Below are positions 1 to 64,000 of a DNA stretch of 64,000 nucleotides, piece by piece (the stretch's first letter is position 1; every line of letters begins with the position of its first letter). A program made the translations under genes and the position numbers. Source of the stretch: Haliotis rufescens. Its lineage: Eukaryota. Below the pieces are notes generated by a model. It worked only from the letters and a program-made list of their open reading frames with translations. It did no database searches and was not told the origin of the DNA. The stretch spans positions 26,164,001-26,228,000 of the forward strand of contig NW_025963868.1 of assembly GCF_023055435.1 (NCBI RefSeq), given 5' to 3'.

Positions 1-370
1 GGAGTAATGGGTGCTGCACACTTTTGAGCATCACCTAGCTCTCTTCGTACACCCCTGAGCAGGTTCTGCACATGCCAGTTATCCTTCAATGGATCATCAA
101 GATCATTCATTTTGTGAATATTAGACACAATGCACAAATATTGTCTCACAGTACTGTACTTAAAATGCTTTATATCAACCATGTATGCCACAAAACAAGA
201 AAGACACTCATTTGTAGCTGGGACTGGGTTGAACTTTGTCTTCTCACAGAACTCCAAGTAACACTTAAGGTGGCTTCCATACGTCCCTTTTGTTGAGTCT
301 GCCCAGCCCTTGCTTGCCAGACGATTTGCTGCTTCCTTCAGGTTGCTCTTTATGGGATCTGCTACCCCAT
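1..370 (-). CDS. Tyrosine recombinase N-terminal part (runs off window)
   Basis: Manual translation: LASKGWADSTKGTYGSHLKCYLEFC...FVAYM...YSTVRQYLCIVSNIH...VQNLLRGVRR...APIT, typical of a DIRS YR N-domain; overlaps the RNaseH end. Confidence 0.7.
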
Positions 371-1920
371 CTGTAAGAAATGAATTTATCCGACATATGC
401 CAATAAAGAGATTCTCTGCTAAAAACAGACAACTGCAAATGCGGTAACATCTCATACACTTTAGATAATTGTCCAGACTCATGTATTCTAGAAATAGAAT
501 CTGCAAGAAAGTTACACTTGCCAGGCACATGGATAGCTTTCAACACAAAGTTGTACTGGGCTTGGAGCCAACACACATAGCGCAAATACTGCATCACAAA
601 AGGAGACCTAGATGTCCCTTTATTAATCACAGCTTTCGTCGTCATATTGTCTGTTTTAACAATGACAGTTTTATTCTGCCAGCAAAACACCATCTAACAG
701 CTGCAATAACAACCGCTAGAACTTCCTTTGAATTAATGTGCTGGTTTATGGCTGTAGGCATGTCAAATTCCCAGTTGACATACACAAAGTCTCCATTATA
801 TGCAGCACCTGCACCCACAAGACATGCATCTGTTTCAACTGTCCTGATTGGTGCAGAATCGAGGAAAGACCTTGAGCCGTTGAATGTATCAAGAAAAGTG
901 TTCCACCACATTATATCTTTCTTGAACTCACTATCTAATACAGCTTTATCTCCAGATGACACAAGTTGGTTTTTCAAATCTATCACACGTCTTAAAAATG
1001 TCCTTCCTCCCTGAACAACCATAGAAGCCCAATTAAGTTTCCCTATGAGGCTCTCAAGTTGTTTTTTGCTGGCCCTTTTCCTGTTTTTGAATTCTTGCAG
1101 TAATTCATGGAAATGTTGAAGCTTATCATTTGGCAAGGAGAGTGTACAAACTTCTGTGTCAATGAGTATACCCAGAAAAACCATCTTCTGGCTTGGGCCA
1201 TCTACTTTTGACCAATTAACATTGAATCCAAGAAAACGCAAAACTTGCAAGAGCTGGCGCAAGGCCAAAGCACATGACTCAGCTGTATCACACACGATCA
1301 AAAAATCATCTAAATATGCAAGCACTGTCACTCCATACCGCTTCAACATAATTCTGCATACAGCGCTGCTCAAACACTGAAATACTTTTTGATGCCCCAA
1401 ACGGCAACTTGGAATCATACATGTATGTGATGTCTGCCTTGCTTTCAAAAAGCCATGCTAAACCTGTAAGTTGGAAATTGCTTGGGTGTATCCTAACAGA
1501 GCGATAAGCATTTTTCAAATCCACTTTGGCTAAGTAACTACCTCTCTTTATGTGTTTCATTGTATGTCTAAGGTCCATATAGCTAGTTTCACAAGAACAC
1601 ATAAAACTGTTCATTCCACTAACAGACGGCAAACTTCCGTCGTGAATAAGTCGAACTTTTGTCGAAGATTTTGGGATAGCTCCTAAAGCACTAACAATAG
1701 TTGGTCTGCTATTAGTAACAATGTAGTTTCCAAGTTCAATTTCTTCGGTAATCTGAGCTTCTGTTTGCTCTCTGTGGTGAAAGGCGGATCTGTGATTTTT
1801 TGTATACTGATGCTCAATAGTCACATTGTCAATATCCGCCAATTTAAACCCATTATGAACCCCTTCTAGAATGAAGTCCCTATCCCGATCTTCCGCCGGT
1901 AATATAAGTTCCCAAGCCAC
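265..1920 (-). pseudogene. DIRS-type reverse transcriptase/RNase H, frameshifted
   Basis: KVRLIHD, KVDLKNAY, LPFG, LAYLDDFL, FLGILID, TDACLVG, HINSKE, KTDN, HVPGKCNFLADSISR are split over three frames (shifts near 1385 and 685). Confidence 0.85.
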
Positions 1921-1946
1921 AGGATTTAGCGAATTGCATGAATGCG

Positions 1947-2981
1947 TTAGGCGTTTTTTGACTCAGTCCTAGTTGCCGTAGACTGAGTACGATCATCAGT
2001 TTGAACATGCTGTAGGTGGTTGTGTCCTCGCCTGAAACAGGTAAGGCAAACATGTGCCATTTTACAGTTTTCTAAGGAGCAGAAACCTTGGTTGTAGCGT
2101 CTGCAGATTTCCAAACCATCCGGTGTAAATGGTCCCCTAGTTCGTTGACCTTGCGGTACTTTCTTTTTGTATGGACTGTCTTCCATCTGTTTTATCACTA
2201 GTGCTGTCTGCGACATCTGTTTTGGGATGAGCTGAAATTCCCTGATGTCCTGGGAAGGTGTTCCCCATCGGAAACCTTCTTCATGCTTCTTGATTCGATA
2301 TTCTCTATCGTACAACAGAACGCTGGCCCATATGTACTTTGATGAATAGCGGCAAACGTCTTGCATATATTTCAGGTAGTCAAGGATTTCTTGTGAATTC
2401 ATATCTCCTGACTTGATCCCATCCATTAACAGTCCCATGTTTGCGTATGCCCACATTTCAGTGGTAACTTTGGATAGATTAGGCAGTTTACGTCCCAAAT
2501 CGATGCTTACACCTTCACAAATATCTACTGTTTGCCTAGGAGTATCAAGGGAGTCAACCCATAAATAGTCCATGAAATCTCTTTGTTTACCTCGTACGCC
2601 ATTTTGTTGAGCTGTGGCGGGAATTCTTGTCACGTGACCTCGATCTGCCGTCCCTTGTAATTCCGATTGTAGATTTTCAATCTGCAATTTTAGATCCCTC
2701 CGTTTCTTCTCAAGACTCAAGCGAGCCAGTTCTGCCTCTAACTGACCACATTCCGACTGTAACTTCAGTGCACTTGCCTCAAACCCGTCATCCACCGGTC
2801 TCCCGCCAGTAGCACCTTCCAACTCACTCGGTAGACTAGGCCTTGATCTAAATTCTTCACGTGGCGAGTCATACCTACGAAAACTCTCGGTCATAGGACT
2901 GTTCAAAGCCTCCATGATCTCAGGCATTCGTTTACCGGCCGTTTTTCGTTTGGGTTTCACATCGGGATTAGATTGCGCCAT
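1947..2981 (-). CDS. DIRS/Ngaro gag-like ORF1 (344 aa)
   Basis: W..VLLYDREYR...W block and C-terminal CRRYNQGFCSLENCKMAHVCLTC..H zinc finger; lies upstream of RT. Confidence 0.8.
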   Translation of the reverse strand: MAQSNPDVKPKRKTAGKRMPEIMEALNSPMTESFRRYDSPREEFRSRPSLPSELEGATGGRPVDDGFEASALKLQSECGQLEAELARLSLEKKRRDLKLQIENLQSELQGTADRGHVTRIPATAQQNGVRGKQRDFMDYLWVDSLDTPRQTVDICEGVSIDLGRKLPNLSKVTTEMWAYANMGLLMDGIKSGDMNSQEILDYLKYMQDVCRYSSKYIWASVLLYDREYRIKKHEEGFRWGTPSQDIREFQLIPKQMSQTALVIKQMEDSPYKKKVPQGQRTRGPFTPDGLEICRRYNQGFCSLENCKMAHVCLTCFRRGHNHLQHVQTDDRTQSTATRTESKNA

Positions 2982-3168
2982 TATTGATAACGAAACTAAA
3001 CAAGCGTGCTGTGTCGTTCTGCCTTACGTGACGCCATGCATTGCCAGCTGCGCCCTCTAATAACTAGGGGGAGATAACTCTGAGCCACTTGGAACAAAGA
3101 ATGCAAATTTGCGGTCTAAGGGGAATAACTCTTAGGTACACCGTCAAAATATATTTTAAATAAAATAA

Positions 3169-4611
3169 CACTTTAGATTCCATTTGCCACACAGGGCAAG
3201 ATTTTGACGAAGCAACATGTGGGCCAGAACAGTTTGCACATTTCAAATCATGATTACAGTCAGAGCTCTCATGGCTGTCACCACAGCGATGACATACCAC
3301 AGAGTTACGACAGGATTTGGAACCGTTACCGAAATGTTGGCACTTGTAGCAGCGGAGCGGATTGGGGATATACACATCCACTCCGATGTGGAAATAACCT
3401 GCTTTAATTGACTGTGGAAGGGATGTAAGGGCAAACGTTATGAGATAAGTATTAGTGTTTGTGATGACACCGTCTTTCTTCATTGTGAAACGTTTAACTT
3501 CAGTAACGGCCTGGTCTCCCAACTCTGTAACGATTTCTTCTTCAGACATGTCGGACAGACCACGAGCCCTGTCACGAACAATGCCTCGACAAGAATTTAA
3601 TGTTCTGTGCACAGACACAGCAACCTCAATATTGGCAAAGGTAGAGATAGATAAAAGATTGAGAGATTGCTGTCTCCGTGCACACTCCACCAGAAGCGAA
3701 CCACTACGGAGACGGGTGACGTTCTTGACCTCACCGCAAATCCCAGACACAGCCTTAGATAATGGCAAAAGGATTCAATTTGATGGGTAGTTTGTCAGAA
3801 GCCTCAATAACCAGGAATCGGGCCCAGGAATCAATATTTTGAGAAACATTTACAGTTGTAATTTCAATTTCCTCTAGACGTCTCTTTTTTATCATTTTGA
3901 GAAGAACCAGATTGTTGTTGAGCCATGATGAAAAGAATATAATTCAGCACCCCTGTTCCCCACCCGACATCGAGTGTCAACAAGGACAGTGTTATATTGC
4001 ACCGGATATCCAGGATGCAAACACCAGGGATACAGGGATGTTATACTCCAGCAAATATGACTTGAATAGCTATATTTATCTACCAGATGTAGTGCCAGGC
4101 AGGTTCAGTCCATGACAAGAAATTGGAGACATACAGAATACAGAGGTCAACATCACCAGATTGGCCCATGAGCCACCGCCTTCTGGCGTAAGACTCTAGG
4201 CAATTTATTCAATCAAAAATTGAGTATTCACACAAGTTATGCACGGCCAAGACCAAAATATACAGTAAAATACAACACAGGTGTGCATATGCAATATTAC
4301 GCAAAGGGCCTGGCATAACCAGCCGATTGATAAGACCGGGCCCATCTTACCACCCGTCTAGGCGAAGTAAGGGTCGAAGTAGTGTGTTGGGCAAAGGAAC
4401 ACAGTTCCAGGAACCAGGGCCCTCAACTACCAGACTCCCGTCCTCCGCCGACACAGGGACGCAACCCACGGCAAACGGGCTGCCCACTTTGGTCGCCTCT
4501 TACGACCAGCAATGGGGTGCTGTGGAAATATTCTGCCCCGGTTCCACACGGGGGAAGAGCTATCAGCGCTACGAAGCACTCACCACGAGGAGGTTGCTCT
4601 TCACGAGTGCC
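3169..4611 (-). mobile_element. I/Nimb-clade LINE 5' part (subfamily A): HDV-like ribozyme, ~685-nt 5'UTR, gag-like ORF1
   Basis: ORF1 from ATG 3926 (frameshift ~3760) with LRSGSLLVEC, YIPNPLRCYKCQHFG and three zinc knuckles (the first reads N in place of H). Confidence 0.85.
4554..4611 (-). ncRNA. HDV-like ribozyme, copy A (P1.1 GG mutated to UC, probably impaired)
   Basis: GGCACUC GU GAAGAGCA ACC UCCUCGU GGU GAGUGCU UC GUAGCG CUGA UA GCUCUUC. Confidence 0.7.
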
Positions 4612-5690
4612 AAGTAGACTAAGAACTGAAAGACCAAATTTCAGATTTTACTATAAGGGAAACAAATTAGTGCAAGAGGAATGAGGGAGTGAGTGAGTGA
4701 GTTGGGTTTAATGCCGCTTTCAACAGTATGCCAGTTATAACACGGCATGTCAGGTTAATGTGGGAGGAAAGTCCCAAGTGATGCAGGTCTCAGACGTTTA
4801 CCACTACGGTGAAACCCACGAGCACGGGTATGGTGCTGACAAACCTAGAAACATAATTGAGGCGAACCGGGATTCGAACCCACAATCATAGGTTTCTGGC
4901 GTGCGCAAGGGACGCAACTCTGCACAGCGAATCGCGGCGCCTTGCAAGAGGAGAAGGAGGAGGATAAAGCTGATAACTCAGCACCCAGTCAGCAGCGAGT
5001 GCCCCGAAAATCCTCCCGAGGTACCAGGAGACAACTGAGATCACACTCACAACCGGCTAGCTCCGGGAATGGACAGACTGAATAGGGGTGTGGCCAGGGC
5101 AAAGGTGTGAATGGTGTCCAGGTAAATTTTACGACACTTCACAATGACAGTGAAAGTAACCAGGACTGTGATGACACAGCCACTGTTAGATTCATTTTTT
5201 GGAACGTTTCACGACTTGTATAGAGGTTAATGGACAATGACGTTATTTCATGCCTACATCAGTATGATATAATTGGCCTCACGGAAACTTGGGTCACTGA
5301 CCATGATTTATCAGATATATTTACTGAATATAAGTATGTGTATGCGGAGACTTTAATGCCCGCACAGGAACAAAGGCTGACTTCATTGAAGATGTATTAG
5401 TTGAACAAACAGAAAAGCATTGCCAGTCGAGTAACGACTTTATACTAGATTATTTTAAAGAAACAAGCTACTCTGTGGATAAGAACATTAATGCCTTTGG
5501 TAGATCTTTACTGGATTCGTGTTCAATTTTCAACGTACATATCATGAATGGGAGATTTGGATCAGACTCAGGACGTGGAGATAACACATTTATTGGATCA
5601 CAGAATTGTTAGTTAACAACCACGTCACCTACATGTAAATACGCATTGTACTGTAGGCCTGTGGCCTTTTAAGTACTGAATAAAACTGAT
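4612..5690 (+). mobile_element. RTEX/CR1-group LINE remnant (ORF1 end, APE fragments, 3' end), internally deleted
   Basis: Near-identical to parts of 16086-21143; shares the ~3.7-kb deletion junction GGATCAC|AGAATTG with the copy at ~48064. Confidence 0.75.
4682..4942 (-). mobile_element. tRNA-derived SINE family 1, 5'-truncated (also 16157-16417, 46850-47098)
   Basis: B box GGTTCGAATCCC, (ACTC)n tail, TSD TGCAAGAGGA(G). Confidence 0.8.
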
Positions 5691-6551
5691 TGACTTCACA
5701 CTTCAAATAGCCAAAAGTGGCTCAAGGGTTCGACCGTGGTAAACGGCACCTAACGTTTTACAAGTATCCGACAAGGCGTGACGGACACGAAAGATTAGAC
5801 TAAAACTCCGTCCTATTCATTTCAGACAAGCCTTTTCCAGTGACACTAACTGATGCACGAGATACTAGCACTGGTATTTTCGACTGCCTTCATAGAACCC
5901 CATCGTATGGCAGGAGTAGTGCTGTGTGGCATCAAACATCAAACACATACATTCCAATTAAAATGTTAGGCCAATATACTCTCAGATAGCCGGTTGCATT
6001 TCAACCCTGATGGAACTCCGAAAAATATGAAAGATACTACAAGACGACGCGTGTGTTCATTTTTATTGTACTGATTTCAACTATTGACAAGGCCACTTAC
6101 AAATACACCCTTTATAGGTTTCAGTGTAATGTACTACGAACAGACACGCCTTTAGGCATAGTAAACACATTTTGAGGAAACATTTTGGACGTTATTCTCA
6201 TGATGAGTGGTTCAAAGATAGGTACGTTGTCATATGAGAAACATATCATTAAACCAGTATCACTCATTTTTAAACTGGAATCATTTCCTGAAAGAACTTT
6301 TTTCATGCCATTGCAAGCAGTTATCTAGCCTTGTTGACATCAAGTGTCTGAGTGTTACTAGCCCACATCGACCATACAATTTGCACCGATACTCAAGAAC
6401 TCGTGACACGACAGTCCCTCTGGATTACACAGACTGAAAATACTGGTCAGATTCTGTGATTTGACTTAAAGCGTGTCATCGTACATGGCACCCTTCTTGA
6501 ACAAATCAAACATCCTTTTAAAAAACAAATTCAAATTTAAATATTCAATGA

Positions 6552-6557
6552 TTTATT
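6552..6557 (-). terminator. AATAAA polyadenylation signal of GTPase copy 1 (present in all copies)
   Basis: TTTATT on + strand, ~70 nt after the stop codon. Confidence 0.5.
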
Positions 6558-6626
6558 GGTATTATGTGACTATGAGTATGACATATTGTTAAAAGACATG
6601 AACATATATTATGCATACAATTTCAG

Positions 6627-7328
6627 TTAATGTGTTATTTTGGACACTGAACGTCCCTCAATAGAAATGCCACTTAAGCGTCGTCTATTCCTTAAAAAGA
6701 AATTTCTGATTGATCGCAACTTTTTAGAAAGCTGTGAGTGGGTCTTTTTTTCATCAGTCACAGAAACATGTTTATGACGTCGCTTCATAATCTCTTCCAG
6801 TACCTGTATGACACTAAGGTCCTTCTCAGCCGAGATCTCCACGTGTCCATGTTCCCATTCACAGCTAATGTTCAGATCTCGGGACATTCTCTCGGTCTTA
6901 TCTACAGAGCCAACGATGTCTGTCTTGTTGGCCACGAACACGTTTGGGACTGAAGGTCCCTCTTGCTGGAGGATCTGGTCCCTGGCTGCTACCACAGACT
7001 CAAAGGAGCCATCACACACCAGCGAGTACACCAACACGTATACATCAAAGGAGGGGAGTCCCTGCGGGAAGGTGCAGCTCTTCGTTGTGGATGTGTCCAC
7101 AATATCGACTGTCAGACTTCGCCCTTTGATTCCAAGATCAGCTGGAGCGTTACCACGTTTCTTACTTTTCTTGTGGGATTTGCTGCTCTGTTCTGTCCAG
7201 TGTTTGATGAGTCTGCAGATTAAGGTTAACTTTCCTTCACTGCTATCTCCAATTACAGCAAGGTTGAAGCTATCTTCCTCTTCTGAAATACTGCTGACCT
7301 CTGAGTGGAGAGTAAATCTGCGACTCAT
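6627..7328 (-). CDS. Atypical Ras-family small GTPase (RASD/DIRAS/Rap-like fold), copy 1, 233 aa from ATG
   Basis: G1 GDSSEGKLT, G3 DTSTT, DVYVLVYS, G4 NKTD, G5 ISAE; ATG in CAAAC-ATG context; single open exon. Confidence 0.8.
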   Translation of the reverse strand: MSRRFTLHSEVSSISEEEDSFNLAVIGDSSEGKLTLICRLIKHWTEQSSKSHKKSKKRGNAPADLGIKGRSLTVDIVDTSTTKSCTFPQGLPSFDVYVLVYSLVCDGSFESVVAARDQILQQEGPSVPNVFVANKTDIVGSVDKTERMSRDLNISCEWEHGHVEISAEKDLSVIQVLEEIMKRRHKHVSVTDEKKTHSQLSKKLRSIRNFFLRNRRRLSGISIEGRSVSKITH

Positions 7329-7381
7329 GTTTGATACAATGTTCTTGATACTCAATAGTGATGTGGTTTACAACTACACTA

Positions 7382-7528
7382 TGATGTGGTATACCAGTAT
7401 ACCTTTCTTTTATAGAGGTAATGTGTGTAAATTGAAATGGTAGACATAACTTGTTTCCATAACTCTATCAGAAAACTCTCAGCCCTTACCATGTATCTGT
7501 ATTGACTTGTACTGCACTGCACTCATTG
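7382..7528 (-). promoter_or_regulatory. Core promoter of the GTPase gene: Inr-like TCA (~7382), TATAAAAG (7407-7414), CCAAT (7524-7528)
   Basis: Canonical TATA-Inr spacing. TATA is conserved in all five copies (22859, 29001, 33978, 49872), although this conservation partly reflects duplication. Confidence 0.55.
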
Positions 7529-7650
7529 GCCAAGAAATGTGCAAATATCTGTTCCACGTTGCCATCCAGTGACACACGCTTCATCAGAGAACGTGTTTAA
7601 ACACCTTTTTTTAATATTTAACTATTTCGCGCCTTGCGTCTTGAAGCAGT

Positions 7651-7925
7651 CAGTGAGTTGGGTTTAATGCCGCTTTTAACAGTATTCCAGTTATATCACG
7701 GCGTATCAGCTTAGTGTGGGAGGAAAGCCCAAAGTGATGCAGGTCTCAGACGTTTACCACTTCGGTGAAACCCACGAGCACGGGTATGGTGCTGACAAAT
7801 CTAATAACATGATCGGGGCGAACCGGGCTTCGAACCAACAATCATAGGTTCCTGAATTACCCAAGGGTCGCAATTCCGCACAGCTAATCGCGGCGCCTTA
7901 GACGACTTGGCCACCTGTGTCCCCC
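7651..7925 (-). mobile_element. tRNA-derived SINE family 1, full length (duplicated at 23097-23371 and 29239-29513)
   Basis: Head GGGGGACACAGGTGGCCAAGTCGTCTAAGGCGCC (tRNA-Leu-like A box), GGTTCGAAGCCC B box, TSD TTGAAGCAGT. Confidence 0.85.
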
Positions 7926-8034
7926 TTGAAGCAGTGACAAAATAAATATTAATATATTTTACCACACCATAACTGAATATATTATAAGGTCGATCCCTTA
8001 ACGTGACTTTATTTACCCATAATTGTTTGAATTC

Positions 8035-9260
8035 AAAATATCTGAGGAAATATGACAATTATTACTCTTTTGGATACGCGAGGAAATATGACCTTATTAG
8101 ACTTTGGGATACCTGAGGAAATTTGATCTATATAGTAAGACTTTGGGATACCTTATAAAATGATATGGCCTGATGGTCTCCTCTCGTGTAGAGCATTACT
8201 AATCAACGAAATTAAAGTCACTCATCTTGCATTGTGAAGTTTGGGCCATTAGAAGACTTACTTTATTTTCCATTCAATCCCAACAATTGTTTAATCCAAT
8301 TTCTGGTGTTTCTTTCAGATGTTTATTTCTCACTATTGTTAAAAGTTGTGACTTTATGGAACTGATAGAATACACTTTCATTAGTACCATTCACACATGC
8401 TAACTGTGTCTGTCTATTCGTCCGTCCGTTTGTCTGTCTGTCTGTCCGTAATCATTTCCTTTATTTGGGCAGAAATCGAATAACTATTAAGTGTATCTGA
8501 TAGAAACTTGGAAAATCTATCATGGGATTTATCAAATTTTTTAATTTTTTTAATTTTTAGGGACAGAAGTTGGACATAGACTCCATTGGGGATGGGGTTC
8601 ATTTCCGGGGAAGAATTCGTAAGCCATTCAGTATATTTGATTGAAACTTGAAAGATGTATTAGTCATATGCTGAAGTGGTGTCTTTTGCTATTTTGTAAT
8701 ATTTAAAATATATATTTTTACAAATCCTTATGGAAAGAAGTTGGACAAGGACACGATTGCTAGTTTCACGGAAGCGACCATGGTGCATCTTTTGTGGGAA
8801 AAACATGTATGCTTCTTCAAGAACATTCAACTCTTGACCCAGAATTGCACATTTATTTCTGGTTACTTTACCGCCAGCTGCCGGAAATATCATCTTTCTG
8901 ATGAATCTTCGTTACGCGTTAAAAGGTGTGAATCAGAGTTGTGACACCTTAGAAAGCTGAGATATTGAGCTTTCCGCCACTAGTGCCCACGCTACTCTGG
9001 TCAAAGTTCGAATAGGGAGAGCAACGCGTTGCTCAATATGGTCATTGACCAGTATCAGACTTCAAGACATCTGAGGTAATAGGACAATTATGAGACTTTG
9101 GGATACGTAAGGAAATATCTCCAGTATCAGACTTAAGGATACTAGAGCCATTTTGATACCTGCGCCAATATGACCAGTATCATACTTTTGGATACCGAGG
9201 GCAATGTGATCGTTGTGATCGTTAACTGGTGAACTCATCCAGTGTAGGGTATTACCAATC
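8035..9260. repeat. Degenerate ~32-bp tandem repeats (AGACTTTGGGATACCTGAGGAAATATGACC) in two blocks, flanking a (CTGT/CCGT)n-headed repeat resembling Helentron-associated elements
   Basis: Blocks at 8035-8165 and 9050-9200; microsatellite at 8405-8450; recurs at ~23480-24700, ~29630, ~57150. Confidence 0.45.
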
Positions 9261-9329
9261 AACGAAAGATTAACCTAAGTTTCTATAGTTTCTCACCCCC
9301 AAAATTGCTAAGTTTTTCACACGAAGTCC

Positions 9330-10385
9330 TCGGTAGAGGATGGGATTCTGGAAGTTGAGGTACTGGTCCCTTTACGCAATACACCCCAGTACGTGACCCT
9401 TATGTTGCCTAGACGGTTGTTAGGATAGGGCCCGCCCTATCAATTGGCTGGTCATGCTATGGACACCTTACTCTTCTTGTTCTATCACTATTTGACTTGG
9501 AAGTGTATATGCAAAATGGAAATGTTTGATTATTCATGTTCATTTATTTTAACTCTACCTCTTAAATGGAAAAATTACCTAGATGTCAGTGCCAGAAGGC
9601 TGTGGCGCATAGGCCGATCTGGTTAAAAAGTTATCTTTTGACTTTTCTCAATGTGAATGTCATCCGGATATCCTTGGTAGTGCAAGTCCAAGATCAAGTT
9701 GTCATTGGCTTCGTCTTCATGACACTCCAGAAGAAGTTAAGAACATTAAACGCTTGCACACAAGGTCCCTATCACTTGAATATAATGGAAAACAACAAGC
9801 AACTAATCTGTTGGCAATAGATTTGTTGCAGTCCCTGTTCTGGTCTCTCCTCACAGAACACTGAACACCAGCAAAGGTATTGTAAGAGACTGGGATCGAT
9901 TGTTTGCTGATATTATTGATATTGTTCCTGAAATGAAAAATCAATGAGTGGCATATGCCAAACGATTCACAATGCGAAAAGACAAAGAGACTGCTCCTAT
10001 TGCACACAAATCAGTCAAACCAGGCTATGGCATTCATAAGGTTTGTATCTTCATTCCTAACCCTTTGAGGTGCTTCAAATGACAAAAGTATGGACATCAC
10101 GTGAATACTTGCACATTGGAGGAAAACACACGTAACGGAAGATTGCGACAGCATTTAAAAAAGGCATGAACTGCTGAGGTTATCACCCATCTTTCTCTAA
10201 AAGCTGTCCAATCTAGAAACAGCAAATGGAAATAAACAAAATACAACTCACAAACTTAGTTTTGTCGATGCCAACCTCAGAACCTAAAGAAACCTATGCT
10301 TCAATCACCAGAACGCCTTCTGAAACAACCACTAAAATTAAAAATTTGCCAGTTGCCACAGCATTAGTAAACTGTCACACGGACT
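9330..10385 (+). mobile_element. Degraded I/Nimb LINE 5' fragment (also ~24777-25865 and, more complete, ~57390-58990)
   Basis: 5'UTR blocks homologous to the other Nimb copies; IPNPLRCFKC and KRFTMRKD remnants with stops. Confidence 0.65.
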
Positions 10386-10720
10386 TATATAACATCATCC
10401 TTATATAACAGTTCTTTATATGCACATACTGGTTCTTGACGCGTCTAACTGTAATATTGCTGATGCGGCGTAAAGCAATATTTATTCTTTCACATATCCT
10501 GAAAACTATTATGGAGTAGTGAGTCACTTCTCTGAGTCAAGTGACACACTGAGACAGTTTGGAATAAAGCTGCAATCGAAACACCTAAGAGAGTGTGAAG
10601 CACGTATCATTACTTGGTGTGTTAAAATTAGGGAATGTGTGATAAATGTAAAGTGTAACTACCGGCTCATGCCTGTACGTCAGGACGCAACGCGAGTCTG
10701 TTTAGTTGATTAGTATTATA

Positions 10721-10896
10721 GTGAGTGAGTGAGTGAGTGAGTGAGTATGGTTTTACGCCACTTTTAGCAATATTCGAGCAATATCACAGCGGGGGACATC
10801 AGAAATGGGCTTCACACATTGTACCCATGTCGGGAATCGAGCCCGGGTCTTCGGCGTGACGAGCGAACGCTTTAACCACTAGGCTACCCAGCCCCA
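10721..10896 (-). mobile_element. tRNA-derived SINE family 2 (resembles molluscan RUDI/V-SINE type); also 17549-17710, 26203-26377, 31610-31780 (-) and 61680-61815 (+)
   Basis: GGGTAGCCTAGTGGTTAAAGCG A box, GGTTCGATTCCC-type B box, (ACTC)n tail; TSDs ATTAGTATTATA and GTTTCTG(A/G)TTATAG. Confidence 0.85.
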
Positions 10897-10919
10897 ATTA
10901 GTATTATAAGGGTAACGCT

Positions 10920-11016
10920 ATTTTTCAGGGCATCATCATTTGCAGAAGCCCGATGTCTTCCATTAACTCCCCGACAAAGACTGGCTTCTTCTGCAAATGA
11001 TAATGCCCTGAAAAAT
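10920..11016. repeat. 29-bp inverted repeat (hairpin) within an unassigned non-autonomous element; also ~26401-26497 and ~31804-31900
   Basis: ATTTTTCAGGGCATCATCATTTGCAGAAG ... CTTCTGCAAATGATAATGCCCTGAAAAAT (1 mismatch). Confidence 0.7.
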
Positions 11017-11560
11017 GGAATTTGTTATCAAATAAAAAGAAACAACAATATCGGTTTTAAAACATTTACTGCAATCAACACAAATATCACTGACCCACTT
11101 TTACAAATATGGAAACGTCAGAGAACAAACCAGATGACGACACTATTGAACGTGACGTCACCTATCCCCTATGATGTCACCTAAATGCTATTGCGTGCGT
11201 GCGTGCGTTCGTGATAACCCACCAGGGTACGTTATACTCCAGGCCGACAAGTTCTTGACTAATCCCCCTAAACCCGGAAGGGTAACAAGTAATTATAACA
11301 TATTTACATATATTTTGGTATACAGCGGTCAGGGAATTGAACTACTGACTATCCGCTGTCTGGGTAGATGTTCTATCAAATACACCACGGAGGTGGTTCA
11401 AAGTGTATAGCAAGTGACATGTGTAAGAAACTGTAGAATACCAGTCCATGTGACTTATCTATCCTTCTAACAGGGACGCGGTTGTCCAAGCTCCGAGAAA
11501 ATTATCAATATTGACTTGAAATTTTGAGTAATTGGGAGCAAGGAAGACATTGGTGGAAAG

Positions 11561-12584
11561 ATGGGGGTCAGTATTGATGCCTGGAGACGACGGATTGGCC
11601 GATTTACACCTCCCAAAGAACAAGGCAAGTTGAAACTATACATACGTACACGCCCCATTCTCAATGGACGCTCTATACCGAGATGGGATATAGACTACTG
11701 TTGAGTATGTCCATCTGGTCTCTTGTGTGTATATGTGACTCTGCTGCAGCAGTGTGGACCCCACAGGCTGTACCTATGTTGATACTCCCTTCAAACTTGT
11801 GTACCCCAGATGAGGTCTGTGTGTCCCCCCCCCCCCCCCCCCCCCCCCCACCCCCCACCCCCATGGGAACCAGTTTGGTTACATATCGAAAACATGAGAC
11901 ACTTGCCACTGCTAATGTATCCATACCGTTGCTTATAATCAGATCCGGCGATGTTGAGATGAATCCTGGGCCTTTGACTACAGAACTTGATAAAATGAAG
12001 AACGTAATTTTAAAACAAAAAAAATAGTCAGAAGACAAAATCTACAATAAAATAAAAGAATCAGAAAGTAAACTCTACACTGAAATCAAGTCAATGAAGG
12101 AGGACGTAAAATCTCTCAAGTCCGAACTCCGCGATTTAAGACATGAGGTATCAGATATCAATGGCCATTTAGATGTCCACAGACTTGACACTGATGCTGT
12201 TAGTTACAGATGTGATGAACTGGTCAGCACGTACAAGGATTTAGACGCAGGAGGTGAGGATCAAGAACGCAGAAGCAGACGGAACAACATGGTGATGTAT
12301 GGTGTGAGTGAGTCGCCTAATGAAACCTAATCTGAGTGTCAAAATAAAGTATTAGATATTCTTAATTAGGCTAGAGTCACAAAAGACATGGCTCCACTTG
12401 TTCCCAGGGATATCGAAATAGCCCATAGCTAGAATATCTACGAAGCGAACTGACAAAATAAGCCCCGTCATAGTTAAAATGTGTCAGTGGGAAGATAAGT
12501 GGCGATCTGTAAAACTTAGGTCAGCGCTGAAAGAACAAGGCATTGGGATCGCTAATGATCTTACACTGTTTCAGCGTAATGAGT
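11561..12584 (+). pseudogene. LINE ORF1 with N-terminal leader, 2A-like StopGo (SGDVEMNPGP) and coiled-coil/RRM (EDQERRSRRNN) region
   Basis: ORF track 11683-12027 and 12094-12330 plus upstream MGVSIDAWRRRIGRF; continues after the nested LINE at 16071. Confidence 0.75.
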
Positions 12585-15500
12585 GAGTGAGTGAGTTAAT
12601 ATTTAACGTCACATCGGCAATATTTCAGCCATATCGTGACGAGAATTCATACATTAATAACATATAAGTATATATACTTTATAAAAACCTGTCATCAAAG
12701 GACAGTACAATAACTAGAATATGACAGAGTGTAGTAAAACTAGTTGAGGAACATATAAAAGCAGAAAGAATTAACAACACAATATAAAAATGGGCTAGAG
12801 ATCGTCAGTAACTAAAGGGAGATCACCATACAAGGGACCATGGGGACTTACAGTGCCTTTGCTTCCTGCATGGATCCTGGCTGTACTTATATCATCCCTT
12901 CAGTCACTGGCGATATTTAAAAATGGATGTTTGCAAGACATATTTTTAATAGCCTGAAGGCACGATAGTGAATCTGTAAAAATAATGAATTCTTTATATT
13001 TGGATTGATTTTTAATATATTTTAGTGCTGTTAAAATTGCGTTTGCTTCAGCAGTGAAGATTGAACTATTATCTGGTATTCTTGGTGATATTGTTCTGGA
13101 TCCAATGACGGTGGATCCATCTGTAAATATAGATTTATAAGGGTTATAAGTGTTTCGTAATTGATTGTATTCTTGTTTATAAATTAGTGGATTCGTTTCA
13201 GATTTCTTCAGACTAGTTAATGTGAGTTCTACATTTGGCCTTACCATTTGCCAAGGAGGCGATGAAAAAGGTTGTGTGGGAGCTATATCCTGAAAGTTAA
13301 TGTTCGCAGCAGAAACGACTGATTTAATTCTTATTCCTAGTGGTGGAACAAGAGATGTTTTCTTATTGTAAATATCTTCGTAAAGTGGATTAAATACGCA
13401 ATTAAAAGCTGGATTTGACTGATTGGAATATAATTTAGTGATGTACTGTAAAGATAGTTTCAGACGGCGTGGTTTAAGAGAAGGCTCATCCGCTTCAACA
13501 GACAGACTTGGAATAGGAGAAGTGCGAATGGCTCCAAGGCAAAGCCTCAGTCCTTGGTGATGGATGGTATCAAGTTTTAAAAAAAATACTTTTACAGGCT
13601 CCAACATAGACGATGGAGCCGTAATCAAGTTTTGAACGGATCAGTGATCTATACAAGTGTAAGAGGGTTGTCTGATCCTCTCCCCACTTAGAATTAGAAA
13701 CTACTTTCAATAAATTGAGTGCCTTCAGACATTAAGCTTTAAGGTATTTTATATGCGGAAAGAAATTTAGATGGCTGTCAAAAATAAGGCCCAAGAACTT
13801 GGCCTCCTTTACCACTTTGATAGGGGTGCCATTCAAAAATAGTTCAGGGTCTTTATGCGTCTTATATTTTCTGCAGAAATGTATACAATTAGTTTTTGAT
13901 TTAGAAAAATTAAATCCATTTTCAAGAGACCACTTGTGAATTTTATTGAGACAGATTTGTAACTGCCTCTCTATGGTATGCATATTTTTACCACAACAAG
14001 AAATATTAAAATCATCGACAAAAAGTGATCCAACCACCGAATCACTTAAAACGTTGGACAGACTATTTATTTTAATACTAAACAAGGTGACAGATAAAAT
14101 ACTGCCTTGTGGGACACCCTGATCCTGATTATAATGGTCAGACAGGGTGGTACCCACTCGGACTTGAAATTGTCTGTCTGTTTAAAATTGTGCTATAAAA
14201 TGAGGTAAACGACCTCTCAAACCAAAATCATGTTAATGCACTCATTGGTAAACCTTCTGATTCAGTGAGGGACAGATCGAGTGCAGAGTAAGTTCCTGTG
14301 GCAGGATGTAAATAGGTGCTGGAATCGTCATTAAATAAACATAAATTATTATCAGATAGAAAATTCTCAATAACTTTCCCCTTATTGTTTGTAGTCGTAC
14401 TTCCCCATAGAGGATTGTGCCCATTTAAATCGCCCATGATGATGCACGGCTTTGGGAGCTGATCATATAAATGCTGAAGGTCAGACTGTCAAAGTGCAGA
14501 TGAAGGTGGAATATACAAAGAGCACAAAGTAAATGCAATGTGCAAGGTAAGGCGGATAGCAACAGCTTGAAGATTAGTATTTAAAGGAACAGCACTATGT
14601 ATGATGTCCTGCCTGACCAAAATAGTAGAGCCTCCAGTGGCTTTGTCACCCGGAGGAGAAAAAGAATGATGACAATTATACTGCCTCAGATCAAATGTAT
14701 CCGTATGTTTAAGATATGTCTCTTGGAGACATATAGCTGATGGCTTAAAATCTTGAACTAGTGCTTGTGTCTCATTAAAATTCTTTCGAAGTCCTCTGCA
14801 ATTCCATTGTATTAAATGTTGAGAGCAACTCATGGAGGCTCAGTTGGAGAACATGAACGGGGTGAAGGTCCCTTACGCTGTAACGACAACGATGGAGACA
14901 CTTCCATATCGAGAGGTTCAAAGGTGTTGTGAACCTCGACAGGGATTGTTGAAGGCGCCTTCAGATGTTTCAGGGTCCTTAATTCCTTTTTACGCATTTG
15001 TTTTCTCTCTTTCCTTTTTAACAGATGAGGTTCAAGCTCAGTCTCAGGCTTAGGCTGTGGTTCGGCTCAGGCTCCAGAGAGGGAGGGGTTAATTGGATAT
15101 CAGTCTGTGTTTCAGATGATGACGTTAATTCCTCTGTTGTGGAATATAACATTGTCTGTTTATCCGAGACCCAGGAAATAGCTGTCTGACAAGCATGATC
15201 AACAGTTTGCTCAGGAGAGGAGACTATGACAGAGTAAGATTTGGATCGTGAACTGTTTTGAGGTTGTTCCTTTACCAATTTTTTGGCATCAGAAAAGGAA
15301 ATATTGTTTGTGTATTTGATCTTTATAATTTTGGTTTCTCTTTCAAAGACTGGACACTGTTTGGAGGAGGACATGTGCTCACCGTTGCAGTTCGCACATC
15401 TGATGTCACCTGTGCAAATCAGAGCTGTCATGATTCTTACTGCAACGGGAGCAGACTGCAGAGCCACGACAGGACTTGGCGCCATGGCCAAACTGTTGGC

Positions 15501-16070
15501 ACTCGACAACCCTGCAGGGGTGTTATACTCCAGAAATAAAGACATGAATAGCTGTCGTTAATAAAAGGAAGAATGTCAGACTGGTTCGGCCCATGGCATT
15601 TTCCTATAAAAACACATAATTCAGCGGTCCGTATCACCAGATTGGCCCATGAGCCACCGCCTTCTGGCATAGGACTCTAGGCAAAATTTTATTTTACACA
15701 ATCAAGGTCATCATATATTTTGATCAAAACTGTAAGATAAGATACACCTGAATTATCAAGTATTCCATGCACAGGGCATGGCGTGACCAGCCGATTGATA
15801 GAATCGGGCCCATTCTACCACCCGTCTAGATGAAGTCAGGGTCAAAGTGGTGTGTTGGGCAAAAGGAACACTGTTCCTGGCTCCAGTGCCCTCGACCACC
15901 AGAATCCCTTCCTCCACCGACACAGGGGCGCAACCCACGGCAAACAGGTCGCCTTTTACGACCAGCAATGGGGTGCTGTGGAAACAGTCTGCCCCGGTTC
16001 CACACGGGGGAAGAGCTATTATTAGCGGTACCCAGCACTCACCACGAGGAGGTTGCTCTTCACGAGTGCC
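12585..16070 (-). mobile_element. I/Nimb-clade LINE (subfamily B), both ends intact, internally deleted
   Basis: 15-bp TSD TTCAGCGTAATGAGT (12570-12584/16071-16085). CCHC ORF1, APE (QWNCRG, CLQET, GDLNGH), RT (GVPQGSILS, FVDD), RNaseH (FTDGS, FTAEA, FTDSLS), (ACTC)n tail. Confidence 0.9.
16010..16070 (-). ncRNA. HDV-like ribozyme, copy B
   Basis: P1 GGCACUC/GAGUGCU (G1.U), P2 GAAGAGC/GCUCUUC, P3 ACC/GGU, L3 UCCUCGU, P1.1 CC/GG, J4/2 CUAA; G1 abuts the TSD. Confidence 0.85.
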
Positions 16071-16695
16071 TTCAGCGTAATGAGTAAAGTAGACTTAGAA
16101 CTGAAAGACCAAATTTCAGATTTTACTATAAGGGAAACAAATTAGTGCAAAAGGAGTGAGTGAGTGAGTGAGTGAGTTGGGTTTAACGCCGCTTTCAACA
16201 GTATTCCAGTTATAACACGGCGTGTCAGCTTAATGTGGGAGGAAAGCCCGAAGTGATGCAGGTCTCAGACGTTTACCACTATGGTGAAACCCACGAGCAC
16301 GGGTATGGTGCCGACAAACCTAGAACCATAATTGAGGCGAACCGGGATTCGAACCCACAATCATAGTTTTCTGGCGTGCCCAAGGGACGCAACTCTGCAC
16401 AGCGAATCGCGGCGCCTTGCAAGAGGAGAAGGAGGATGATAGAGCTGATAACTCAGCACCCAGTCAGCAGCGAGTGCCCCGGAAATCCTCCCGAGGTACC
16501 AGGAGACAACTGAGATCACACTCACAACCGGCTAGCTCCGGGAGTGGACAGACTGAATAGGGGTGTGGCCAGGGTAAAGGTGTGAATGGTGTCCAGGGTA
16601 AAGGTGTGAATGGTGTCGAGGTAAATTTTACGACATTTCACAGTGACAGTGAAAGTAACCAGGACTGTGATGACACAGCCACTGTATAGAGGTTA

Positions 16696-19600
16696 ATGGA
16701 CAATGACGTTATTCCATGCCTACATCAGTATGATATAATTGGCCTCACAGAAACTTGGGTCACTGACCTTGATTTATCAGATATATTTACTGAATATGAG
16801 TATGTGTATAAAAGTGCAGACAAATTAGCAGACCATGGAAGACTCTCTGGTGGAACTACAATTTTGATTAAAAAGAAGTTTTATAAGTATCTCATCTCTA
16901 TTAAGATAACATAAAATGCTATTTTCTTTGTATTTGACAAGTGTATGTTTGGTTTGGATCACAATTTCCTATATGCATGTGCTTACATCCATCCAGAAGG
17001 TTCCACATGGTACACTAAGATGTCAGCAGATTGTAAAAACGGAATCGATATATTTCACGAGAATCTGTATAATATTTTAACATCTGAAAATGCTTGTATA
17101 TTCTCTGTGGCGGAGACTTTAATGCCCGCACAGGAACAAAGGCTGACTTCATTGAAGATGTATTAGTTGAACAAACAGAAAAGCATTGCCAGTCGAGTTA
17201 CGACTTTATACTAGATTATTTTAAAGAAACACGCTACTCTGTGGATAAGAACATTAATGCCTTTGGTAGATCTTTACAAGATTAGTGTTCAATTTTCAAT
17301 GTACGTATCGTGAATGGGAGATGTGGATCCGACTCAGGACGTAGAGATTACACATTTATTGGATCACTCGGTGCCAGTCTTGTAGATTGTGTAATTGCAT
17401 CATCTTTTATTTTTGACTATGTAGCTGACTTCGAGATTTCATCACGTGCTGACTCTCCACATCTTCCAGTTTCTGTGACTTTACGGACGTTTCATCCTCA
17501 CCCATGTAGCAACAATAGTTCTCATAGTGAAAGCGTTTCTGATTATAGTGAGTGAGTATGGTTTTACGCCGCTTTTAGCAATATTCCAGCAATATCACGG
17601 TGGGGGACACCAGAAATGCGCTTCACACATTGTACCCATGTCGGGAATCGAACCCGGGTCTTCGGCGTGACGAGCGATCGCTTTAACCCCTAGGCTACCC
17701 GACCGCCCCTGTTTCTGGTTATAGGTTTGTTTGGGTTGTTTAGCACTGTGAAACTTTGAGAGAAATTTTCCTTACAGATGAGGTACAGACTGTGTTTAAC
17801 ATGTCACAGGAAGAAGTGTCCGTTAATATTAATAAGAGCATCGATTGTATAGTTGAGGCAATCTCAAAAGCTGCCTGTGAAATGAAAAGAAAAGTTAAAA
17901 GTTCAATTTACTCGGAATGGGTTAATAAGTGGTTCGGTAGAGAATGTGAAGAATTGAAACGACAGAGGTGTAAGTACCTAAATAGGTTTAGACAACTGAA
18001 AGACAGGGATCATTACAACTTTATAATGCAGCAAGAAATAAGTACAATGCCATTTGTAGACAAAAACGAAATAACTACTTCCCAAAACAAAGGATACTCT
18101 TAGCAAACAGTATAGATTACCCAACCCAGTTCTGGTCAATATTAAGAAAATTTAGAGGAAAATATTCCGAAGGCAATGATATCAGCACAGGTGAATGGGT
18201 TTCTCACTTTAAAACTCTTTTCGAATCAAATAGTAATGATATGGATATGGACCATGTACTTACTACAGAGTCTGACCAAATTCATGAAACCGATGATGTC
18301 GTAACTGACATTTTAGATTCAATTTCTTCTCAGGAAATAATGAATAGCATAGATAATTTGAAAAACAATAAATCGCCAGGAATTGACAAAATGCTACCGG
18401 AATTCTTCAAACACTGTGCAGATATCATAATGCCATATTTATCACTTGTTTTTAATCATAATCTACAGGGTGGAAATTTCCCCGAATCATGGACGGTTGG
18501 CATAATTGTCCCCACCCATAAACATGGTGATATTAACAATACCAATAACTACCGAGGTATTACACTTTTAAGCGTCTTTAGTAAATTGTTCATATACATT
18601 ATAAATAAAAGATTACAGAATTGGGCAGATATAATGGGGACAATTAGTGAAGCACAAGCTGGTTTGCGGCAGGGATATTCTGCCATCGATGATATTTTTA
18701 TACTACAGAGTCTAATAGAGAAATGTCTTAGTAAAAGAGGTGGAAACTTTTATGCTCTTTTCGTTGATTTTTCAAAGGCGTTTGACAGAGTAGATAGAAC
18801 AAAACTATGGACACTGTTAGAATCGCACGGAATTAGCTTGAAAATGAGTAATCTTTTGAGAAGTACATACACCAATGTCAAAGCCTGCTCGAGAAATAAT
18901 AACGAACTGTCAGAAAGTTTTATTATTGCTTTAGGTTTAAGACAAGGCTGTATAATGAGTCCGTTTCTATTTTCTTTTTTCATTAATGAATTAGCTACTC
19001 AAATACAAGAAAATTGCTCCCATGGTATACCGTTACATCCAGATCTTACGGAATTATTTCTGTTGCTGTTCGAAGATGATGTCATACATTTCTCCACGAC
19101 AGTGATCGGTTTGCAAAATGAAATTAATGTACTTGAAAAATTCTGTGAAGAATCAAAGTTAGTTTTAAATAGAGAAAAAACAAAAGTTATAGTCTTTAAA
19201 AATGGGGAAAAACTAGCATCAACTGAAAAATGGTTTCACAATGTACAGTCAAGTCTCGTTAATCCGACATCGTTGGTTGCACATGATTGTGTCGGATTAA
19301 CGAGTATGTCGGATTAACGAAATTAGGTGATTTGTGATCGAAAATCGGACGTCTTCACGATAGATAATAACCGTGTGTACCTTGTAATAAAATCATTAAA
19401 AACGAAATATTAATATTGTTATGTTGTTTATTCATTCATTCCTTAATTTATAATTAATGACTATGCAAAATTAATAATAATTTTCCCATTTATACATAAC
19501 AATAGAGACATTACTCACTGAATTTATCACATGATCAACGACACACGTTTCCTCGTGTAAAGGCAAGTGCTACTGTCTTAACAACTTGCTTCATCTACTT

Positions 19601-20690
19601 AAAATAGTCTGTCAGTGCGTGTCAAAACACGGGGTTGTGTACTCGCGGTCAGATGACCACGGAGTACGCTGACCACTGTGTCGGATTAACGAGACCGATT
19701 AATGAGTGATTTCGGTAATTCGTTGCAAATTAGGTGTGTCGGAGTCGGAGTGCGAGAATGTCGGATTAACGGGACTAAATAGCACTGAATCAATCGGTTC
19801 CCATCATTTGTGTCGGATAAAGCCGAGTGTCGGATTAACGAGTGTCGGATTAACGAGACTTGACTGTACGTCAATAAAGCTGCTATTCAAAGCTAAAAAG
19901 GGTTGGACTGGTATATTTAGACAGTCTCCATTTCTACGAGACATCTCATTTAGATCATATTTTAAAATGTTTGATACAAAGATAATTCCAATACTATACT
20001 ATGGTGATGAAATCTGGGGTATAAAATTCATGATCAAAATGAAAAAGTACATCTGTTTGTTTGCAAGAAATATTTAGGAGTTAAAATAGTACGTCCAAGC
20101 ATAATGGTATATGGTGAAACGGGACGATATCCGCAGAATATTCAATCCTACTTAAAAGTTATTAAATACTTGCTTCGCTTGATAAACATGACTAATGATA
20201 GAAACCCTAGGAAATGCTATGATATGTTCAAACTCTACGACAGTACTGGAAGACGAAATTGGGTAACAAACGTAAAATAATTATTATTTATTACGGGTTT
20301 TAATTATGTGTGGTATAATCAGTGTGTAGAATCAGAACCGCTCTTTTTAATGTCCTTCACCAAGAAACTAAAATATATCTATTTGCAGTAATGGTTAGAA
20401 TTATTGTCCAAATCAAATAAATTTTTCTATTATAGAATCATGAAAAGTAATATTGAAATTGAGGCGTACCTCTGTAAACTTGAGTTTAAAAAAAATAGAA
20501 TTGCACTAGCACGATTTAGATATTCCTCTCACAACCTGTATATAGAGACTGGTAGCTATTATCACACTGATAGAAGAGACAGAATATGAATATGCTCATT
20601 CACTTTCTCCGGGTAAGTCAAGCTTACAAACATTTACGTGATAAATATTTGTCATCTTTCTATTCTGTACACCCGAATGTCCATAAGTTT
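16696..20690 (+). pseudogene. LINE ORF2 (APE endonuclease + RT + C-terminal domain), disrupted
   Basis: Multiple collinear ORF fragments, the largest at 18241-19317. Confidence 0.85.
19246..19866. mobile_element. Tc1/mariner-pogo-type MITE
   Basis: Perfect 24-bp TIR CAGTCAAGTCTCGTTAATCCGACA, TA target duplication, subterminal TGTCGGATTAACG repeats. Confidence 0.9.
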
Positions 20691-20702
20691 GTAGATCTTT
20701 TA

Positions 20703-20978
20703 GTGAGTGAGTTGGGTTTAACGCCGCTTTTAACAGTATTCCAGTCATATCACGGCGTGTCAGCTTAATGTGGGAGGAAAGCCCGAAGTGATGCAGGTCT
20801 CAGACGTTTACCACTTCGGTGAAACGCACGAGCACGGGTATGGTGCTGACAAACCTAGAAACATAATCGGGGCGAACCGGGATTCGAACCCACAGTCATA
20901 GTTTTCTGGCGTGCCCAAGGGACGCAACTCTGTAGAGCGAATCGCGGCGCCTAAGACGACTGGGCCACCCGTGCCCCC
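20703..20978 (-). mobile_element. tRNA-derived SINE family 1, full length
   Basis: 13-bp TSD TGTAGATCTTTTA; A/B boxes; (ACTC)n tail. Confidence 0.9.
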
Positions 20979-22126
20979 TGTAGATCTTTTAACTTCATCT
21001 AATGATACTATGTTATGTCAACAAATGGTTATCACGCTATGTCACATAGAAACAGAATTGTTAGTTAACAACCACGTCACCTACATGTAAATACGCATTG
21101 TACTTATTGTCCTGTGGCCTTTTAAGTATTGAATAAAACTGATTGACTTCACACTTTAAATAGCCGAAAGTGGCTCAAGGGTTTGACCGTGGTAAACGGG
21201 ACCTAACGTTTTACAAGTCTCCGGCAGGGCGTGACGGACACGAAACATTAGACTAAAACTCTGTCCTATTCCTTTCAGACAAGCCTTTTCCAGTGAGACT
21301 AACTGATGCACGAGATACTAACACTGGTATTTTCGACTGCCTTTTCAGAACCCCATCGTATGGCAGGAGTAGTGTTGTGTGGCATCAAACATCAAACACA
21401 TACATTCCAATTAAAATGTTAGGACAATATACTCTCAGATAGCAGGTTGCATTTAAACCCTGATGGAACTCCGAAAAATATGAAAGATACTACAAGACGA
21501 CGCGTGTGTTCATTTTTATTGTACTGATTTCAACTATTGACAAGGCCACTTACAAACACATCCTTTATAGGTTTCAATGTAATGTACTGCGAACAGACAC
21601 GCCTTCAGGCATAGTAAACACATTTTGAGGAAACATTTTGGACGTTATTCTCATGATGAGTGGTTCAAAGATAGGTATGTTGTCAAATGAGAAACATGTC
21701 ATTAAACCAGTTTCACTCATTTTTAAACTGGAATCATTTCCTGAAAGAACTTTTTTCATGCCATTGCAAGCAGTTATATAGCCTTGTTGACATCAAGTGT
21801 CTAAGTGTTACTAGCCCACATCGACCATACAATTTGCACCGATACTCATGAACTCGTGACACGACAGTCCCTCTGGATCACGCCGACTGAAAATACTGGT
21901 CAGATTCTGTGATTTGACTTAAAGCGTGTCATCGTACATGGTACCCTTCTTGAACAAATCAAACATCCTTTTAAAAAACAAACTCAGATTTAAATATTCA
22001 ATGATTTATTGGTATTATGTGACTATGAGTATGACATATTGTTAAAAGTCATGAACATATATTATGCATACAATTTCAGTTAATGTGTATTTTTGACACT
22101 GAAAGTTCCTCAATAGAAATATCACT

Positions 22127-22780
22127 TTAACGTCGTCTATTCCTTGAAAAGAAATTTCTGATTGATTGCAACTTTTTAGAAAGACGTGAGTGGGTCATTT
22201 TTTCATCAGTCACAGAAACATGTTTATGATGTCGCTTCATAATCTGTTCCAGTACCTGTATGACACTAAGGTCCTTCTCAGCCGAGATCTCCACGTGTCC
22301 ATGTTCCCATTCACAGTTAATGTTCAGATCTCGGGCCATTCTCTCGGTCTTATCTACAGAGCCAGCGATGTCTGTCTTGTTGGCCACAAACACTATAGGG
22401 ACTGAAGGTCCCTCTTGCTGGAGGATCTGGTCCCTGGCTGCTACCACAGACTCAAAGGAGTCATCACACACCAGCGAGTACACCAACACGTATACATCAA
22501 AGGAGGGGAGTCCTTGTGGGGAAGTGCAGCTCTTCGTTGTGGATGTGTCCACAATATCGACTGTCAGACTTCGCCCTTTGATTCCAAGATCAGCTCGAGC
22601 GTTACCACGTTTCTTACTTTTCTTGTGGGATTTGCTGCTCCGTTCTGTCCAGTGTTTGATGAGTCTGCAGATTAAGGTTAACTTTCCTACACTGCTATCT
22701 CCAATAACAGCAAGGTTGAAGCTATCTTCCTCTTCTAAAATACTGCTGGCCTCGGAGTGGAGAGTAAATCTGCGACTCAT
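22127..22780 (-). CDS. Atypical Ras-family GTPase copy 2, 217 aa
   Basis: G1 GDSSVGKLT, NKTD, ISAE; TAA after RNRRR. Confidence 0.8.
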   Translation of the reverse strand: MSRRFTLHSEASSILEEEDSFNLAVIGDSSVGKLTLICRLIKHWTERSSKSHKKSKKRGNARADLGIKGRSLTVDIVDTSTTKSCTSPQGLPSFDVYVLVYSLVCDDSFESVVAARDQILQQEGPSVPIVFVANKTDIAGSVDKTERMARDLNINCEWEHGHVEISAEKDLSVIQVLEQIMKRHHKHVSVTDEKMTHSRLSKKLQSIRNFFSRNRRR

Positions 22781-25700
22781 GTTTGATACAATGTTCTTGA
22801 TACTCAATAGTGATGTGGTTTACAACTACACTATGATGTGGTAACGCAGTATACCTTTCTTTTATAGAGGTAATGTGTGTAAATTGAAATAGTAGACATG
22901 TTCCATAACTGTATCAGAAAACTCTCAGCCCTTACCATGTATCTGTATTGACTTGTACTGCACTGCACTCATTGGCCAAGAAATGTGCGAACATCTGTTC
23001 CACGTTGCCACCCAGTAACACACGCTTCATCAGAGAACGTGTTTAAACACCTTTTTTTAATATTTAACTATTTCGCGCCTTGCATCTTGAAGGAGTCAGT
23101 GAGTTGGCTTTAATGCCACTTTTAACAGTATTCCAGTTATATCACGGCGTATCAGCTTAGCGTGGGAGGAAAGCCCAAAGTGATGCAGGTCTCAGACGTT
23201 TACCACTTCGGTGAAACCCACGAGCACGGGTATGGTGCTGACAAATCTAATAACATGATCGGGGTGAACCGGGCTTCGAACCAACAATCATAGGTTCCTG
23301 AATTACCCAAGGGTCGCAATTCTGCACAGCTAATCGCTTCGCCTTAGACGACTTGGCCACCTGTGTCCCCCTTGAAGCAGTGACAAAATAAATATTCATG
23401 TATTTTACCACACCATCACTGAATTTATTATAAGGTCGATCCCTTAACGTGACTTTATTTACCCATAATTGTTTGAATTCAAAATATCTGAGGAAATATG
23501 ACAATTATTACTCTTTTGGATACGCGAGGAAATATGACCTTATTAGACTTTGGGATACCTGAGGAAATTTGATCTATATAGTAAGACTTTGGGATACCTT
23601 ATAAAATGATATGGCCTGATGGTCTCCTCTCGTGTAGAGCATTACTAATCAACGAAATTAAAGTCACTCATCTTGCATTATGAAGTTTAGCCATGAGAAG
23701 ACTTACTTTATTTTCCATTCAATCCCAACAATTGTTTCATCCAATTTCTGGTGTTTCTTTCAGATGTTTATTTCTCACTATTGTTAAAAGTTGTGACTTT
23801 ATGGAACTGATAGAATACACTTTCATTAGTACCATTCACACATGCTAACTGTTTCTATAAGACGCCAGTCTGTCTGTTCGTCCGTCCGTCCGTCCGAAAT
23901 CATTTCCTTTACTGGGGCAGAAATCGAAAATTATTAAGTGTATTTGATAGAAACTTGGAAAATCTATCGTGGGATTTTTCGAATTTTAAAAAAATTAAAA
24001 AATTTAGGGACAGAAGTTGGACTTAGACTCCAATGGGGAAGGGGCTCGTTTCCGGGGCAGAATTCGTAAGCCATTCAGTATATTTGATCGAAACTTGAAA
24101 GATGTATCAGTCATATGATGAAGTGGTGCCTTTTGCTATTTTGTAATATTTAAAATATATATTTTTACAAATCTTTATGGAAAGAAGTTGGACAAGGACA
24201 CGATTGCTAGTTTGACGGAAGCGACCATTTTGCATCTTTTGTGGGAAAAACATGTATGCTTCTTTAAGAACATTCAGCTCTTGACCCAGAATTGCACATT
24301 TATTTCTGATTACTTTTCCGACAGCTGCCGGAAATATCATCTTTCTGATGAATCTTCGTTACGCGTTAAAAGGTGTGAATCAGAGTTTTGACACCTTAGA
24401 AAGCTGAGATAGTGAGCTTTCTGCCACTAGTGCCCACGCTACTCTGGTCAAAGTTCGAATAGGGAGAGCAACGCGTTGCTCAATATGGTCATTGACCAGT
24501 ATCAGACTTCAAGACATCTGAGGTAATAGGACAATTATGAGACTTTGGGATACGTGAGGAAATATCTCCAGTATCAGACTTAAGGATACTAGAGCCATTT
24601 TGATACCTGCGCCAATATGGCCACTATCGTACTTTTGGATACCGAGGGCAATGTGATCGTTACGATCGTTAACTGGTGAACTCATCCAGTGTAGGGTATT
24701 ACCAATCAACGAAAGATTAACCTAAGTTTCTATAGTTTCTCACCCCCAAAATTGCTAAGTTTTTCACACGAAGTCCTCGGTGGAGGATGGGATTCTGGTA
24801 GTTGAGGTACTGGTCCCTTTACGCAATACACCCTTGTACGTGACCCTTATGTTGCCTAGACGGTTGTTAGGATAGGCCCCGACCTATCAATTGGCTGGTC
24901 ATGCTATGGACACCTTACTCTTCTTGTTCTATCACTATTTGACTTGGAAGTGTATATGTAAAATGGAAATGTTTGATTATTCATGTTCATTTATTTTAAC
25001 TCTACTTCTTAAATGCAAAAATTACCTAAATGTCAGTGCCAGAAGGCTGTGGCGTATAGGCCGATCTGGTTAAAAAGTTATCTTTTGACTTTTCTCAATG
25101 TGAATGTCATCCGGATATTCTTGGTGCTGCAAGTCAAAGATCAAGTTGTCATTGGCTTCGTCTTCATGACACTCCAGGAGAAGTTAAGAACATTAAACGC
25201 TTGCACACAAGGTCCCTATCACTTGAATGTAATGGAAAACAACAAGCAACTAATCCGTTGGCAATAGATTTGTTGCAGTCCCTGTTCTGGTCTCTCCTCA
25301 CAGAACACTGAACACCAGCAAAGGTATTGTAAGAGACTGGGATCGATTGTTTGCTGATATTATTGATATTGCTTCTGAAATGAAAGATCAAGGAGTGGCA
25401 TATGCCAAACGATTCACAATGCGAAAAGACAACGAGACTGTTGAAACAAACACATACATCTTTTCGTTTTCTGCCCTTACTGCATAGAAATCAGTGAAAC
25501 CAGACTATTGCATTCATAAGGTTTGCATCTTCATTCCTAACCCTTTGAGGTGCTTCAAATGTCAAAAGTGTGGACATCACGTAAGTACTTGCACATTGGG
25601 AGAAAACACACGTAACGGAAGATTGCGACAGCATTTATAAAAAAAGGCATGAACTGCTGAGGTTTTCACCCATCTTTCTCTAAAAACTGTCCAATCTAGA

Positions 25701-27761
25701 AACAGCAAATGGAAATAAACAAAATACAATTCACAAACTTAGTTTTGTCGATGCCAACCTCAGAACCTTAAGAAACCTATGCTTCAATCACCAAGCGCCT
25801 TCTGAAACAACCACTAAAATTACAAATTTGCCAGTTGCCACAGCATCAGTAAACTGTCACACGGACTTATATAACATCATCCTTATATAACAGTTCTTTA
25901 TATGCACATACTGGTTCTCGAGGCGACTAACTGTAATATTGCTGATGCGGCGTAAAGCAATATTTATTCTTTCACACATCCTGAAAACTAATGAGGGGTA
26001 GTGAGTCACTTCTCTGAGTCAAGTGACACACCTGAGACAGTTTGGAATAAAGCTGCAATCGAAACACCTAACAGAGTGTGAAGCACGTATCATTACTGGG
26101 TGTGTTAAACAGGGGAATGTGTGATAAATGTAAAGTGTAACTACCGGCTCATGCCTGTACGTCAGGAGGCAACGCGAGTCTGTTAAGTTGATTAGTATTG
26201 TAGTGAGTGCGTGAGTGAGTGAGTATGGTTTTACGCAGCTTTTTGCAATATTCCAGCAATTTCACAGCGGGGGACACCAGAAATTGGCTTCACACATTGT
26301 ACCCATGTCGGGAATCGAACCAGGGTCTTTGGCGTGACGAGCGAACGCTTTAACCACTAGGCTACCCGACCGCCCCAATTAGTATTATAAGGGTAACGCT
26401 ATTTTACGGGGCATCATCATTTGCAGAAGCCTGAGGTCTTCAATTAACTGCCCGACGAAGACTGGCTTCTTCTGCAAATGATAATGCCCCGAAAAATGGA
26501 ATTTGTTATCAAATAAAAAGAAACAACAATATCGGTTTTAAAACATTTACTGCAATCAACACAAATGTCACTGACCCACTTTTACAAATATGGAAACGTC
26601 AGAGAACAAACCAGATGACGTCACTATTGAACGTGACGTCACCTATCCCCTATGACGTCACCTAAATGCTATTGCGTGCGTGCGTGCGTTCGTGCGTTCA
26701 TGCGTCAGATTAACATTGATACTCCACCCGGGTACGTTATACTCCAGGCCGACGAGTTCTTGACTAATCCCCCTAAACCCGGAAGGGTAACAAGTAATTA
26801 TAACATTTTTACATATATTTTGGTATACAGCTGTCAGGGAATTGAACTACTGACTATCCGCTGTTTAGGTAGATGTTCTATCAAATACACCACGGAGGTG
26901 GTTTAAAGTGTATAGCAAGTGACATGAGTAAGAAACTGTAGAATACCAGTCCATGTGACTTCCCACTTCAAATAGCCGAAAGTGGCTCAAGTGTTCGACC
27001 GTGGTAAACGGCACCTAACGTTTTACAAGTCTCCGGCAGGGCGTGACGGACACGAAAGATTAGACTAAAACTCTGTCCTATTCCTTTCAGACAAGCCTTT
27101 TCCAGTGAGACTCACTGATGCACGAGATACTAGCACCGGTATTTTCGACTGCCTTTTCAGAACCCCCAAAATATCTTTCTCTAAAAACTGTCCAATCTAG
27201 AAACAGCAAATGGAAATAAATACTCTCAGATAGCAGGTTGCTATTCAACCCTGATGGAACACTGAAAAATATGAAAGATACTTCTAGACGACGCGTGTGT
27301 TTATTTTTTTGGGTACAGATTTCAACTATTGACATGGCCACTTACAAATACACCCTTTATAGGTTTCAATGTAATGTACTACGAACAGAAACCATTCAGG
27401 CATAGGAAATTCATTTTGAGGAAACATTTTGGAAGTTATTCTCATGATGAGTGGTTCAAAGATAGGTATGTTGTCAAATGAGAAACATGAGACTAAACTT
27501 GTATCACTCATTTTTAAACTGCAATCATTTCCTGAAAGACCCTTTTTCATGCCATGCCAAGCATTTATCCAGCCTTGTTGACATCAAGTGTCTAATCGCT
27601 ACTAGCCCACATCGACAATACAATTTGCACCGATTCTCATGAACTCATGATACATACTGTCCCTCTGTGGATTACACAGACTGAAAATACTGGTCAGATT
27701 CTGTGATTTAATTTAAAGCGTGTCATCGTACATGGTACCCTTCTTGAACAAATCAAACATC

Positions 27762-28095
27762 TAATTGCTAAATCCCTTTGTCCATCCAAATAATACAGTG
27801 GCTTCCATCATCTCCATCAGTCTGCTTGTTTACTATGCTAGTATACTCTGTGTTCATTAGTCATCCACTGGCTTCCAATTAGCTTAATCACCTCTCTGTG
27901 TCCATCAACTAGTCACTGTAACATCTTAGATGTCAATAAGTGTATATATACCTATGTTGTTTAGCCCTATCCATCACTTGCTTGATAAAGGTGTTAGGAT
28001 CTACACCGAAACGTCGCACTAATTGTAATAAAGAAGTTGTTAATCCATAGAACTCGTCTTACTTCATCACTCCAACTTGCAAATGCCACTCAAAG
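27762..28095 (+). mobile_element. 334-bp insertion resembling a Penelope-like element terminal repeat, with a hammerhead motif
   Basis: 12-bp TSD AAATCAAACATC (27750-27761/28096-28107); absent from the four paralogous units; hammerhead core followed by AATAAA (28027-28032). Confidence 0.7.
27979..28018 (+). ncRNA. Minimal type I hammerhead ribozyme, U3-A8 variant
   Basis: UGC UUGAUAA A GGUGU uaggaucu ACACC GAA ACGU C GCA. Confidence 0.65.
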
Positions 28096-28268
28096 AAATC
28101 AAACATCCTTTTAAAAAAACAAATTCAAATTTAAATATTCAATGATTTATTGGTATTATGTGACTATGAGTATGACATATTGTTAAAAGACATGAACATA
28201 TATTATGCATACAATTTCAGTTAATGTGTTATTTTGGACACTGAACGTCCCTCAATAGAAATGCCGCT

Positions 28269-28922
28269 TTAACGTCGTCTATTCCTTGAAAAGAAATTTC
28301 TGATTGATCGCAACTTTTTAGAAAGACGTGAGTGGGTCTTTTTTTCATCAGTCACAGAAACATGTTTATGATGTCGATTCATAATCTGTTCCAGTACCTG
28401 TAAGACACTAAGGTCCTTCTCAGCCGAGATCTCCACGTGTCCATGTTCCCATTCACAGCTAATGTTCAGATCTCGGGACATTCTCTCGGTCTTATCTACA
28501 GAGCCAGCGATGTCTGTCTTGTTGGCCACGAACACTATAGGGACTGAAGGTCCCTCTTGCTGGAGGATCTGGTCCCTGGCTGCTACCACAGACTCAAAGG
28601 AGTCATCACACACCAGCGAGTACACCAACACGTATACATCAATGGAGGGGAGTCCCTGTGGGAAGGTGCAGGTCTTCGTTGTGGATGTGTCCACAATATC
28701 GACTGTCAGATTTCGCCCTTTGATTCCAAGATCAACTCGAGCGTTACGTCGTTTCTTACTTTTCTTGTGGGATTTGCTGCTCTGTTCTGTCCAGTGTTTG
28801 ATGAGTCTGCAGATTAAGGTTGACTTTCCTACACTGCTATCTCCAATAACAGCAAGGTTGAAGCTATCTTCCTCTACTAAAATACTGCTGACCTCTGAGT
28901 GGAGAGTAAATCTGCGACTCAT
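28269..28922 (-). CDS. Atypical Ras-family GTPase copy 3, 217 aa
   Basis: Canonical P-loop GDSSVGKST, DTSTT, NKTD, ISAE. Confidence 0.8.
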   Translation of the reverse strand: MSRRFTLHSEVSSILVEEDSFNLAVIGDSSVGKSTLICRLIKHWTEQSSKSHKKSKKRRNARVDLGIKGRNLTVDIVDTSTTKTCTFPQGLPSIDVYVLVYSLVCDDSFESVVAARDQILQQEGPSVPIVFVANKTDIAGSVDKTERMSRDLNISCEWEHGHVEISAEKDLSVLQVLEQIMNRHHKHVSVTDEKKTHSRLSKKLRSIRNFFSRNRRR

Positions 28923-31900
28923 GTTTGATACAATGTTCTTGATACTCAATAGTGATGTGGTTTACAACTACACTATGATGTGGTAACGCAGTATACCTTT
29001 CTTTTATAGAGGTAATGTGTGTAAATTGAAATAGTAGACATGTTCCATAACTGTATCAGAAAACTCTCAGCCCTTACCATGTATCTGTATTGACTTGTAC
29101 TGCACTGCACTCATTGGCCAAGAAATGTGCGAAAATCTGTTCCACGTTGCCACCCAGTGACACACGCTTCATCAGAGAACGTGTTTAAACACCTTTTTTT
29201 AATATTTAACTATTTCGCGCCTTGCGTCTTGAAGCAGTCAGTGAGTTGGGTTTAATGCCACTTTTAACAGTATTCCAGTTATATCAGGGCGTATCAGCTT
29301 AGTGTGGGAGGAAAGCCCAAAGTGATGCAGGTCTCAGACGTATACCACTTCGGTGAAACCCACGAGCATGGGTATGGTGCTGACAAATCTAATAACATGA
29401 TCGGGGCGAATCTGGCTTCGAACCAACAATCATAGGTTCCTGACGTACCCAAGGGTCGCAATTCTGCACAGCTAATCGCGGCGCCTTAGACGACTTGGCC
29501 ACCTGTGTCCCCCTTGAAGCAGTGACAAAATAAGTATTCATATATTTTACCACACCATAACTGAATATCTAATAAAGGTCGATCCCTTAACGTGACTTTA
29601 TTTACCCATAATTGTTTGAATTCAAAATATCTGAGGAAATATGACAATTATTACTCTTTTGGATACGCGAGGAAATATGACCTTATTAGACTTTGGGATA
29701 CCTGAGGAAATTTGATCTATATAGTAAGACTTTGGGATACCTTATAAAATGATATGGCCTGATGGTCTCCTCTCGTGTAGAGCATTACTAATCAACGAAA
29801 TTAAAGTCACTCATCTTGCATTGTGAAGTTTAGCCATGAGAAGACTTACTTTATTTTCCATTCAATCCCAACAATTGTTTCATCCAATTTCTGGTGTTTC
29901 TTTCAGATGTTTATTTCTCACTATTGTTAAAAGTTGTGACTTTATGGAACTGATAGAAAACACTTTCATTAGTACCATTCACACATGCTAACTGTTTCTA
30001 TAAGACGCCAGTCTGTCTGTTCGTCCGTCCGTCTATCCGTCTGTCTGTCCGTAATCATTTCCTTTACTGGGGCAGAAATCGAAAACTATTAAGTGTATCT
30101 GATAGAAACTTGGAAAATCTATCATGGGATTTTTCGAAAAAATTTTTTTTTTAATTTTAGGGACAGAAGTTGGACTTAGACTCCATTTGGGATGGGGTTC
30201 GTTTTCGGGGCAGAATTCGTAAGCCATTCAGCATATTTGATCGAAACTTGAAAGATGTATCAGTCATATGCTGAAGTGGTGCCTTTTGCTATTTTGTAAT
30301 ATTTAAAATATATATTTTTACAAATCTTTATGGAAAGAAGTTGGACAAGGACACGATTGCTAGTTTCACGGAAGCAGCCATGGTGCATCTTTTGTGGGAA
30401 AAACATGTATGCTTCTTGAAGAACATTCAACTCTTGACCCATATTTGCACATTTATTTCTGGTTACTTTACCGACAGCTGCCGGAAATATCATCTTTCTG
30501 ATGAATCTTCGTCACGCGTTAAAATGTGTGAATCAAAGTTGTGACACCTTAGAAAGCTCGCTGAATCAAGTGACACACCTGAGACAGTTTGGAATAAAGC
30601 TGCAATCGAAACACCTAAGAGAGTGTTTGAAGCACGTATCATTACTGTGTGTGTTAAACAGGGGAATGTGTGTTAAATGTAATGTGTAACTACCGGCTCA
30701 TGCCTGTACCTCAGGAGTCAAAGCGAGTCTGTTTAGTCAGGGAATTGAACTACTGACTATCCGCTGTCTTGGTAGATGTTCTATCAAATACACCACGGAG
30801 GCGGTTTAAAGTGTATAGCAAGTGACATGTGAAAGAAACTGTAGAATACCAGTCCATGTGACTTCCCACTTCAAAAAGCCGAAAGTGGCTCAAGGGTTCG
30901 ACCGTGGTAAACGGCACCTAACGTTTTACAAGTCTCCGGCAGGGCGTGACGGACATGAAAGATTAGACGAAAAACTCTGTCCTATTCCTTTCAGACAAGC
31001 CTTTTCCAGTGAGACTTACTGATGCACGAGATACTAGCACCGGTATTTTCGACTGCCTTTTCAGAACCCCCAAAATATCTTTCTCTAAAAACTGTCCAAT
31101 CTAGAAGCAGCAAATGGAAATAAACAAAATACAATTCAAAAACTTAGTTTTGTCGATGCCAACCTCAGAACCTAAAGAAACCTATGCTTCATTCACCAGA
31201 ACGCCTTCTGAAACAACCACTAAAATTACAAATTTGCCAGTTGCCACAGCATCAGTAAACTGTCACACGGACTTATATAACATGATCCTTATATAACAGT
31301 TCTTTATATGCACATACTGGTTCTCGAGGCGACTAACTGTAATATTGCTGATGCGGCGTAAAGCAATATTTATTCTTTCACACATCCTGAAAACTAATGA
31401 TGGAGTAGTGAGTCACTTCTCTGAGTCAAGTGACACACCTGAGACAGTTTGGAATAAAGCTGCAATGGAAACACCTAAGAGAGTGTGAAGCACGTATCAT
31501 TACTGGGTGTGTTAAACAGGGGAATGTGTGATCAATGTAATGTGTAAGTACAGGCTTCTTCTTGTACGTCAGGAGGCAACGCGAGTCTGTTAAGTTGATT
31601 AGTATTATAGTGAGTGAGTGAATGAGTATGGTTTGACGCCGCTTTTTGCAATATTCCAGCAATATCACAGCAGGGGACACCAGAAATGGGCTTCACACAT
31701 TGTACCCATGTCGGGAATCGAACCCGGGTCTTTGGCGTGACGAGCGAACGCTTTTACCACTAGGCTAACCGACTGCCCCAATTAGTATTATAAGGGTAAC
31801 GCTATTTTTCAGGGCATCATCATTTGCAGAAGCCCGAGGTCTTCCATTAACTGCCTGACGAAGACTGGCTTCTTCTGCAAATGATAATGCCCTGAAAAAT

Positions 31901-33245
31901 GGAATTTTATATCAAATAAAAAGAAACAACAATATCGGTTTTAAAACATTTACTGCAATCAACACAAATGTCACTGACCCAATTTTACAAATATGGAAAC
32001 GTCAGAGAAGAAACCAGATGACGGCACTATTGAACGTGACGTCACCTAAATGCTATTGCGTACGTGCGTGCGTTCGTGCGTACGTGCGTCAGATTAATAT
32101 TGATACCCCATCCGGGTACGTTACACTCCAGGCCGACAAGTTCTTGACTAATCCCCCTAAACCCGGAAGGGTAACAAGTAATTATAACATATTAACATAT
32201 ATTTTGGTATACAGCTGTCAGGGAATTGAACTACTGACTATCCGCTGTCTAGGTAGATGTTCTATCAAATACTACACGCAGGCGGTTTAAGGTGTATAAC
32301 AATGACATGTGTAAGAAACTGTAGAATACCAGTCCATGTGACTTCCCACTTCAAATAGCCGAAGATGGCTCAAGAGTTCGACCGTGGTAAACGGCACCTA
32401 ACGTTTTACAAGTCTCCGGCAGGGCGTGACGGACACGAAAGATTAGACTAAAACTCTGTCCTATTCCTTTCAGACAAGCCTTTTCCAGTGAGACTTACTG
32501 ATACACGAGATACTAGCACCGGTATTTTCGACTGCCTTTTCAGAACCCCCAAAATATCTTTCTCTAAAAACTGTCCAATCTAGAAACAGCAAATGGAAAT
32601 AAATACTCTCAGATAGCAGGTTGCTATTCAACCCTGATGGAACACTGAAAAATATGAAAGATACTACTAGACGACGTGTGTGTTTATTTTTGGGGGTACT
32701 GATTTCAACTATTGACCTTCAGGCATAGTAAATACATTTTGAGGAAACATTTTGGAAGTTATTCTCATGATGAGTGGTTCAAAGGTAGGTATGTTGTCAA
32801 ATAAGAAACATGAGATTAAACTAGTATCACTCATTTTTAAACTGCAATCATTTCCTGAAAGACCCTTTTTCATGCCATTCCAAGCAGTTATCTAGCCTTG
32901 TTGACTTCAAGTGTCTAAGTGCTACTAGCCCACATCGACCATACAATTTGCACCGATTCTCATGAACTCATGACACATACTGTCCCTCTGTGGATTACAC
33001 AGACTGAAAATACTGGTCAGATTCTGTGATTTGACTTATAGCGTGTCATCGTACATGGTACCCTACTTGAACAAATCAAACATCCTTTTAAAAAAACAAA
33101 TTCAGATTTAAATATTCAATGATTTATTGGTATTATGTAACTATGAGTATGACATATTGTTAAAAGACATGAACATATATTATGCATACAATTTCAGTTA
33201 ATGTGTTATTTTGGACACTGAACGTCCCTCAATAGAAATGCGACT

Positions 33246-33899
33246 TTAACGTCGTCTATTCCTTGAAAAGAAATTTCTGATTGATCGCAACTTTTTAGAA
33301 AGACGTGAGTGCGTCTTTTTTTCATCAGTCACAGAAACATGTTTATGATGTCGGTTCATAATCTGTTCCAGTACCTGCAAGACACTAAGGTCCTTCTCAG
33401 CCGAGATCTCCACGTGTCCATGTTCCCATTCGCATTTAATGTTCAGATCTCGGGACATTCTCTCGGTCTTATCTACAGAGCCAGCGATGTCTGTCTTGTT
33501 GGCCACGAACACTATAGGGACTGAAGGTCCCTCTTGCTGGAGGATCTGGTCCCTGGCTGCTACCAAAGACTCAAAGGAGTCATCACACACCAGCGAGTAC
33601 ACCAACACGTATACATCAATGGAGGGGAGTCCCTGCGGGAAGGTGCAGGTTTTCGTTGTGGATGTGTCCACAATATCGACTGTCAGACTTCGCCCTTTGA
33701 TTCCAAGATCAGCTCGAGCGTTACCACGTTTCTTACTTTTCTTGTGGGATTTGCTGCTCTGTTCTGTCCAGTGTTTGATGAGTCTGCAGATCAAGGTTGA
33801 CTTTCCTACACTGCTATCTCCAATAACAGCAAGGTTGAAGCTATCTTCCTCTTCTGAAATACTGCTGACCTCTGAGTGGAGAGTAAATCTGCGACTCAT
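33246..33899 (-). CDS. Atypical Ras-family GTPase copy 4, 217 aa
   Basis: Canonical P-loop GDSSVGKST, DTSTT, NKTD, ISAE. Confidence 0.8.
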   Translation of the reverse strand: MSRRFTLHSEVSSISEEEDSFNLAVIGDSSVGKSTLICRLIKHWTEQSSKSHKKSKKRGNARADLGIKGRSLTVDIVDTSTTKTCTFPQGLPSIDVYVLVYSLVCDDSFESLVAARDQILQQEGPSVPIVFVANKTDIAGSVDKTERMSRDLNIKCEWEHGHVEISAEKDLSVLQVLEQIMNRHHKHVSVTDEKKTHSRLSKKLRSIRNFFSRNRRR

Positions 33900-35129
33900 G
33901 TTTGATACAATGTTCTTGATACTCAATAGTGATGTGGTTTACAACTACACTATGATGTGGTAACGCAGTATACCTTTCTTTTATAGAGGTAATGTGTGTA
34001 AATTGAAATAGTAGACATGTTCCATAACTGTATCAGAAAACTCTCAGCCCTTACCATGTATCTGTATTGACTTGTACTGCACTGCACTCATTGGCCAAGA
34101 AATGTGCTAACATCTGTTCCACGTTGCCACCCAGTGACACACGCTTCATCAGAGAACGTGTTTAAACACCTTTTTTTAATGTGTGATAAATGTAATGTGT
34201 AACTACCGGCTCCTTCTTGTACGTCAGGAGGCAACGCGAGTCTGTTTAGTCAGGGAATTGAACTAAAGACTATCTGCTGTCTGGGTAGATGTTCTATCAA
34301 ATATACCACAACGGTGGTTTAAAGTGTATATCAAGTGACATGTGTAAGAAACTGTAGAATACCAGTCCATGTGACTTCCCACTTCAAATAGCCGAAAGTT
34401 GCTCAAGGACTCGACCGTGGTAAACGGCACCTAACGTTTTACAAGTCTCCGGCAGGGCGTGACGGACACGAAACATTAGACTAAAACTCTGTCCTATTCC
34501 TTTCAGACAAGCCTTTTCCAGTGAGACTAACTGATGCACGAGATACTAGCACCGGTATTTTCGACTGCCTTTTCAGAACCCCATCGTATGGCAGGAGTAG
34601 TGCTGTGTGGCGTCAAACATCAAACACATACATTCCAATTAAAATGTTAGGACAATATACGTATCATTACTGGGTGTGTGAAACTGGGGAACGTGAGATA
34701 AATGTAATGTGTAACTACCAGTGTCCCGGTATAAACTCTCCCCCTACAAATTCTCCCCCCGGATATTTTATATCGGTACAGATGCTCCCCCGGGCGGATA
34801 TATTTCGCGTCCCCCCTCAGTATAAAGTCTCCCACCTGAGTATTCGGTTTGTTGCAGTGTCTTTAAGTACTATATTCTTTAAATAGTTATCTTTAATGTA
34901 AGGAGGGTTACTTTAAAAAATAGATTATGAAATATGGTCATGAAAAAATTTGAATGAAATGACTTAATGTAACATGTACGGTTACTGTTGTAACTGAATT
35001 CAGAAATGGCATTAATCCTCGCAAACATTCGGTTTTAACACTAACTACGTAAAAACTGTCAACGTATCCACGCGCGCCTCAAGCTCAGGCTGTCCGTTAT
35101 ACTCTGATTTAAGATCTAAAATATATTGC

Positions 35130-35507
35130 TTAGTACAGGCTACGATTTGAAAATGGTATCAGTGTAATATCAATGGCTAGAATATCATGGTGCAACCAGG
35201 TTTCTGTTAAACATACAACATCATAGCCATCTAATTCAGCACTGATTAAATCTACTTTGTCTTTAAGACTGCGTCCGTTTAGATGTATAATCTTTAAATC
35301 TGGACTACGCAAAGGTCCTGGATACGGATGGATATCACCGCAGAAGTGAAAAAGTAAACCTAAGAATGATAATCGGAAATTATATAAGCAAAGTAACCCA
35401 AAATATAGAGAAATGTGTATCATCTTCCCGAAATGATTAGCATGTAGAATAGATTCAAAAACACACACCGCCTGCCTGTATTGAACAACATCAACCGGCA
35501 TCGTCAA
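35130..35507 (-). pseudogene. CR1/L2-group LINE ORF2 5' fragment: leader, 2A-like CGDIHPYPGP, APE start
   Basis: LKIIHLNGRSL...YDVVCLTETWL APE motifs follow the 2A-like motif. Confidence 0.7.
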
Positions 35508-36438
35508 AGCAAAGTGTACATGTAATTGTTACAATCGGGCTGGCGGTGAATCTTAATGAAGAACACCTTGATAAAAAGACACACTGAAACTGATTTGCAT
35601 AACTGATGACCACAACATATTTCAAAATATAAAAATAGTAAAAATGATACAGTATAACCTCATACTGAAGAGAAAACAAGATCAACACAGAGAAGTAAAA
35701 TAGCACCTCATATAGAAATGAGATCTGAGAAGGGATTCATACGTTAAAAACTTAAAAAAGTATTATTATGAAAAACGAAAGGAAAAGTGGGGACCCTGCC
35801 CCCGACAATCCCACATCCGAAAAGAAAAAAACCCCTGCAAAATCAATAAAAAAATCAATAAATAAATAAAAAAACGACCCCCCCCCCCCCCCACACACAC
35901 ACACACACAAGTTACTAAATGTACATTTACATAAATATATAACCCAAAAAACTAAAGGAGCGAAAAAAAATAATAAAAAATGCATAAACAAATTAACATT
36001 AAAACCTAGAGGAATATGATAAGCCAATGTGTAATGCTACAGCACGAAACAATAAACTGTACCAACATTACAATGTTCCCCGATATGCATGCTTTACCTG
36101 GGTTACATACGGATGATCTAAGTTAGAAATATATGACTGATATAAATTCTTTAAACACGGTAATATCGAATATGCTTGGATTATCTTTTTTTTCAAATGT
36201 GCTCCATTCAAGAAAAGTTATATAGAATTATGTATTTAATCTCACCCATTTATTTTGTTCGTTTATGTAAAAGCTTTTACACCTTACACATTTTAATTAC
36301 AGATTCCTTTGTTTTGATTTTAATGCAAACAAACCAGGCTTTACAATGTATTTTATTTCAACAGATTTTTATACATAAATATATGAATGGGGATTGGCAA
36401 ACAAGCTTAACTGGCTTATGTAAAAGCCGCCGCCCTTT

Positions 36439-36869
36439 AGGCTGAGTTTCCATGTGCGCGGTTTGCCACGCGGTTTTGGGCACGTTTAGGGAGGCGGTTG
36501 AAATGCTATACAAAAACTATGCTTAAAAGTTCGGCGACTTAGTTTCCATAGTGCGCGGTTTGGCGCGGTTTCACCAACTGCAAACCGCTAGGGATAAGCG
36601 GTTGGTAAAACCGCGCAAATCGAAACAGTTCATTTATGATGTAGTATTTCCATTGGCGCGGTTGGGATCGCTCGGCTAAAAAAAAATCGAACAGTGCTCG
36701 ATTATCTTTAACCTCGTGGTTAGCCAAGCGGTTCTACCCGAGCCAATGGTAATTTTACAGAATAAGGCCTAATTTCCTTTGAAAAAAACATTGCATAGCG
36801 GTTTGAATTTATACAGAGTTTTGTATTACATTTCAACCGCCTCCCAAAACGGGCCCCAAACCGCGTGGC
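36439..36869. mobile_element. Non-autonomous TIR element, Harbinger-like left terminus
   Basis: ~54-bp imperfect inverted repeat 36465-36518/36817-36869; left end AGGCTGAGTTTCCAT; outer right end missing. Confidence 0.5.
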
Positions 36870-37320
36870 TGAATGAAAGTGTTTTTCACTCAAAATAAAC
36901 ACGTCAGAAAGATCTATTCTTAATTGAAATATGTGATTTAGGATTTTTAATATAGCTATTGTTTGCTTGTATTATTGAAAAGTAAGCTTATAAACGTAAT
37001 ATGAATTTATAGAATGTAGTAAAAAAAAATCATTTTCAAACGATCTATTCCAACATGTCCGTAGATGACTAACCGTCACTTCGTGAGGGTGTCATTGCTG
37101 GTGTCACCCTGAGAAAATGGGCCTGGCGTGTCACGCCAGTGTGTTTTCATGTAGGGAGGGTGGTTGTGGGCAACGGGCATGTCAAGTTGCTGCCCCTCAC
37201 ACATAATACGTGTACAAATCCCTAAAGAGTTAGAACAATTGCTATCATTTTGCTTGTATCGTTCGTCAACACATTGTCATACAGTTCTTCAGTGTTACCG
37301 AATCTTCATATTTTCTCGTG

Positions 37321-39978
37321 ATGGATGCCAGCGAAGTATCTCGCCTTGTAGACAACATCGCCTCTACTAAGTACCCAGAAGACTTCACCAAAGATCAAAA
37401 GAGACGTCTACGTGAGAAGGCCGCCTCTTTTACAGTTGCTGACAGAGTTCTCTACCATCTAGGCAATGGGGGGAAGAGGCAGAAGGTGTTCACAGTTGCT
37501 GACAGAGTTCTCTACCATCTAGGCAATTGGGGGGAAGAGGCAGAAGGTGTTCACAGTTGCTGACAGAGTTCTCTACCATCTAGGCAATGGGGAGAAGAAG
37601 CAGAAGGTGTTCACAGTTGCCGACAGAGTTCTCTACCATCTAGGCAATGGGGTGAAGAGGCAGAAGGTGTTCACAGTTGCTGACAGAGTTCTCTACCATC
37701 AAGGCAATGGGGGGAAGAGGCAGAAGGTGTTCACAGTTGCTGACAGAGTTCTCTACCATCTAGGCAATGGGGTGAAGAGGCAGAAGGTGTTCACAGTTGC
37801 CGACAGAGTTCTCTACCATCTAGGCAATGGGAGAAGAGGCAGAAGGTGTTCACAGTTGCTGACAGAGTTCTCTACCATCTAGGCAATGGGGGAAAGAGGC
37901 AGAAGGTGTTCACAGATGCTGACAGAGTTCTCTACCATCTAGGCAATGGGGTGAAGAGGCAGAAGGTGTTCACAGATGCTGACAGAGTCAGAGGCAGAAG
38001 GTCGTCGTTGGTGAAGATGAGAAGATGAAGATAATAGAGACTCTCCACAGCAGCATTGTCGGTGGTTGTCTCTTCGGTACTCGTGGCGCAGTATGAGTAA
38101 TGCCGTCCGTGAGTTCTGTAAGTGTTGCCCTGCTTGCCAGAAAGCGAACCCCAACAACAGACCCCAAGTGGCAAGCTTACACCCTGTCCCTGTTAAGGAC
38201 TTTTTCATCGATGGGGCTTGACCTTATTGGACCACTTAAAGAAACTGTAGATGGGTTCAGGTATATCATCGTTGCCACCGAGTACCTTTCCAGATGGGTG
38301 GAGGTTGCTGTACTTCCAGACAAGACAGCCATCAGCATTCATCAGTTTCTGATGCAGCTACTATACAGAAACGGGGTCAGGCAAGTACTCCTGCACGACC
38401 AGGGAAGGGAATTTTGCAATTTTCTTGTGAAGGTACTCTGTGACATTTTAGCTACTGACCAAGCCACGACGTCCCCGTATCAACCCCAGTCCAATGGTCT
38501 CACCGGAAGATTCAACCAGACCATGATCACCCAGCTGATGAAGATGTTAACAAGGACGGAGACGACTTGGACAAATTCCTTCAACCCGTTGCGTTTGCCT
38601 ACCGGACCAACATCCAGGCGTCTACCAAGACGTCTCCGTTTGAGCTCCTCTACGGCCAGAAAGCAAGACTTCCCATCGACCTTGAAGAAGCGAAGGATGA
38701 CCAAGCTATCTGGGATGTTGACGTCGAAGCCGTCGCTTACCGCATGAAGAAACTTGCTGACGTTATGCCCTCAAGCCGTGCAACAGCTAGAAACAACATC
38801 GAGAAGGCGCAGTCAAAACAGAAGAGGCGCTACGATCTTAAACACAGCTCGCCCGTTTTCCAGGTAGGATTTTTAAGCTCTATATCAAAATACTCATCTG
38901 TTTTAGTAACCCTTAGTAGCAGCTTAGGAGAAAGCATAGCGTGTGTAAAACTAATGATTACAAACTCTTAAATTAACATGTCAAAATATATAGAGGGAAG
39001 GATTACTGTTAAACAGTGATTGGGAAAGAATAGAAAGTAACAAAACAAGTATTGGACTGCGTTATTTTAGAATAATTACTTTCTTAAGAATAAAAATCAT
39101 TCTTGTTTAATGCAGATATATCCTTATGATATAAAGTTATTAGAAATCAGTGGTGCTGACAGTTTCTTTGTGTAACAGGTCGGGCAAAGAGTCACCATCA
39201 TCAACAGGAGACGAGACACATGTACAAGGATGGGAGACAAGCTCTCTCCCCGGTAATTCGGCCCATACGTCATTCACGAATCCCTTTGCAACGGCGAGAA
39301 AGTCCTCAAGTCACACTACAACGCCACTCACCTTAAGATATGGCATGATCCGCTCACCACAGATGCCCCTGCCGAAGGCGACATAGTCCCCGTTACGACT
39401 GATGACGCTGCTACAGACGTTACAGCTAAGGACTTAAACTTACGATTGTCAGACAGAGATAACATTGAGTCCGGGCAGTGGGTAAATGACCGAGTCATTG
39501 ACGCTGCATCTAAACTTGTGACATCCAGCACCGGGCTAGTGAACCAGTCGACTCTTCTCGCACAGACAGTTTTTTAGCCCATCCATCGCGATACCGTGCA
39601 GATCCTCCATGACAGAGACCACTGGGTGACGGTAAACAAGCAACCATCGTGGCGTGATGTATGCTGACATCACGAAGAGAGCTGTTGGCGACCTCATCAA
39701 TAAACAGTTGAAGCAGATCTTCCAAAATTAATGTGACAGTAGTGGTAACCTTACAGCTTCTTCCTTGCCAGTTGCAGACAAATGGTTCAGACTGTGGCAT
39801 CTTTGCCATTGCTAATGCAGTTGAACTTTCCCTAGGTAACAGCTTGCACTCCTGCAGATACGACATTGCAAAGATGAGACCCCACCAAGTGCAGTGCCTG
39901 ATCGAACACGACGTCCGTCCTTTTCCTAAGACTGTGACATGTGGACGCACGCCGAAGTCAAAGATCATCACGGTGTAG
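37321..39978 (+). pseudogene. GIN1/Ginger-like DDE integrase fused to a Ulp1-like cysteine protease, one GT-AG intron (38864-39178)
   Basis: GLDLIGPL, LHDQGREF, SPYQPQSNGLTGRFN (E to G), FAYRT...SPFELLYG, PVFQ|VGQRV, FGPY; then WVNDRVID, QILH..HWVTV, QTNGSDCGIFAIA. Confidence 0.8.
37429..37988 (+). repeat. 60-bp minisatellite, 9 full units + 1 partial, encoding FTVADRVLYHLGNGxKRQKV
   Basis: Direct reading; +1 nt in unit 2 and -1 nt in unit 7. Confidence 0.95.
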
Positions 39979-42318
39979 ATGTGTAACCGAAAGTTTTACT
40001 GTAAATACAAACCTAACACTGACATATTTAAACTAGAAATCATGTCCAATGAAAATGATGTATTGAAGCAATTGACCTTGAATTTGTTTTCCAAAATATT
40101 CTATCATGCTTATGAAAGTGCTATCCCTAAATACAGAGTTTGTTGTTTCTAATACAGTTTTTGTTGTCTGTGTACATTTTTTTAATATACCAGTTTGAGT
40201 CTACATGTGAACACAATCGATGGTTGAAATGTTAGTCTAAGAACAAAACATGAACTAATGGCCAACATTCCTCAGTTATGCCCCTTAACTACTTCGCCAA
40301 TAGATGGCGCCAAACGCTACGGTCCTGCGCGTACTTCCAGTATATTACGCGGTTCACAGATATTTGCACGACCAACAACTACAACGAAGTATTTACGATG
40401 CCTTCGACGTGCTGCTGTGTCCCGGGATGATGCAATCGAGGTGTTTTGTCGTTTCCGAGAGAACCCATGTTGCTGAAACAATGGTTGATTGGTATTCGGA
40501 GGAGCGACGAATCAAACCAAGGCAAGATGTGGAAACCGTCACATCACAGTGTTGTGTGTCATTCCCACTTCAGGCCGTCTGATTTCATTGCTGTAACTAG
40601 TTATGGTAAGACATTTGGGTAACTTGTTATGTTTCTATTCGTTGGCAGATTTAATTAACGTGCATGCCAATTATATTTGTTATATTTTTCTTGCATTGAA
40701 ATTACCAAGAGGGTTTTACGTGACTCAGAAATGTGTATCCAGTATGCAGAAATGTAAAGAAAGGACGCAGACAAAATAGAATATGTTCCGTCCCGTGGGA
40801 CACACTTATTTTCACAGATAGTTTGATTTTGTCATTGAGTTAAATTGAGTAAAGGTTCTTAAAACTTCGAAGTGTGTAATTTTTTTCACAATAATTTTAG
40901 TTCCCTCCTGTCAGAGTAGGCGAGTAAATTGGAGTATTGGCTAATTCTAATGTAATCATGTTTGTGTGTGTTTTGTTTGTGTGTTCAACACTAATGTCAC
41001 TGACCCACATTTACAAATATGGAACCGTCAGAGAACAAACCAGATGACGTCACTATTGAACGGTACGTCGCCTATCCCTACCTATGACGTCACCTAACAA
41101 CGGGCATGATAATGGCCCGTCGTCAAGCAATATGAGGGCATTATCAAGTTTATTTCTGATAACATGCGTCCGGTTTAATGATAATTCTATCAATTTTAGC
41201 TATAATACTGAGTCTGAAAACGATTATACAGCAGTCACGGAATTAAACTACTGACTATCCGCTGTCTAGGTAGATGTTCTATCAAATACACCACGGAGGC
41301 AGTTTAAGTTGTATAACAATGACATGTGTAAGAAACTGTAGAATACCAGTCCATGTGACTTATCTATCCTTCTAACAGGGACGAGGTTGTCCAAGCTCCG
41401 AGAAAATTATCAATATTGACTGGAAATTTTGAGCAATTGGGAGCAAGGAAGACATTGGTGGAAAGATGGGGGTCAGTATTGATGCCTGGAGACGACGGAT
41501 TGGCCGATTTACACCTCCCAAAGGAACAAGGCAAGTTTAAACTATACATACATACACGTCCCATTCTCAATTGACGCCATATACCGAGATGGGTTATAGA
41601 CTACTGTTGAGTATGTCCATCTGGTCTCTTGTGTGTATCTGTGACTCTGCTGCAGCAGTGTGGACCCCACAGGCTGTACCTATGTTGATACTCCCTTCAA
41701 ACTTGTGTACCCCAGATGAGATCTGTGTGATCTCTCCCGTGGGGACCAGTTTGGTTACATATCGAAAACATGAGACACTTGCCACTGCTAATGTATCCAT
41801 ACCGTTGCTTATAATCAGATCCGGCGATGTTGAGTTGAATCCTGGGCCTTTGACTACAAAACTTGATGAAATGAAGAACGTAATTTTAAAACAAATAAAA
41901 GAGTCAGAAGACAAAATTTACAATATAATAAAAGAATCAGAAAGTAACCTCTACACTGAAATCAAGTCAATGAAGGAGGACGTAAAATCTCTCAAGTCCG
42001 AACTCCGCGATTTAAGACATGAGGTATCAGATATCAATGGCCATTTAGATGTCCACAGACTTGACATTGATGCTGTTAGTTACAGATGTGATGAACTGGA
42101 CACCATGTACAAGGATTTAGACGCAGGAGGTGAGGATCAAGAACGCAGAAGCAGACGGAACAACATGATAATGTATGGTGTGAGTGAGTCGCCTAATGAA
42201 ACCTAATCTGAGTGTCAAAATAAAGTATTAGATATTCTTGATTAGGCTAGAGTCACAAAAGACATGGCTCCACTTGTTCCCAGGGATATAGAAATAGCCC
42301 ATAGCTAGAATATCTACG

Positions 42319-45300
42319 ACTAGTTAATGTAAGTTCTACATTTGGCCTTACCATTTGCCAAGGAGGCGATAAAAAAGTTGTGTGGGAGCTATATCCTGAA
42401 AGTTAATGTTCGCAGCAGAAACGACTTATTTAATTCTTATTCCTAGTGGTGGAACAAGAGATGTTTTCTTATTGTAAATATCTTCGTAAAGTTTATTAAA
42501 TACGCAATTAAAAGCTGGATTTGACTGATTGGAATATAATTTAGTGATGTACTGTAAAGATAGTTTCAGACGGCGTTGTTTAAGAGAAGACTCATCCGCT
42601 TCAACAGACAGACTTGGAATAGGAGAAGTGCGAAAGGCTCCAAAGCAAAGCCTCAGTCCTTGGTGATGGATAGTATCAAGTTTTTTAAAATTACTTTTAC
42701 AGGCTCCAAAATAAACGATGGAGCCGTAATCAAGTTTTGAACGGATCAGTGATCTGTGATGGCTGTCAAAATTAAGGCCCAAGAACTTGGCCTCCTTTTT
42801 ACCACTCTAATAGGGGTGTCATTCAAAAATAGTTCAGGGTCTTTATGCGTCTTATATTTTCTGCAGAAATGTATACAATTAGATTTGATTTAGAAAATTT
42901 AAATCCATTTTCAAGAAAGTTAGATGGCTGTCAAAAATAAGGCTCAAGAACTTGGCCTCCTTTTTACCACTTTGATAGGGGTGCCGTTTAAACATAGTTC
43001 AGGGTCTTTATGCGTCTTATATTTTCTGCAGAAATGTATACAATTAGTTTTTGATTTAGAAAATTTAAATCCGTTTTCAAGAGACCACTTGTGAATTTTA
43101 TTGAGACAGATTTGTAATTGCCTCTCTATGGTATGCATATTTTTACCACAACAAGAAATATTAAAATCATCGACAAAAAGTGATCCATCCACCGAATCAC
43201 TTAAAACGTTGGACAGACTATTTATTTTAATACTAAACAAGGTGACAGACAAAATACTGCCTTGTGGGACACCCTGATCCTGATTATAATGGTCAGACAG
43301 GGTGGTACCCACTCGGACTTGAAATTGTCTGTCTGTTAAAAATTGTGCTATAAAATGAGGTAAACGACCTCTCAGACCAAAATCATGTAAATCCTTTAAA
43401 ATGCCATGCTTCCAGGTAGTATCGCATGCTTTCTCAAGATCAAAGAAAATCGATACTACATGTTGCTTATTTACAATAGCATTTTTAACAAAGGACTCCA
43501 ATCGTACCAAATGGTCGATAGTACTTCGATTTTTTCGGAAACCACATGAAATATTGGTAAGAAAATTGTTGGTTTCCAAATACCATACTAATCTATTATT
43601 TACTATTCATTCCATGGTTTTGCAAACACAACTGGTTAACGATATAGGACGGTAATTTGAAGAATCTTTATGATCCTGGACAGGTTTTGGTATCGGTACC
43701 ACAAGGGCATTATGCCATGAAGCAGGAAAATTCCCTGATGTCCATATGTGGTCAAATATATCTAAAAGCGTCTCAAGACATGATTCAGGCAAATGCTTGA
43801 GTAACTGATAATGGGTATTATCATCTCCTGCAGCAGTATCATGAGCTTGCTCAAGAGCAGTATGTAGCCCTGCAATGAAAATACTTCATTTTAGTCTTCA
43901 CCATTATTTGAATTTAAAGTAACTTTTTTCTTTTCTTGTTGTTTCTGATATCTCTGAAACTCGGGAACATAATTTGATGATGAAGAACTTTCGCCAAGAG
44001 TTTCGCCAAGTTTATTTACAATGGCAGATTTATCAGTTATTAATTTGTCACCGTCTTTAAGATGGTGTACAGACGATTTAGAACCTTTACCTTTTATTTT
44101 TTTAACCATGTTGGACATGAGTGTCCGTGAATTAATTCTGGAGACATAATTCCTCCAAGATTGACGCTTATTATGTTAATAAGCACGTCGTGTCTTGGCA
44201 CTAGTAATTTTAACAGTATTCAAGTTATGTACTGTAGGGTGTTTACGGAAATATTTTTCCGCTTTATTCCTACACTTCCTTGCTTGTTTGCACTCATTGG
44301 TAAACCATGTGAATCAGTGAGGGACAGATCGAGTGCAGAGTAAGTTCCTGTGGCAGGATGTAAATAGGCGCTGGAATCGTCATTAAATAAACATAAATTA
44401 TTATCAGATAGAAAATCCTCAATAACTTCCCCCTTATCGTTTGTAGTCGTACTTCCCCATAGAGGGTTGTGCCCATTTATATCGCCCATAATGATGCACG
44501 GCTTTGGGAGCTGATCATATAAATGCTGAAGATCAGACAGTCGAAGTGCAGATGAAGGTGAAATATACAAAGAGCACAAAGTAAATGCAATGTGCAAGGT
44601 AAGGCGGATAGCAACAGCTTGAAGATAATATTTAAAGGAACAGCACTATTTATGATGTCCTGCCTGACCAAAATAGTAGAGCCTCCAGTGGCTTTGTCAC
44701 CCGGAGGAGAAAAAGAATGATGACAATTGTACTGCCTCAGATCAAATGTATCCGTATGTTTAAGATATGTCTCTTGGAGACATATAGCTGATGGCTTAAA
44801 ATCTTGAACTAGTACTTGTATCTCATTAAAATTCTTACGAAGTCCTCTGCAATTCCATTGTATTAAATGTTGAGAGCAACTCATGGAGGCTCAGTTGGAG
44901 AACATGAACGGGGTGAAGGTCCCTTACGCTGTAACGACAACGATGGAGACACTTCCATATCGAGAGGTTCAAAGGTGTTGTGAACCTCGACAGGGATTGT
45001 TGAAGGCGCCTTCAGATGTTTCAGGGTCCTTAATTCCTTTTTACGCATTTGTTTTCTCTCTTTCCTTGTTAACAGATGAGGTTCAAGCTCAATCTCAGGC
45101 TTAGGCTGTGGTTCAGGCTCAGGCTCCAGAGAGGGAGGGGTTAATTGGATATCAGTCTGTGTTTCAGATGATGACATTAATTCCTCGGTTGTGGAATATA
45201 ACATTGTCTGTTTATCCGAGACCCAGGAAATAGCTGTCTGACAAGCATGATCAACAGTTTGCTGAGGACAGGAGACTATGGCAGAGTAAGATTTGGATCG

Positions 45301-46763
45301 TGAACTGTTTTGAGGTTGTTCCTTTACCAATTATTTTGCATCAGAAAAGGAAATATTGTTTGTGTATTTGATCTTTATAATTTTGGTTTCTCTTTTAAAG
45401 ACTGGACACTGTTTGGAGGAGGACATGTGCTCACCGTTGCAGTCCGCACATCTGATGTCACCTGTGCAATCAGAGCTGTCATGATTCTTACTGCAACGGG
45501 AGCAGACTGCAGAGCCACGACAGGACTTGGCGCCATGGCCAAACTGTTGGCACTTAAAACATCGCAGTTGATGTGGTATATACACATCCACGCCGATGTT
45601 AAAATAACCAGCTTTGATTGAGGTTGGGAGCTTAGAAAGAGCAAATGTAAATAAATATGTGTGAGGGTTTACAACACTATCATGATCTTTTCTTGTAAAG
45701 CATTTAACAGCTGTTACACCTTGAGATTTTAGTTCCTGACAATCATGTCAGACAGGCATTTCGCTCGGTCGCGGACAATGCCCCTGCAGGAATTTAAAGA
45801 TTTATGAATAGATACTGTAATTGCGGTATTGGCAAAAATGATGAGCATTTAACAAATTAATTGTTGTCTCTTGGATCATTCTATCACGAGAGAACCAGAC
45901 CAGAGACGAGTGACGTTTTTAACGTCACCACAAATTCCTTGAACTGCCTTTGAAACTACAAAAGGGTTGATCTTGAGAGGCACACCATCAATGCCTTCTA
46001 CAACTAGAAATCTTGGCCACGAGTCAAGTTGGTTGGAGAAGATTCATCATCAGAAGATGAAATAGTATCTAAGTCAACATGTCTTGTGGGGTATCCATAA
46101 TGAGAGAAAGAAATTTCGTCAACCCTGCTCCCCACCCACCATGGAGTGTCAACAAGGACGGTTTTACAGTTGAAACTAGGCTGCAACACCAGGGCTACAG
46201 GGGTGTTATACTCCAGAAATAAAGACATAAATAGCTGTCGTTAATAAAAGGAAGAATGTCAGACTGGTTCGGCCCATGGCATTTTCCTATAAAAACACAG
46301 AATTCAGCGGTCCGTATCACCAGATTGGCCCATGAGCCACCGCCTTCTGGCATAGGACTCTAGCCAAAATTTTATTTTACAAAATCAAGGTCATCATATA
46401 TTTTGATCAAAACTGTAAGATAAGATACATCTAAATTATCAAGTTTTCCATGCACAGGGTATGGCGTGACCAGCCGATTGATAGAATCGGGCCCATTCTA
46501 ACACCCGTCTAGGTGAAGTCAGGGTCAAAGTGGTGTGTTGGGCAAAAGGAAGGCTGTTCCTGGCTCCAGTGCCCTCAACCACCAGAATCCCTTCCTCCAC
46601 CGACACAGGGGCGCAACCCACGGCAAACAGGTTGCCCAATTCGGTCGCCTTTTACGACCAGAAATGGGGTGCTGTGGAAACATTCTGCCCCGGTTCCACA
46701 CGGGGGAAGAGATATCAGCGCTACCCAGCACTCACCACGAGGAGGTTGCTCTTCACGAGTGCC
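42319..46763 (-). mobile_element. I/Nimb-clade LINE (subfamily B) duplicate; 3' end deleted, retains ORF1 and RT parts missing from 12585-16070
   Basis: YRPISLTS, GFRKNRST, FFDLEKACD, GVPQGSILS, FVDD; local duplication 42760-42915; same 5' flank TTCAGCGTAATGAGT. Confidence 0.9.
46706..46763 (-). ncRNA. HDV-like ribozyme, copy C
   Basis: GGCACUC GU GAAGAGCA ACC UCCUCGU GGU GAGUGCU GG GUAGCG CUGA UA UCUCUUC (one P2 mismatch). Confidence 0.85.
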
Positions 46764-49091
46764 TTCAGCGTAATGAGTTAAGTAGACTTTGAACTGAAAT
46801 ACCAAATTTCAGATTTTACTATAAGGGAAACACATGAGTGCAAGAGGAGTGAGTGAGTTGGGTTTAACGCGGCTTTCAACAGTATTCAAGTTATAACACG
46901 GCATGTCAGCTTAATGTGGGAGGAAAGCCCGAAGTGATGCAGGTCTCAGACGTTTACCACTACGGGGAAACCCACGAGCACGGGTATGGTGCTGACAAAC
47001 CTAGAAACATAATTGAGGCGAACCGGGGTTCGAACCCACAATCATAGGTTTCTGGCGTGCCCAAGGGACGCAACCCTGCACAGCGAATCGCGGCGCCTTG
47101 CAAGAGGAGAAGGAGGAGGATAGAGCTGATAACTCAGCACCCAGTCAGCAGCGAGTGCCCTGGAAATCCTCCCGAGGTACCAGGAGACAACTGAGATCAC
47201 ACTCACGACCGGCTAGCTCCGGGAGTGGACAGACTGAATAGGGGTGTGGCCAGGGCAAAGGTGTGAATGGTGTCGAGGTAAATTTTACGACACTTCACAG
47301 TGACAGTGAAAGTAACCAGGACTGTGATGACACAGCCACTGTTAGTTTCATTTTTTGGAACGTTTCACGACTTGTATAGAGGTTAATGGACAATGACGTT
47401 ATTTCATGCCTACATCAGTATGATATAATTGGCCTCACAGAAACTTGGGTCACCGACCAGGATTGATCAGATATATTTACTGAATATGAATATGGGTATG
47501 TGTATAAAAGTGCAGACATATTAGCAGACCAAGAAAGACTCTCTGGTGGAATTACAATTTTGATTAAAAAGATCTTTTATAAGTATCTCGTCTCTATTAA
47601 GATAACATAAAATGCTATTTTCTTTGTATTTGACCAGTCTATGATTGATTTGGATCACAATTTCTTATATGCATGTGCTTACATCCATCCAGAAGGTTCC
47701 ACATGGTACACTAAGATGTCAGCAGATTGTAAAAATGGAATCGATATATTTCACGAGAATCTGTATAATATTTTAACATCTGAAAATGACATGTATATTC
47801 TCTGTGGTGGAGACTTTAATGCCCACACAGGAACAAAGGCTGACTTCATTGAAGATGTATTAGTTGAACAAACAGAAAAGCATTGCCAGTCGCGTTACGA
47901 CTTTATACTAGATTATTTTAAAGAAACACGCTACTCTGTGGATAAGAACATTAATGCCTTTGGTAGATCTTTACTAGATTAGTGTTCAATTTTCAACTTA
48001 CATCTCATGAACGGGAGATGTGGATCCGACTCAGGACGTGGAGATTACACATTTATTGGATCACAGAATTGTTAGTTAACAACCACGTCACCTACATGTA
48101 AATACGCATTGTACTGTAGGCCTGTGGCCTTTTAAGTACTGAATAAAACTGATTGACTTCACACTTCAAATAGCCGAAAGTGGCTCAAGGGTTCGACCGT
48201 GGTAAACGGCACCTAACGTTTTACAAGTCTCCGGCAAGGCGTGACGGACACGAAAGATTAGACTAAAACTCTGTCCTATTCCTTTTAGACAAGCCTTTTC
48301 CAGTGAGACTAACTGATGCACGAGATACTAGCACTGGTATTTTCGACTGCCTTTTCAGAACCCCATCGTATGGCAGGAGTAGTGCTGTGTGGCATCAAAC
48401 ATCAAACACATACATTCCAATTAAAATGTTAGGCCAAAATATACTCTCAGATAGCAGGTTGCATTTCAACCCTGATGGAACTCCGAAAAATATGAAAGAT
48501 ACTACAAGACGACGCGTGTGTTCATTTTTATTGTACTGATTTCAACTATTGACAAGGCCACTTACAAATATACCCTTTATAGCTTTCAGTGTAATGTACT
48601 ACGAACAGACACGCCTTTAGGCATAGTAAACACATTTTGAGGAAACATTTTGGACGTTATTCTCATGATGGGTGGTTCAAAGATAGGTACGTTGTCATAT
48701 GAGAAACATGTCATTAAACCAGTATCACTCATTTTAAAACTGGAATCATTTCCTGAAAGAACTTTTTTCATGTCATTGCAAGCAGTTATCTAGCCTTGTT
48801 GACATCAAGTGTCTGAGTGTTACTAGCCCACATCGACCATACAATTTGCACCAATACTCATGAACTCGTGACACGACAGTCCCTCTGGATTACACAGACT
48901 GAACATACTGGTCAGATTCTGTGATTTGACTTATAGCGTGTCATCGTACATAGTACCCTTCTTGAACAAATCAAACATCCTTTTAAAAAACAAATTCAGA
49001 TTTAAATATTCAATGATTTATTGGTATTATGTGACTATGAGTATGACATATTGTTAAAAGACATGGATATATATTATGCATACAATTTCAG

Positions 49092-49793
49092 TTAATGTGT
49101 TATTTTGGACACTGAATGTCCCTCAATAGAAATGCAACTTGAACGTCGTCTCTTCCTTAAAAACAAATTTCTGATTGATTGAAACTTTTTAGAAAGACGC
49201 GAGTGGGTCTTTTTTTCATCAGTCACAGAAACATGTTGATGATGTCGCTTCATAATCTCTACAAGTACCTGTATGACACTAAGGTCCTTCTCAGCCGAGA
49301 TCTCCACGTGTCCATGTTCCCATTCACAGCTAATGTTCAGATCTCGGGACATTCTCTCGGTCTTATCTACAGAGCCAGCGATGTCTGTCTTGTTGGCCAC
49401 GAACACTATAGGGACTGAAGGTCCCTCTTGCTGGAGGATCTGGTCCCTGGCTGCTACCACAGACTCAAAGGAGTCATCACACACCAGCGAGTACACCAAG
49501 ACGTATACATCAATGGAGGGGAGTCCCTGCGGGAAGGTGCAGCTCTTCGTTGTGGATGTGTCTACAATATCGACTGTCAGACTTCGCCCTTTGATTCCAA
49601 GATCAACTCGAGCGTTACCACGTTTCTTACTTTCGTTGTGGGATTTGCTGCTCCGTTCTGTCCAGTGTTTGATGAGTCTGCAGATTAAGGTTAACTTTCC
49701 TACACTGCTATCTCCAATAACAGCAAGGTTGAAGCTATCTTCCTCTTCTGAAATACTGCTGACCTCTGAGTGGAGAGTAAATCTGCGACTCAT
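49092..49793 (-). CDS. Atypical Ras-family GTPase copy 5, 233 aa
   Basis: G1 GDSSVGKLT, NKTD, ISAE; long C-terminus as in copy 1. Confidence 0.8.
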   Translation of the reverse strand: MSRRFTLHSEVSSISEEEDSFNLAVIGDSSVGKLTLICRLIKHWTERSSKSHNESKKRGNARVDLGIKGRSLTVDIVDTSTTKSCTFPQGLPSIDVYVLVYSLVCDDSFESVVAARDQILQQEGPSVPIVFVANKTDIAGSVDKTERMSRDLNISCEWEHGHVEISAEKDLSVIQVLVEIMKRHHQHVSVTDEKKTHSRLSKKFQSIRNLFLRKRRRSSCISIEGHSVSKITH

Positions 49794-51817
49794 GTTTGAT
49801 ACAATGTTCTTGATACTCAATAGTGATGTGGTTTACAACTACACTATGATGTGGTAACGCAGTATACCTTTCTTTTATAGAGGTAATGTGTGTAAATTGA
49901 AATGGTAGACATGTTCCATAACTCTATCAGAAAACTCTCAGCCCTTACCATGTATCTGTATTGACTTGTACTGCACTGCACTCATTGGCCAAGAAATGTG
50001 CGAACATCTGTTCCACGTAGCCATCCAGTGACACACGCTTCATCAGAGAACGTGTTTAAACACCTTTTTTATATAGCGATCAGCCAGACTGTCTGTCCTT
50101 TTCTGGGTCAGAACTCGAAAACCATTAAGTGTGTTTGATAGAATCTTTTATGGACAGAAGTTGTACATAGACTCTATTGCGGATGGGGCTCGTTTCCGGG
50201 GCAGAATTCGTAAACCATTCAGTTTATTTGATCCAAACTTGAAAGATGCATCAGTCACATGCTGAAGTGGTGCCTTTTGCTATTTTGTATTATTTAAAAT
50301 ATATATTTTTACAAATCTTTATGGAAAAAAGTTGGACAAGGACACGATTCCTAGTTTCACGGATGCGACCATGGTGGATCTTTTGTGGAAAAATATATGC
50401 TTCTTCAAGAACATTCAACTCTTGAGTCTGAATTGCACATTTATTTCTGGTTACTTTACCGACAGCTGCCGGATATATCATCTTTCTGATGATGATTACA
50501 GCCAGGTTCCCTGGGTATGCTGCGCTTGCGCTACACTAACCCCGGCAATGACTGCACAATGGCCGCCTCCACTAGACGAACAAACAATGGGCAGGCATGC
50601 CATGTATCTACTATAGAAAAACTCTGGAAAGGGTGGTTAAATTTTTTCCTCAACATTTTCATGCATGCTCTTGCAATGTATATGTCACGAGAATAACGTC
50701 CGTTGTTACTTTTAGTGAAGGAAAACATTTTTTAAGCTGTTTCGAGACTCGAAAGTGGTCGTCACATCGGTGAAATGGCACACACCCATTTTCAACAGTG
50801 ATATATGCGTCAATATTCGTGTCATCTCACTGTTATCCCAAAATCGTATACATAAATAAATGCAAATTTGATGAAGTAAATGTCACCGAATATTACAAGG
50901 TTTTTCCCATTGTGAAATGGTAGTTTAGCGGAATTATTGAAAGCCCAGTATCCTAAATAATGGTGTTTAATGATAGGGTCTGTCATTGGTTCCGATATTT
51001 GGCCTCTGTATTTTATTCACATGAAAAGCCATTTTTTTGACATTTGATTTCTTATTACAAAATGAAATTAATCATAAATATATCTAATAATTTTGGAAAC
51101 ATATTGGATTAATTTCAATCTAGTGTTTCTGAACTGGATCTATGTGTGTGCTTCTTAAAATGTTGGGTCTGAATGGGATAATAATAAAGATCATAATTAA
51201 TTTGGTACAGTGGGATACACATCCATGAGTATTCTATATGATGCAATATAGCCACTGGGGAATCCGTGTACAGAACAACATAAAGAAGTGTGCTTACCAT
51301 TATTATTGAAAAATAGTTATGATTATAAGCATCATGTTAGATGAAATATCTGTGTACGAAATTATCTACAAATAAACGATTCAATAAAAGGAGTTAAGTT
51401 ACATTATCCCGCGATATGCCAAGGAGAGGCACGGGCCACCGAGCCGTGGATGCCCATGCCTATAATAAAAACAGCAGATGAGATTTGGTTAAATGGCCGA
51501 GGGTGTGCAGGTACTAGTGGGCTACTAAGCTGCTAATTGTGTATACCAAAATGCTACCGTTGTCATGGCCACTAGCGTGGCCAACAGCGATTCACAGATG
51601 GCGCTGCTGGCCTGAGACATCTATCGCTGTATGGCCCCCACGGTAGCATATTTAAACGCTACTATTGCTTGGCAACTACCACGCTGCCAAAAGCAGCTCC
51701 AGCTGCTGGCCTAAGTCAGACTACCACTGCCCGGCCCCAGGTAGCTGGCCAAAGCAGATCCCACTGCCTGGCCCCATTAGCAAAACCATTGTGCGACTAC
51801 CGCCGCGGACCCAACTG

Positions 51818-52349
51818 TCAGCTGCCGCTTGACAAGACGACTTCTGCATGCAAAAAATGCAAAAATGCAAAAAAATTGTCCGTAAACACACACAGTCCTT
51901 TGTCACTGAGGTGGACGCCCTCCCAGGCGTACCATGTCTTGTCTGATGCCAGGATTTTGGGATGTGGCACTATTGTACCGCCGAGCTCTTTGACTCGGTT
52001 GGCATGTCGGCGGTTGATATTCTTCCGCATCCCCTCGATCTTTAGTGGATCCCTGGCATCGTGCCAGTAGCGCCTGGGCAGCATTGAGGATAAGATGATC
52101 TTGGTGTCACCATGTCAAGGAAGAGTTGGCTGCCCTTGACCGAGCACAGGTCGTTGGAGCCCAGGTGAATGATGAGGGCTCTGGGGCTGCGCCGTGTCTC
52201 CTTGACCTGTGCATCTAGAATAGTGTCCAGCTCCTTCCACCTCATGCCCCCTCGTGCCAGCCATAGCAACCTCGGTTGGTTCAGACTGGTACCCTTCAGG
52301 AGCAAGTACTGCCTTGCCCTGGCCATGTAGCTGGATCCCACCATCCAAA
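51818..52349 (-). pseudogene. SGNH-hydrolase-like ORF of Ngaro-like element, frameshifted
   Basis: VWMVGSSY, GGMRW, IIHLGSNDL, EGVHLSDKG blocks; preceded by TTTACAG acceptor-like site. Confidence 0.65.
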
Positions 52350-52411
52350 CTGTAAACAATAAGAAGTGTAGTAAGTACCATGAAAGACAATTTGAATTAA
52401 TTGTGCAACAT

Positions 52412-53311
52412 TTAATTTGTTGGTAAGCGTATGTAAGCATTGTAGCAATCTGATTTCCACCTGCCGTATTGTTGTATGAGGTGTTCCGGCACCCCGTTCA
52501 TGGCAGCTGATGTGGCTGCCATAATGTGGAAGGAGTGAGAAGAATAGCAAGCAGTGTTTATGTTGCTGTGTGCTAAGGCCTTTTTTAGGAGTGCCTGGAA
52601 TTGGTACCTTGTAACGGGGGAATGGTCGAAATGAACGAATGCATGTTGTGGGCCGGAGTGCTTGATGGCGACTACCGGACATAGCGGATTACCTGGTATA
52701 GATGACATTGTAACTGTTGTCCCAATCCTATACTGATCAGACTTTGAGTGTGGTAGATGGATTGAAAGCTGCTGGGGGTTGCCCGAGAAGCTTAAATTCT
52801 GGATGGTGCAACCTGTTTTTGAGGGTCCAGTTTGGACCAGCTCGCTAACCCTAAAGAAACCGAAGAAGCCTGTGCAGTAGACTGCCTTGAACAGTCTGGC
52901 TTCATATGCTGATGAGCATACGTGTGGCAGATTTTTGGTTACTACCTGCAGCAGATCTGCAGTGATCGGTTTTCTGGTGTCTGGTTGGCCCGCTGATTTG
53001 TGTAAGGCTGTTAAAATCTTGCCCACCAGGAAATGGTTTGTACAGTCGGTGAACCCGTGGAATTTGTGCTGTGAAGACAGCGCTGCAATGTAAGTCTTGA
53101 CTGTGTTAGGGGAGTGGTGAGTGACTGACAGATAAGCAATAAAGTTTACAACCTGATCCAGCGGGACTGGCCACACTTCTTGTAGCTGGTGTGTCGACCG
53201 GAACTGGTGCAAGGCATTGATGCCTGTTTGGTAAGTGGCCCATGTATTTGTAGACAGAGATTGTTGTAGGAGTCTGCCGGCTTCCAGCCTCAGATCAGCC
53301 ATATGTTGCAC
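52412..53311 (-). CDS. Tyrosine recombinase of Ngaro-like element (HxxR altered to HSFH; likely inactive)
   Basis: GFFRVSEL, SKSDQ, YSSHSFHIMAATSAA, GRWKSDCYNAY. Confidence 0.75.
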   Translation of the reverse strand: MQHMADLRLEAGRLLQQSLSTNTWATYQTGINALHQFRSTHQLQEVWPVPLDQVVNFIAYLSVTHHSPNTVKTYIAALSSQHKFHGFTDCTNHFLVGKILTALHKSAGQPDTRKPITADLLQVVTKNLPHVCSSAYEARLFKAVYCTGFFGFFRVSELVQTGPSKTGCTIQNLSFSGNPQQLSIHLPHSKSDQYRIGTTVTMSSIPGNPLCPVVAIKHSGPQHAFVHFDHSPVTRYQFQALLKKALAHSNINTACYSSHSFHIMAATSAAMNGVPEHLIQQYGRWKSDCYNAYIRLPTN

Positions 53312-56300
53312 AGGATAGGTGTGGGGTTCTGGTCCGTGGCTGGTACTGCCTCTCGGAAGCGTTTGAGCTGAAACCTCGAGAGAGCATCGGCAATAGTGTT
53401 AGCAGTGGAACATACATACTTTGCCTTAAACATAATATTATATCGGAGCCACTGCAGGATTAGGCGACGGAGTAGGCTCATCACTCAGGGGGCCTTGGTA
53501 GACTGTTTGTTGAATATTGCTACGACGGCTTGGTTGTCGCAGTAAAAGAGGACCTTTTTGTTTGCGAGTTGGTTGCCCCAAAGTTGGATGGCCAGTGTGA
53601 TGGGGAACAGCTCCAGGAGCGTCAAGTCCCGTGTAGTTCCATCCGTCACCCACTGGGTTGGCCATGCGCCGTTAAACCATTTGCCCTGCATGTAGGCCCC
53701 AAAGCCGGCACCACCTGCTGCGTCTGAAAACACCTGAAGGAAATCGCTGTCTACCCATAGTTGGTCCTGAAACACTGAAATGCCGTTATAATTCATAAGA
53801 AATGTTAACCACATTTCTTGACCCAGCTGGTAATCCTAATGTGGCGAAATGGTTGCTTACCTTTGCTAAGCAGATCGGACAAATAAACGACTCAATAAAA
53901 GGAGTTAAGTTACATTATTTGTCAAGCAAATGAAAAAAACCCAGTATGATTATGTTGGTAATACATAACATTAAAAGTGCACATAAATTGTAATATTTGT
54001 GGATGAAAGCTGGAGACATGTGTACATTCCACTATTTATTTGTGAACTGTTTAACTAGGGGTGATGATTACCGGTACCAATGAAACCTGTCTTGACTATG
54101 ATTACCATAGGTTTTGGGGCTTAAAGCCAGTATCAAAGCATTTACTGACATCATTCAGCGCATGATATACATGTATATCTGACAGAAGTAATAAATCACA
54201 TACATGTAATGTGAAATCATCATTTATGCAGCCAGTGGGTAAAATGATGTCTTGCTTCACACTCTAATGCTTTAACAATACTGCTTCCATACCTGGATCA
54301 ACACAGTCAGGAGAATTCAAACTGAACTTGTTGACCAATTTTGCATTGTAAATTACATACTTACAAGTTCCAAAATAAATAATGTCAAATTTTGTTTTTG
54401 CTTTTATTCAGGACATCATGTTCATCCGCTTTGAAAGTTTTTAGATTGTTCAATTTGTAATAAAACAAAACAAGATGGAATGTTCTCAGATGTCTGATTG
54501 TTGAAAACCCTTTGGAGTTAATGTTGATTGGTCAGTAGACACATGTTAAATTACAATTATTTTTAATTTGCTTAAAAGTTATGGTTATTTGTGTGTTCCT
54601 TAGAATGCATTATTTCAATTTTGATAGTGAATAATATGTATCATCATAACTTGGTGACAACCCCCACTCCCCCACCCCAAATAAATGTTTATGACAATAG
54701 ACGCATGGGAACATTATTAAATTTTAACAAGTCCTTAGCTTTTTACCAAATATTTCTTTGATAAACTACAGCTCTTGAAAGTGTGTGTTTCACACATTTC
54801 CTCTGGTTTCCATGACAAAATCAGTGGCTATTTTCAGGACAAACTGTTTGAGTGTCTGGATCTCAAACGTGGCATTGGTATCTAGTAGAATTTCAAGTAG
54901 AAAACATGCAAATGGTGTAATTTACAAAAAGGTTTTTATAACCTCATGCTTAAGTGTCTTCAGTTGATTAATTTTGCCACACCATGACTATTGTTACATT
55001 TTTAATTTTTTTCATCCTGTGAAAAAGAGAATACACATGGGTGTGTATGCCACTGTACCAAATTAATTCAAAATAATAAACATATTCTTTATTATGCCAT
55101 TAACACCCGACATTTTTACAAACAAACACATAATAAAAAATACACTAGATTGGAATTAATCAATTATTTTTTCAAAGTTATTAGATTTATTTATGATGGA
55201 TTTCATTGTGAAATAAGAAAACAAATGCCAAATAAATGGCTTTTCATGTGTAGAAAATCGAGAGGCCAAATGTCAGAACCAATGACAGACCCTATCATTA
55301 AATACCGTTATTGCGGATCAAAAGTTTTTGTTGTTTTCTAGTTATTATACTGCATGGTCGTTAACCCATCACTTTACAATGGGAGAAAACGGGGCATAAT
55401 CGGCGACATTTGCTTCATCAAATTTGTTGAAATAAAGATGCTAACGGTATTTCAATGACGTGGTCGTTCAATTTCATGTATTATTGATACGATTTCGTGA
55501 TAACAGTGAGCTGACACGAAATATTAACGCACATATCACTGTTGAAAATGGGTGTGTCATTGTTTACATTTCACCGATGTGACGACCACTATCGAATCTC
55601 GAAACAGCTCAAATAATGTTTTCCTTCACTAAAAGTAACAACGGACGTTATTCTCGTGACATATACATTGCAAGAGCATGCATGAAAATTATGAGAAAAA
55701 AATTGACCACCCATTCTAGAGTTTTTCTATAGGAAATACATGGCGTGCCCGCAATGTTTGTTCGTCTAGTGGAGGCGGCCATTGTGCAATCATTGCCTGG
55801 GTCACATATAATAACAGATCATATACACGCATGGTGCCTTGACTTACTACTAGGGAATAAAAAAGTTCCCCCAAAAGCGAGGAACATCTGTTTAAGTTTG
55901 TTTACAAGAAATGTATTCCAAACAATATCCTCATTAGATGAGAAGATCTGTTAAAGAATGACCTCTTTTAGTCAATCACAATGACATAGCGTCGTAATAC
56001 ATTTACATCAAGTACAATACGTCAAAATGGCCGACACGATAAACGTGACAGGAGATATTTCCGAAGTTGTTAATTAACCTGTGGTTATTTCAAGCCTTTG
56101 TCATCACTGATCAATTGGCTGAACATTGAAATGTTATTGTAAAGATGTGTAAAATAGATACTAAGGTAAATTCATAGATTGCTGTAGATTGTCACTACGG
56201 TAGTTTGGATTTTTTTCTTTAGGATGGGTTGTAGCGAGGGTATCCGTGAACGGTCATGCGGCCAAACTCTCCCAATTATCCCAAAGTAAGCTATGACGCT

Positions 56301-59300
56301 AAGTTCAAAATTAAAGGTTCTGAATGATGAGAAACAACGTTTCTGCATGAATTCGTACCAGGGAATTCCCAGGGTTTTCCCCAGGAATGTGGAAGTGGTC
56401 AGTGTTTACGTCATTTCAAGAATACAGTCCTGTGAAAAACGTCATGTGACCTACCTCTCGTCCAATGGAAAAGCCGTATATCTTGTAAACTTCACAAAAA
56501 AAATTAGTTACTGTTATAACCAAATGAAACAACCCATTATCCGATAGGGGTAACTGCGCATAGCGGAGGGATATGTTATCACAATAAACTTGGTAACATG
56601 GTTTGGTTTGACTTCTCGGTGCGTGTCTGAATTCCATTAACATGTTACATATCCATAAACTTGCTTATCGGCAAATCTCGCTGCACTGCGCACGACAGGT
56701 ACTAGAGCAAGGCATGCCAGAAATACGAAACCTAATGCTTCCAAAAGGAAGCCTTACGCATCACGTGCGTCGGGGTACCAGCGCCATCTGATTGGCCGTT
56801 AACAGTTGTACAAGGCGGAGCAAAAAGCATCGTTTTTCCGTCCATTTTACGCTTGGAAAACTCGACCCTTTTCCGGACACTTTCTAGACGCTTACCAATT
56901 AATCAATTTTAATGAATTTTTAGTCGTTTTCCCGTCCAATGACCATATACGAAAAAAAACGACGTTTTCGTGTTTGCAGTGTGATGACTCTTGTTTACGC
57001 TTTAAAAGGTGTGAATCAGAGTTTTGACACCTTAGAAAGCTGAGATATTGGACTTTCCGTCACTAGTGCCCACGCTACTCTGGTCAAAGTTCGAATAGGG
57101 AGAGCAACGCGTTAAGCGTGAAAACCTGCCGAAAAAAGTGGTCATTGACCAATATCAGACTTCACGACATATGAGGAAATAGGACAATTATGAGACTTTG
57201 GGATACGTGAGGAAATATCTCCAGTATCAGACTTAAGGATACTAGAGCCATTGTGATACCTGAGCCAATATGACCAGTATCATACTTTTGGATACCGAGG
57301 GCAATGTGATCGTTATGATCGTTAACTGGTGAACTCATCCAGTGTAGAGCATTACCATTCAACGGAAGATTAACCTAAGTTTTTATAGTTTGGATGGGAT
57401 TCTGGTAGTTGAGGTACTGGTCTCTTTACGCCATACACCCCTGTGACCTTTATTTTGCCTGGACGGTTGTTAGGATAGGCCCCGCCCTATCAATTGGCTG
57501 GTCATGCTATGGACACCTCACTCTTCTTGTTCTATTACTATTTGACTTGGAAGTGTATATGTAAAATGGAAATGTTTGATGATGCATGTTCATTTATTTT
57601 AACTCTACTTTTTAAATGCAAAAATTATCTAGATGTCAGTGCCAGAAGGCTGTGGAGGATCTGGTGAAAAAGTAATCTTTTGACTTTTCTCAATGTGAAT
57701 GTCATCCGGATATCCTTGGTGCTGCAAGTCCAACATCAAGTTGTCATTGGCTTCGTCTTCATGACACTCCATGGTGGGTGGGGAGCTCGGATGATGAAAC
57801 ATTAGGAGAAAATGAACATGGATTGCAAAAACAAACTGAACCAGGATAACAACTTGATAATAACGATGAACTGCGTCCATCCAAATCAAGTGATTATTGC
57901 CCATGTTTCCTGGTTATTGAGACTCTTGATAAGACTCAACTCAAAACCAACCCTTTAGTAATTTCTGAAAGGGCAAAATGGCACAGCAGGAGATGTTAAG
58001 AACATTACACGCTTGCACACAAGGTCCCTATCACTTGAATATAATAGAAAACAACAAGCAACTAATCTGTTGGCAACCGTTTTGTTGCAGTTCCTGTTCT
58101 GGTCTGTCCTCACAGAACACTGAACAGCAGCAAAGGTATTGTAAGAGACTGGGATCAATTGTTTGCTGATATTATTGATATTGTTTCTGAAATGAAAGAT
58201 CAAGGAGTGGCAAATGCCAAACGATTCACAATGCGCAAAGACAACGAGACTGTTGAAACAAACACATACATCTTTTCGTTTTCTGATCCTATTGCACACA
58301 AATCAGTCAAACCAGGCTATTGCATTCATAAGGTTTGCATCTTCATTCCTAACCCTTTGAGGTGCGTTAAATGTCAAAAGTCTGGATATCACGTGAATAC
58401 TTGCACATTGGGGGAAAACACACGTTACGGAAGATTGCGACTGCATATATAAAAAAAGGCATGAACTGCTGAGGTGATCACCCATCTTTCTCTAAAAACT
58501 GTCCAATCTAGAAACAGCAAATGGAAATAAACAAAATACAATTCACAGTTTTGTCGATGCCAACCTCAGAACCTAAAGAAACCTATGCTTCAAACACCAG
58601 AACACCTTCTCAAACAACCACTAAAATTACACATTTGTCAGTTGCCACAACGTCAGTAAACTGTTACACGGACTTGAGATGGGTGAAAACGGATTCTCCT
58701 CAGATTTTTTCACCTGAACAGTCAACTGAATCTGCAGAATCCCGCCCAAGCACATCTCAAGTTTAGGCATCTTGTGAACAAAGTGTTAACACCCAAATCA
58801 AATCTAGAGCAGAATCTTCAAACAAATATCGAAGTGGCAGAGCCTTCAAAGGGTATGATAACCAAGTCAACTGTTTAGCAAGTTTGGATACCTTGAGGAC
58901 ATAAATGTGTCCGACATCAGCCACCATAGGGCACACTGCTTGTTGCCATCAAGGAAGGTGGGGGTTGGATCCACAGTCATTCCTCTCATATATACACCTT
59001 GAACTTAATAAATTGGTTATATACTAGTTTTAAAATCAAATCTGTGAAAGTCAATGTATTTTACTGTCTTTCGATGGCACATTTATTAAAGTATGCTATG
59101 TTGTAGTCATGATGTGACTGAAATAGTAACTATGTGACATTAAACGCTTACTCACTTTGAGATGTTGCTGTAGAACGTGTATTTCACTCTTTCTCAAATG
59201 AGTCTCTTGACGCAGAGAGGTGAATCACTACTTCGCCATTAGTTTTCAGAAGATGCAACGTGTTTGATGGATGATATTTTTATTGTGAAACCTTAAGAAC

Positions 59301-59640
59301 ATAGTTTCCAAGCATTCATTGGCAAAGGCTATTTGTTTAAGATATGGACTCAGACACTGCACACATTCCACTTCTCATGTAGAATAAATAAAAGTGAAAA
59401 ACCCTTTCCATCTTAATAAGTAATATCTCTTGACAGAGTTCATAGTAAGATTCCGACCATAACTTTGCTGGTGAATCATAGTCATGATTTCAGGTGCAAG
59501 GGTACTCCGTGATCTACGTCAGAAACCTCATGAGTCTTTTAATGATGTTGCACATAAGATTCGCATAAATGTAAATTTTACAGGAAGATTATCCACCGTT
59601 CGCCCAAACATTTCTTGATAGGTTGACGTTAAAAATACTT

Positions 59641-62055
59641 CAAATTGGGCAACCCGTTTGTCGTGGGTTGGGTCCCTGTGTCGGTGGTGAACGGGATTCT
59701 GGTGGTTTTAAGCGCACTGGTTCCAGGAACAGTGTTCCTTTGCCCAATACACCACTTTGACCCTTACTTCGCCTAGACAGGTGGTAGGATAAGCACGATC
59801 CTCGGCTTGTCATTCAAAATTGTATTTGCACAAATTGTGTTTTCAAATTGTATATGTATATGTATTTGTTGTCCTTGAGGTTTGGTCATATTTACAACTA
59901 ATACTGTCTTAGTTGACTTTCAAATGTAAATATGTATTATGTATGTAATTTGCCTAGAGTTGTATGCCCAGAAGACGGTGGCTCATGGACCAATCAGGTA
60001 GCATATTTACTCTTAATTCTTCTGCTTGAGTATGTCTTCCATGTATACATTGTGCTGCATGTCGGACAGCCACCTGTTCGTAGCATTGGCTTTATGATAC
60101 TCCATGATGGGTGGGGAGCTCGGATGATGAAACACAATACACTCAACATGGATTATGAAACCCCCTAAAAAACAAAAAAAACCCGTCCATTTGATAATGA
60201 TGCTGACCAACATCCTTCAACATCTACTGAATATTGTCCACGATTCCTTGTGATTGAGACAACTGACAAGACTCCTCTCAAGCTGAACATCTTTGCAATA
60301 TCTAAGGGTGTGTCGGCATTCCAGTTGTAGTCACAGCTCACAGAACTCTCAACACCAGCAAAGGAATTATGAGAGACAGGGACCACTTGTTCGCAGACAT
60401 TACTGAAACTAAAATCGTATTTGAAATGAGAGACCAAGGTTTTTCTGTATGTAAAACAATTCACAACCCGTTATGGTCCAGACTCGATTATTTACAGACC
60501 GCCGTCATATAGCTTGAATATTGCTGAGTGCAGCGTTAAATAACAAACCAAACCAAACCAAACCACAACCCGATTTTTTTTTTACCGGAACCAACTAACA
60601 CATACCTCTTTTCCTTTTCGTCTCTAAATGCTTCAAAATCACTAAAGGTAGGTTACTGCAATATAAATGTTGAAATCTACATCCCCATTCCTTTAAGATG
60701 TTTGAAATGCCAAAAATACGGTCATGGCGTCAACACTGGCACGTTGTCTGTCACGTGTGCCCACTGTTGTAAGAAAACACATACAACCTACGATTGTGAC
60801 AGCACAAACTGTTTGGGGAATCATTCATCCTTCTTAAAAATATGTCCTATCTGGAAACAACAAATGAAAATCAATAAAATGATGAAAAAAACCCACACGT
60901 TCTAGCTCCGGAATTAAATGAAACTTATGCAAATGTCACCAGAACATCATCCGAAAGAACCCCCAAATTAATCACTTTGTCAATAAACTACCAGATAGAC
61001 TTGACGTGGGTGCACACAGAAACACCCCGGAGTTTACTCACAAGAAAAATCTACTCAAACTCCAGAATCCCTCTCTAACACACCAGTTCTCTGTCCAGTT
61101 CATACAAAGTCATCTTCTCTATCTCAGGAACAATAACCATCTCAGTCCGCTCAACAAACTCAATCTGCAACAAATGTGAAGCTGCAACAAATGTGAAGCT
61201 GTAAAACGCACAATCAAACCATGAACACATCCTTCAAAACAATGTAAAAGTGGAAGAGCCTCTAAGGGGTCAATTAACCAGATCCAACTATTTGGATCCC
61301 TTGAAGACATGGATGTGACTGAAGCATCCATCCTAGGCCACACAGCTTGCTGCCCACCAAGTACGGGATAGATCCCCCATGCATCCACCAAAGAGATAGT
61401 TTATTCCCATAATATCATACAGTGGAATAGTAGATGACTGAGGACTAACGACTAACGTCAATGAATTACATCTGTCAGTCCAGGAATTTAAAGCATCAGC
61501 ATTCTGCCTACAGGAAATGTATCTAAAATAGACCGATCATCTAATTTACGTCAGTATCAGGCATATCATTTTTTTTCTCCTCCTGGGGATAGGGTCATTG
61601 GATGATCTTCAATTATTGTTAAGCAAGATGTTATTCATAGCCCTGTTATACATGTACTTAACACCAATCTCCAAGCCGAGGGGATGGTCGGGTAGCCTAA
61701 TGGTTAAAGCGTTCGCTAGACACGCCGAAAACCCGGGCTCGATTCCCGACATGGATACAATGTGTGAAGCCCATTTCAGGTGTCCCCCGCTGTGATATTG
61801 CTGGAATATTGGTAANNNNNNNNNNNNNNNNNNNNNNNNNNNNNNNNNNNNNNNNNNNNNNNNNNNNNNNNNNNNNNNNNNNNNNNNNNNNNNNNNNNNN
61901 NNNNNNNNNNNNNNNNNNNNNNNNNNNNNNNNNNNNNNNNNNNNNNNNNNNNNNNNGCGACAACCCTGGTTCAAGCATTAACAATAAAGATAAAATAACT
62001 GAGGATTCAATCTCCAATAATGACCTGTGCACATTTAATGATGATTCCAATCCCT
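59641..62055 (+). mobile_element. Degraded I/Nimb LINE (5'UTR, ORF1, APE start), lacking the ribozyme head
   Basis: UTR blocks homologous to 4330-4490; PRFLVIE, YIPIPLRCLKCQKYGHG, IIQWNSR, FCLQE remnants. Contains a SINE tail insert 60471-60560. Confidence 0.7.
61816..61956. other. Assembly gap (N run)
   Basis: Ns; begins inside a SINE. Confidence 1.
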
Positions 62056-62250
62056 GTATGTGACAAGGTGATACCCTTCTATCTGTATAATCCACATCCC
62101 TGTATGTGACAAGGTGATACCCTTCTATCTGTATAATCCCCATCCCTGTATGTGACAAGTTGATACCCTTCTACCTTTATAATCACCATCCCTGTATGTG
62201 AGAAGGTGATACCTTCTACCTGAATACTCCCCTCAACCCTGTACGTGACG
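62050..62250. repeat. 46-bp tandem repeat, ~4.3 units
   Basis: ATCCCTGTATGTGACAAGGTGATACCCTTCTATCTGTATAATCCAC at 62050, 62096, 62142, 62188. Confidence 0.9.
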
Positions 62251-62602
62251 ATTTAAATATTTCTTATTTACGTGAGTGCACATCATTATTGCTGTCATAT
62301 AATGAATCTTATACGTATTTTTAATTGCTTATGAACTCTTTAAGTGGGGAACAACGTCTTTCAGCACAAACGGTTAATTTATCATAGAGTCTGCCTGTCT
62401 GTCTGTCAATCTGTCTGTCCGTCTGATATCAAACCGCCGAGATTTCCGCAATAATGTAATATTTTAACTGAAAAGTTTACTTTCTTTTAACCACACAAAT
62501 ACGATGCAGATTACGTTGGGACACGTCGGTTTAGAATGTTGTAAAGCTGATTGTGTAAGATGATACTAAACAATACAGAAATTGCAGATCCCTCACATTT
62601 CC

Positions 62603-62875
62603 GACCCGTGAAGATTCCGGGGTAGAATAGGTCTTCAGCAACCCATGCTTGCCGTAAAAGGCGACTATGCAGGTCGTAAAAGGCGACTAACGGGATCGGG
62701 TGGTCAGGCTCGCTGACTTGGTTGATGCATGTCATCGATCCCAATTGCGTGGATCGATGCTCATGACATTAATCACTGGATTGTCTGGTCCAGACTCGAT
62801 TATTTACAAACCGCCGTCATATAGCTGGAATATTGCTGAGTGCGGCGTTAAACAACAAACCAACCAACCAACCAA
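62603..62875 (+). mobile_element. Short non-autonomous retroposon with a structured non-tRNA head and Nimb-type 3' tail
   Basis: 13-bp TSD CCCTCACATTTCC (62590-62602/62876-62888); (AACC)n tail; no Pol III A/B boxes seen. Confidence 0.85.
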
Positions 62876-63031
62876 CCCTCACATTTCCAGATCAGAATTA
62901 CACATCGTAACACATGGTTTAAACAGTATTAAATGAAATGAGTCAATGGGATGACTGAAGCAACATGATTTTGATCAGAAGACAATACTTAAACTTCAAG
63001 ACACCTGCGGTCAGACTTCAAAATACCTGAA

Positions 63032-63206
63032 GGGGCACGAGTGGCCAAGTCGTCTAAGGTGCCGTGATTCGCTGTGCAGAGTTGCGTCCCTTGGGCACGC
63101 CAGAAACCTATGATTGCGGGTTCGAAGCCCGGTTCGCCCCGATTATGTCTCTTGGTTTGTCAGCACCATACCCGTTCTCGTGGGTTTCACCGACGTTGTA
63201 AACGTC
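63032..63206 (+). mobile_element. tRNA-derived SINE family 1, cut by gap
   Basis: Reverse complement of the 20703-20978 head. Confidence 0.85.
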
Positions 63207-63363
63207 NNNNNNNNNNNNNNNNNNNNNNNNNNNNNNNNNNNNNNNNNNNNNNNNNNNNNNNNNNNNNNNNNNNNNNNNNNNNNNNNNNNNNNNNNNNNNN
63301 NNNNNNNNNNNNNNNNNNNNNNNNNNNNNNNNNNNNNNNNNNNNNNNNNNNNNNNNNNNNNNN
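63207..63363. other. Assembly gap (N run)
   Basis: Ns; begins inside a SINE. Confidence 1.
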
Positions 63364-63800
63364 GACACACATTGGTATTTAGGTATTTCCACACCTCATA
63401 TTAATGTTTGTATTCTTTAATTGTTCTAACCAACTTTCGGTTAAAGAACATTCTGCTCTTCAATTTTGATGATGTACAGAGTGATTTTTAAATTCGGCTA
63501 CTTTGAAAAATACTGCTGTCTCCAATTCGGCAAAGCCGTCATCATGTATGCCATTAGTTGATTTTTAACTCTGATTTATAAGCATTTGCTTATGATGGAC
63601 ATCTTAATGATAAGGGATTCAAATTATCTAAAAATACCAATTAATGAATTTCGTACACACTTCCCTTTTACATCTGCTTACTGTTGCAGTTCTTCCATTT
63701 ATGATTTAAAGTGTATTTAACAGTCAACACACTTTCTTGTTTTATTTTGTTTTTATTTTATTTCAGATAATTTCTTGATGGTTTATGCTTAGAGCAGTTT

Positions 63801-63841
63801 GAGAGAGAGAGTGAGAGAGAGAGAGAGAGAGGGAGAGAGAG
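63801..63841. repeat. (GA)n microsatellite
   Basis: Direct reading. Confidence 0.95.
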
Positions 63842-64000
63842 ATTAAATAGTTGAACATGAACATATATAGTGCAATGTACAAACGGCATGTCATGTCGAC
63901 ACTCAAAACGAGCCAACTTCGAGTCAGATAAACCTTGACCCGCCTGCGTTCCTCACCTGATATAACAGGACAACTGCCGTCAATCCCACATTCCTGCAAA

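What the first reader, a model, noticed from the sequence alone, without database searches (positions are those of the whole stretch)
6627..49793. Five-copy array of intact intronless Ras-like genes with pseudo-GTPase features
Seen: five very similar ORFs all remain open, while co-duplicated transposon ORFs are full of stops, frameshifts and deletions. Each keeps TATA/CCAAT/AATAAA. G4 (NKTD) is intact. The switch I/G2 region is replaced by a Ser/Lys-rich basic stretch (SSKSHKKSKKR, NLS-like), G3 DxxG is DTST, and G5 is SAE. There is no CAAX; instead a basic amphipathic tail (LSKKLRSIRNFF.RNRRR). The Mg2+-binding P-loop Ser is Leu in copies 1, 2 and 5 but retained in 3 and 4. Known: RGK and Rit/Rin GTPases use non-prenylated basic tails, and RGKs have degenerate G2/G3. 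Inference: a lineage-specific amplified family of switch-dead Ras-fold proteins, with nucleotide-binding and possibly nucleotide-free (S17N-like, GEF-trapping) variants.
Basis: partly seen in the sequence, partly recalled or inferred. Interest (0 to 1): 0.7.

Follow-up and report, generated by a model that had tools for sequence, protein, structure and literature searches.

The report
Abalone switch-dead Ras gene array
These five intact, intron-free abalone genes belong to a family so far found only in abalones whose Ras-type proteins have lost the on/off switch motifs but kept the guanine-pocket motifs and a strongly conserved opposite face, so they likely work as fixed membrane-side docking proteins rather than as GTP switches.

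Summary
Five open single-exon Ras-family ORFs carry the motifs described. They are part of a 9-copy array in this assembly and of a 22-member family in this genome (red abalone, by RefSeq labels). Relatives were found only in four Haliotis species. Selection is purifying but moderate: omega is 0.51 in the array and 0.33 family-wide, and no stop occurs where about 5 are expected. The family nests among invertebrate Ras-dva-like GTPases, not Rap or DIRAS, and fails the RGK signature. Conservation is inverted against those parents: switch I 0.30 vs 0.71 identity, helix alpha4 0.73 vs 0.46. The P-loop Ser is replaced in 15 of 22 members (Leu, Arg, His, Lys), DxxG is absent in all, and NKxD is kept in 21. 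The best reading is a switch-dead pseudoGTPase family that likely still holds guanine nucleotide and docks through the alpha4 face. The GEF-trap idea is unlikely, because the GEF-binding switches are the least conserved part; Leu copies look more like drifting duplicates. Expression and biochemistry are untested. The scan's notes held no earlier finding on this DNA.

The parts
6627..7328 (-). Copy 1 (GKL; also V31E, I129N, D107G; stop lost, +16 aa). Likely the most decayed copy
22127..22780 (-). Copy 2 (GKL, 217 aa; F87S)
28269..28922 (-). Copy 3 (GKS, 217 aa)
33246..33899 (-). Copy 4 (GKS, 217 aa); reference copy, AlphaFold model pLDDT 81, Ras fold
49092..49793 (-). Copy 5 (GKL; E178V, Q179E, K186Q; stop lost, +16 aa)
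7408..7531 (-). TATA (7408-7414) and GGCCAAT (7525-7531) upstream of copy 1; AATAAA at 6552-6557
22860..22977 (-). TATA and GGCCAAT upstream of copy 2; AATAAA at 22005-22010
29002..29119 (-). TATA and GGCCAAT upstream of copy 3; AATAAA at 28146-28151
33979..34096 (-). TATA and GGCCAAT upstream of copy 4; AATAAA at 33123-33128. Same boxes at like positions in the paralogue at C90:2.19 Mb (73% over 204 bp)
49873..49990 (-). TATA and GGCCAAT upstream of copy 5; AATAAA at 49017-49022
5600..11456 (.). Duplicated unit around copy 1, 94% identical to 21052-26961 (copy 2); shorter shared blocks around copies 3-5
28093..42077 (.). Block repeated 54 kb upstream of its place (outside the window) at 97-99% identity; the upstream copy carries array members u3/u4

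Best explanation
The five ORFs are recent tandem copies of an abalone gene family, likely derived from an invertebrate Ras-dva-like GTPase, whose proteins lack the switch motifs but keep the guanine-pocket motifs and are predicted to act as switch-independent docking proteins at membranes. Shown: the Ras fold is predicted with a confident core and low-confidence switches; G2-Thr and G3-Gly are gone; the Mg-site Ser and Asp are lost together in several lineages; P-loop Gly-Lys, a Trp near the guanine-stacking position, NKxD and SA are kept; purifying selection is strongest on G4-alpha4-G5. Inferred: the protein still holds a guanine nucleotide (most likely GDP, with little need for Mg) but no longer changes shape on GTP; the basic amphipathic tail replaces the lost prenyl anchor; the conserved alpha4/beta6 face binds a partner. 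The array grows by tandem and segmental duplication with sequence exchange between copies and loses members by birth and death; Leu copies are mostly tolerated, drifting variants.
For: Selection: array omega 0.51, 2dlnL 7.4 against omega=1. There are 27 synonymous and 44 replacement alleles, binomial p=0.010; 4.9 stops are expected if neutral and 0 are seen, P=0.008 before counting frameshifts. Eight paralogues give omega 0.33 overall, 0.13 for residues 127-170 and 0.48 for 44-94. Mean identity in 14 family vs 14 Ras-dva-like proteins: switch I 0.30/0.71, switch II 0.42/0.67, alpha4 0.73/0.46, beta5-G4 0.91/0.74. Of 22 members in this genome, the P-loop residue is Ser 7, Leu 4, Arg 7, His 3, Lys 1; the G3 Asp is lost in all 11 with Arg/His/Lys; DxxG is found in 0, NKxD in 21, CAAX in 0. 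G27, G32, K33, W44, N134, K135, D137, S166 and A167 are invariant in 18 aligned proteins. Model pLDDT is 81, above 90 in the core and 46-54 in the switches; best matches are Ras-family G domains, Z 16.6, rmsd 2.5 A over 146 residues. Tree: family 100/100, inside a Ras-dva-like clade 93/92. Members occur in four Haliotis species, and H. cracherodii has 7 array-type models, 1 of them GKL. Promoter boxes are positionally kept across paralogues.
Against: No binding, hydrolysis, localisation or partner was measured; every functional step is inference. Omega of about 0.5 in the array and in the switch and tail regions is weak constraint. Sequence exchange between copies (99 of 351 informative site pairs incompatible) weakens tree-based tests. 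Gly-Lys and NKxD can be kept for folding alone. One member (C600) has deleted NKxD, and four broken fragments exist. All array copies differ from family-conserved residues, two of them in alpha4 (V148M, Y149S or A; also R90G, Y187H), so the array may have drifted from the family function. The family set spans one genus and the parent set spans protostomes, so only the pattern across regions is comparable. The tail is poorly conserved (0.32) and absent in the C1 lineage. AU tests did not reject grouping with RASD (p=0.094) or RASL10 (p=0.25).
Confidence: 0.55

Rival explanations
1. The family is functional, but this array is mostly redundant young duplicates under relaxed selection, drifting toward pseudogenes; only a few copies matter.
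For: Array omega 0.51 vs 0.33 family-wide. Leu copies give 0.50 and Ser copies 0.33 (difference not tested, counts small). Copy 1 has V31E and I129N; two stops were lost independently. The array sits among retroelement fragments, and truncated or stop-containing family fragments exist elsewhere.
Against: 0 of 9 copies has a premature stop or frameshift. Both subsets separately show a synonymous excess (p=0.007 and 0.014). The branch leading to the array has 21 synonymous vs 19 replacement changes, omega about 0.3. A second species keeps a 7-model array.
Confidence: 0.22
2. They are atypical but still cycling GTPases with slow hydrolysis, working like RGK proteins (class iii pseudoGTPases).
For: Ser copies keep GKS and the G3 Asp. 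RGKs also combine a poorly conserved G2, altered G3, conserved G4/G5 and a polybasic tail (PMC4081519 passages) and are listed as retaining activity (PMC5593906 passages).
Against: The Mg-site Ser is replaced in 15 of 22 members by four different residues, and the G3 Asp is lost in 11; that is hard to fit with a cycle that matters.
Confidence: 0.12
3. One reading: Leu copies are nucleotide-free, S17N-like dominant negatives that trap the GEF of a canonical relative.
For: Leu at the P-loop Ser position in 4 of 9 copies here and 1 of 7 H. cracherodii models. Many canonical-looking paralogues exist that could be targets.
Against: GEFs grip switch I/II (recalled; the paper on the S17N structure was not held), and these regions are the least conserved and unlike the parents. 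The one paper read describes KRAS S17N as GDP-preferring, not nucleotide-free (PMC13104123 passages). Leu copies are mosaic rather than a clean lineage and carry the damaging-looking changes.
Confidence: 0.07
4. The copies are assembly artefacts or haplotypes placed in tandem.
For: A block of about 14 kb is repeated 54 kb upstream at 97-99% identity, and upstream copies u2 and u3 differ at 8 of 3651 bases and not at all in the CDS. This could inflate the count of 9.
Against: The five window copies differ by 2.5-4% in the CDS and have different retroelement insertions between them. A second species has 7 models.
Confidence: 0.04

Closest known systems
Ras-dva small GTPases of vertebrates and their invertebrate relatives (PMC6115384)
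   Same: Nearest outgroup in the profile search and in the tree. Shared FP-x-x-(R/K)-L after G3 and a longer alpha4 ending in E-W-x-x-G (by-eye match to the axolotl G domains printed in the supplement). The abalone parent-type gene at C201 is also a single open frame.
   Different: The parent type keeps GKS, the G2 Thr, DTxG, an SPAVRRRR motif and a CAAX-type end; the family has none of the last four. Ras-dva is induced in wound epithelium (abstract); nothing is known here. No vertebrate Ras-dva was in my tree.
RGK proteins (Rad, Gem, Rem) (PMC4081519)
   Same: Poorly conserved G2, altered G3, conserved G4/G5, no CAAX, polybasic tail; thought to depart from the GDP/GTP switch.
   Different: No C-7 cysteine motif, no DXWE, no long N-terminus; separate origin, so the likeness is convergent.
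PseudoGTPases: class ii Rnd; class i p190RhoGAP pG1/pG2, CENP-M, AAGAB psGD (PMC5593906, PMC12490416)
   Same: G-domain fold with degraded G motifs; AAGAB binds partners on a face other than the switches.
   Different: Class i proteins lose all G motifs, whereas this family keeps the guanine-pocket motifs. Rnd keeps the Mg site and stays GTP-bound (the Mg point is recalled). This family is stand-alone, multi-copy and genus-restricted.
RASD1/Rhes and DIRAS
   Same: Same broad Ras branch with FPAM after G3; DIRAS2 and Rheb are the best PDB sequence hits. RefSeq names such as 'rhb1-like' reflect this.
   Different: Abalone has separate genes of these kinds: a two-exon RASD and a DIRAS with CAAX. 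Grouping with DIRAS is rejected (p=0.03); grouping with RASD is not (p=0.094).

Membership tests
Ras superfamily G domain | Pfam Ras above cut-off and G-domain fold | tested here: met
   5 of 5 above 21.6 bits; Z 16.6, rmsd 2.5 A, 146 aligned
Canonical Ras switch | GxxxxGK[ST], G2 Thr, DxxG | tested here: not met
   GK[ST] in 7 of 22, DxxG in 0 of 22, no G2 match
Canonical Ras switch | NKxD and SA of G5 | tested here: met
   NKxD 21 of 22; SA 22 of 22, followed by E or R, not K
RGK | C-7 motif with invariant Cys in the last residues | tested here: not met
   definition in PMC4081519; tails
RGK | G3 DXWE (vertebrate signature) | tested here: not met
   DTST/DTSS/EASS/KASS/HTAV; the paper notes this motif is weak in protostomes
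RGK | Phylogenetic grouping with RGK | not tested
   no RGK sequence was among the fetched rows; Gem G domain is one of many tied fold matches
Ras-dva-like clade (descent) | Nests among invertebrate Ras-dva-like proteins | tested here: inconclusive
   nested at 93/92, unstarred, long branch; Rap p=0.002 and DIRAS p=0.03 rejected, RASD p=0.094 and RASL10 p=0.25 not; no vertebrate Ras-dva row
Ras-dva-like clade (intact member) | G2 Thr, DTxG, SPAVRRRR tail, CAAX | tested here: not met
PseudoGTPase class ii | Binds guanine nucleotide but does not hydrolyse | not testable with these tools
   motif pattern fits; needs biochemistry
PseudoGTPase class i | All G motifs degraded, no nucleotide binding | tested here: not met
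   sequence part only: G1 Gly-Lys, G4 and G5 are conserved under strong selection
Rit/Rin | Intact G2/G3 switch with non-prenylated basic tail (recalled definition) | tested here: not met
   switch motifs absent

The most novel reading that the evidence does not exclude
Abalones built a new class of small G protein: a Ras-dva-derived module that holds guanine nucleotide without magnesium (a basic residue replacing the P-loop Ser in some lineages), has moved its working surface from the switches to the alpha4 face, and is the far end of a radiation of about 60 single-exon Ras-like genes caught at successive stages of switch loss, giving a natural series for how a GTPase becomes a pseudoGTPase.
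Probability: 0.3. Interest if true: 0.7.

Novelty: new variant of a known kind. Interest (0 to 1): 0.45.

Why it matters
Known pseudoGTPases are few and are mostly single, old domains. Here one genome holds 22 stand-alone members with graded loss of the Mg site, plus dozens of less degenerate relatives. This makes the path from switch to scaffold, and which residues suffice for nucleotide binding, directly testable with natural variants. It also shows that current labels ('rhb1-like', 'RASL10B') and probably the spliced 3' ends of the RefSeq models are misleading.

Tried and rejected
Expression: no RNA holder was listed for copy 4. Four runs guessed to be RNA gave only short, low-depth contigs on copy 4, one adapter-bounded and reaching 250 bases upstream of the ATG, past the TATA box. 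On the C1 paralogue only one of four runs gave a 263-base piece. Homodimer with GDP: no verdict, score 0.28 against a mark of 0.32. First AlphaFold model (18 rows, pLDDT 66) was replaced by a 99-row model. A 70-row careful tree did not finish (15 of 85 rows dropped as near-copies or multi-domain); the 33 hand-picked rows used LG+G4, which is prone to long-branch pull. Retrogene origin is not needed, as the parent-type gene is already one open frame. NLS as a family feature was rejected. Literature: searches for Haliotis with small GTPase expansion (2 papers), with rhb1/Rhes/Rheb names (17 listed), mollusc pseudoGTPase expansion (15 of 56 listed), H. rufescens with Ras and tandem duplication (3 papers) and abalone transcriptomes with these names showed no description of this family in titles and abstract starts; 'ras' in PMC9022041 was an author name. 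Subscription papers and most supplements, such as abalone expression tables, were not seen and may bear on expression. Vertebrate Ras-dva and RGK were not in the trees. The scan's notes held nothing on this sequence; notes on dead GTPases in archaea and bacteria concern other DNA and did not move the reading.
Full report
Observation. The window holds five single-exon ORFs on the minus strand at the stated places, each above the Pfam Ras cut-off. TATA, CCAAT and AATAAA are present in 5 of 5. Two additions: copies 1 and 5 lost the stop codon by different changes and run 16 residues further, and four more copies lie before the window, so the assembly has nine copies in about 85 kb. The spaces between copies hold fragments of LINE-type, tyrosine-recombinase and integrase-bearing retroelements. 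Duplicated pairs of these differ by 1-bp indels.

Family and range. A six-frame search of the genome scored 94 candidates and gave 64 matches. Twenty-two are near-full-length members at 47-100% identity: the array, two genes at 1.13 and 2.19 Mb, a second cluster of eight at 25.36-25.51 Mb of the same contig, two on C600 and one on C1. Four broken fragments were also seen. A word-based protein search gave 11 hits, all labelled Haliotis (rufescens, cracherodii, rubra, asinina). A profile search of 1.84 billion representatives gave three clusters at E below 1e-30, all Haliotis; the next best, at 1.7e-27, is a canonical GTPase that also appears among the relatives of the abalone gene at C201. H. 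cracherodii has seven array-type models, six GKS and one GKL, so the array and the Leu variant are not peculiar to this assembly. The count of nine may be inflated: a block of about 14 kb is repeated 54 kb upstream at 97-99% identity.

Selection. In the nine copies omega is 0.51 under a codon model, with 2dlnL 7.4 against neutrality. Counting distinct alleles gives 27 synonymous and 44 replacement changes (p=0.010). At that synonymous rate 4.9 stop codons are expected and none is seen (P=0.008); adding frameshifts at indel rates from a third of the flank rate up to the full rate gives 6e-4 to 5e-6. Copies exchange sequence (99 of 351 informative site pairs fail the four-gamete test), so these tests are approximate. 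Across eight paralogues omega is 0.33: 0.13 in G4-alpha4-G5, 0.30 in beta4-alpha3, 0.33 in G1-alpha1, 0.48 in the switch region and 0.52 in alpha5 and tail, each below 1. Promoter boxes are kept at like positions in paralogues whose synonymous sites have diverged by 0.3 or more.

Origin. In a 33-row tree the family is one clade (100/100) inside a group (93/92) of protostome proteins of the C201 type, together with five other abalone single-exon arrays (97/90). I call this group Ras-dva-like. Its motifs match by eye the axolotl Ras-dva G domains printed in the supplement of PMC6115384, and that paper says the nearest homologues of Ras-dva are invertebrate small GTPases (section 5). No vertebrate Ras-dva was in the tree. 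Grouping with Rap (p=0.002) or DIRAS (p=0.03) is rejected; with RASD (0.094) or RASL10 (0.25) it is not. Abalone has its own two-exon RASD and its own DIRAS. The RGK C-7 signature (PMC4081519, passages) is absent.

What changed. Against 14 parent-type proteins, conservation in 14 family proteins is inverted: switch I 0.30 vs 0.71, switch II 0.42 vs 0.67, alpha4 0.73 vs 0.46, beta5-G4 0.91 vs 0.74. The sets differ in depth, so only the pattern counts. Invariant residues are the P-loop Gly-Gly-Lys, Trp44 (one residue from the guanine-stacking Phe of Ras by count from the P-loop; the role is recalled and the match inferred), NKxD and SA, plus a block in alpha4-beta6. The elements that bind Mg and sense the gamma-phosphate are lost: the P-loop residue is Ser in 7, Leu in 4, Arg in 7, His in 3 and Lys in 1 of 22; the G3 Asp is lost in all 11 with a basic residue there; none has DxxG. 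The model has a confident core and low confidence at residues 52-61 and in the 81-90 block, with alpha1 extended to residue 49, and matches Ras-family domains.

Mechanism. The partition of kept and lost residues points to a protein that likely still holds a guanine nucleotide but cannot switch: class ii in the scheme of PMC5593906 (passages). It likely acts through the conserved alpha4/beta6 face, as AAGAB uses a non-switch face (PMC12490416, introduction and passages), with the basic amphipathic tail standing in for the lost prenyl anchor. All of this is inferred; no partner is known. The GEF-trap reading needs a switch surface that a GEF recognises (recalled), and that is the least conserved part. 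The Leu copies also carry the unusual changes (V31E and I129N in copy 1, F87S in copy 2, both stop losses), which fits tolerated drift better. Against my reading, the whole array differs from family-conserved residues, two of them in alpha4, so it may have changed or loosened its role.

Annotation. All six H. rufescens and seven H. cracherodii array models seen leave the ORF at a GT in codon 176 and end in unrelated short tails. Paralogues of H. rubra and H. asinina read on through a conserved alpha5, which the model predicts with pLDDT 90-94. The unspliced ORF is therefore the likelier product; real splicing is not excluded.

Verdict. PseudoGTPases and tandem gene arrays are known kinds. An amplified, genus-restricted, stand-alone family with graded Mg-site loss and a shifted conserved face is a new variant. 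Interest 0.45, held down by untested expression and biochemistry.

Noticed in passing
G000 C8:0.58-0.76 Mb, C13:6.5 and 41.55-41.63 Mb, C594, C357, C445, C57, C113, C35, C583, C1, C556 (loci L024-L084): 37 further single-exon Ras-like loci were tabulated; only 2 of 37 end in CAAX, and G2/G3/G4 range from intact to fully degenerate. Five of six arrays tested fall in the same clade as the family.
   Followed up: partly
L078 and L079 (C594:3.51 and 4.58 Mb): Even more degenerate G domains: GKR, no DxxG, G4 read as HRVD/YRVD, G5 lost; candidates for class i pseudoGTPases.
   Followed up: no
Proteins P0157, P0158, P0183, P0192 (unnamed records): A separate clade of CAAX-less Ras-dva-like proteins with partly lost G2/G3, weakly placed as sister to the family (84/78); may be a parallel or older degeneration.
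   Followed up: partly
Copies 1-5, residues 2-7: N-terminal R-x-x-[ST]-hydrophobic motif (SRRFTL), kept in several paralogues; resembles a basophilic kinase site (recalled) and is modelled as a beta strand.
   Followed up: no
window 34159-34170 and matching places in the other copies: A 12-base perfect palindrome lies at the 5' edge of the block shared by all copies; a truncated copy at C90:25.196 Mb starts at the same edge and holds only the first 70 codons.
   Followed up: no
window 265-2981 and 52042-53814: Two tyrosine-recombinase (DIRS/Ngaro-type, label recalled) retroelement remnants: RT at 642-1418, recombinase at 52412-53302.
   Followed up: no
window 37432-37988: 60-bp minisatellite, 9.3 copies at 95% match, just before an integrase-core fragment at 38100-38747.
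   Followed up: no
window 4692-4943, 7648-7924, 16167-16418, 20702-20978, 23091-23370, 29233-29512, 46845-47099, 63032-63206: A dispersed repeat of about 250-280 bp at 84-95% identity, probably a SINE-type element.
   Followed up: no
L022 (C600:194557-195126): Family member with an in-frame four-residue deletion that removes NKxD, otherwise open.
   Followed up: no

What the first reader, a model, noticed from the sequence alone, without database searches (positions are those of the whole stretch)
62603..62875. Second structured RNA motif shared by LINE 5' ends and the head of a non-tRNA retroposon
Seen: directly after the HDV ribozyme the LINEs read CCCCG-UGUGGAA-CCGGGGCAGAAUAU-UUCCACA-GC-ACCCCAUU-GC-U-GGUCG-UAAGAGG-CGACC-AAAGUGGG (4483-4553; also 15947-16009, 46635-46705). 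The TSD-bounded element here starts GA-CCCG-UGAAGAU-UCCGGGGUAGAAUAG-GUCUUCA-GC-AACCCAU-GC...GUCG-UAAAAGG-CGAC-UAA-CGGG. The 7-bp stem differs at 3 positions and all still pair (two compensatory, one U.G). Loop GGG(G/U) is complementary to loop (A/C)CCC, a potential kissing pseudoknot. AGAAUA and UAA(G/A)AGG are conserved, and CCC/GGG closes a 4-way junction. The last hairpin is tandemly duplicated in this copy. The element begins 2 nt before the motif and shows no Pol III boxes and no HDV domain. Inference: the motif may be enough to supply a retroposon 5' end, acting as an unclassified self-cleaving/processing RNA, 5'-end protector, internal promoter or RT-recruiting module. I cannot match it to hammerhead, HDV, twister, pistol or hatchet folds.
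Basis: partly seen in the sequence, partly recalled or inferred. Interest (0 to 1): 0.85.

Follow-up and report, generated by a model that had tools for sequence, protein, structure and literature searches.

The report
LINE-derived folded head of abalone SINE
A very abundant abalone SINE begins not with a tRNA but with a roughly 70-nt folded RNA module copied from the 5' UTR of a LINE, where it sits just behind an HDV-like ribozyme. This kind of LINE-derived SINE head was already reported in molluscs in 2016, and how it works is still open.

Summary
Window 62603-62878 is a TSD-flanked SINE. All 30 best genome copies start at the same G, and a 32-nt core occurs 15,071 times exactly. The genome is a Haliotis (abalone).

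SINE nt 3-63 are homologous to nt 60-120 of an APE/RT/RNase-H LINE. There the block follows a 58-nt HDV-like ribozyme whose cleavage site is the LINE's 5' end.

The 7-bp hairpin is supported by compensatory changes at three pairs, and a second LINE lineage adds a third state at one of them. The kissing loop and closing stem show no covariation.

No tRNA or known ribozyme fold is detectable. Self-cleavage at the motif's 5' edge is disfavoured:
- LINE-type motifs are never found without the HDV domain upstream.
- Active SINE subfamilies tolerate duplication or triplication of the last hairpin.

It almost certainly belongs to the "LP-SINE" class (Matetovici 2016: a ~70-bp LINE-5'UTR head, reported in Haliotis). 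I could not compare sequences directly.

The likeliest mechanism is a dual 5' module: an internal promoter in the SINE and a folded cis-RNA in the LINE. That is inferred, not shown. The new points are the HDV adjacency and the covariation. Interest is moderate.

The parts
62590..62602 (+). 5' target-site duplication CCCTCACATTTCC
   Evidence: The identical 13-mer recurs at 62866-62878. TSDs are seen in most genome copies.
62603..62697 (+). SINE head: LINE-5'UTR-derived module, in the version with a duplicated last hairpin. G1A2 + CCCG (62605-62608); stem P1 5' 62609-62615; loop 62616-62630; P1 3' 62631-62637; AGCA/UGCU mini-stem around ACCCA, 62637-62649; hairpin copies 62651-62665 and 62673-62687; CGGG 62691-62694; UC 62696-62697.
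   Evidence: The single-hairpin ancestral form is 69 nt.
62698..62785 (+). SINE body of unknown origin, with an internal inverted repeat CATCGATCC/GGATCGATG
   Evidence: No similarity to the head-donor LINE and no Rfam match.
62786..62865 (+). SINE 3' tail region and (AACC)n repeat, shared with the 3' end of another element at window 60470-60570
   Evidence: 95% identity over 78 nt. It differs from the 3' end of the head-donor LINE.
62866..62878 (+). 3' target-site duplication
4554..4611 (-). HDV-like ribozyme forming the exact 5' end of LINE copy A. P1 GGCACUC/GAGUGCU with a G.U first pair; P2 GAAGAGC/GCUCUUC; P3 ACC/GGU; L3 UCCUCGU.
   Evidence: Weak Rfam match. All 30 genome copies lose similarity exactly 5' of this G.
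4483..4553 (-). The same module in LINE copy A, directly 3' of the ribozyme. P1 4542-4548 / 4521-4527; hairpin GGUCG-UAAGAGG-CGACC 4491-4507.
15947..16009 (-). Module in LINE copy B, with a deletion after the hairpin
46635..46705 (-). Module in LINE copy C
   Evidence: This LINE runs from 46760 down to about 40985.
60470..60570 (+). 3' end of an old LINE-related element (5'UTR pieces, an ORF1-like piece, then this tail) that carries the SINE-type tail. It is a candidate relative of the tail-donor LINE lineage.

Best explanation
What it is (high confidence, about 0.9). This is the head of a very abundant abalone SINE. The head is a ~69-nt module taken from the 5' UTR of an I/Nimb/Ingi-like LINE (APE endonuclease, RT, weak RNase H signal, CCHC ORF1). 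In that LINE the module lies immediately 3' of a 58-nt HDV-like ribozyme. It is most probably (about 0.7) the 'LP' (LINE-promoter) head that Matetovici et al. 2016 reported in Haliotis and other molluscs.

How it works (inferred, about 0.45). It is a dual-use 5' module.
- As DNA in the SINE it acts as an internal promoter that starts transcription 2 nt upstream of the motif. This gives every daughter copy the same first G without any flanking promoter.
- As RNA it folds: a covarying 7-bp hairpin with a conserved 14-15-nt loop, an AGCA/UGCU mini-stem presenting CCC, and a conserved hairpin with loop UAARAGG. In the LINE this fold serves a cis function in the RNP, such as binding of LINE protein, stability or translation. 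It cannot be defining the LINE's 5' end, because the ribozyme does that.

Shown: homology, fixed 5' end, copy number, covariation in P1, constant HDV adjacency in the LINE, and absence of tRNA or known-ribozyme signatures. Inferred: promoter activity, the polymerase involved, and any protein binding.
For: - Fixed 5' end with TSDs in 30 of 30 best copies and 35 of 44 copies with a clear TSD. The 32-nt core has 15,071 exact copies. About 26 untargeted copies fall in 349 kb. An element this prolific, with subfamilies of different age, needs a portable way to make its 5' end.
- The SINE-LINE homology is limited to the ~60-70-nt module.
- P1 covariation: 3 pairs changed on both sides and none on one side only. 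A second LINE lineage has UGUGGAC/GUCCACA. Genome-wide exact counts for that pair are A/U 761, C/G 13, A/G 3 and C/U 2.
- In the LINE the module is never separated from the ribozyme, so there it is internal RNA rather than an end.
- The first ~300 nt of the 5' UTR are 98-100% identical among LINE lineages whose ORF1 region is 55-85% identical.
- The genome is a Haliotis.
- Literature: LP-SINEs with a ~70-bp LINE-5'UTR head occur in Haliotis, Littorina, oysters and scallops. In Saccostrea an LP head replaces a tRNA head on the same body and tail, so it supplies what a Pol III head supplies (PMC4758252).
Against: - No promoter assay or RNA data.
- No recognisable A/B boxes. The element itself carries no Inr, and a DPE-like GGTCT near +28 is only a 5/6 match seen by eye.
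- If the module set a start site 2 nt upstream of itself in the LINE too, LINE RNAs would lack the ribozyme. All LINE copies have it, so any promoter role is not what conserves the module in the LINE.
- Identity with the published LP head rests on size, host genus and origin, not on a sequence alignment. The figures and Repbase entries were not available.
- The covariation rests on only three lineages in one genome.
Confidence: 0.5

Rival explanations
1. RNA-only module with a processed 5' end. The SINE has no promoter of its own and is read through from host transcription. Its exact 5' end is made by a cellular enzyme that recognises the fold. One option is RNase P-like cleavage in front of a tRNA-sized cloverleaf. 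Another is a 5'-3' exonuclease stalling at the structure (xrRNA-like).
For: - In single-hairpin SINE copies the MFE fold is a 72-nt cloverleaf. Its 7-bp closing stem (with one bulge) starts at the element's first nucleotide, G1-C72 (z = -2.5 for one copy).
- The LINE version has a shorter closing stem and is not cut there. LINE RNA would in any case be protected by the 5'-OH that HDV cleavage leaves, which is established HDV chemistry.
- No promoter motifs were found.
Against: - ARAGORN finds nothing at default or 80% thresholds, and the Rfam tRNA model has no match at E <= 10.
- The closing stem and loop contacts show no covariation.
- A tRNA-like fold should also attract RNase Z, which would sever the head from the body.
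- Duplicating or triplicating the last hairpin inside the closing stem is tolerated by active subfamilies.
- The young duplicated form does not fold into the cloverleaf as MFE.
Confidence: 0.15
2. The motif is a new self-cleaving ribozyme that cuts at its own 5' edge, as HDV-like, hatchet or twister T-variant ribozymes do at LINE 5' ends.
For: - Exact 5' end with no promoter signature.
- Pseudoknot-capable C-rich and G-rich segments.
- Precedents for ribozymes at LINE 5' ends: HDV-like, and twister T-variants in Perere-3 where the TSD abuts the cleavage site (PMC8501958).
- A loose resemblance of CCCAUGC and GUAAAAGG to twister L4/L2 strings, seen by eye only.
Against: - No Rfam ribozyme family matches at E <= 10.
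- In the LINE the same motif sits behind a working-looking HDV ribozyme, and the HDV part is always retained: 25 of 26 in a sample taken without regard to upstream sequence, and 0 exceptions in exact-pattern searches. If the motif cut at its 5' edge, LINE progeny would lose the HDV domain.
- Hairpin duplication or triplication and a 1-nt loop insertion are tolerated in active subfamilies.
- The highly conserved large loop does not fit the twister layout, where that loop is variable.
Confidence: 0.05
3. The head is a very diverged tRNA-derived (or other small-RNA-derived) Pol III head, and the LINE 5' UTR picked up the same piece.
For: - tRNA-like size and cloverleaf MFE.
- GGUAGA in the big loop recalls tRNA positions 18-23.
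- The last hairpin has T-arm geometry (5 bp, 7-nt loop) in the LINE.
- The SINE has no internal TTTT run, although about 40% of sequences of this size and composition would lack one by chance.
Against: - No tRNA, 5S, 7SL or snRNA match in Rfam at E <= 10.
- ARAGORN is negative. At 60% thresholds it returns mutually inconsistent calls, including the HDV region.
- A-box and B-box consensus positions are not matched when read by eye.
Confidence: 0.08
4. The module has no function in the SINE. It is a hitch-hiking LINE fragment acquired by template switching, and a few master copies happen to lie behind host promoters.
For: LINE RTs do create chimeras by template switching, as discussed in PMC4758252 and PMC5786205. 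The body and tail come from other sources.
Against: - The 5' end is identical across old and young subfamilies and in at least 15,000 copies. That would need every successive master to start at the same base.
- The SINE and LINE versions differ by compensatory changes that keep P1 paired.
- The same kind of head recurs independently in SINEs of several mollusc lineages (PMC4758252).
Confidence: 0.07

Closest known systems
LP-SINEs (LINE-promoter SINEs), Matetovici et al. 2016, Genome Biol Evol, PMC4758252
   Same: TSD-flanked short retroposons with tandem-repeat tails. Their first ~70 bp are homologous to the 5' part of LINE 5' UTRs (Nimb-17_LMi, I-3_DR, RTE-9_CPB) instead of a small RNA. They were reported in Haliotis diversicolor and H. 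midae, Littorina, oysters and scallops. The head size matches (69 nt here), the host genus matches, and so does the LINE type (RNase-H-bearing I/Nimb-like).
   Different: I could not align the sequences, because the figures, supplements and Repbase entries were not available. In the published LINEs the block is described as the first 68 bp. Here it lies behind a 58-nt HDV-like ribozyme. The paper proposes a promoter and reports no RNA structure or covariation.
Pr77 / L1TcRz hallmark of trypanosomatid L1Tc, ingi and the non-autonomous NARTc/RIME (PMC3383444, PMC3185411, PMC4748587; abstracts seen)
   Same: A ~77-nt 5' block shared by LINEs and their short non-autonomous partners. It is both an internal promoter as DNA and a folded, functional RNA.
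   Different: Pr77 itself is the HDV-like ribozyme. Here the shared block is a different fold lying 3' of the ribozyme, and the SINE lacks the ribozyme. No sequence similarity was tested.
Conserved RTE 5'-UTR domain and 'bipartite non-autonomous LINEs', Kojima 2018, PMC5786205
   Same: A conserved domain inside LINE 5' UTRs, not at the 5' end. It is shared across LINE clades, including a mollusc Ingi element, and reused in SINEs. The paper argues that a 5' ribozyme is left out when LINE 5' parts enter SINEs.
   Different: There the domain ends up in SINE bodies behind a tRNA head. Here it is the head itself. Sequence identity with this motif is untested.
R2 SIDEs (Eickbush and Eickbush 2012, PMC3414825)
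   Same: Short non-autonomous elements built from LINE 5' and 3' parts.
   Different: SIDEs keep the 5' ribozyme and both ends of one LINE. This SINE lacks the ribozyme, and its tail comes from a different LINE lineage than its head.
Twister T-variant ribozymes at Perere-3 5' ends (PMC8501958)
   Same: A structured RNA at the very 5' end of a retroposon, with the TSD abutting it.
   Different: No Rfam twister match. The conserved-loop layout differs. In the LINE the motif's edge is not an RNA end.

Membership tests
LP-SINE (LINE-5'UTR-headed SINE) | Short TSD-flanked retroposon ending in a short tandem repeat | tested here: met
   13-bp TSD and (AACC)n tail. TSDs are present in most genome copies.
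LP-SINE (LINE-5'UTR-headed SINE) | The first ~70 nt are homologous to the 5' part of a LINE 5' UTR, and homology is restricted to that block | tested here: met
   SINE nt 3-63 match LINE nt 60-120 at 76-77% identity, and nothing else matches. The single-hairpin head is 69 nt.
LP-SINE (LINE-5'UTR-headed SINE) | The head aligns with the published LP heads (Lsa_2, Hdi_LP/Hmi_LP) and with the first 68 bp of Nimb-17_LMi, I-3_DR and RTE-9_CPB | not testable with these tools
   No sequences are given in the paper's text and no supplements are held.
LP-SINE (LINE-5'UTR-headed SINE) | No tRNA, 5S, 7SL or snRNA-derived head | tested here: met
   Rfam search at E <= 10 and ARAGORN were both negative.
LP-SINE (LINE-5'UTR-headed SINE) | The head works as a promoter | not testable with these tools
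   The authors proposed this but did not show it. No RNA data could be obtained.
HDV-like ribozyme (for the motif itself) | Nested double pseudoknot P1-P2-P3-P1.1-P4 with a C-rich L3 and a catalytic C in J4/2 | tested here: not met
   No HDV-family match in the SINE at E <= 10. There is no P3/L3 equivalent when read by eye. The separate block upstream in the LINE does fit.
Other small self-cleaving ribozymes (hammerhead, twister, twister-sister, pistol, hatchet, hairpin, hovlinc) | Match to the family covariance model | tested here: not met
   No match at E <= 10 over 62560-62900.
tRNA-derived SINE | tRNA-like head with A and B boxes | tested here: not met
Bipartite non-autonomous LINE / SIDE | Carries the true 5' end and the 3' end of one parent LINE | tested here: not met
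   It lacks the LINE's 5'-terminal ribozyme. Its 3' tail differs from the head-donor LINE's 3' end.

The most novel reading that the evidence does not exclude
The ~70-nt module is a previously uncharacterised RNA fold, tRNA-sized and built as a cloverleaf or pseudoknot. By itself it creates and protects a defined RNA 5' end, through RNase P-like processing, exonuclease stalling or weak self-cleavage. Retroposons across animal phyla use it as an alternative to a Pol III head.
Probability: 0.12. Interest if true: 0.85.

Novelty: new member of a known kind. Interest (0 to 1): 0.45.

Why it matters
Nearly all SINEs take their promoter from a small RNA gene. LP-type heads are the known exception, and their function has never been tested.

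This abalone genome gives a clean natural experiment. The same module is internal in the LINE, behind an HDV-like ribozyme, and terminal in a SINE with at least 15,000 near-identical copies. Compensatory changes point to selection on an RNA hairpin.

That argues the module is more than a DNA promoter. It also gives concrete constructs for asking what defines the 5' end of a non-Pol-III SINE: promoter, processing or protection.

Tried and rejected
Searches of the motif itself:
- Rfam, all families: at gathering threshold on the whole window, and at E <= 10 on the SINE and on the LINE 5' end. Nothing hit the motif; there was only a weak HDV hit upstream in the LINE.
- ARAGORN at default and relaxed thresholds. 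Nothing at 80% or above; at 60% it gave inconsistent noise.
- Threading the motif onto HDV and twister layouts by eye did not fit.

More lineages within the genome:
- The R-at-stem-position variants turned out to be scattered mutated copies, not subfamilies.
- L070 is a one-off copy.
- No LINE lineage carries the SINE-type stem.
- No LINE-type motif lacks the HDV domain.
- The HDV 3' end is never followed by anything other than the motif.

Cross-species evidence:
- One metagenome pattern scan gave a single hit, at the chance level I estimated, with no stem.
- ORF1 homologues were found in four other Haliotis species and in Gigantopelta.

Later evidence therefore comes from 80-character pattern print-outs read by eye.

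Other negative results:
- Cap-derived extra G at the 5' junction. Only 9 of 44 copies have extra bases, 5 ending in G and 4 in A, which is not informative.
- Full-text search for the motif strings found no paper that prints them.

Full report
**What is there**

Window 62603-62865 is a ~265-bp retroposon. It is flanked by a 13-bp target-site duplication (62590-62602 and 62866-62878) and ends in (AACC)n.

A search of the window's own genome (1.33 Gb) returned 40 scored copies at 97-100% identity out of 1,673 candidates. In all 30 fetched loci the similarity stops at the same G of GACCCGTGAAG, with unrelated sequence upstream and TSDs in most. So this copy is not a 5' truncation of something longer.

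Across 44 copies with a clear TSD, the TSD abuts that G in 35. The other 9 carry 1-3 extra bases.

A 32-nt core of the head occurs 15,071 times exactly. About 26 copies that I had not targeted lie in 349 kb of fetched DNA. That suggests several tens of thousands of copies.

**The LINE**

The three cited places (4483-4553, 15947-16009, 46635-46705) are the minus-strand 5' UTRs of a ~5.8-kb LINE. It has:
- an ORF1 with a CCHC knuckle starting near nt 685;
- an APE endonuclease and an RT;
- a weak RNase H signal behind the RT.

This is an I/Nimb/Ingi-type architecture.

ORF1 is 92% identical to a Haliotis cracherodii protein. It has many relatives in H. asinina, H. rufescens and H. rubra, so the genome is an abalone.

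The LINE's first 58 nt fit a minimal HDV-like ribozyme: P1 with a G.U first pair, then P2, P3 and an L3 reading UCCUCGU. The Rfam match is weak (20.7 bits, E 0.11). However, all 30 genome copies lose similarity exactly 5' of the predicted cleavage-site G. That is what self-cleavage of a read-through transcript predicts. The motif follows the ribozyme's last helix strand without a gap.

**The shared motif**

SINE nt 3-63 align with LINE nt 60-120 at 76-77% identity, and nothing else in the SINE resembles this LINE.

Older SINE copies have a single terminal hairpin, which makes the head 69 nt. The young subfamily, including the window copy, has that hairpin duplicated, and one copy has three.

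Conserved pieces in both LINE and SINE:
- CCCG;
- a 7-bp stem (P1);
- the loop CCGGGG-Y-AGAAUA;
- AGCA/UGCU around (A/C)CCCA;
- the hairpin GUCG-UAARAGG-CGAC;
- a GGG run.

**Structure evidence**

P1 is UGUGGAA/UUCCACA in the LINE and UGAAGAU/GUCUUCA in the SINE. Three pairs differ on both sides and stay paired, and no pair differs on one side only. Assuming about 30% divergence, I estimate that pattern at roughly 4e-5 by chance. This is a rough estimate of my own.

A second LINE lineage has UGUGGAC/GUCCACA. Genome-wide exact counts for that pair are:

| Pair | Count |
|---|---|
| A/U | 761 |
| C/G | 13 |
| A/G | 3 (one 35-kb cluster) |
| C/U | 2 |

. The pair therefore takes three states: A-U, C-G and U.G.

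The other elements never vary or vary only by wobble:
- The terminal hairpin and the AGCA/UGCU stem are invariant.
- The proposed GGGG/CCCC loop contact needs a register shift between LINE and SINE.
- The closing CCCG/CGGG stem shows at most one-sided wobble changes, and the alignment there is ambiguous.

An alternative pairing of the 5' CCCG with the loop CGGG (an H-type pseudoknot) is equally possible, and RNAalifold prefers it.

Single-hairpin SINE heads fold as MFE into a 72-nt cloverleaf whose 7-bp closing stem (with one bulge) starts at nucleotide 1 (z = -2.5 and -1.0). The LINE version and the duplicated young head do not.

In short, one hairpin is well supported. The rest is conserved sequence with plausible but unproven pairings, based on three lineages in one genome.

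**What it is not**

- No tRNA: ARAGORN finds nothing, including at 80% thresholds, and at 60% returns only inconsistent noise.
- No Rfam family of any kind matches at E <= 10 over the SINE.
- The motif has no HDV-like P3/L3.
- A loose likeness to twister strings does not survive the layout comparison. I noticed it while reading PMC8501958.

**Does the motif cut or mark an RNA end?**

In the LINE it does not.
- In a pattern sample anchored inside the motif, taken without regard to upstream sequence, 25 of 26 LINE-type motifs have the ribozyme's 3' end directly upstream.
- No exact LINE-type motif anywhere in the genome lacks it.
- The ribozyme's 3' end is never followed by anything else.

If the motif cleaved, or stalled an exonuclease, at its own 5' edge in LINE RNA, LINE copies beginning at the motif should pile up. 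None is seen.

Together with the tolerated hairpin duplication or triplication and a 1-nt loop insertion in active SINE subfamilies, this speaks against a compact ribozyme.

It does not exclude processing that is specific to the SINE version, whose closing stem is 2 bp longer.

**Origin of the parts**

The head-donor LINE ends in a different 3' sequence than the SINE.

The SINE's last ~80-95 nt match the 3' end of an old element at window 59640-60570. That element also holds pieces of the LINE 5' UTR and an ORF1-like stretch. The tail therefore comes from a related but different LINE lineage.

No LINE lineage carries the SINE-type stem.

**Comparison with what is known**

Matetovici et al. 2016 (PMC4758252) described LP-SINEs. 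These are TSD-flanked SINEs whose first ~70 bp are homologous to the first 68 bp of LINE 5' UTRs (Nimb-17_LMi, I-3_DR, RTE-9_CPB). They found them in Littorina, Haliotis diversicolor and H. midae, oysters and scallops. In Saccostrea an LP head replaces a tRNA head on the same body and tail. They proposed, without testing, that the block is a promoter.

The size (69 nt), the host genus, the LINE type and the abundance needed for the element to show up in their sparse data all fit. I put 0.7 on identity, but I could not align sequences.

Kojima 2018 (PMC5786205) described a conserved domain inside RTE 5' UTRs, and in a mollusc Ingi LINE, that is reused in SINE bodies. He argued that 5' ribozymes are left out of such chimeras.

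The trypanosomatid Pr77/L1TcRz block is the closest functional analogue. It is shared by LINE and non-autonomous partner, acts as a promoter as DNA and is folded as RNA.

**Mechanism**

The Saccostrea head swap and the SINE's fixed 5' end across subfamilies favour an internal promoter in the SINE.

The covariation, the internal position behind a ribozyme, and the near-identity of the first ~300 nt among LINE lineages that are 55-85% identical in ORF1 require an RNA-level role in the LINE.

I therefore favour a dual-use module (0.45-0.5). The rivals are:
- processing by a host enzyme (0.15);
- a cryptic small-RNA head (0.08);
- a functionless passenger (0.07);
- self-cleavage (0.05).

None of the functional steps is shown.

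**Limits**

No cross-species DNA could be obtained.
- The second LINE lineage is documented only by pattern print-outs.

**Verdict**

The element is a new member of a known kind. The HDV adjacency and the stem covariation add to what has been published. Interest is 0.45.

Noticed in passing
LINE 5' UTRs: loci L032-L060 compared with window 4611-3100 (minus strand): The first ~300 nt of the 5' UTR are 98-100% identical among LINE lineages whose ORF1 region is only 55-85% identical. The loci were chosen by similarity over the first 216 nt, which biases that part. The identity nevertheless extends further and reappears at nt 400-450. This points to 5'-UTR exchange or strong constraint.
   Followed up: partly
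G000:C1:867228/867276; C1:5869461/5869511; C13:33609311-33609547; C179:3936365-3936506: Tandem arrays with a period of about 48-50 nt, built from the SINE head (stem, loop and the CCC segment). This looks like a head-derived satellite.
   Followed up: no
window 59640-60570 (+): An old composite element: LINE 5'-UTR pieces, an ORF1-like stretch (PLKLNIFAISKG) and then the SINE-type 3' tail. It is a candidate relative of the SINE's tail-donor LINE, or a bipartite non-autonomous LINE.
   Followed up: partly
window 63024-63140 (+), next to the N gap that starts at 63207: A tRNA-like SINE head containing GGTTCGAAGCCCGG, a B-box-like string. ARAGORN and Rfam at gathering threshold do not call it.
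   Followed up: no
window 31711-31767 (-): A partial tRNA match (Rfam 30.2 bits, model positions 8-63), probably another tRNA-derived SINE head.
   Followed up: no
window 26556-26961, 30735-30864, 31959-32344, 34248-34377: Repeated copies of the last 130-380 nt of the head-donor LINE. They are either 5'-truncated LINEs or a SINE family that uses that LINE's tail.
   Followed up: no
L070:1487-1565 (G000:C1:26691421): A single SINE copy whose head is LINE-like in the loop and CCC segment and has a U-A at stem pair 4. It is unique in the genome, so it is a chimera or a mutated copy rather than a lineage.
   Followed up: yes
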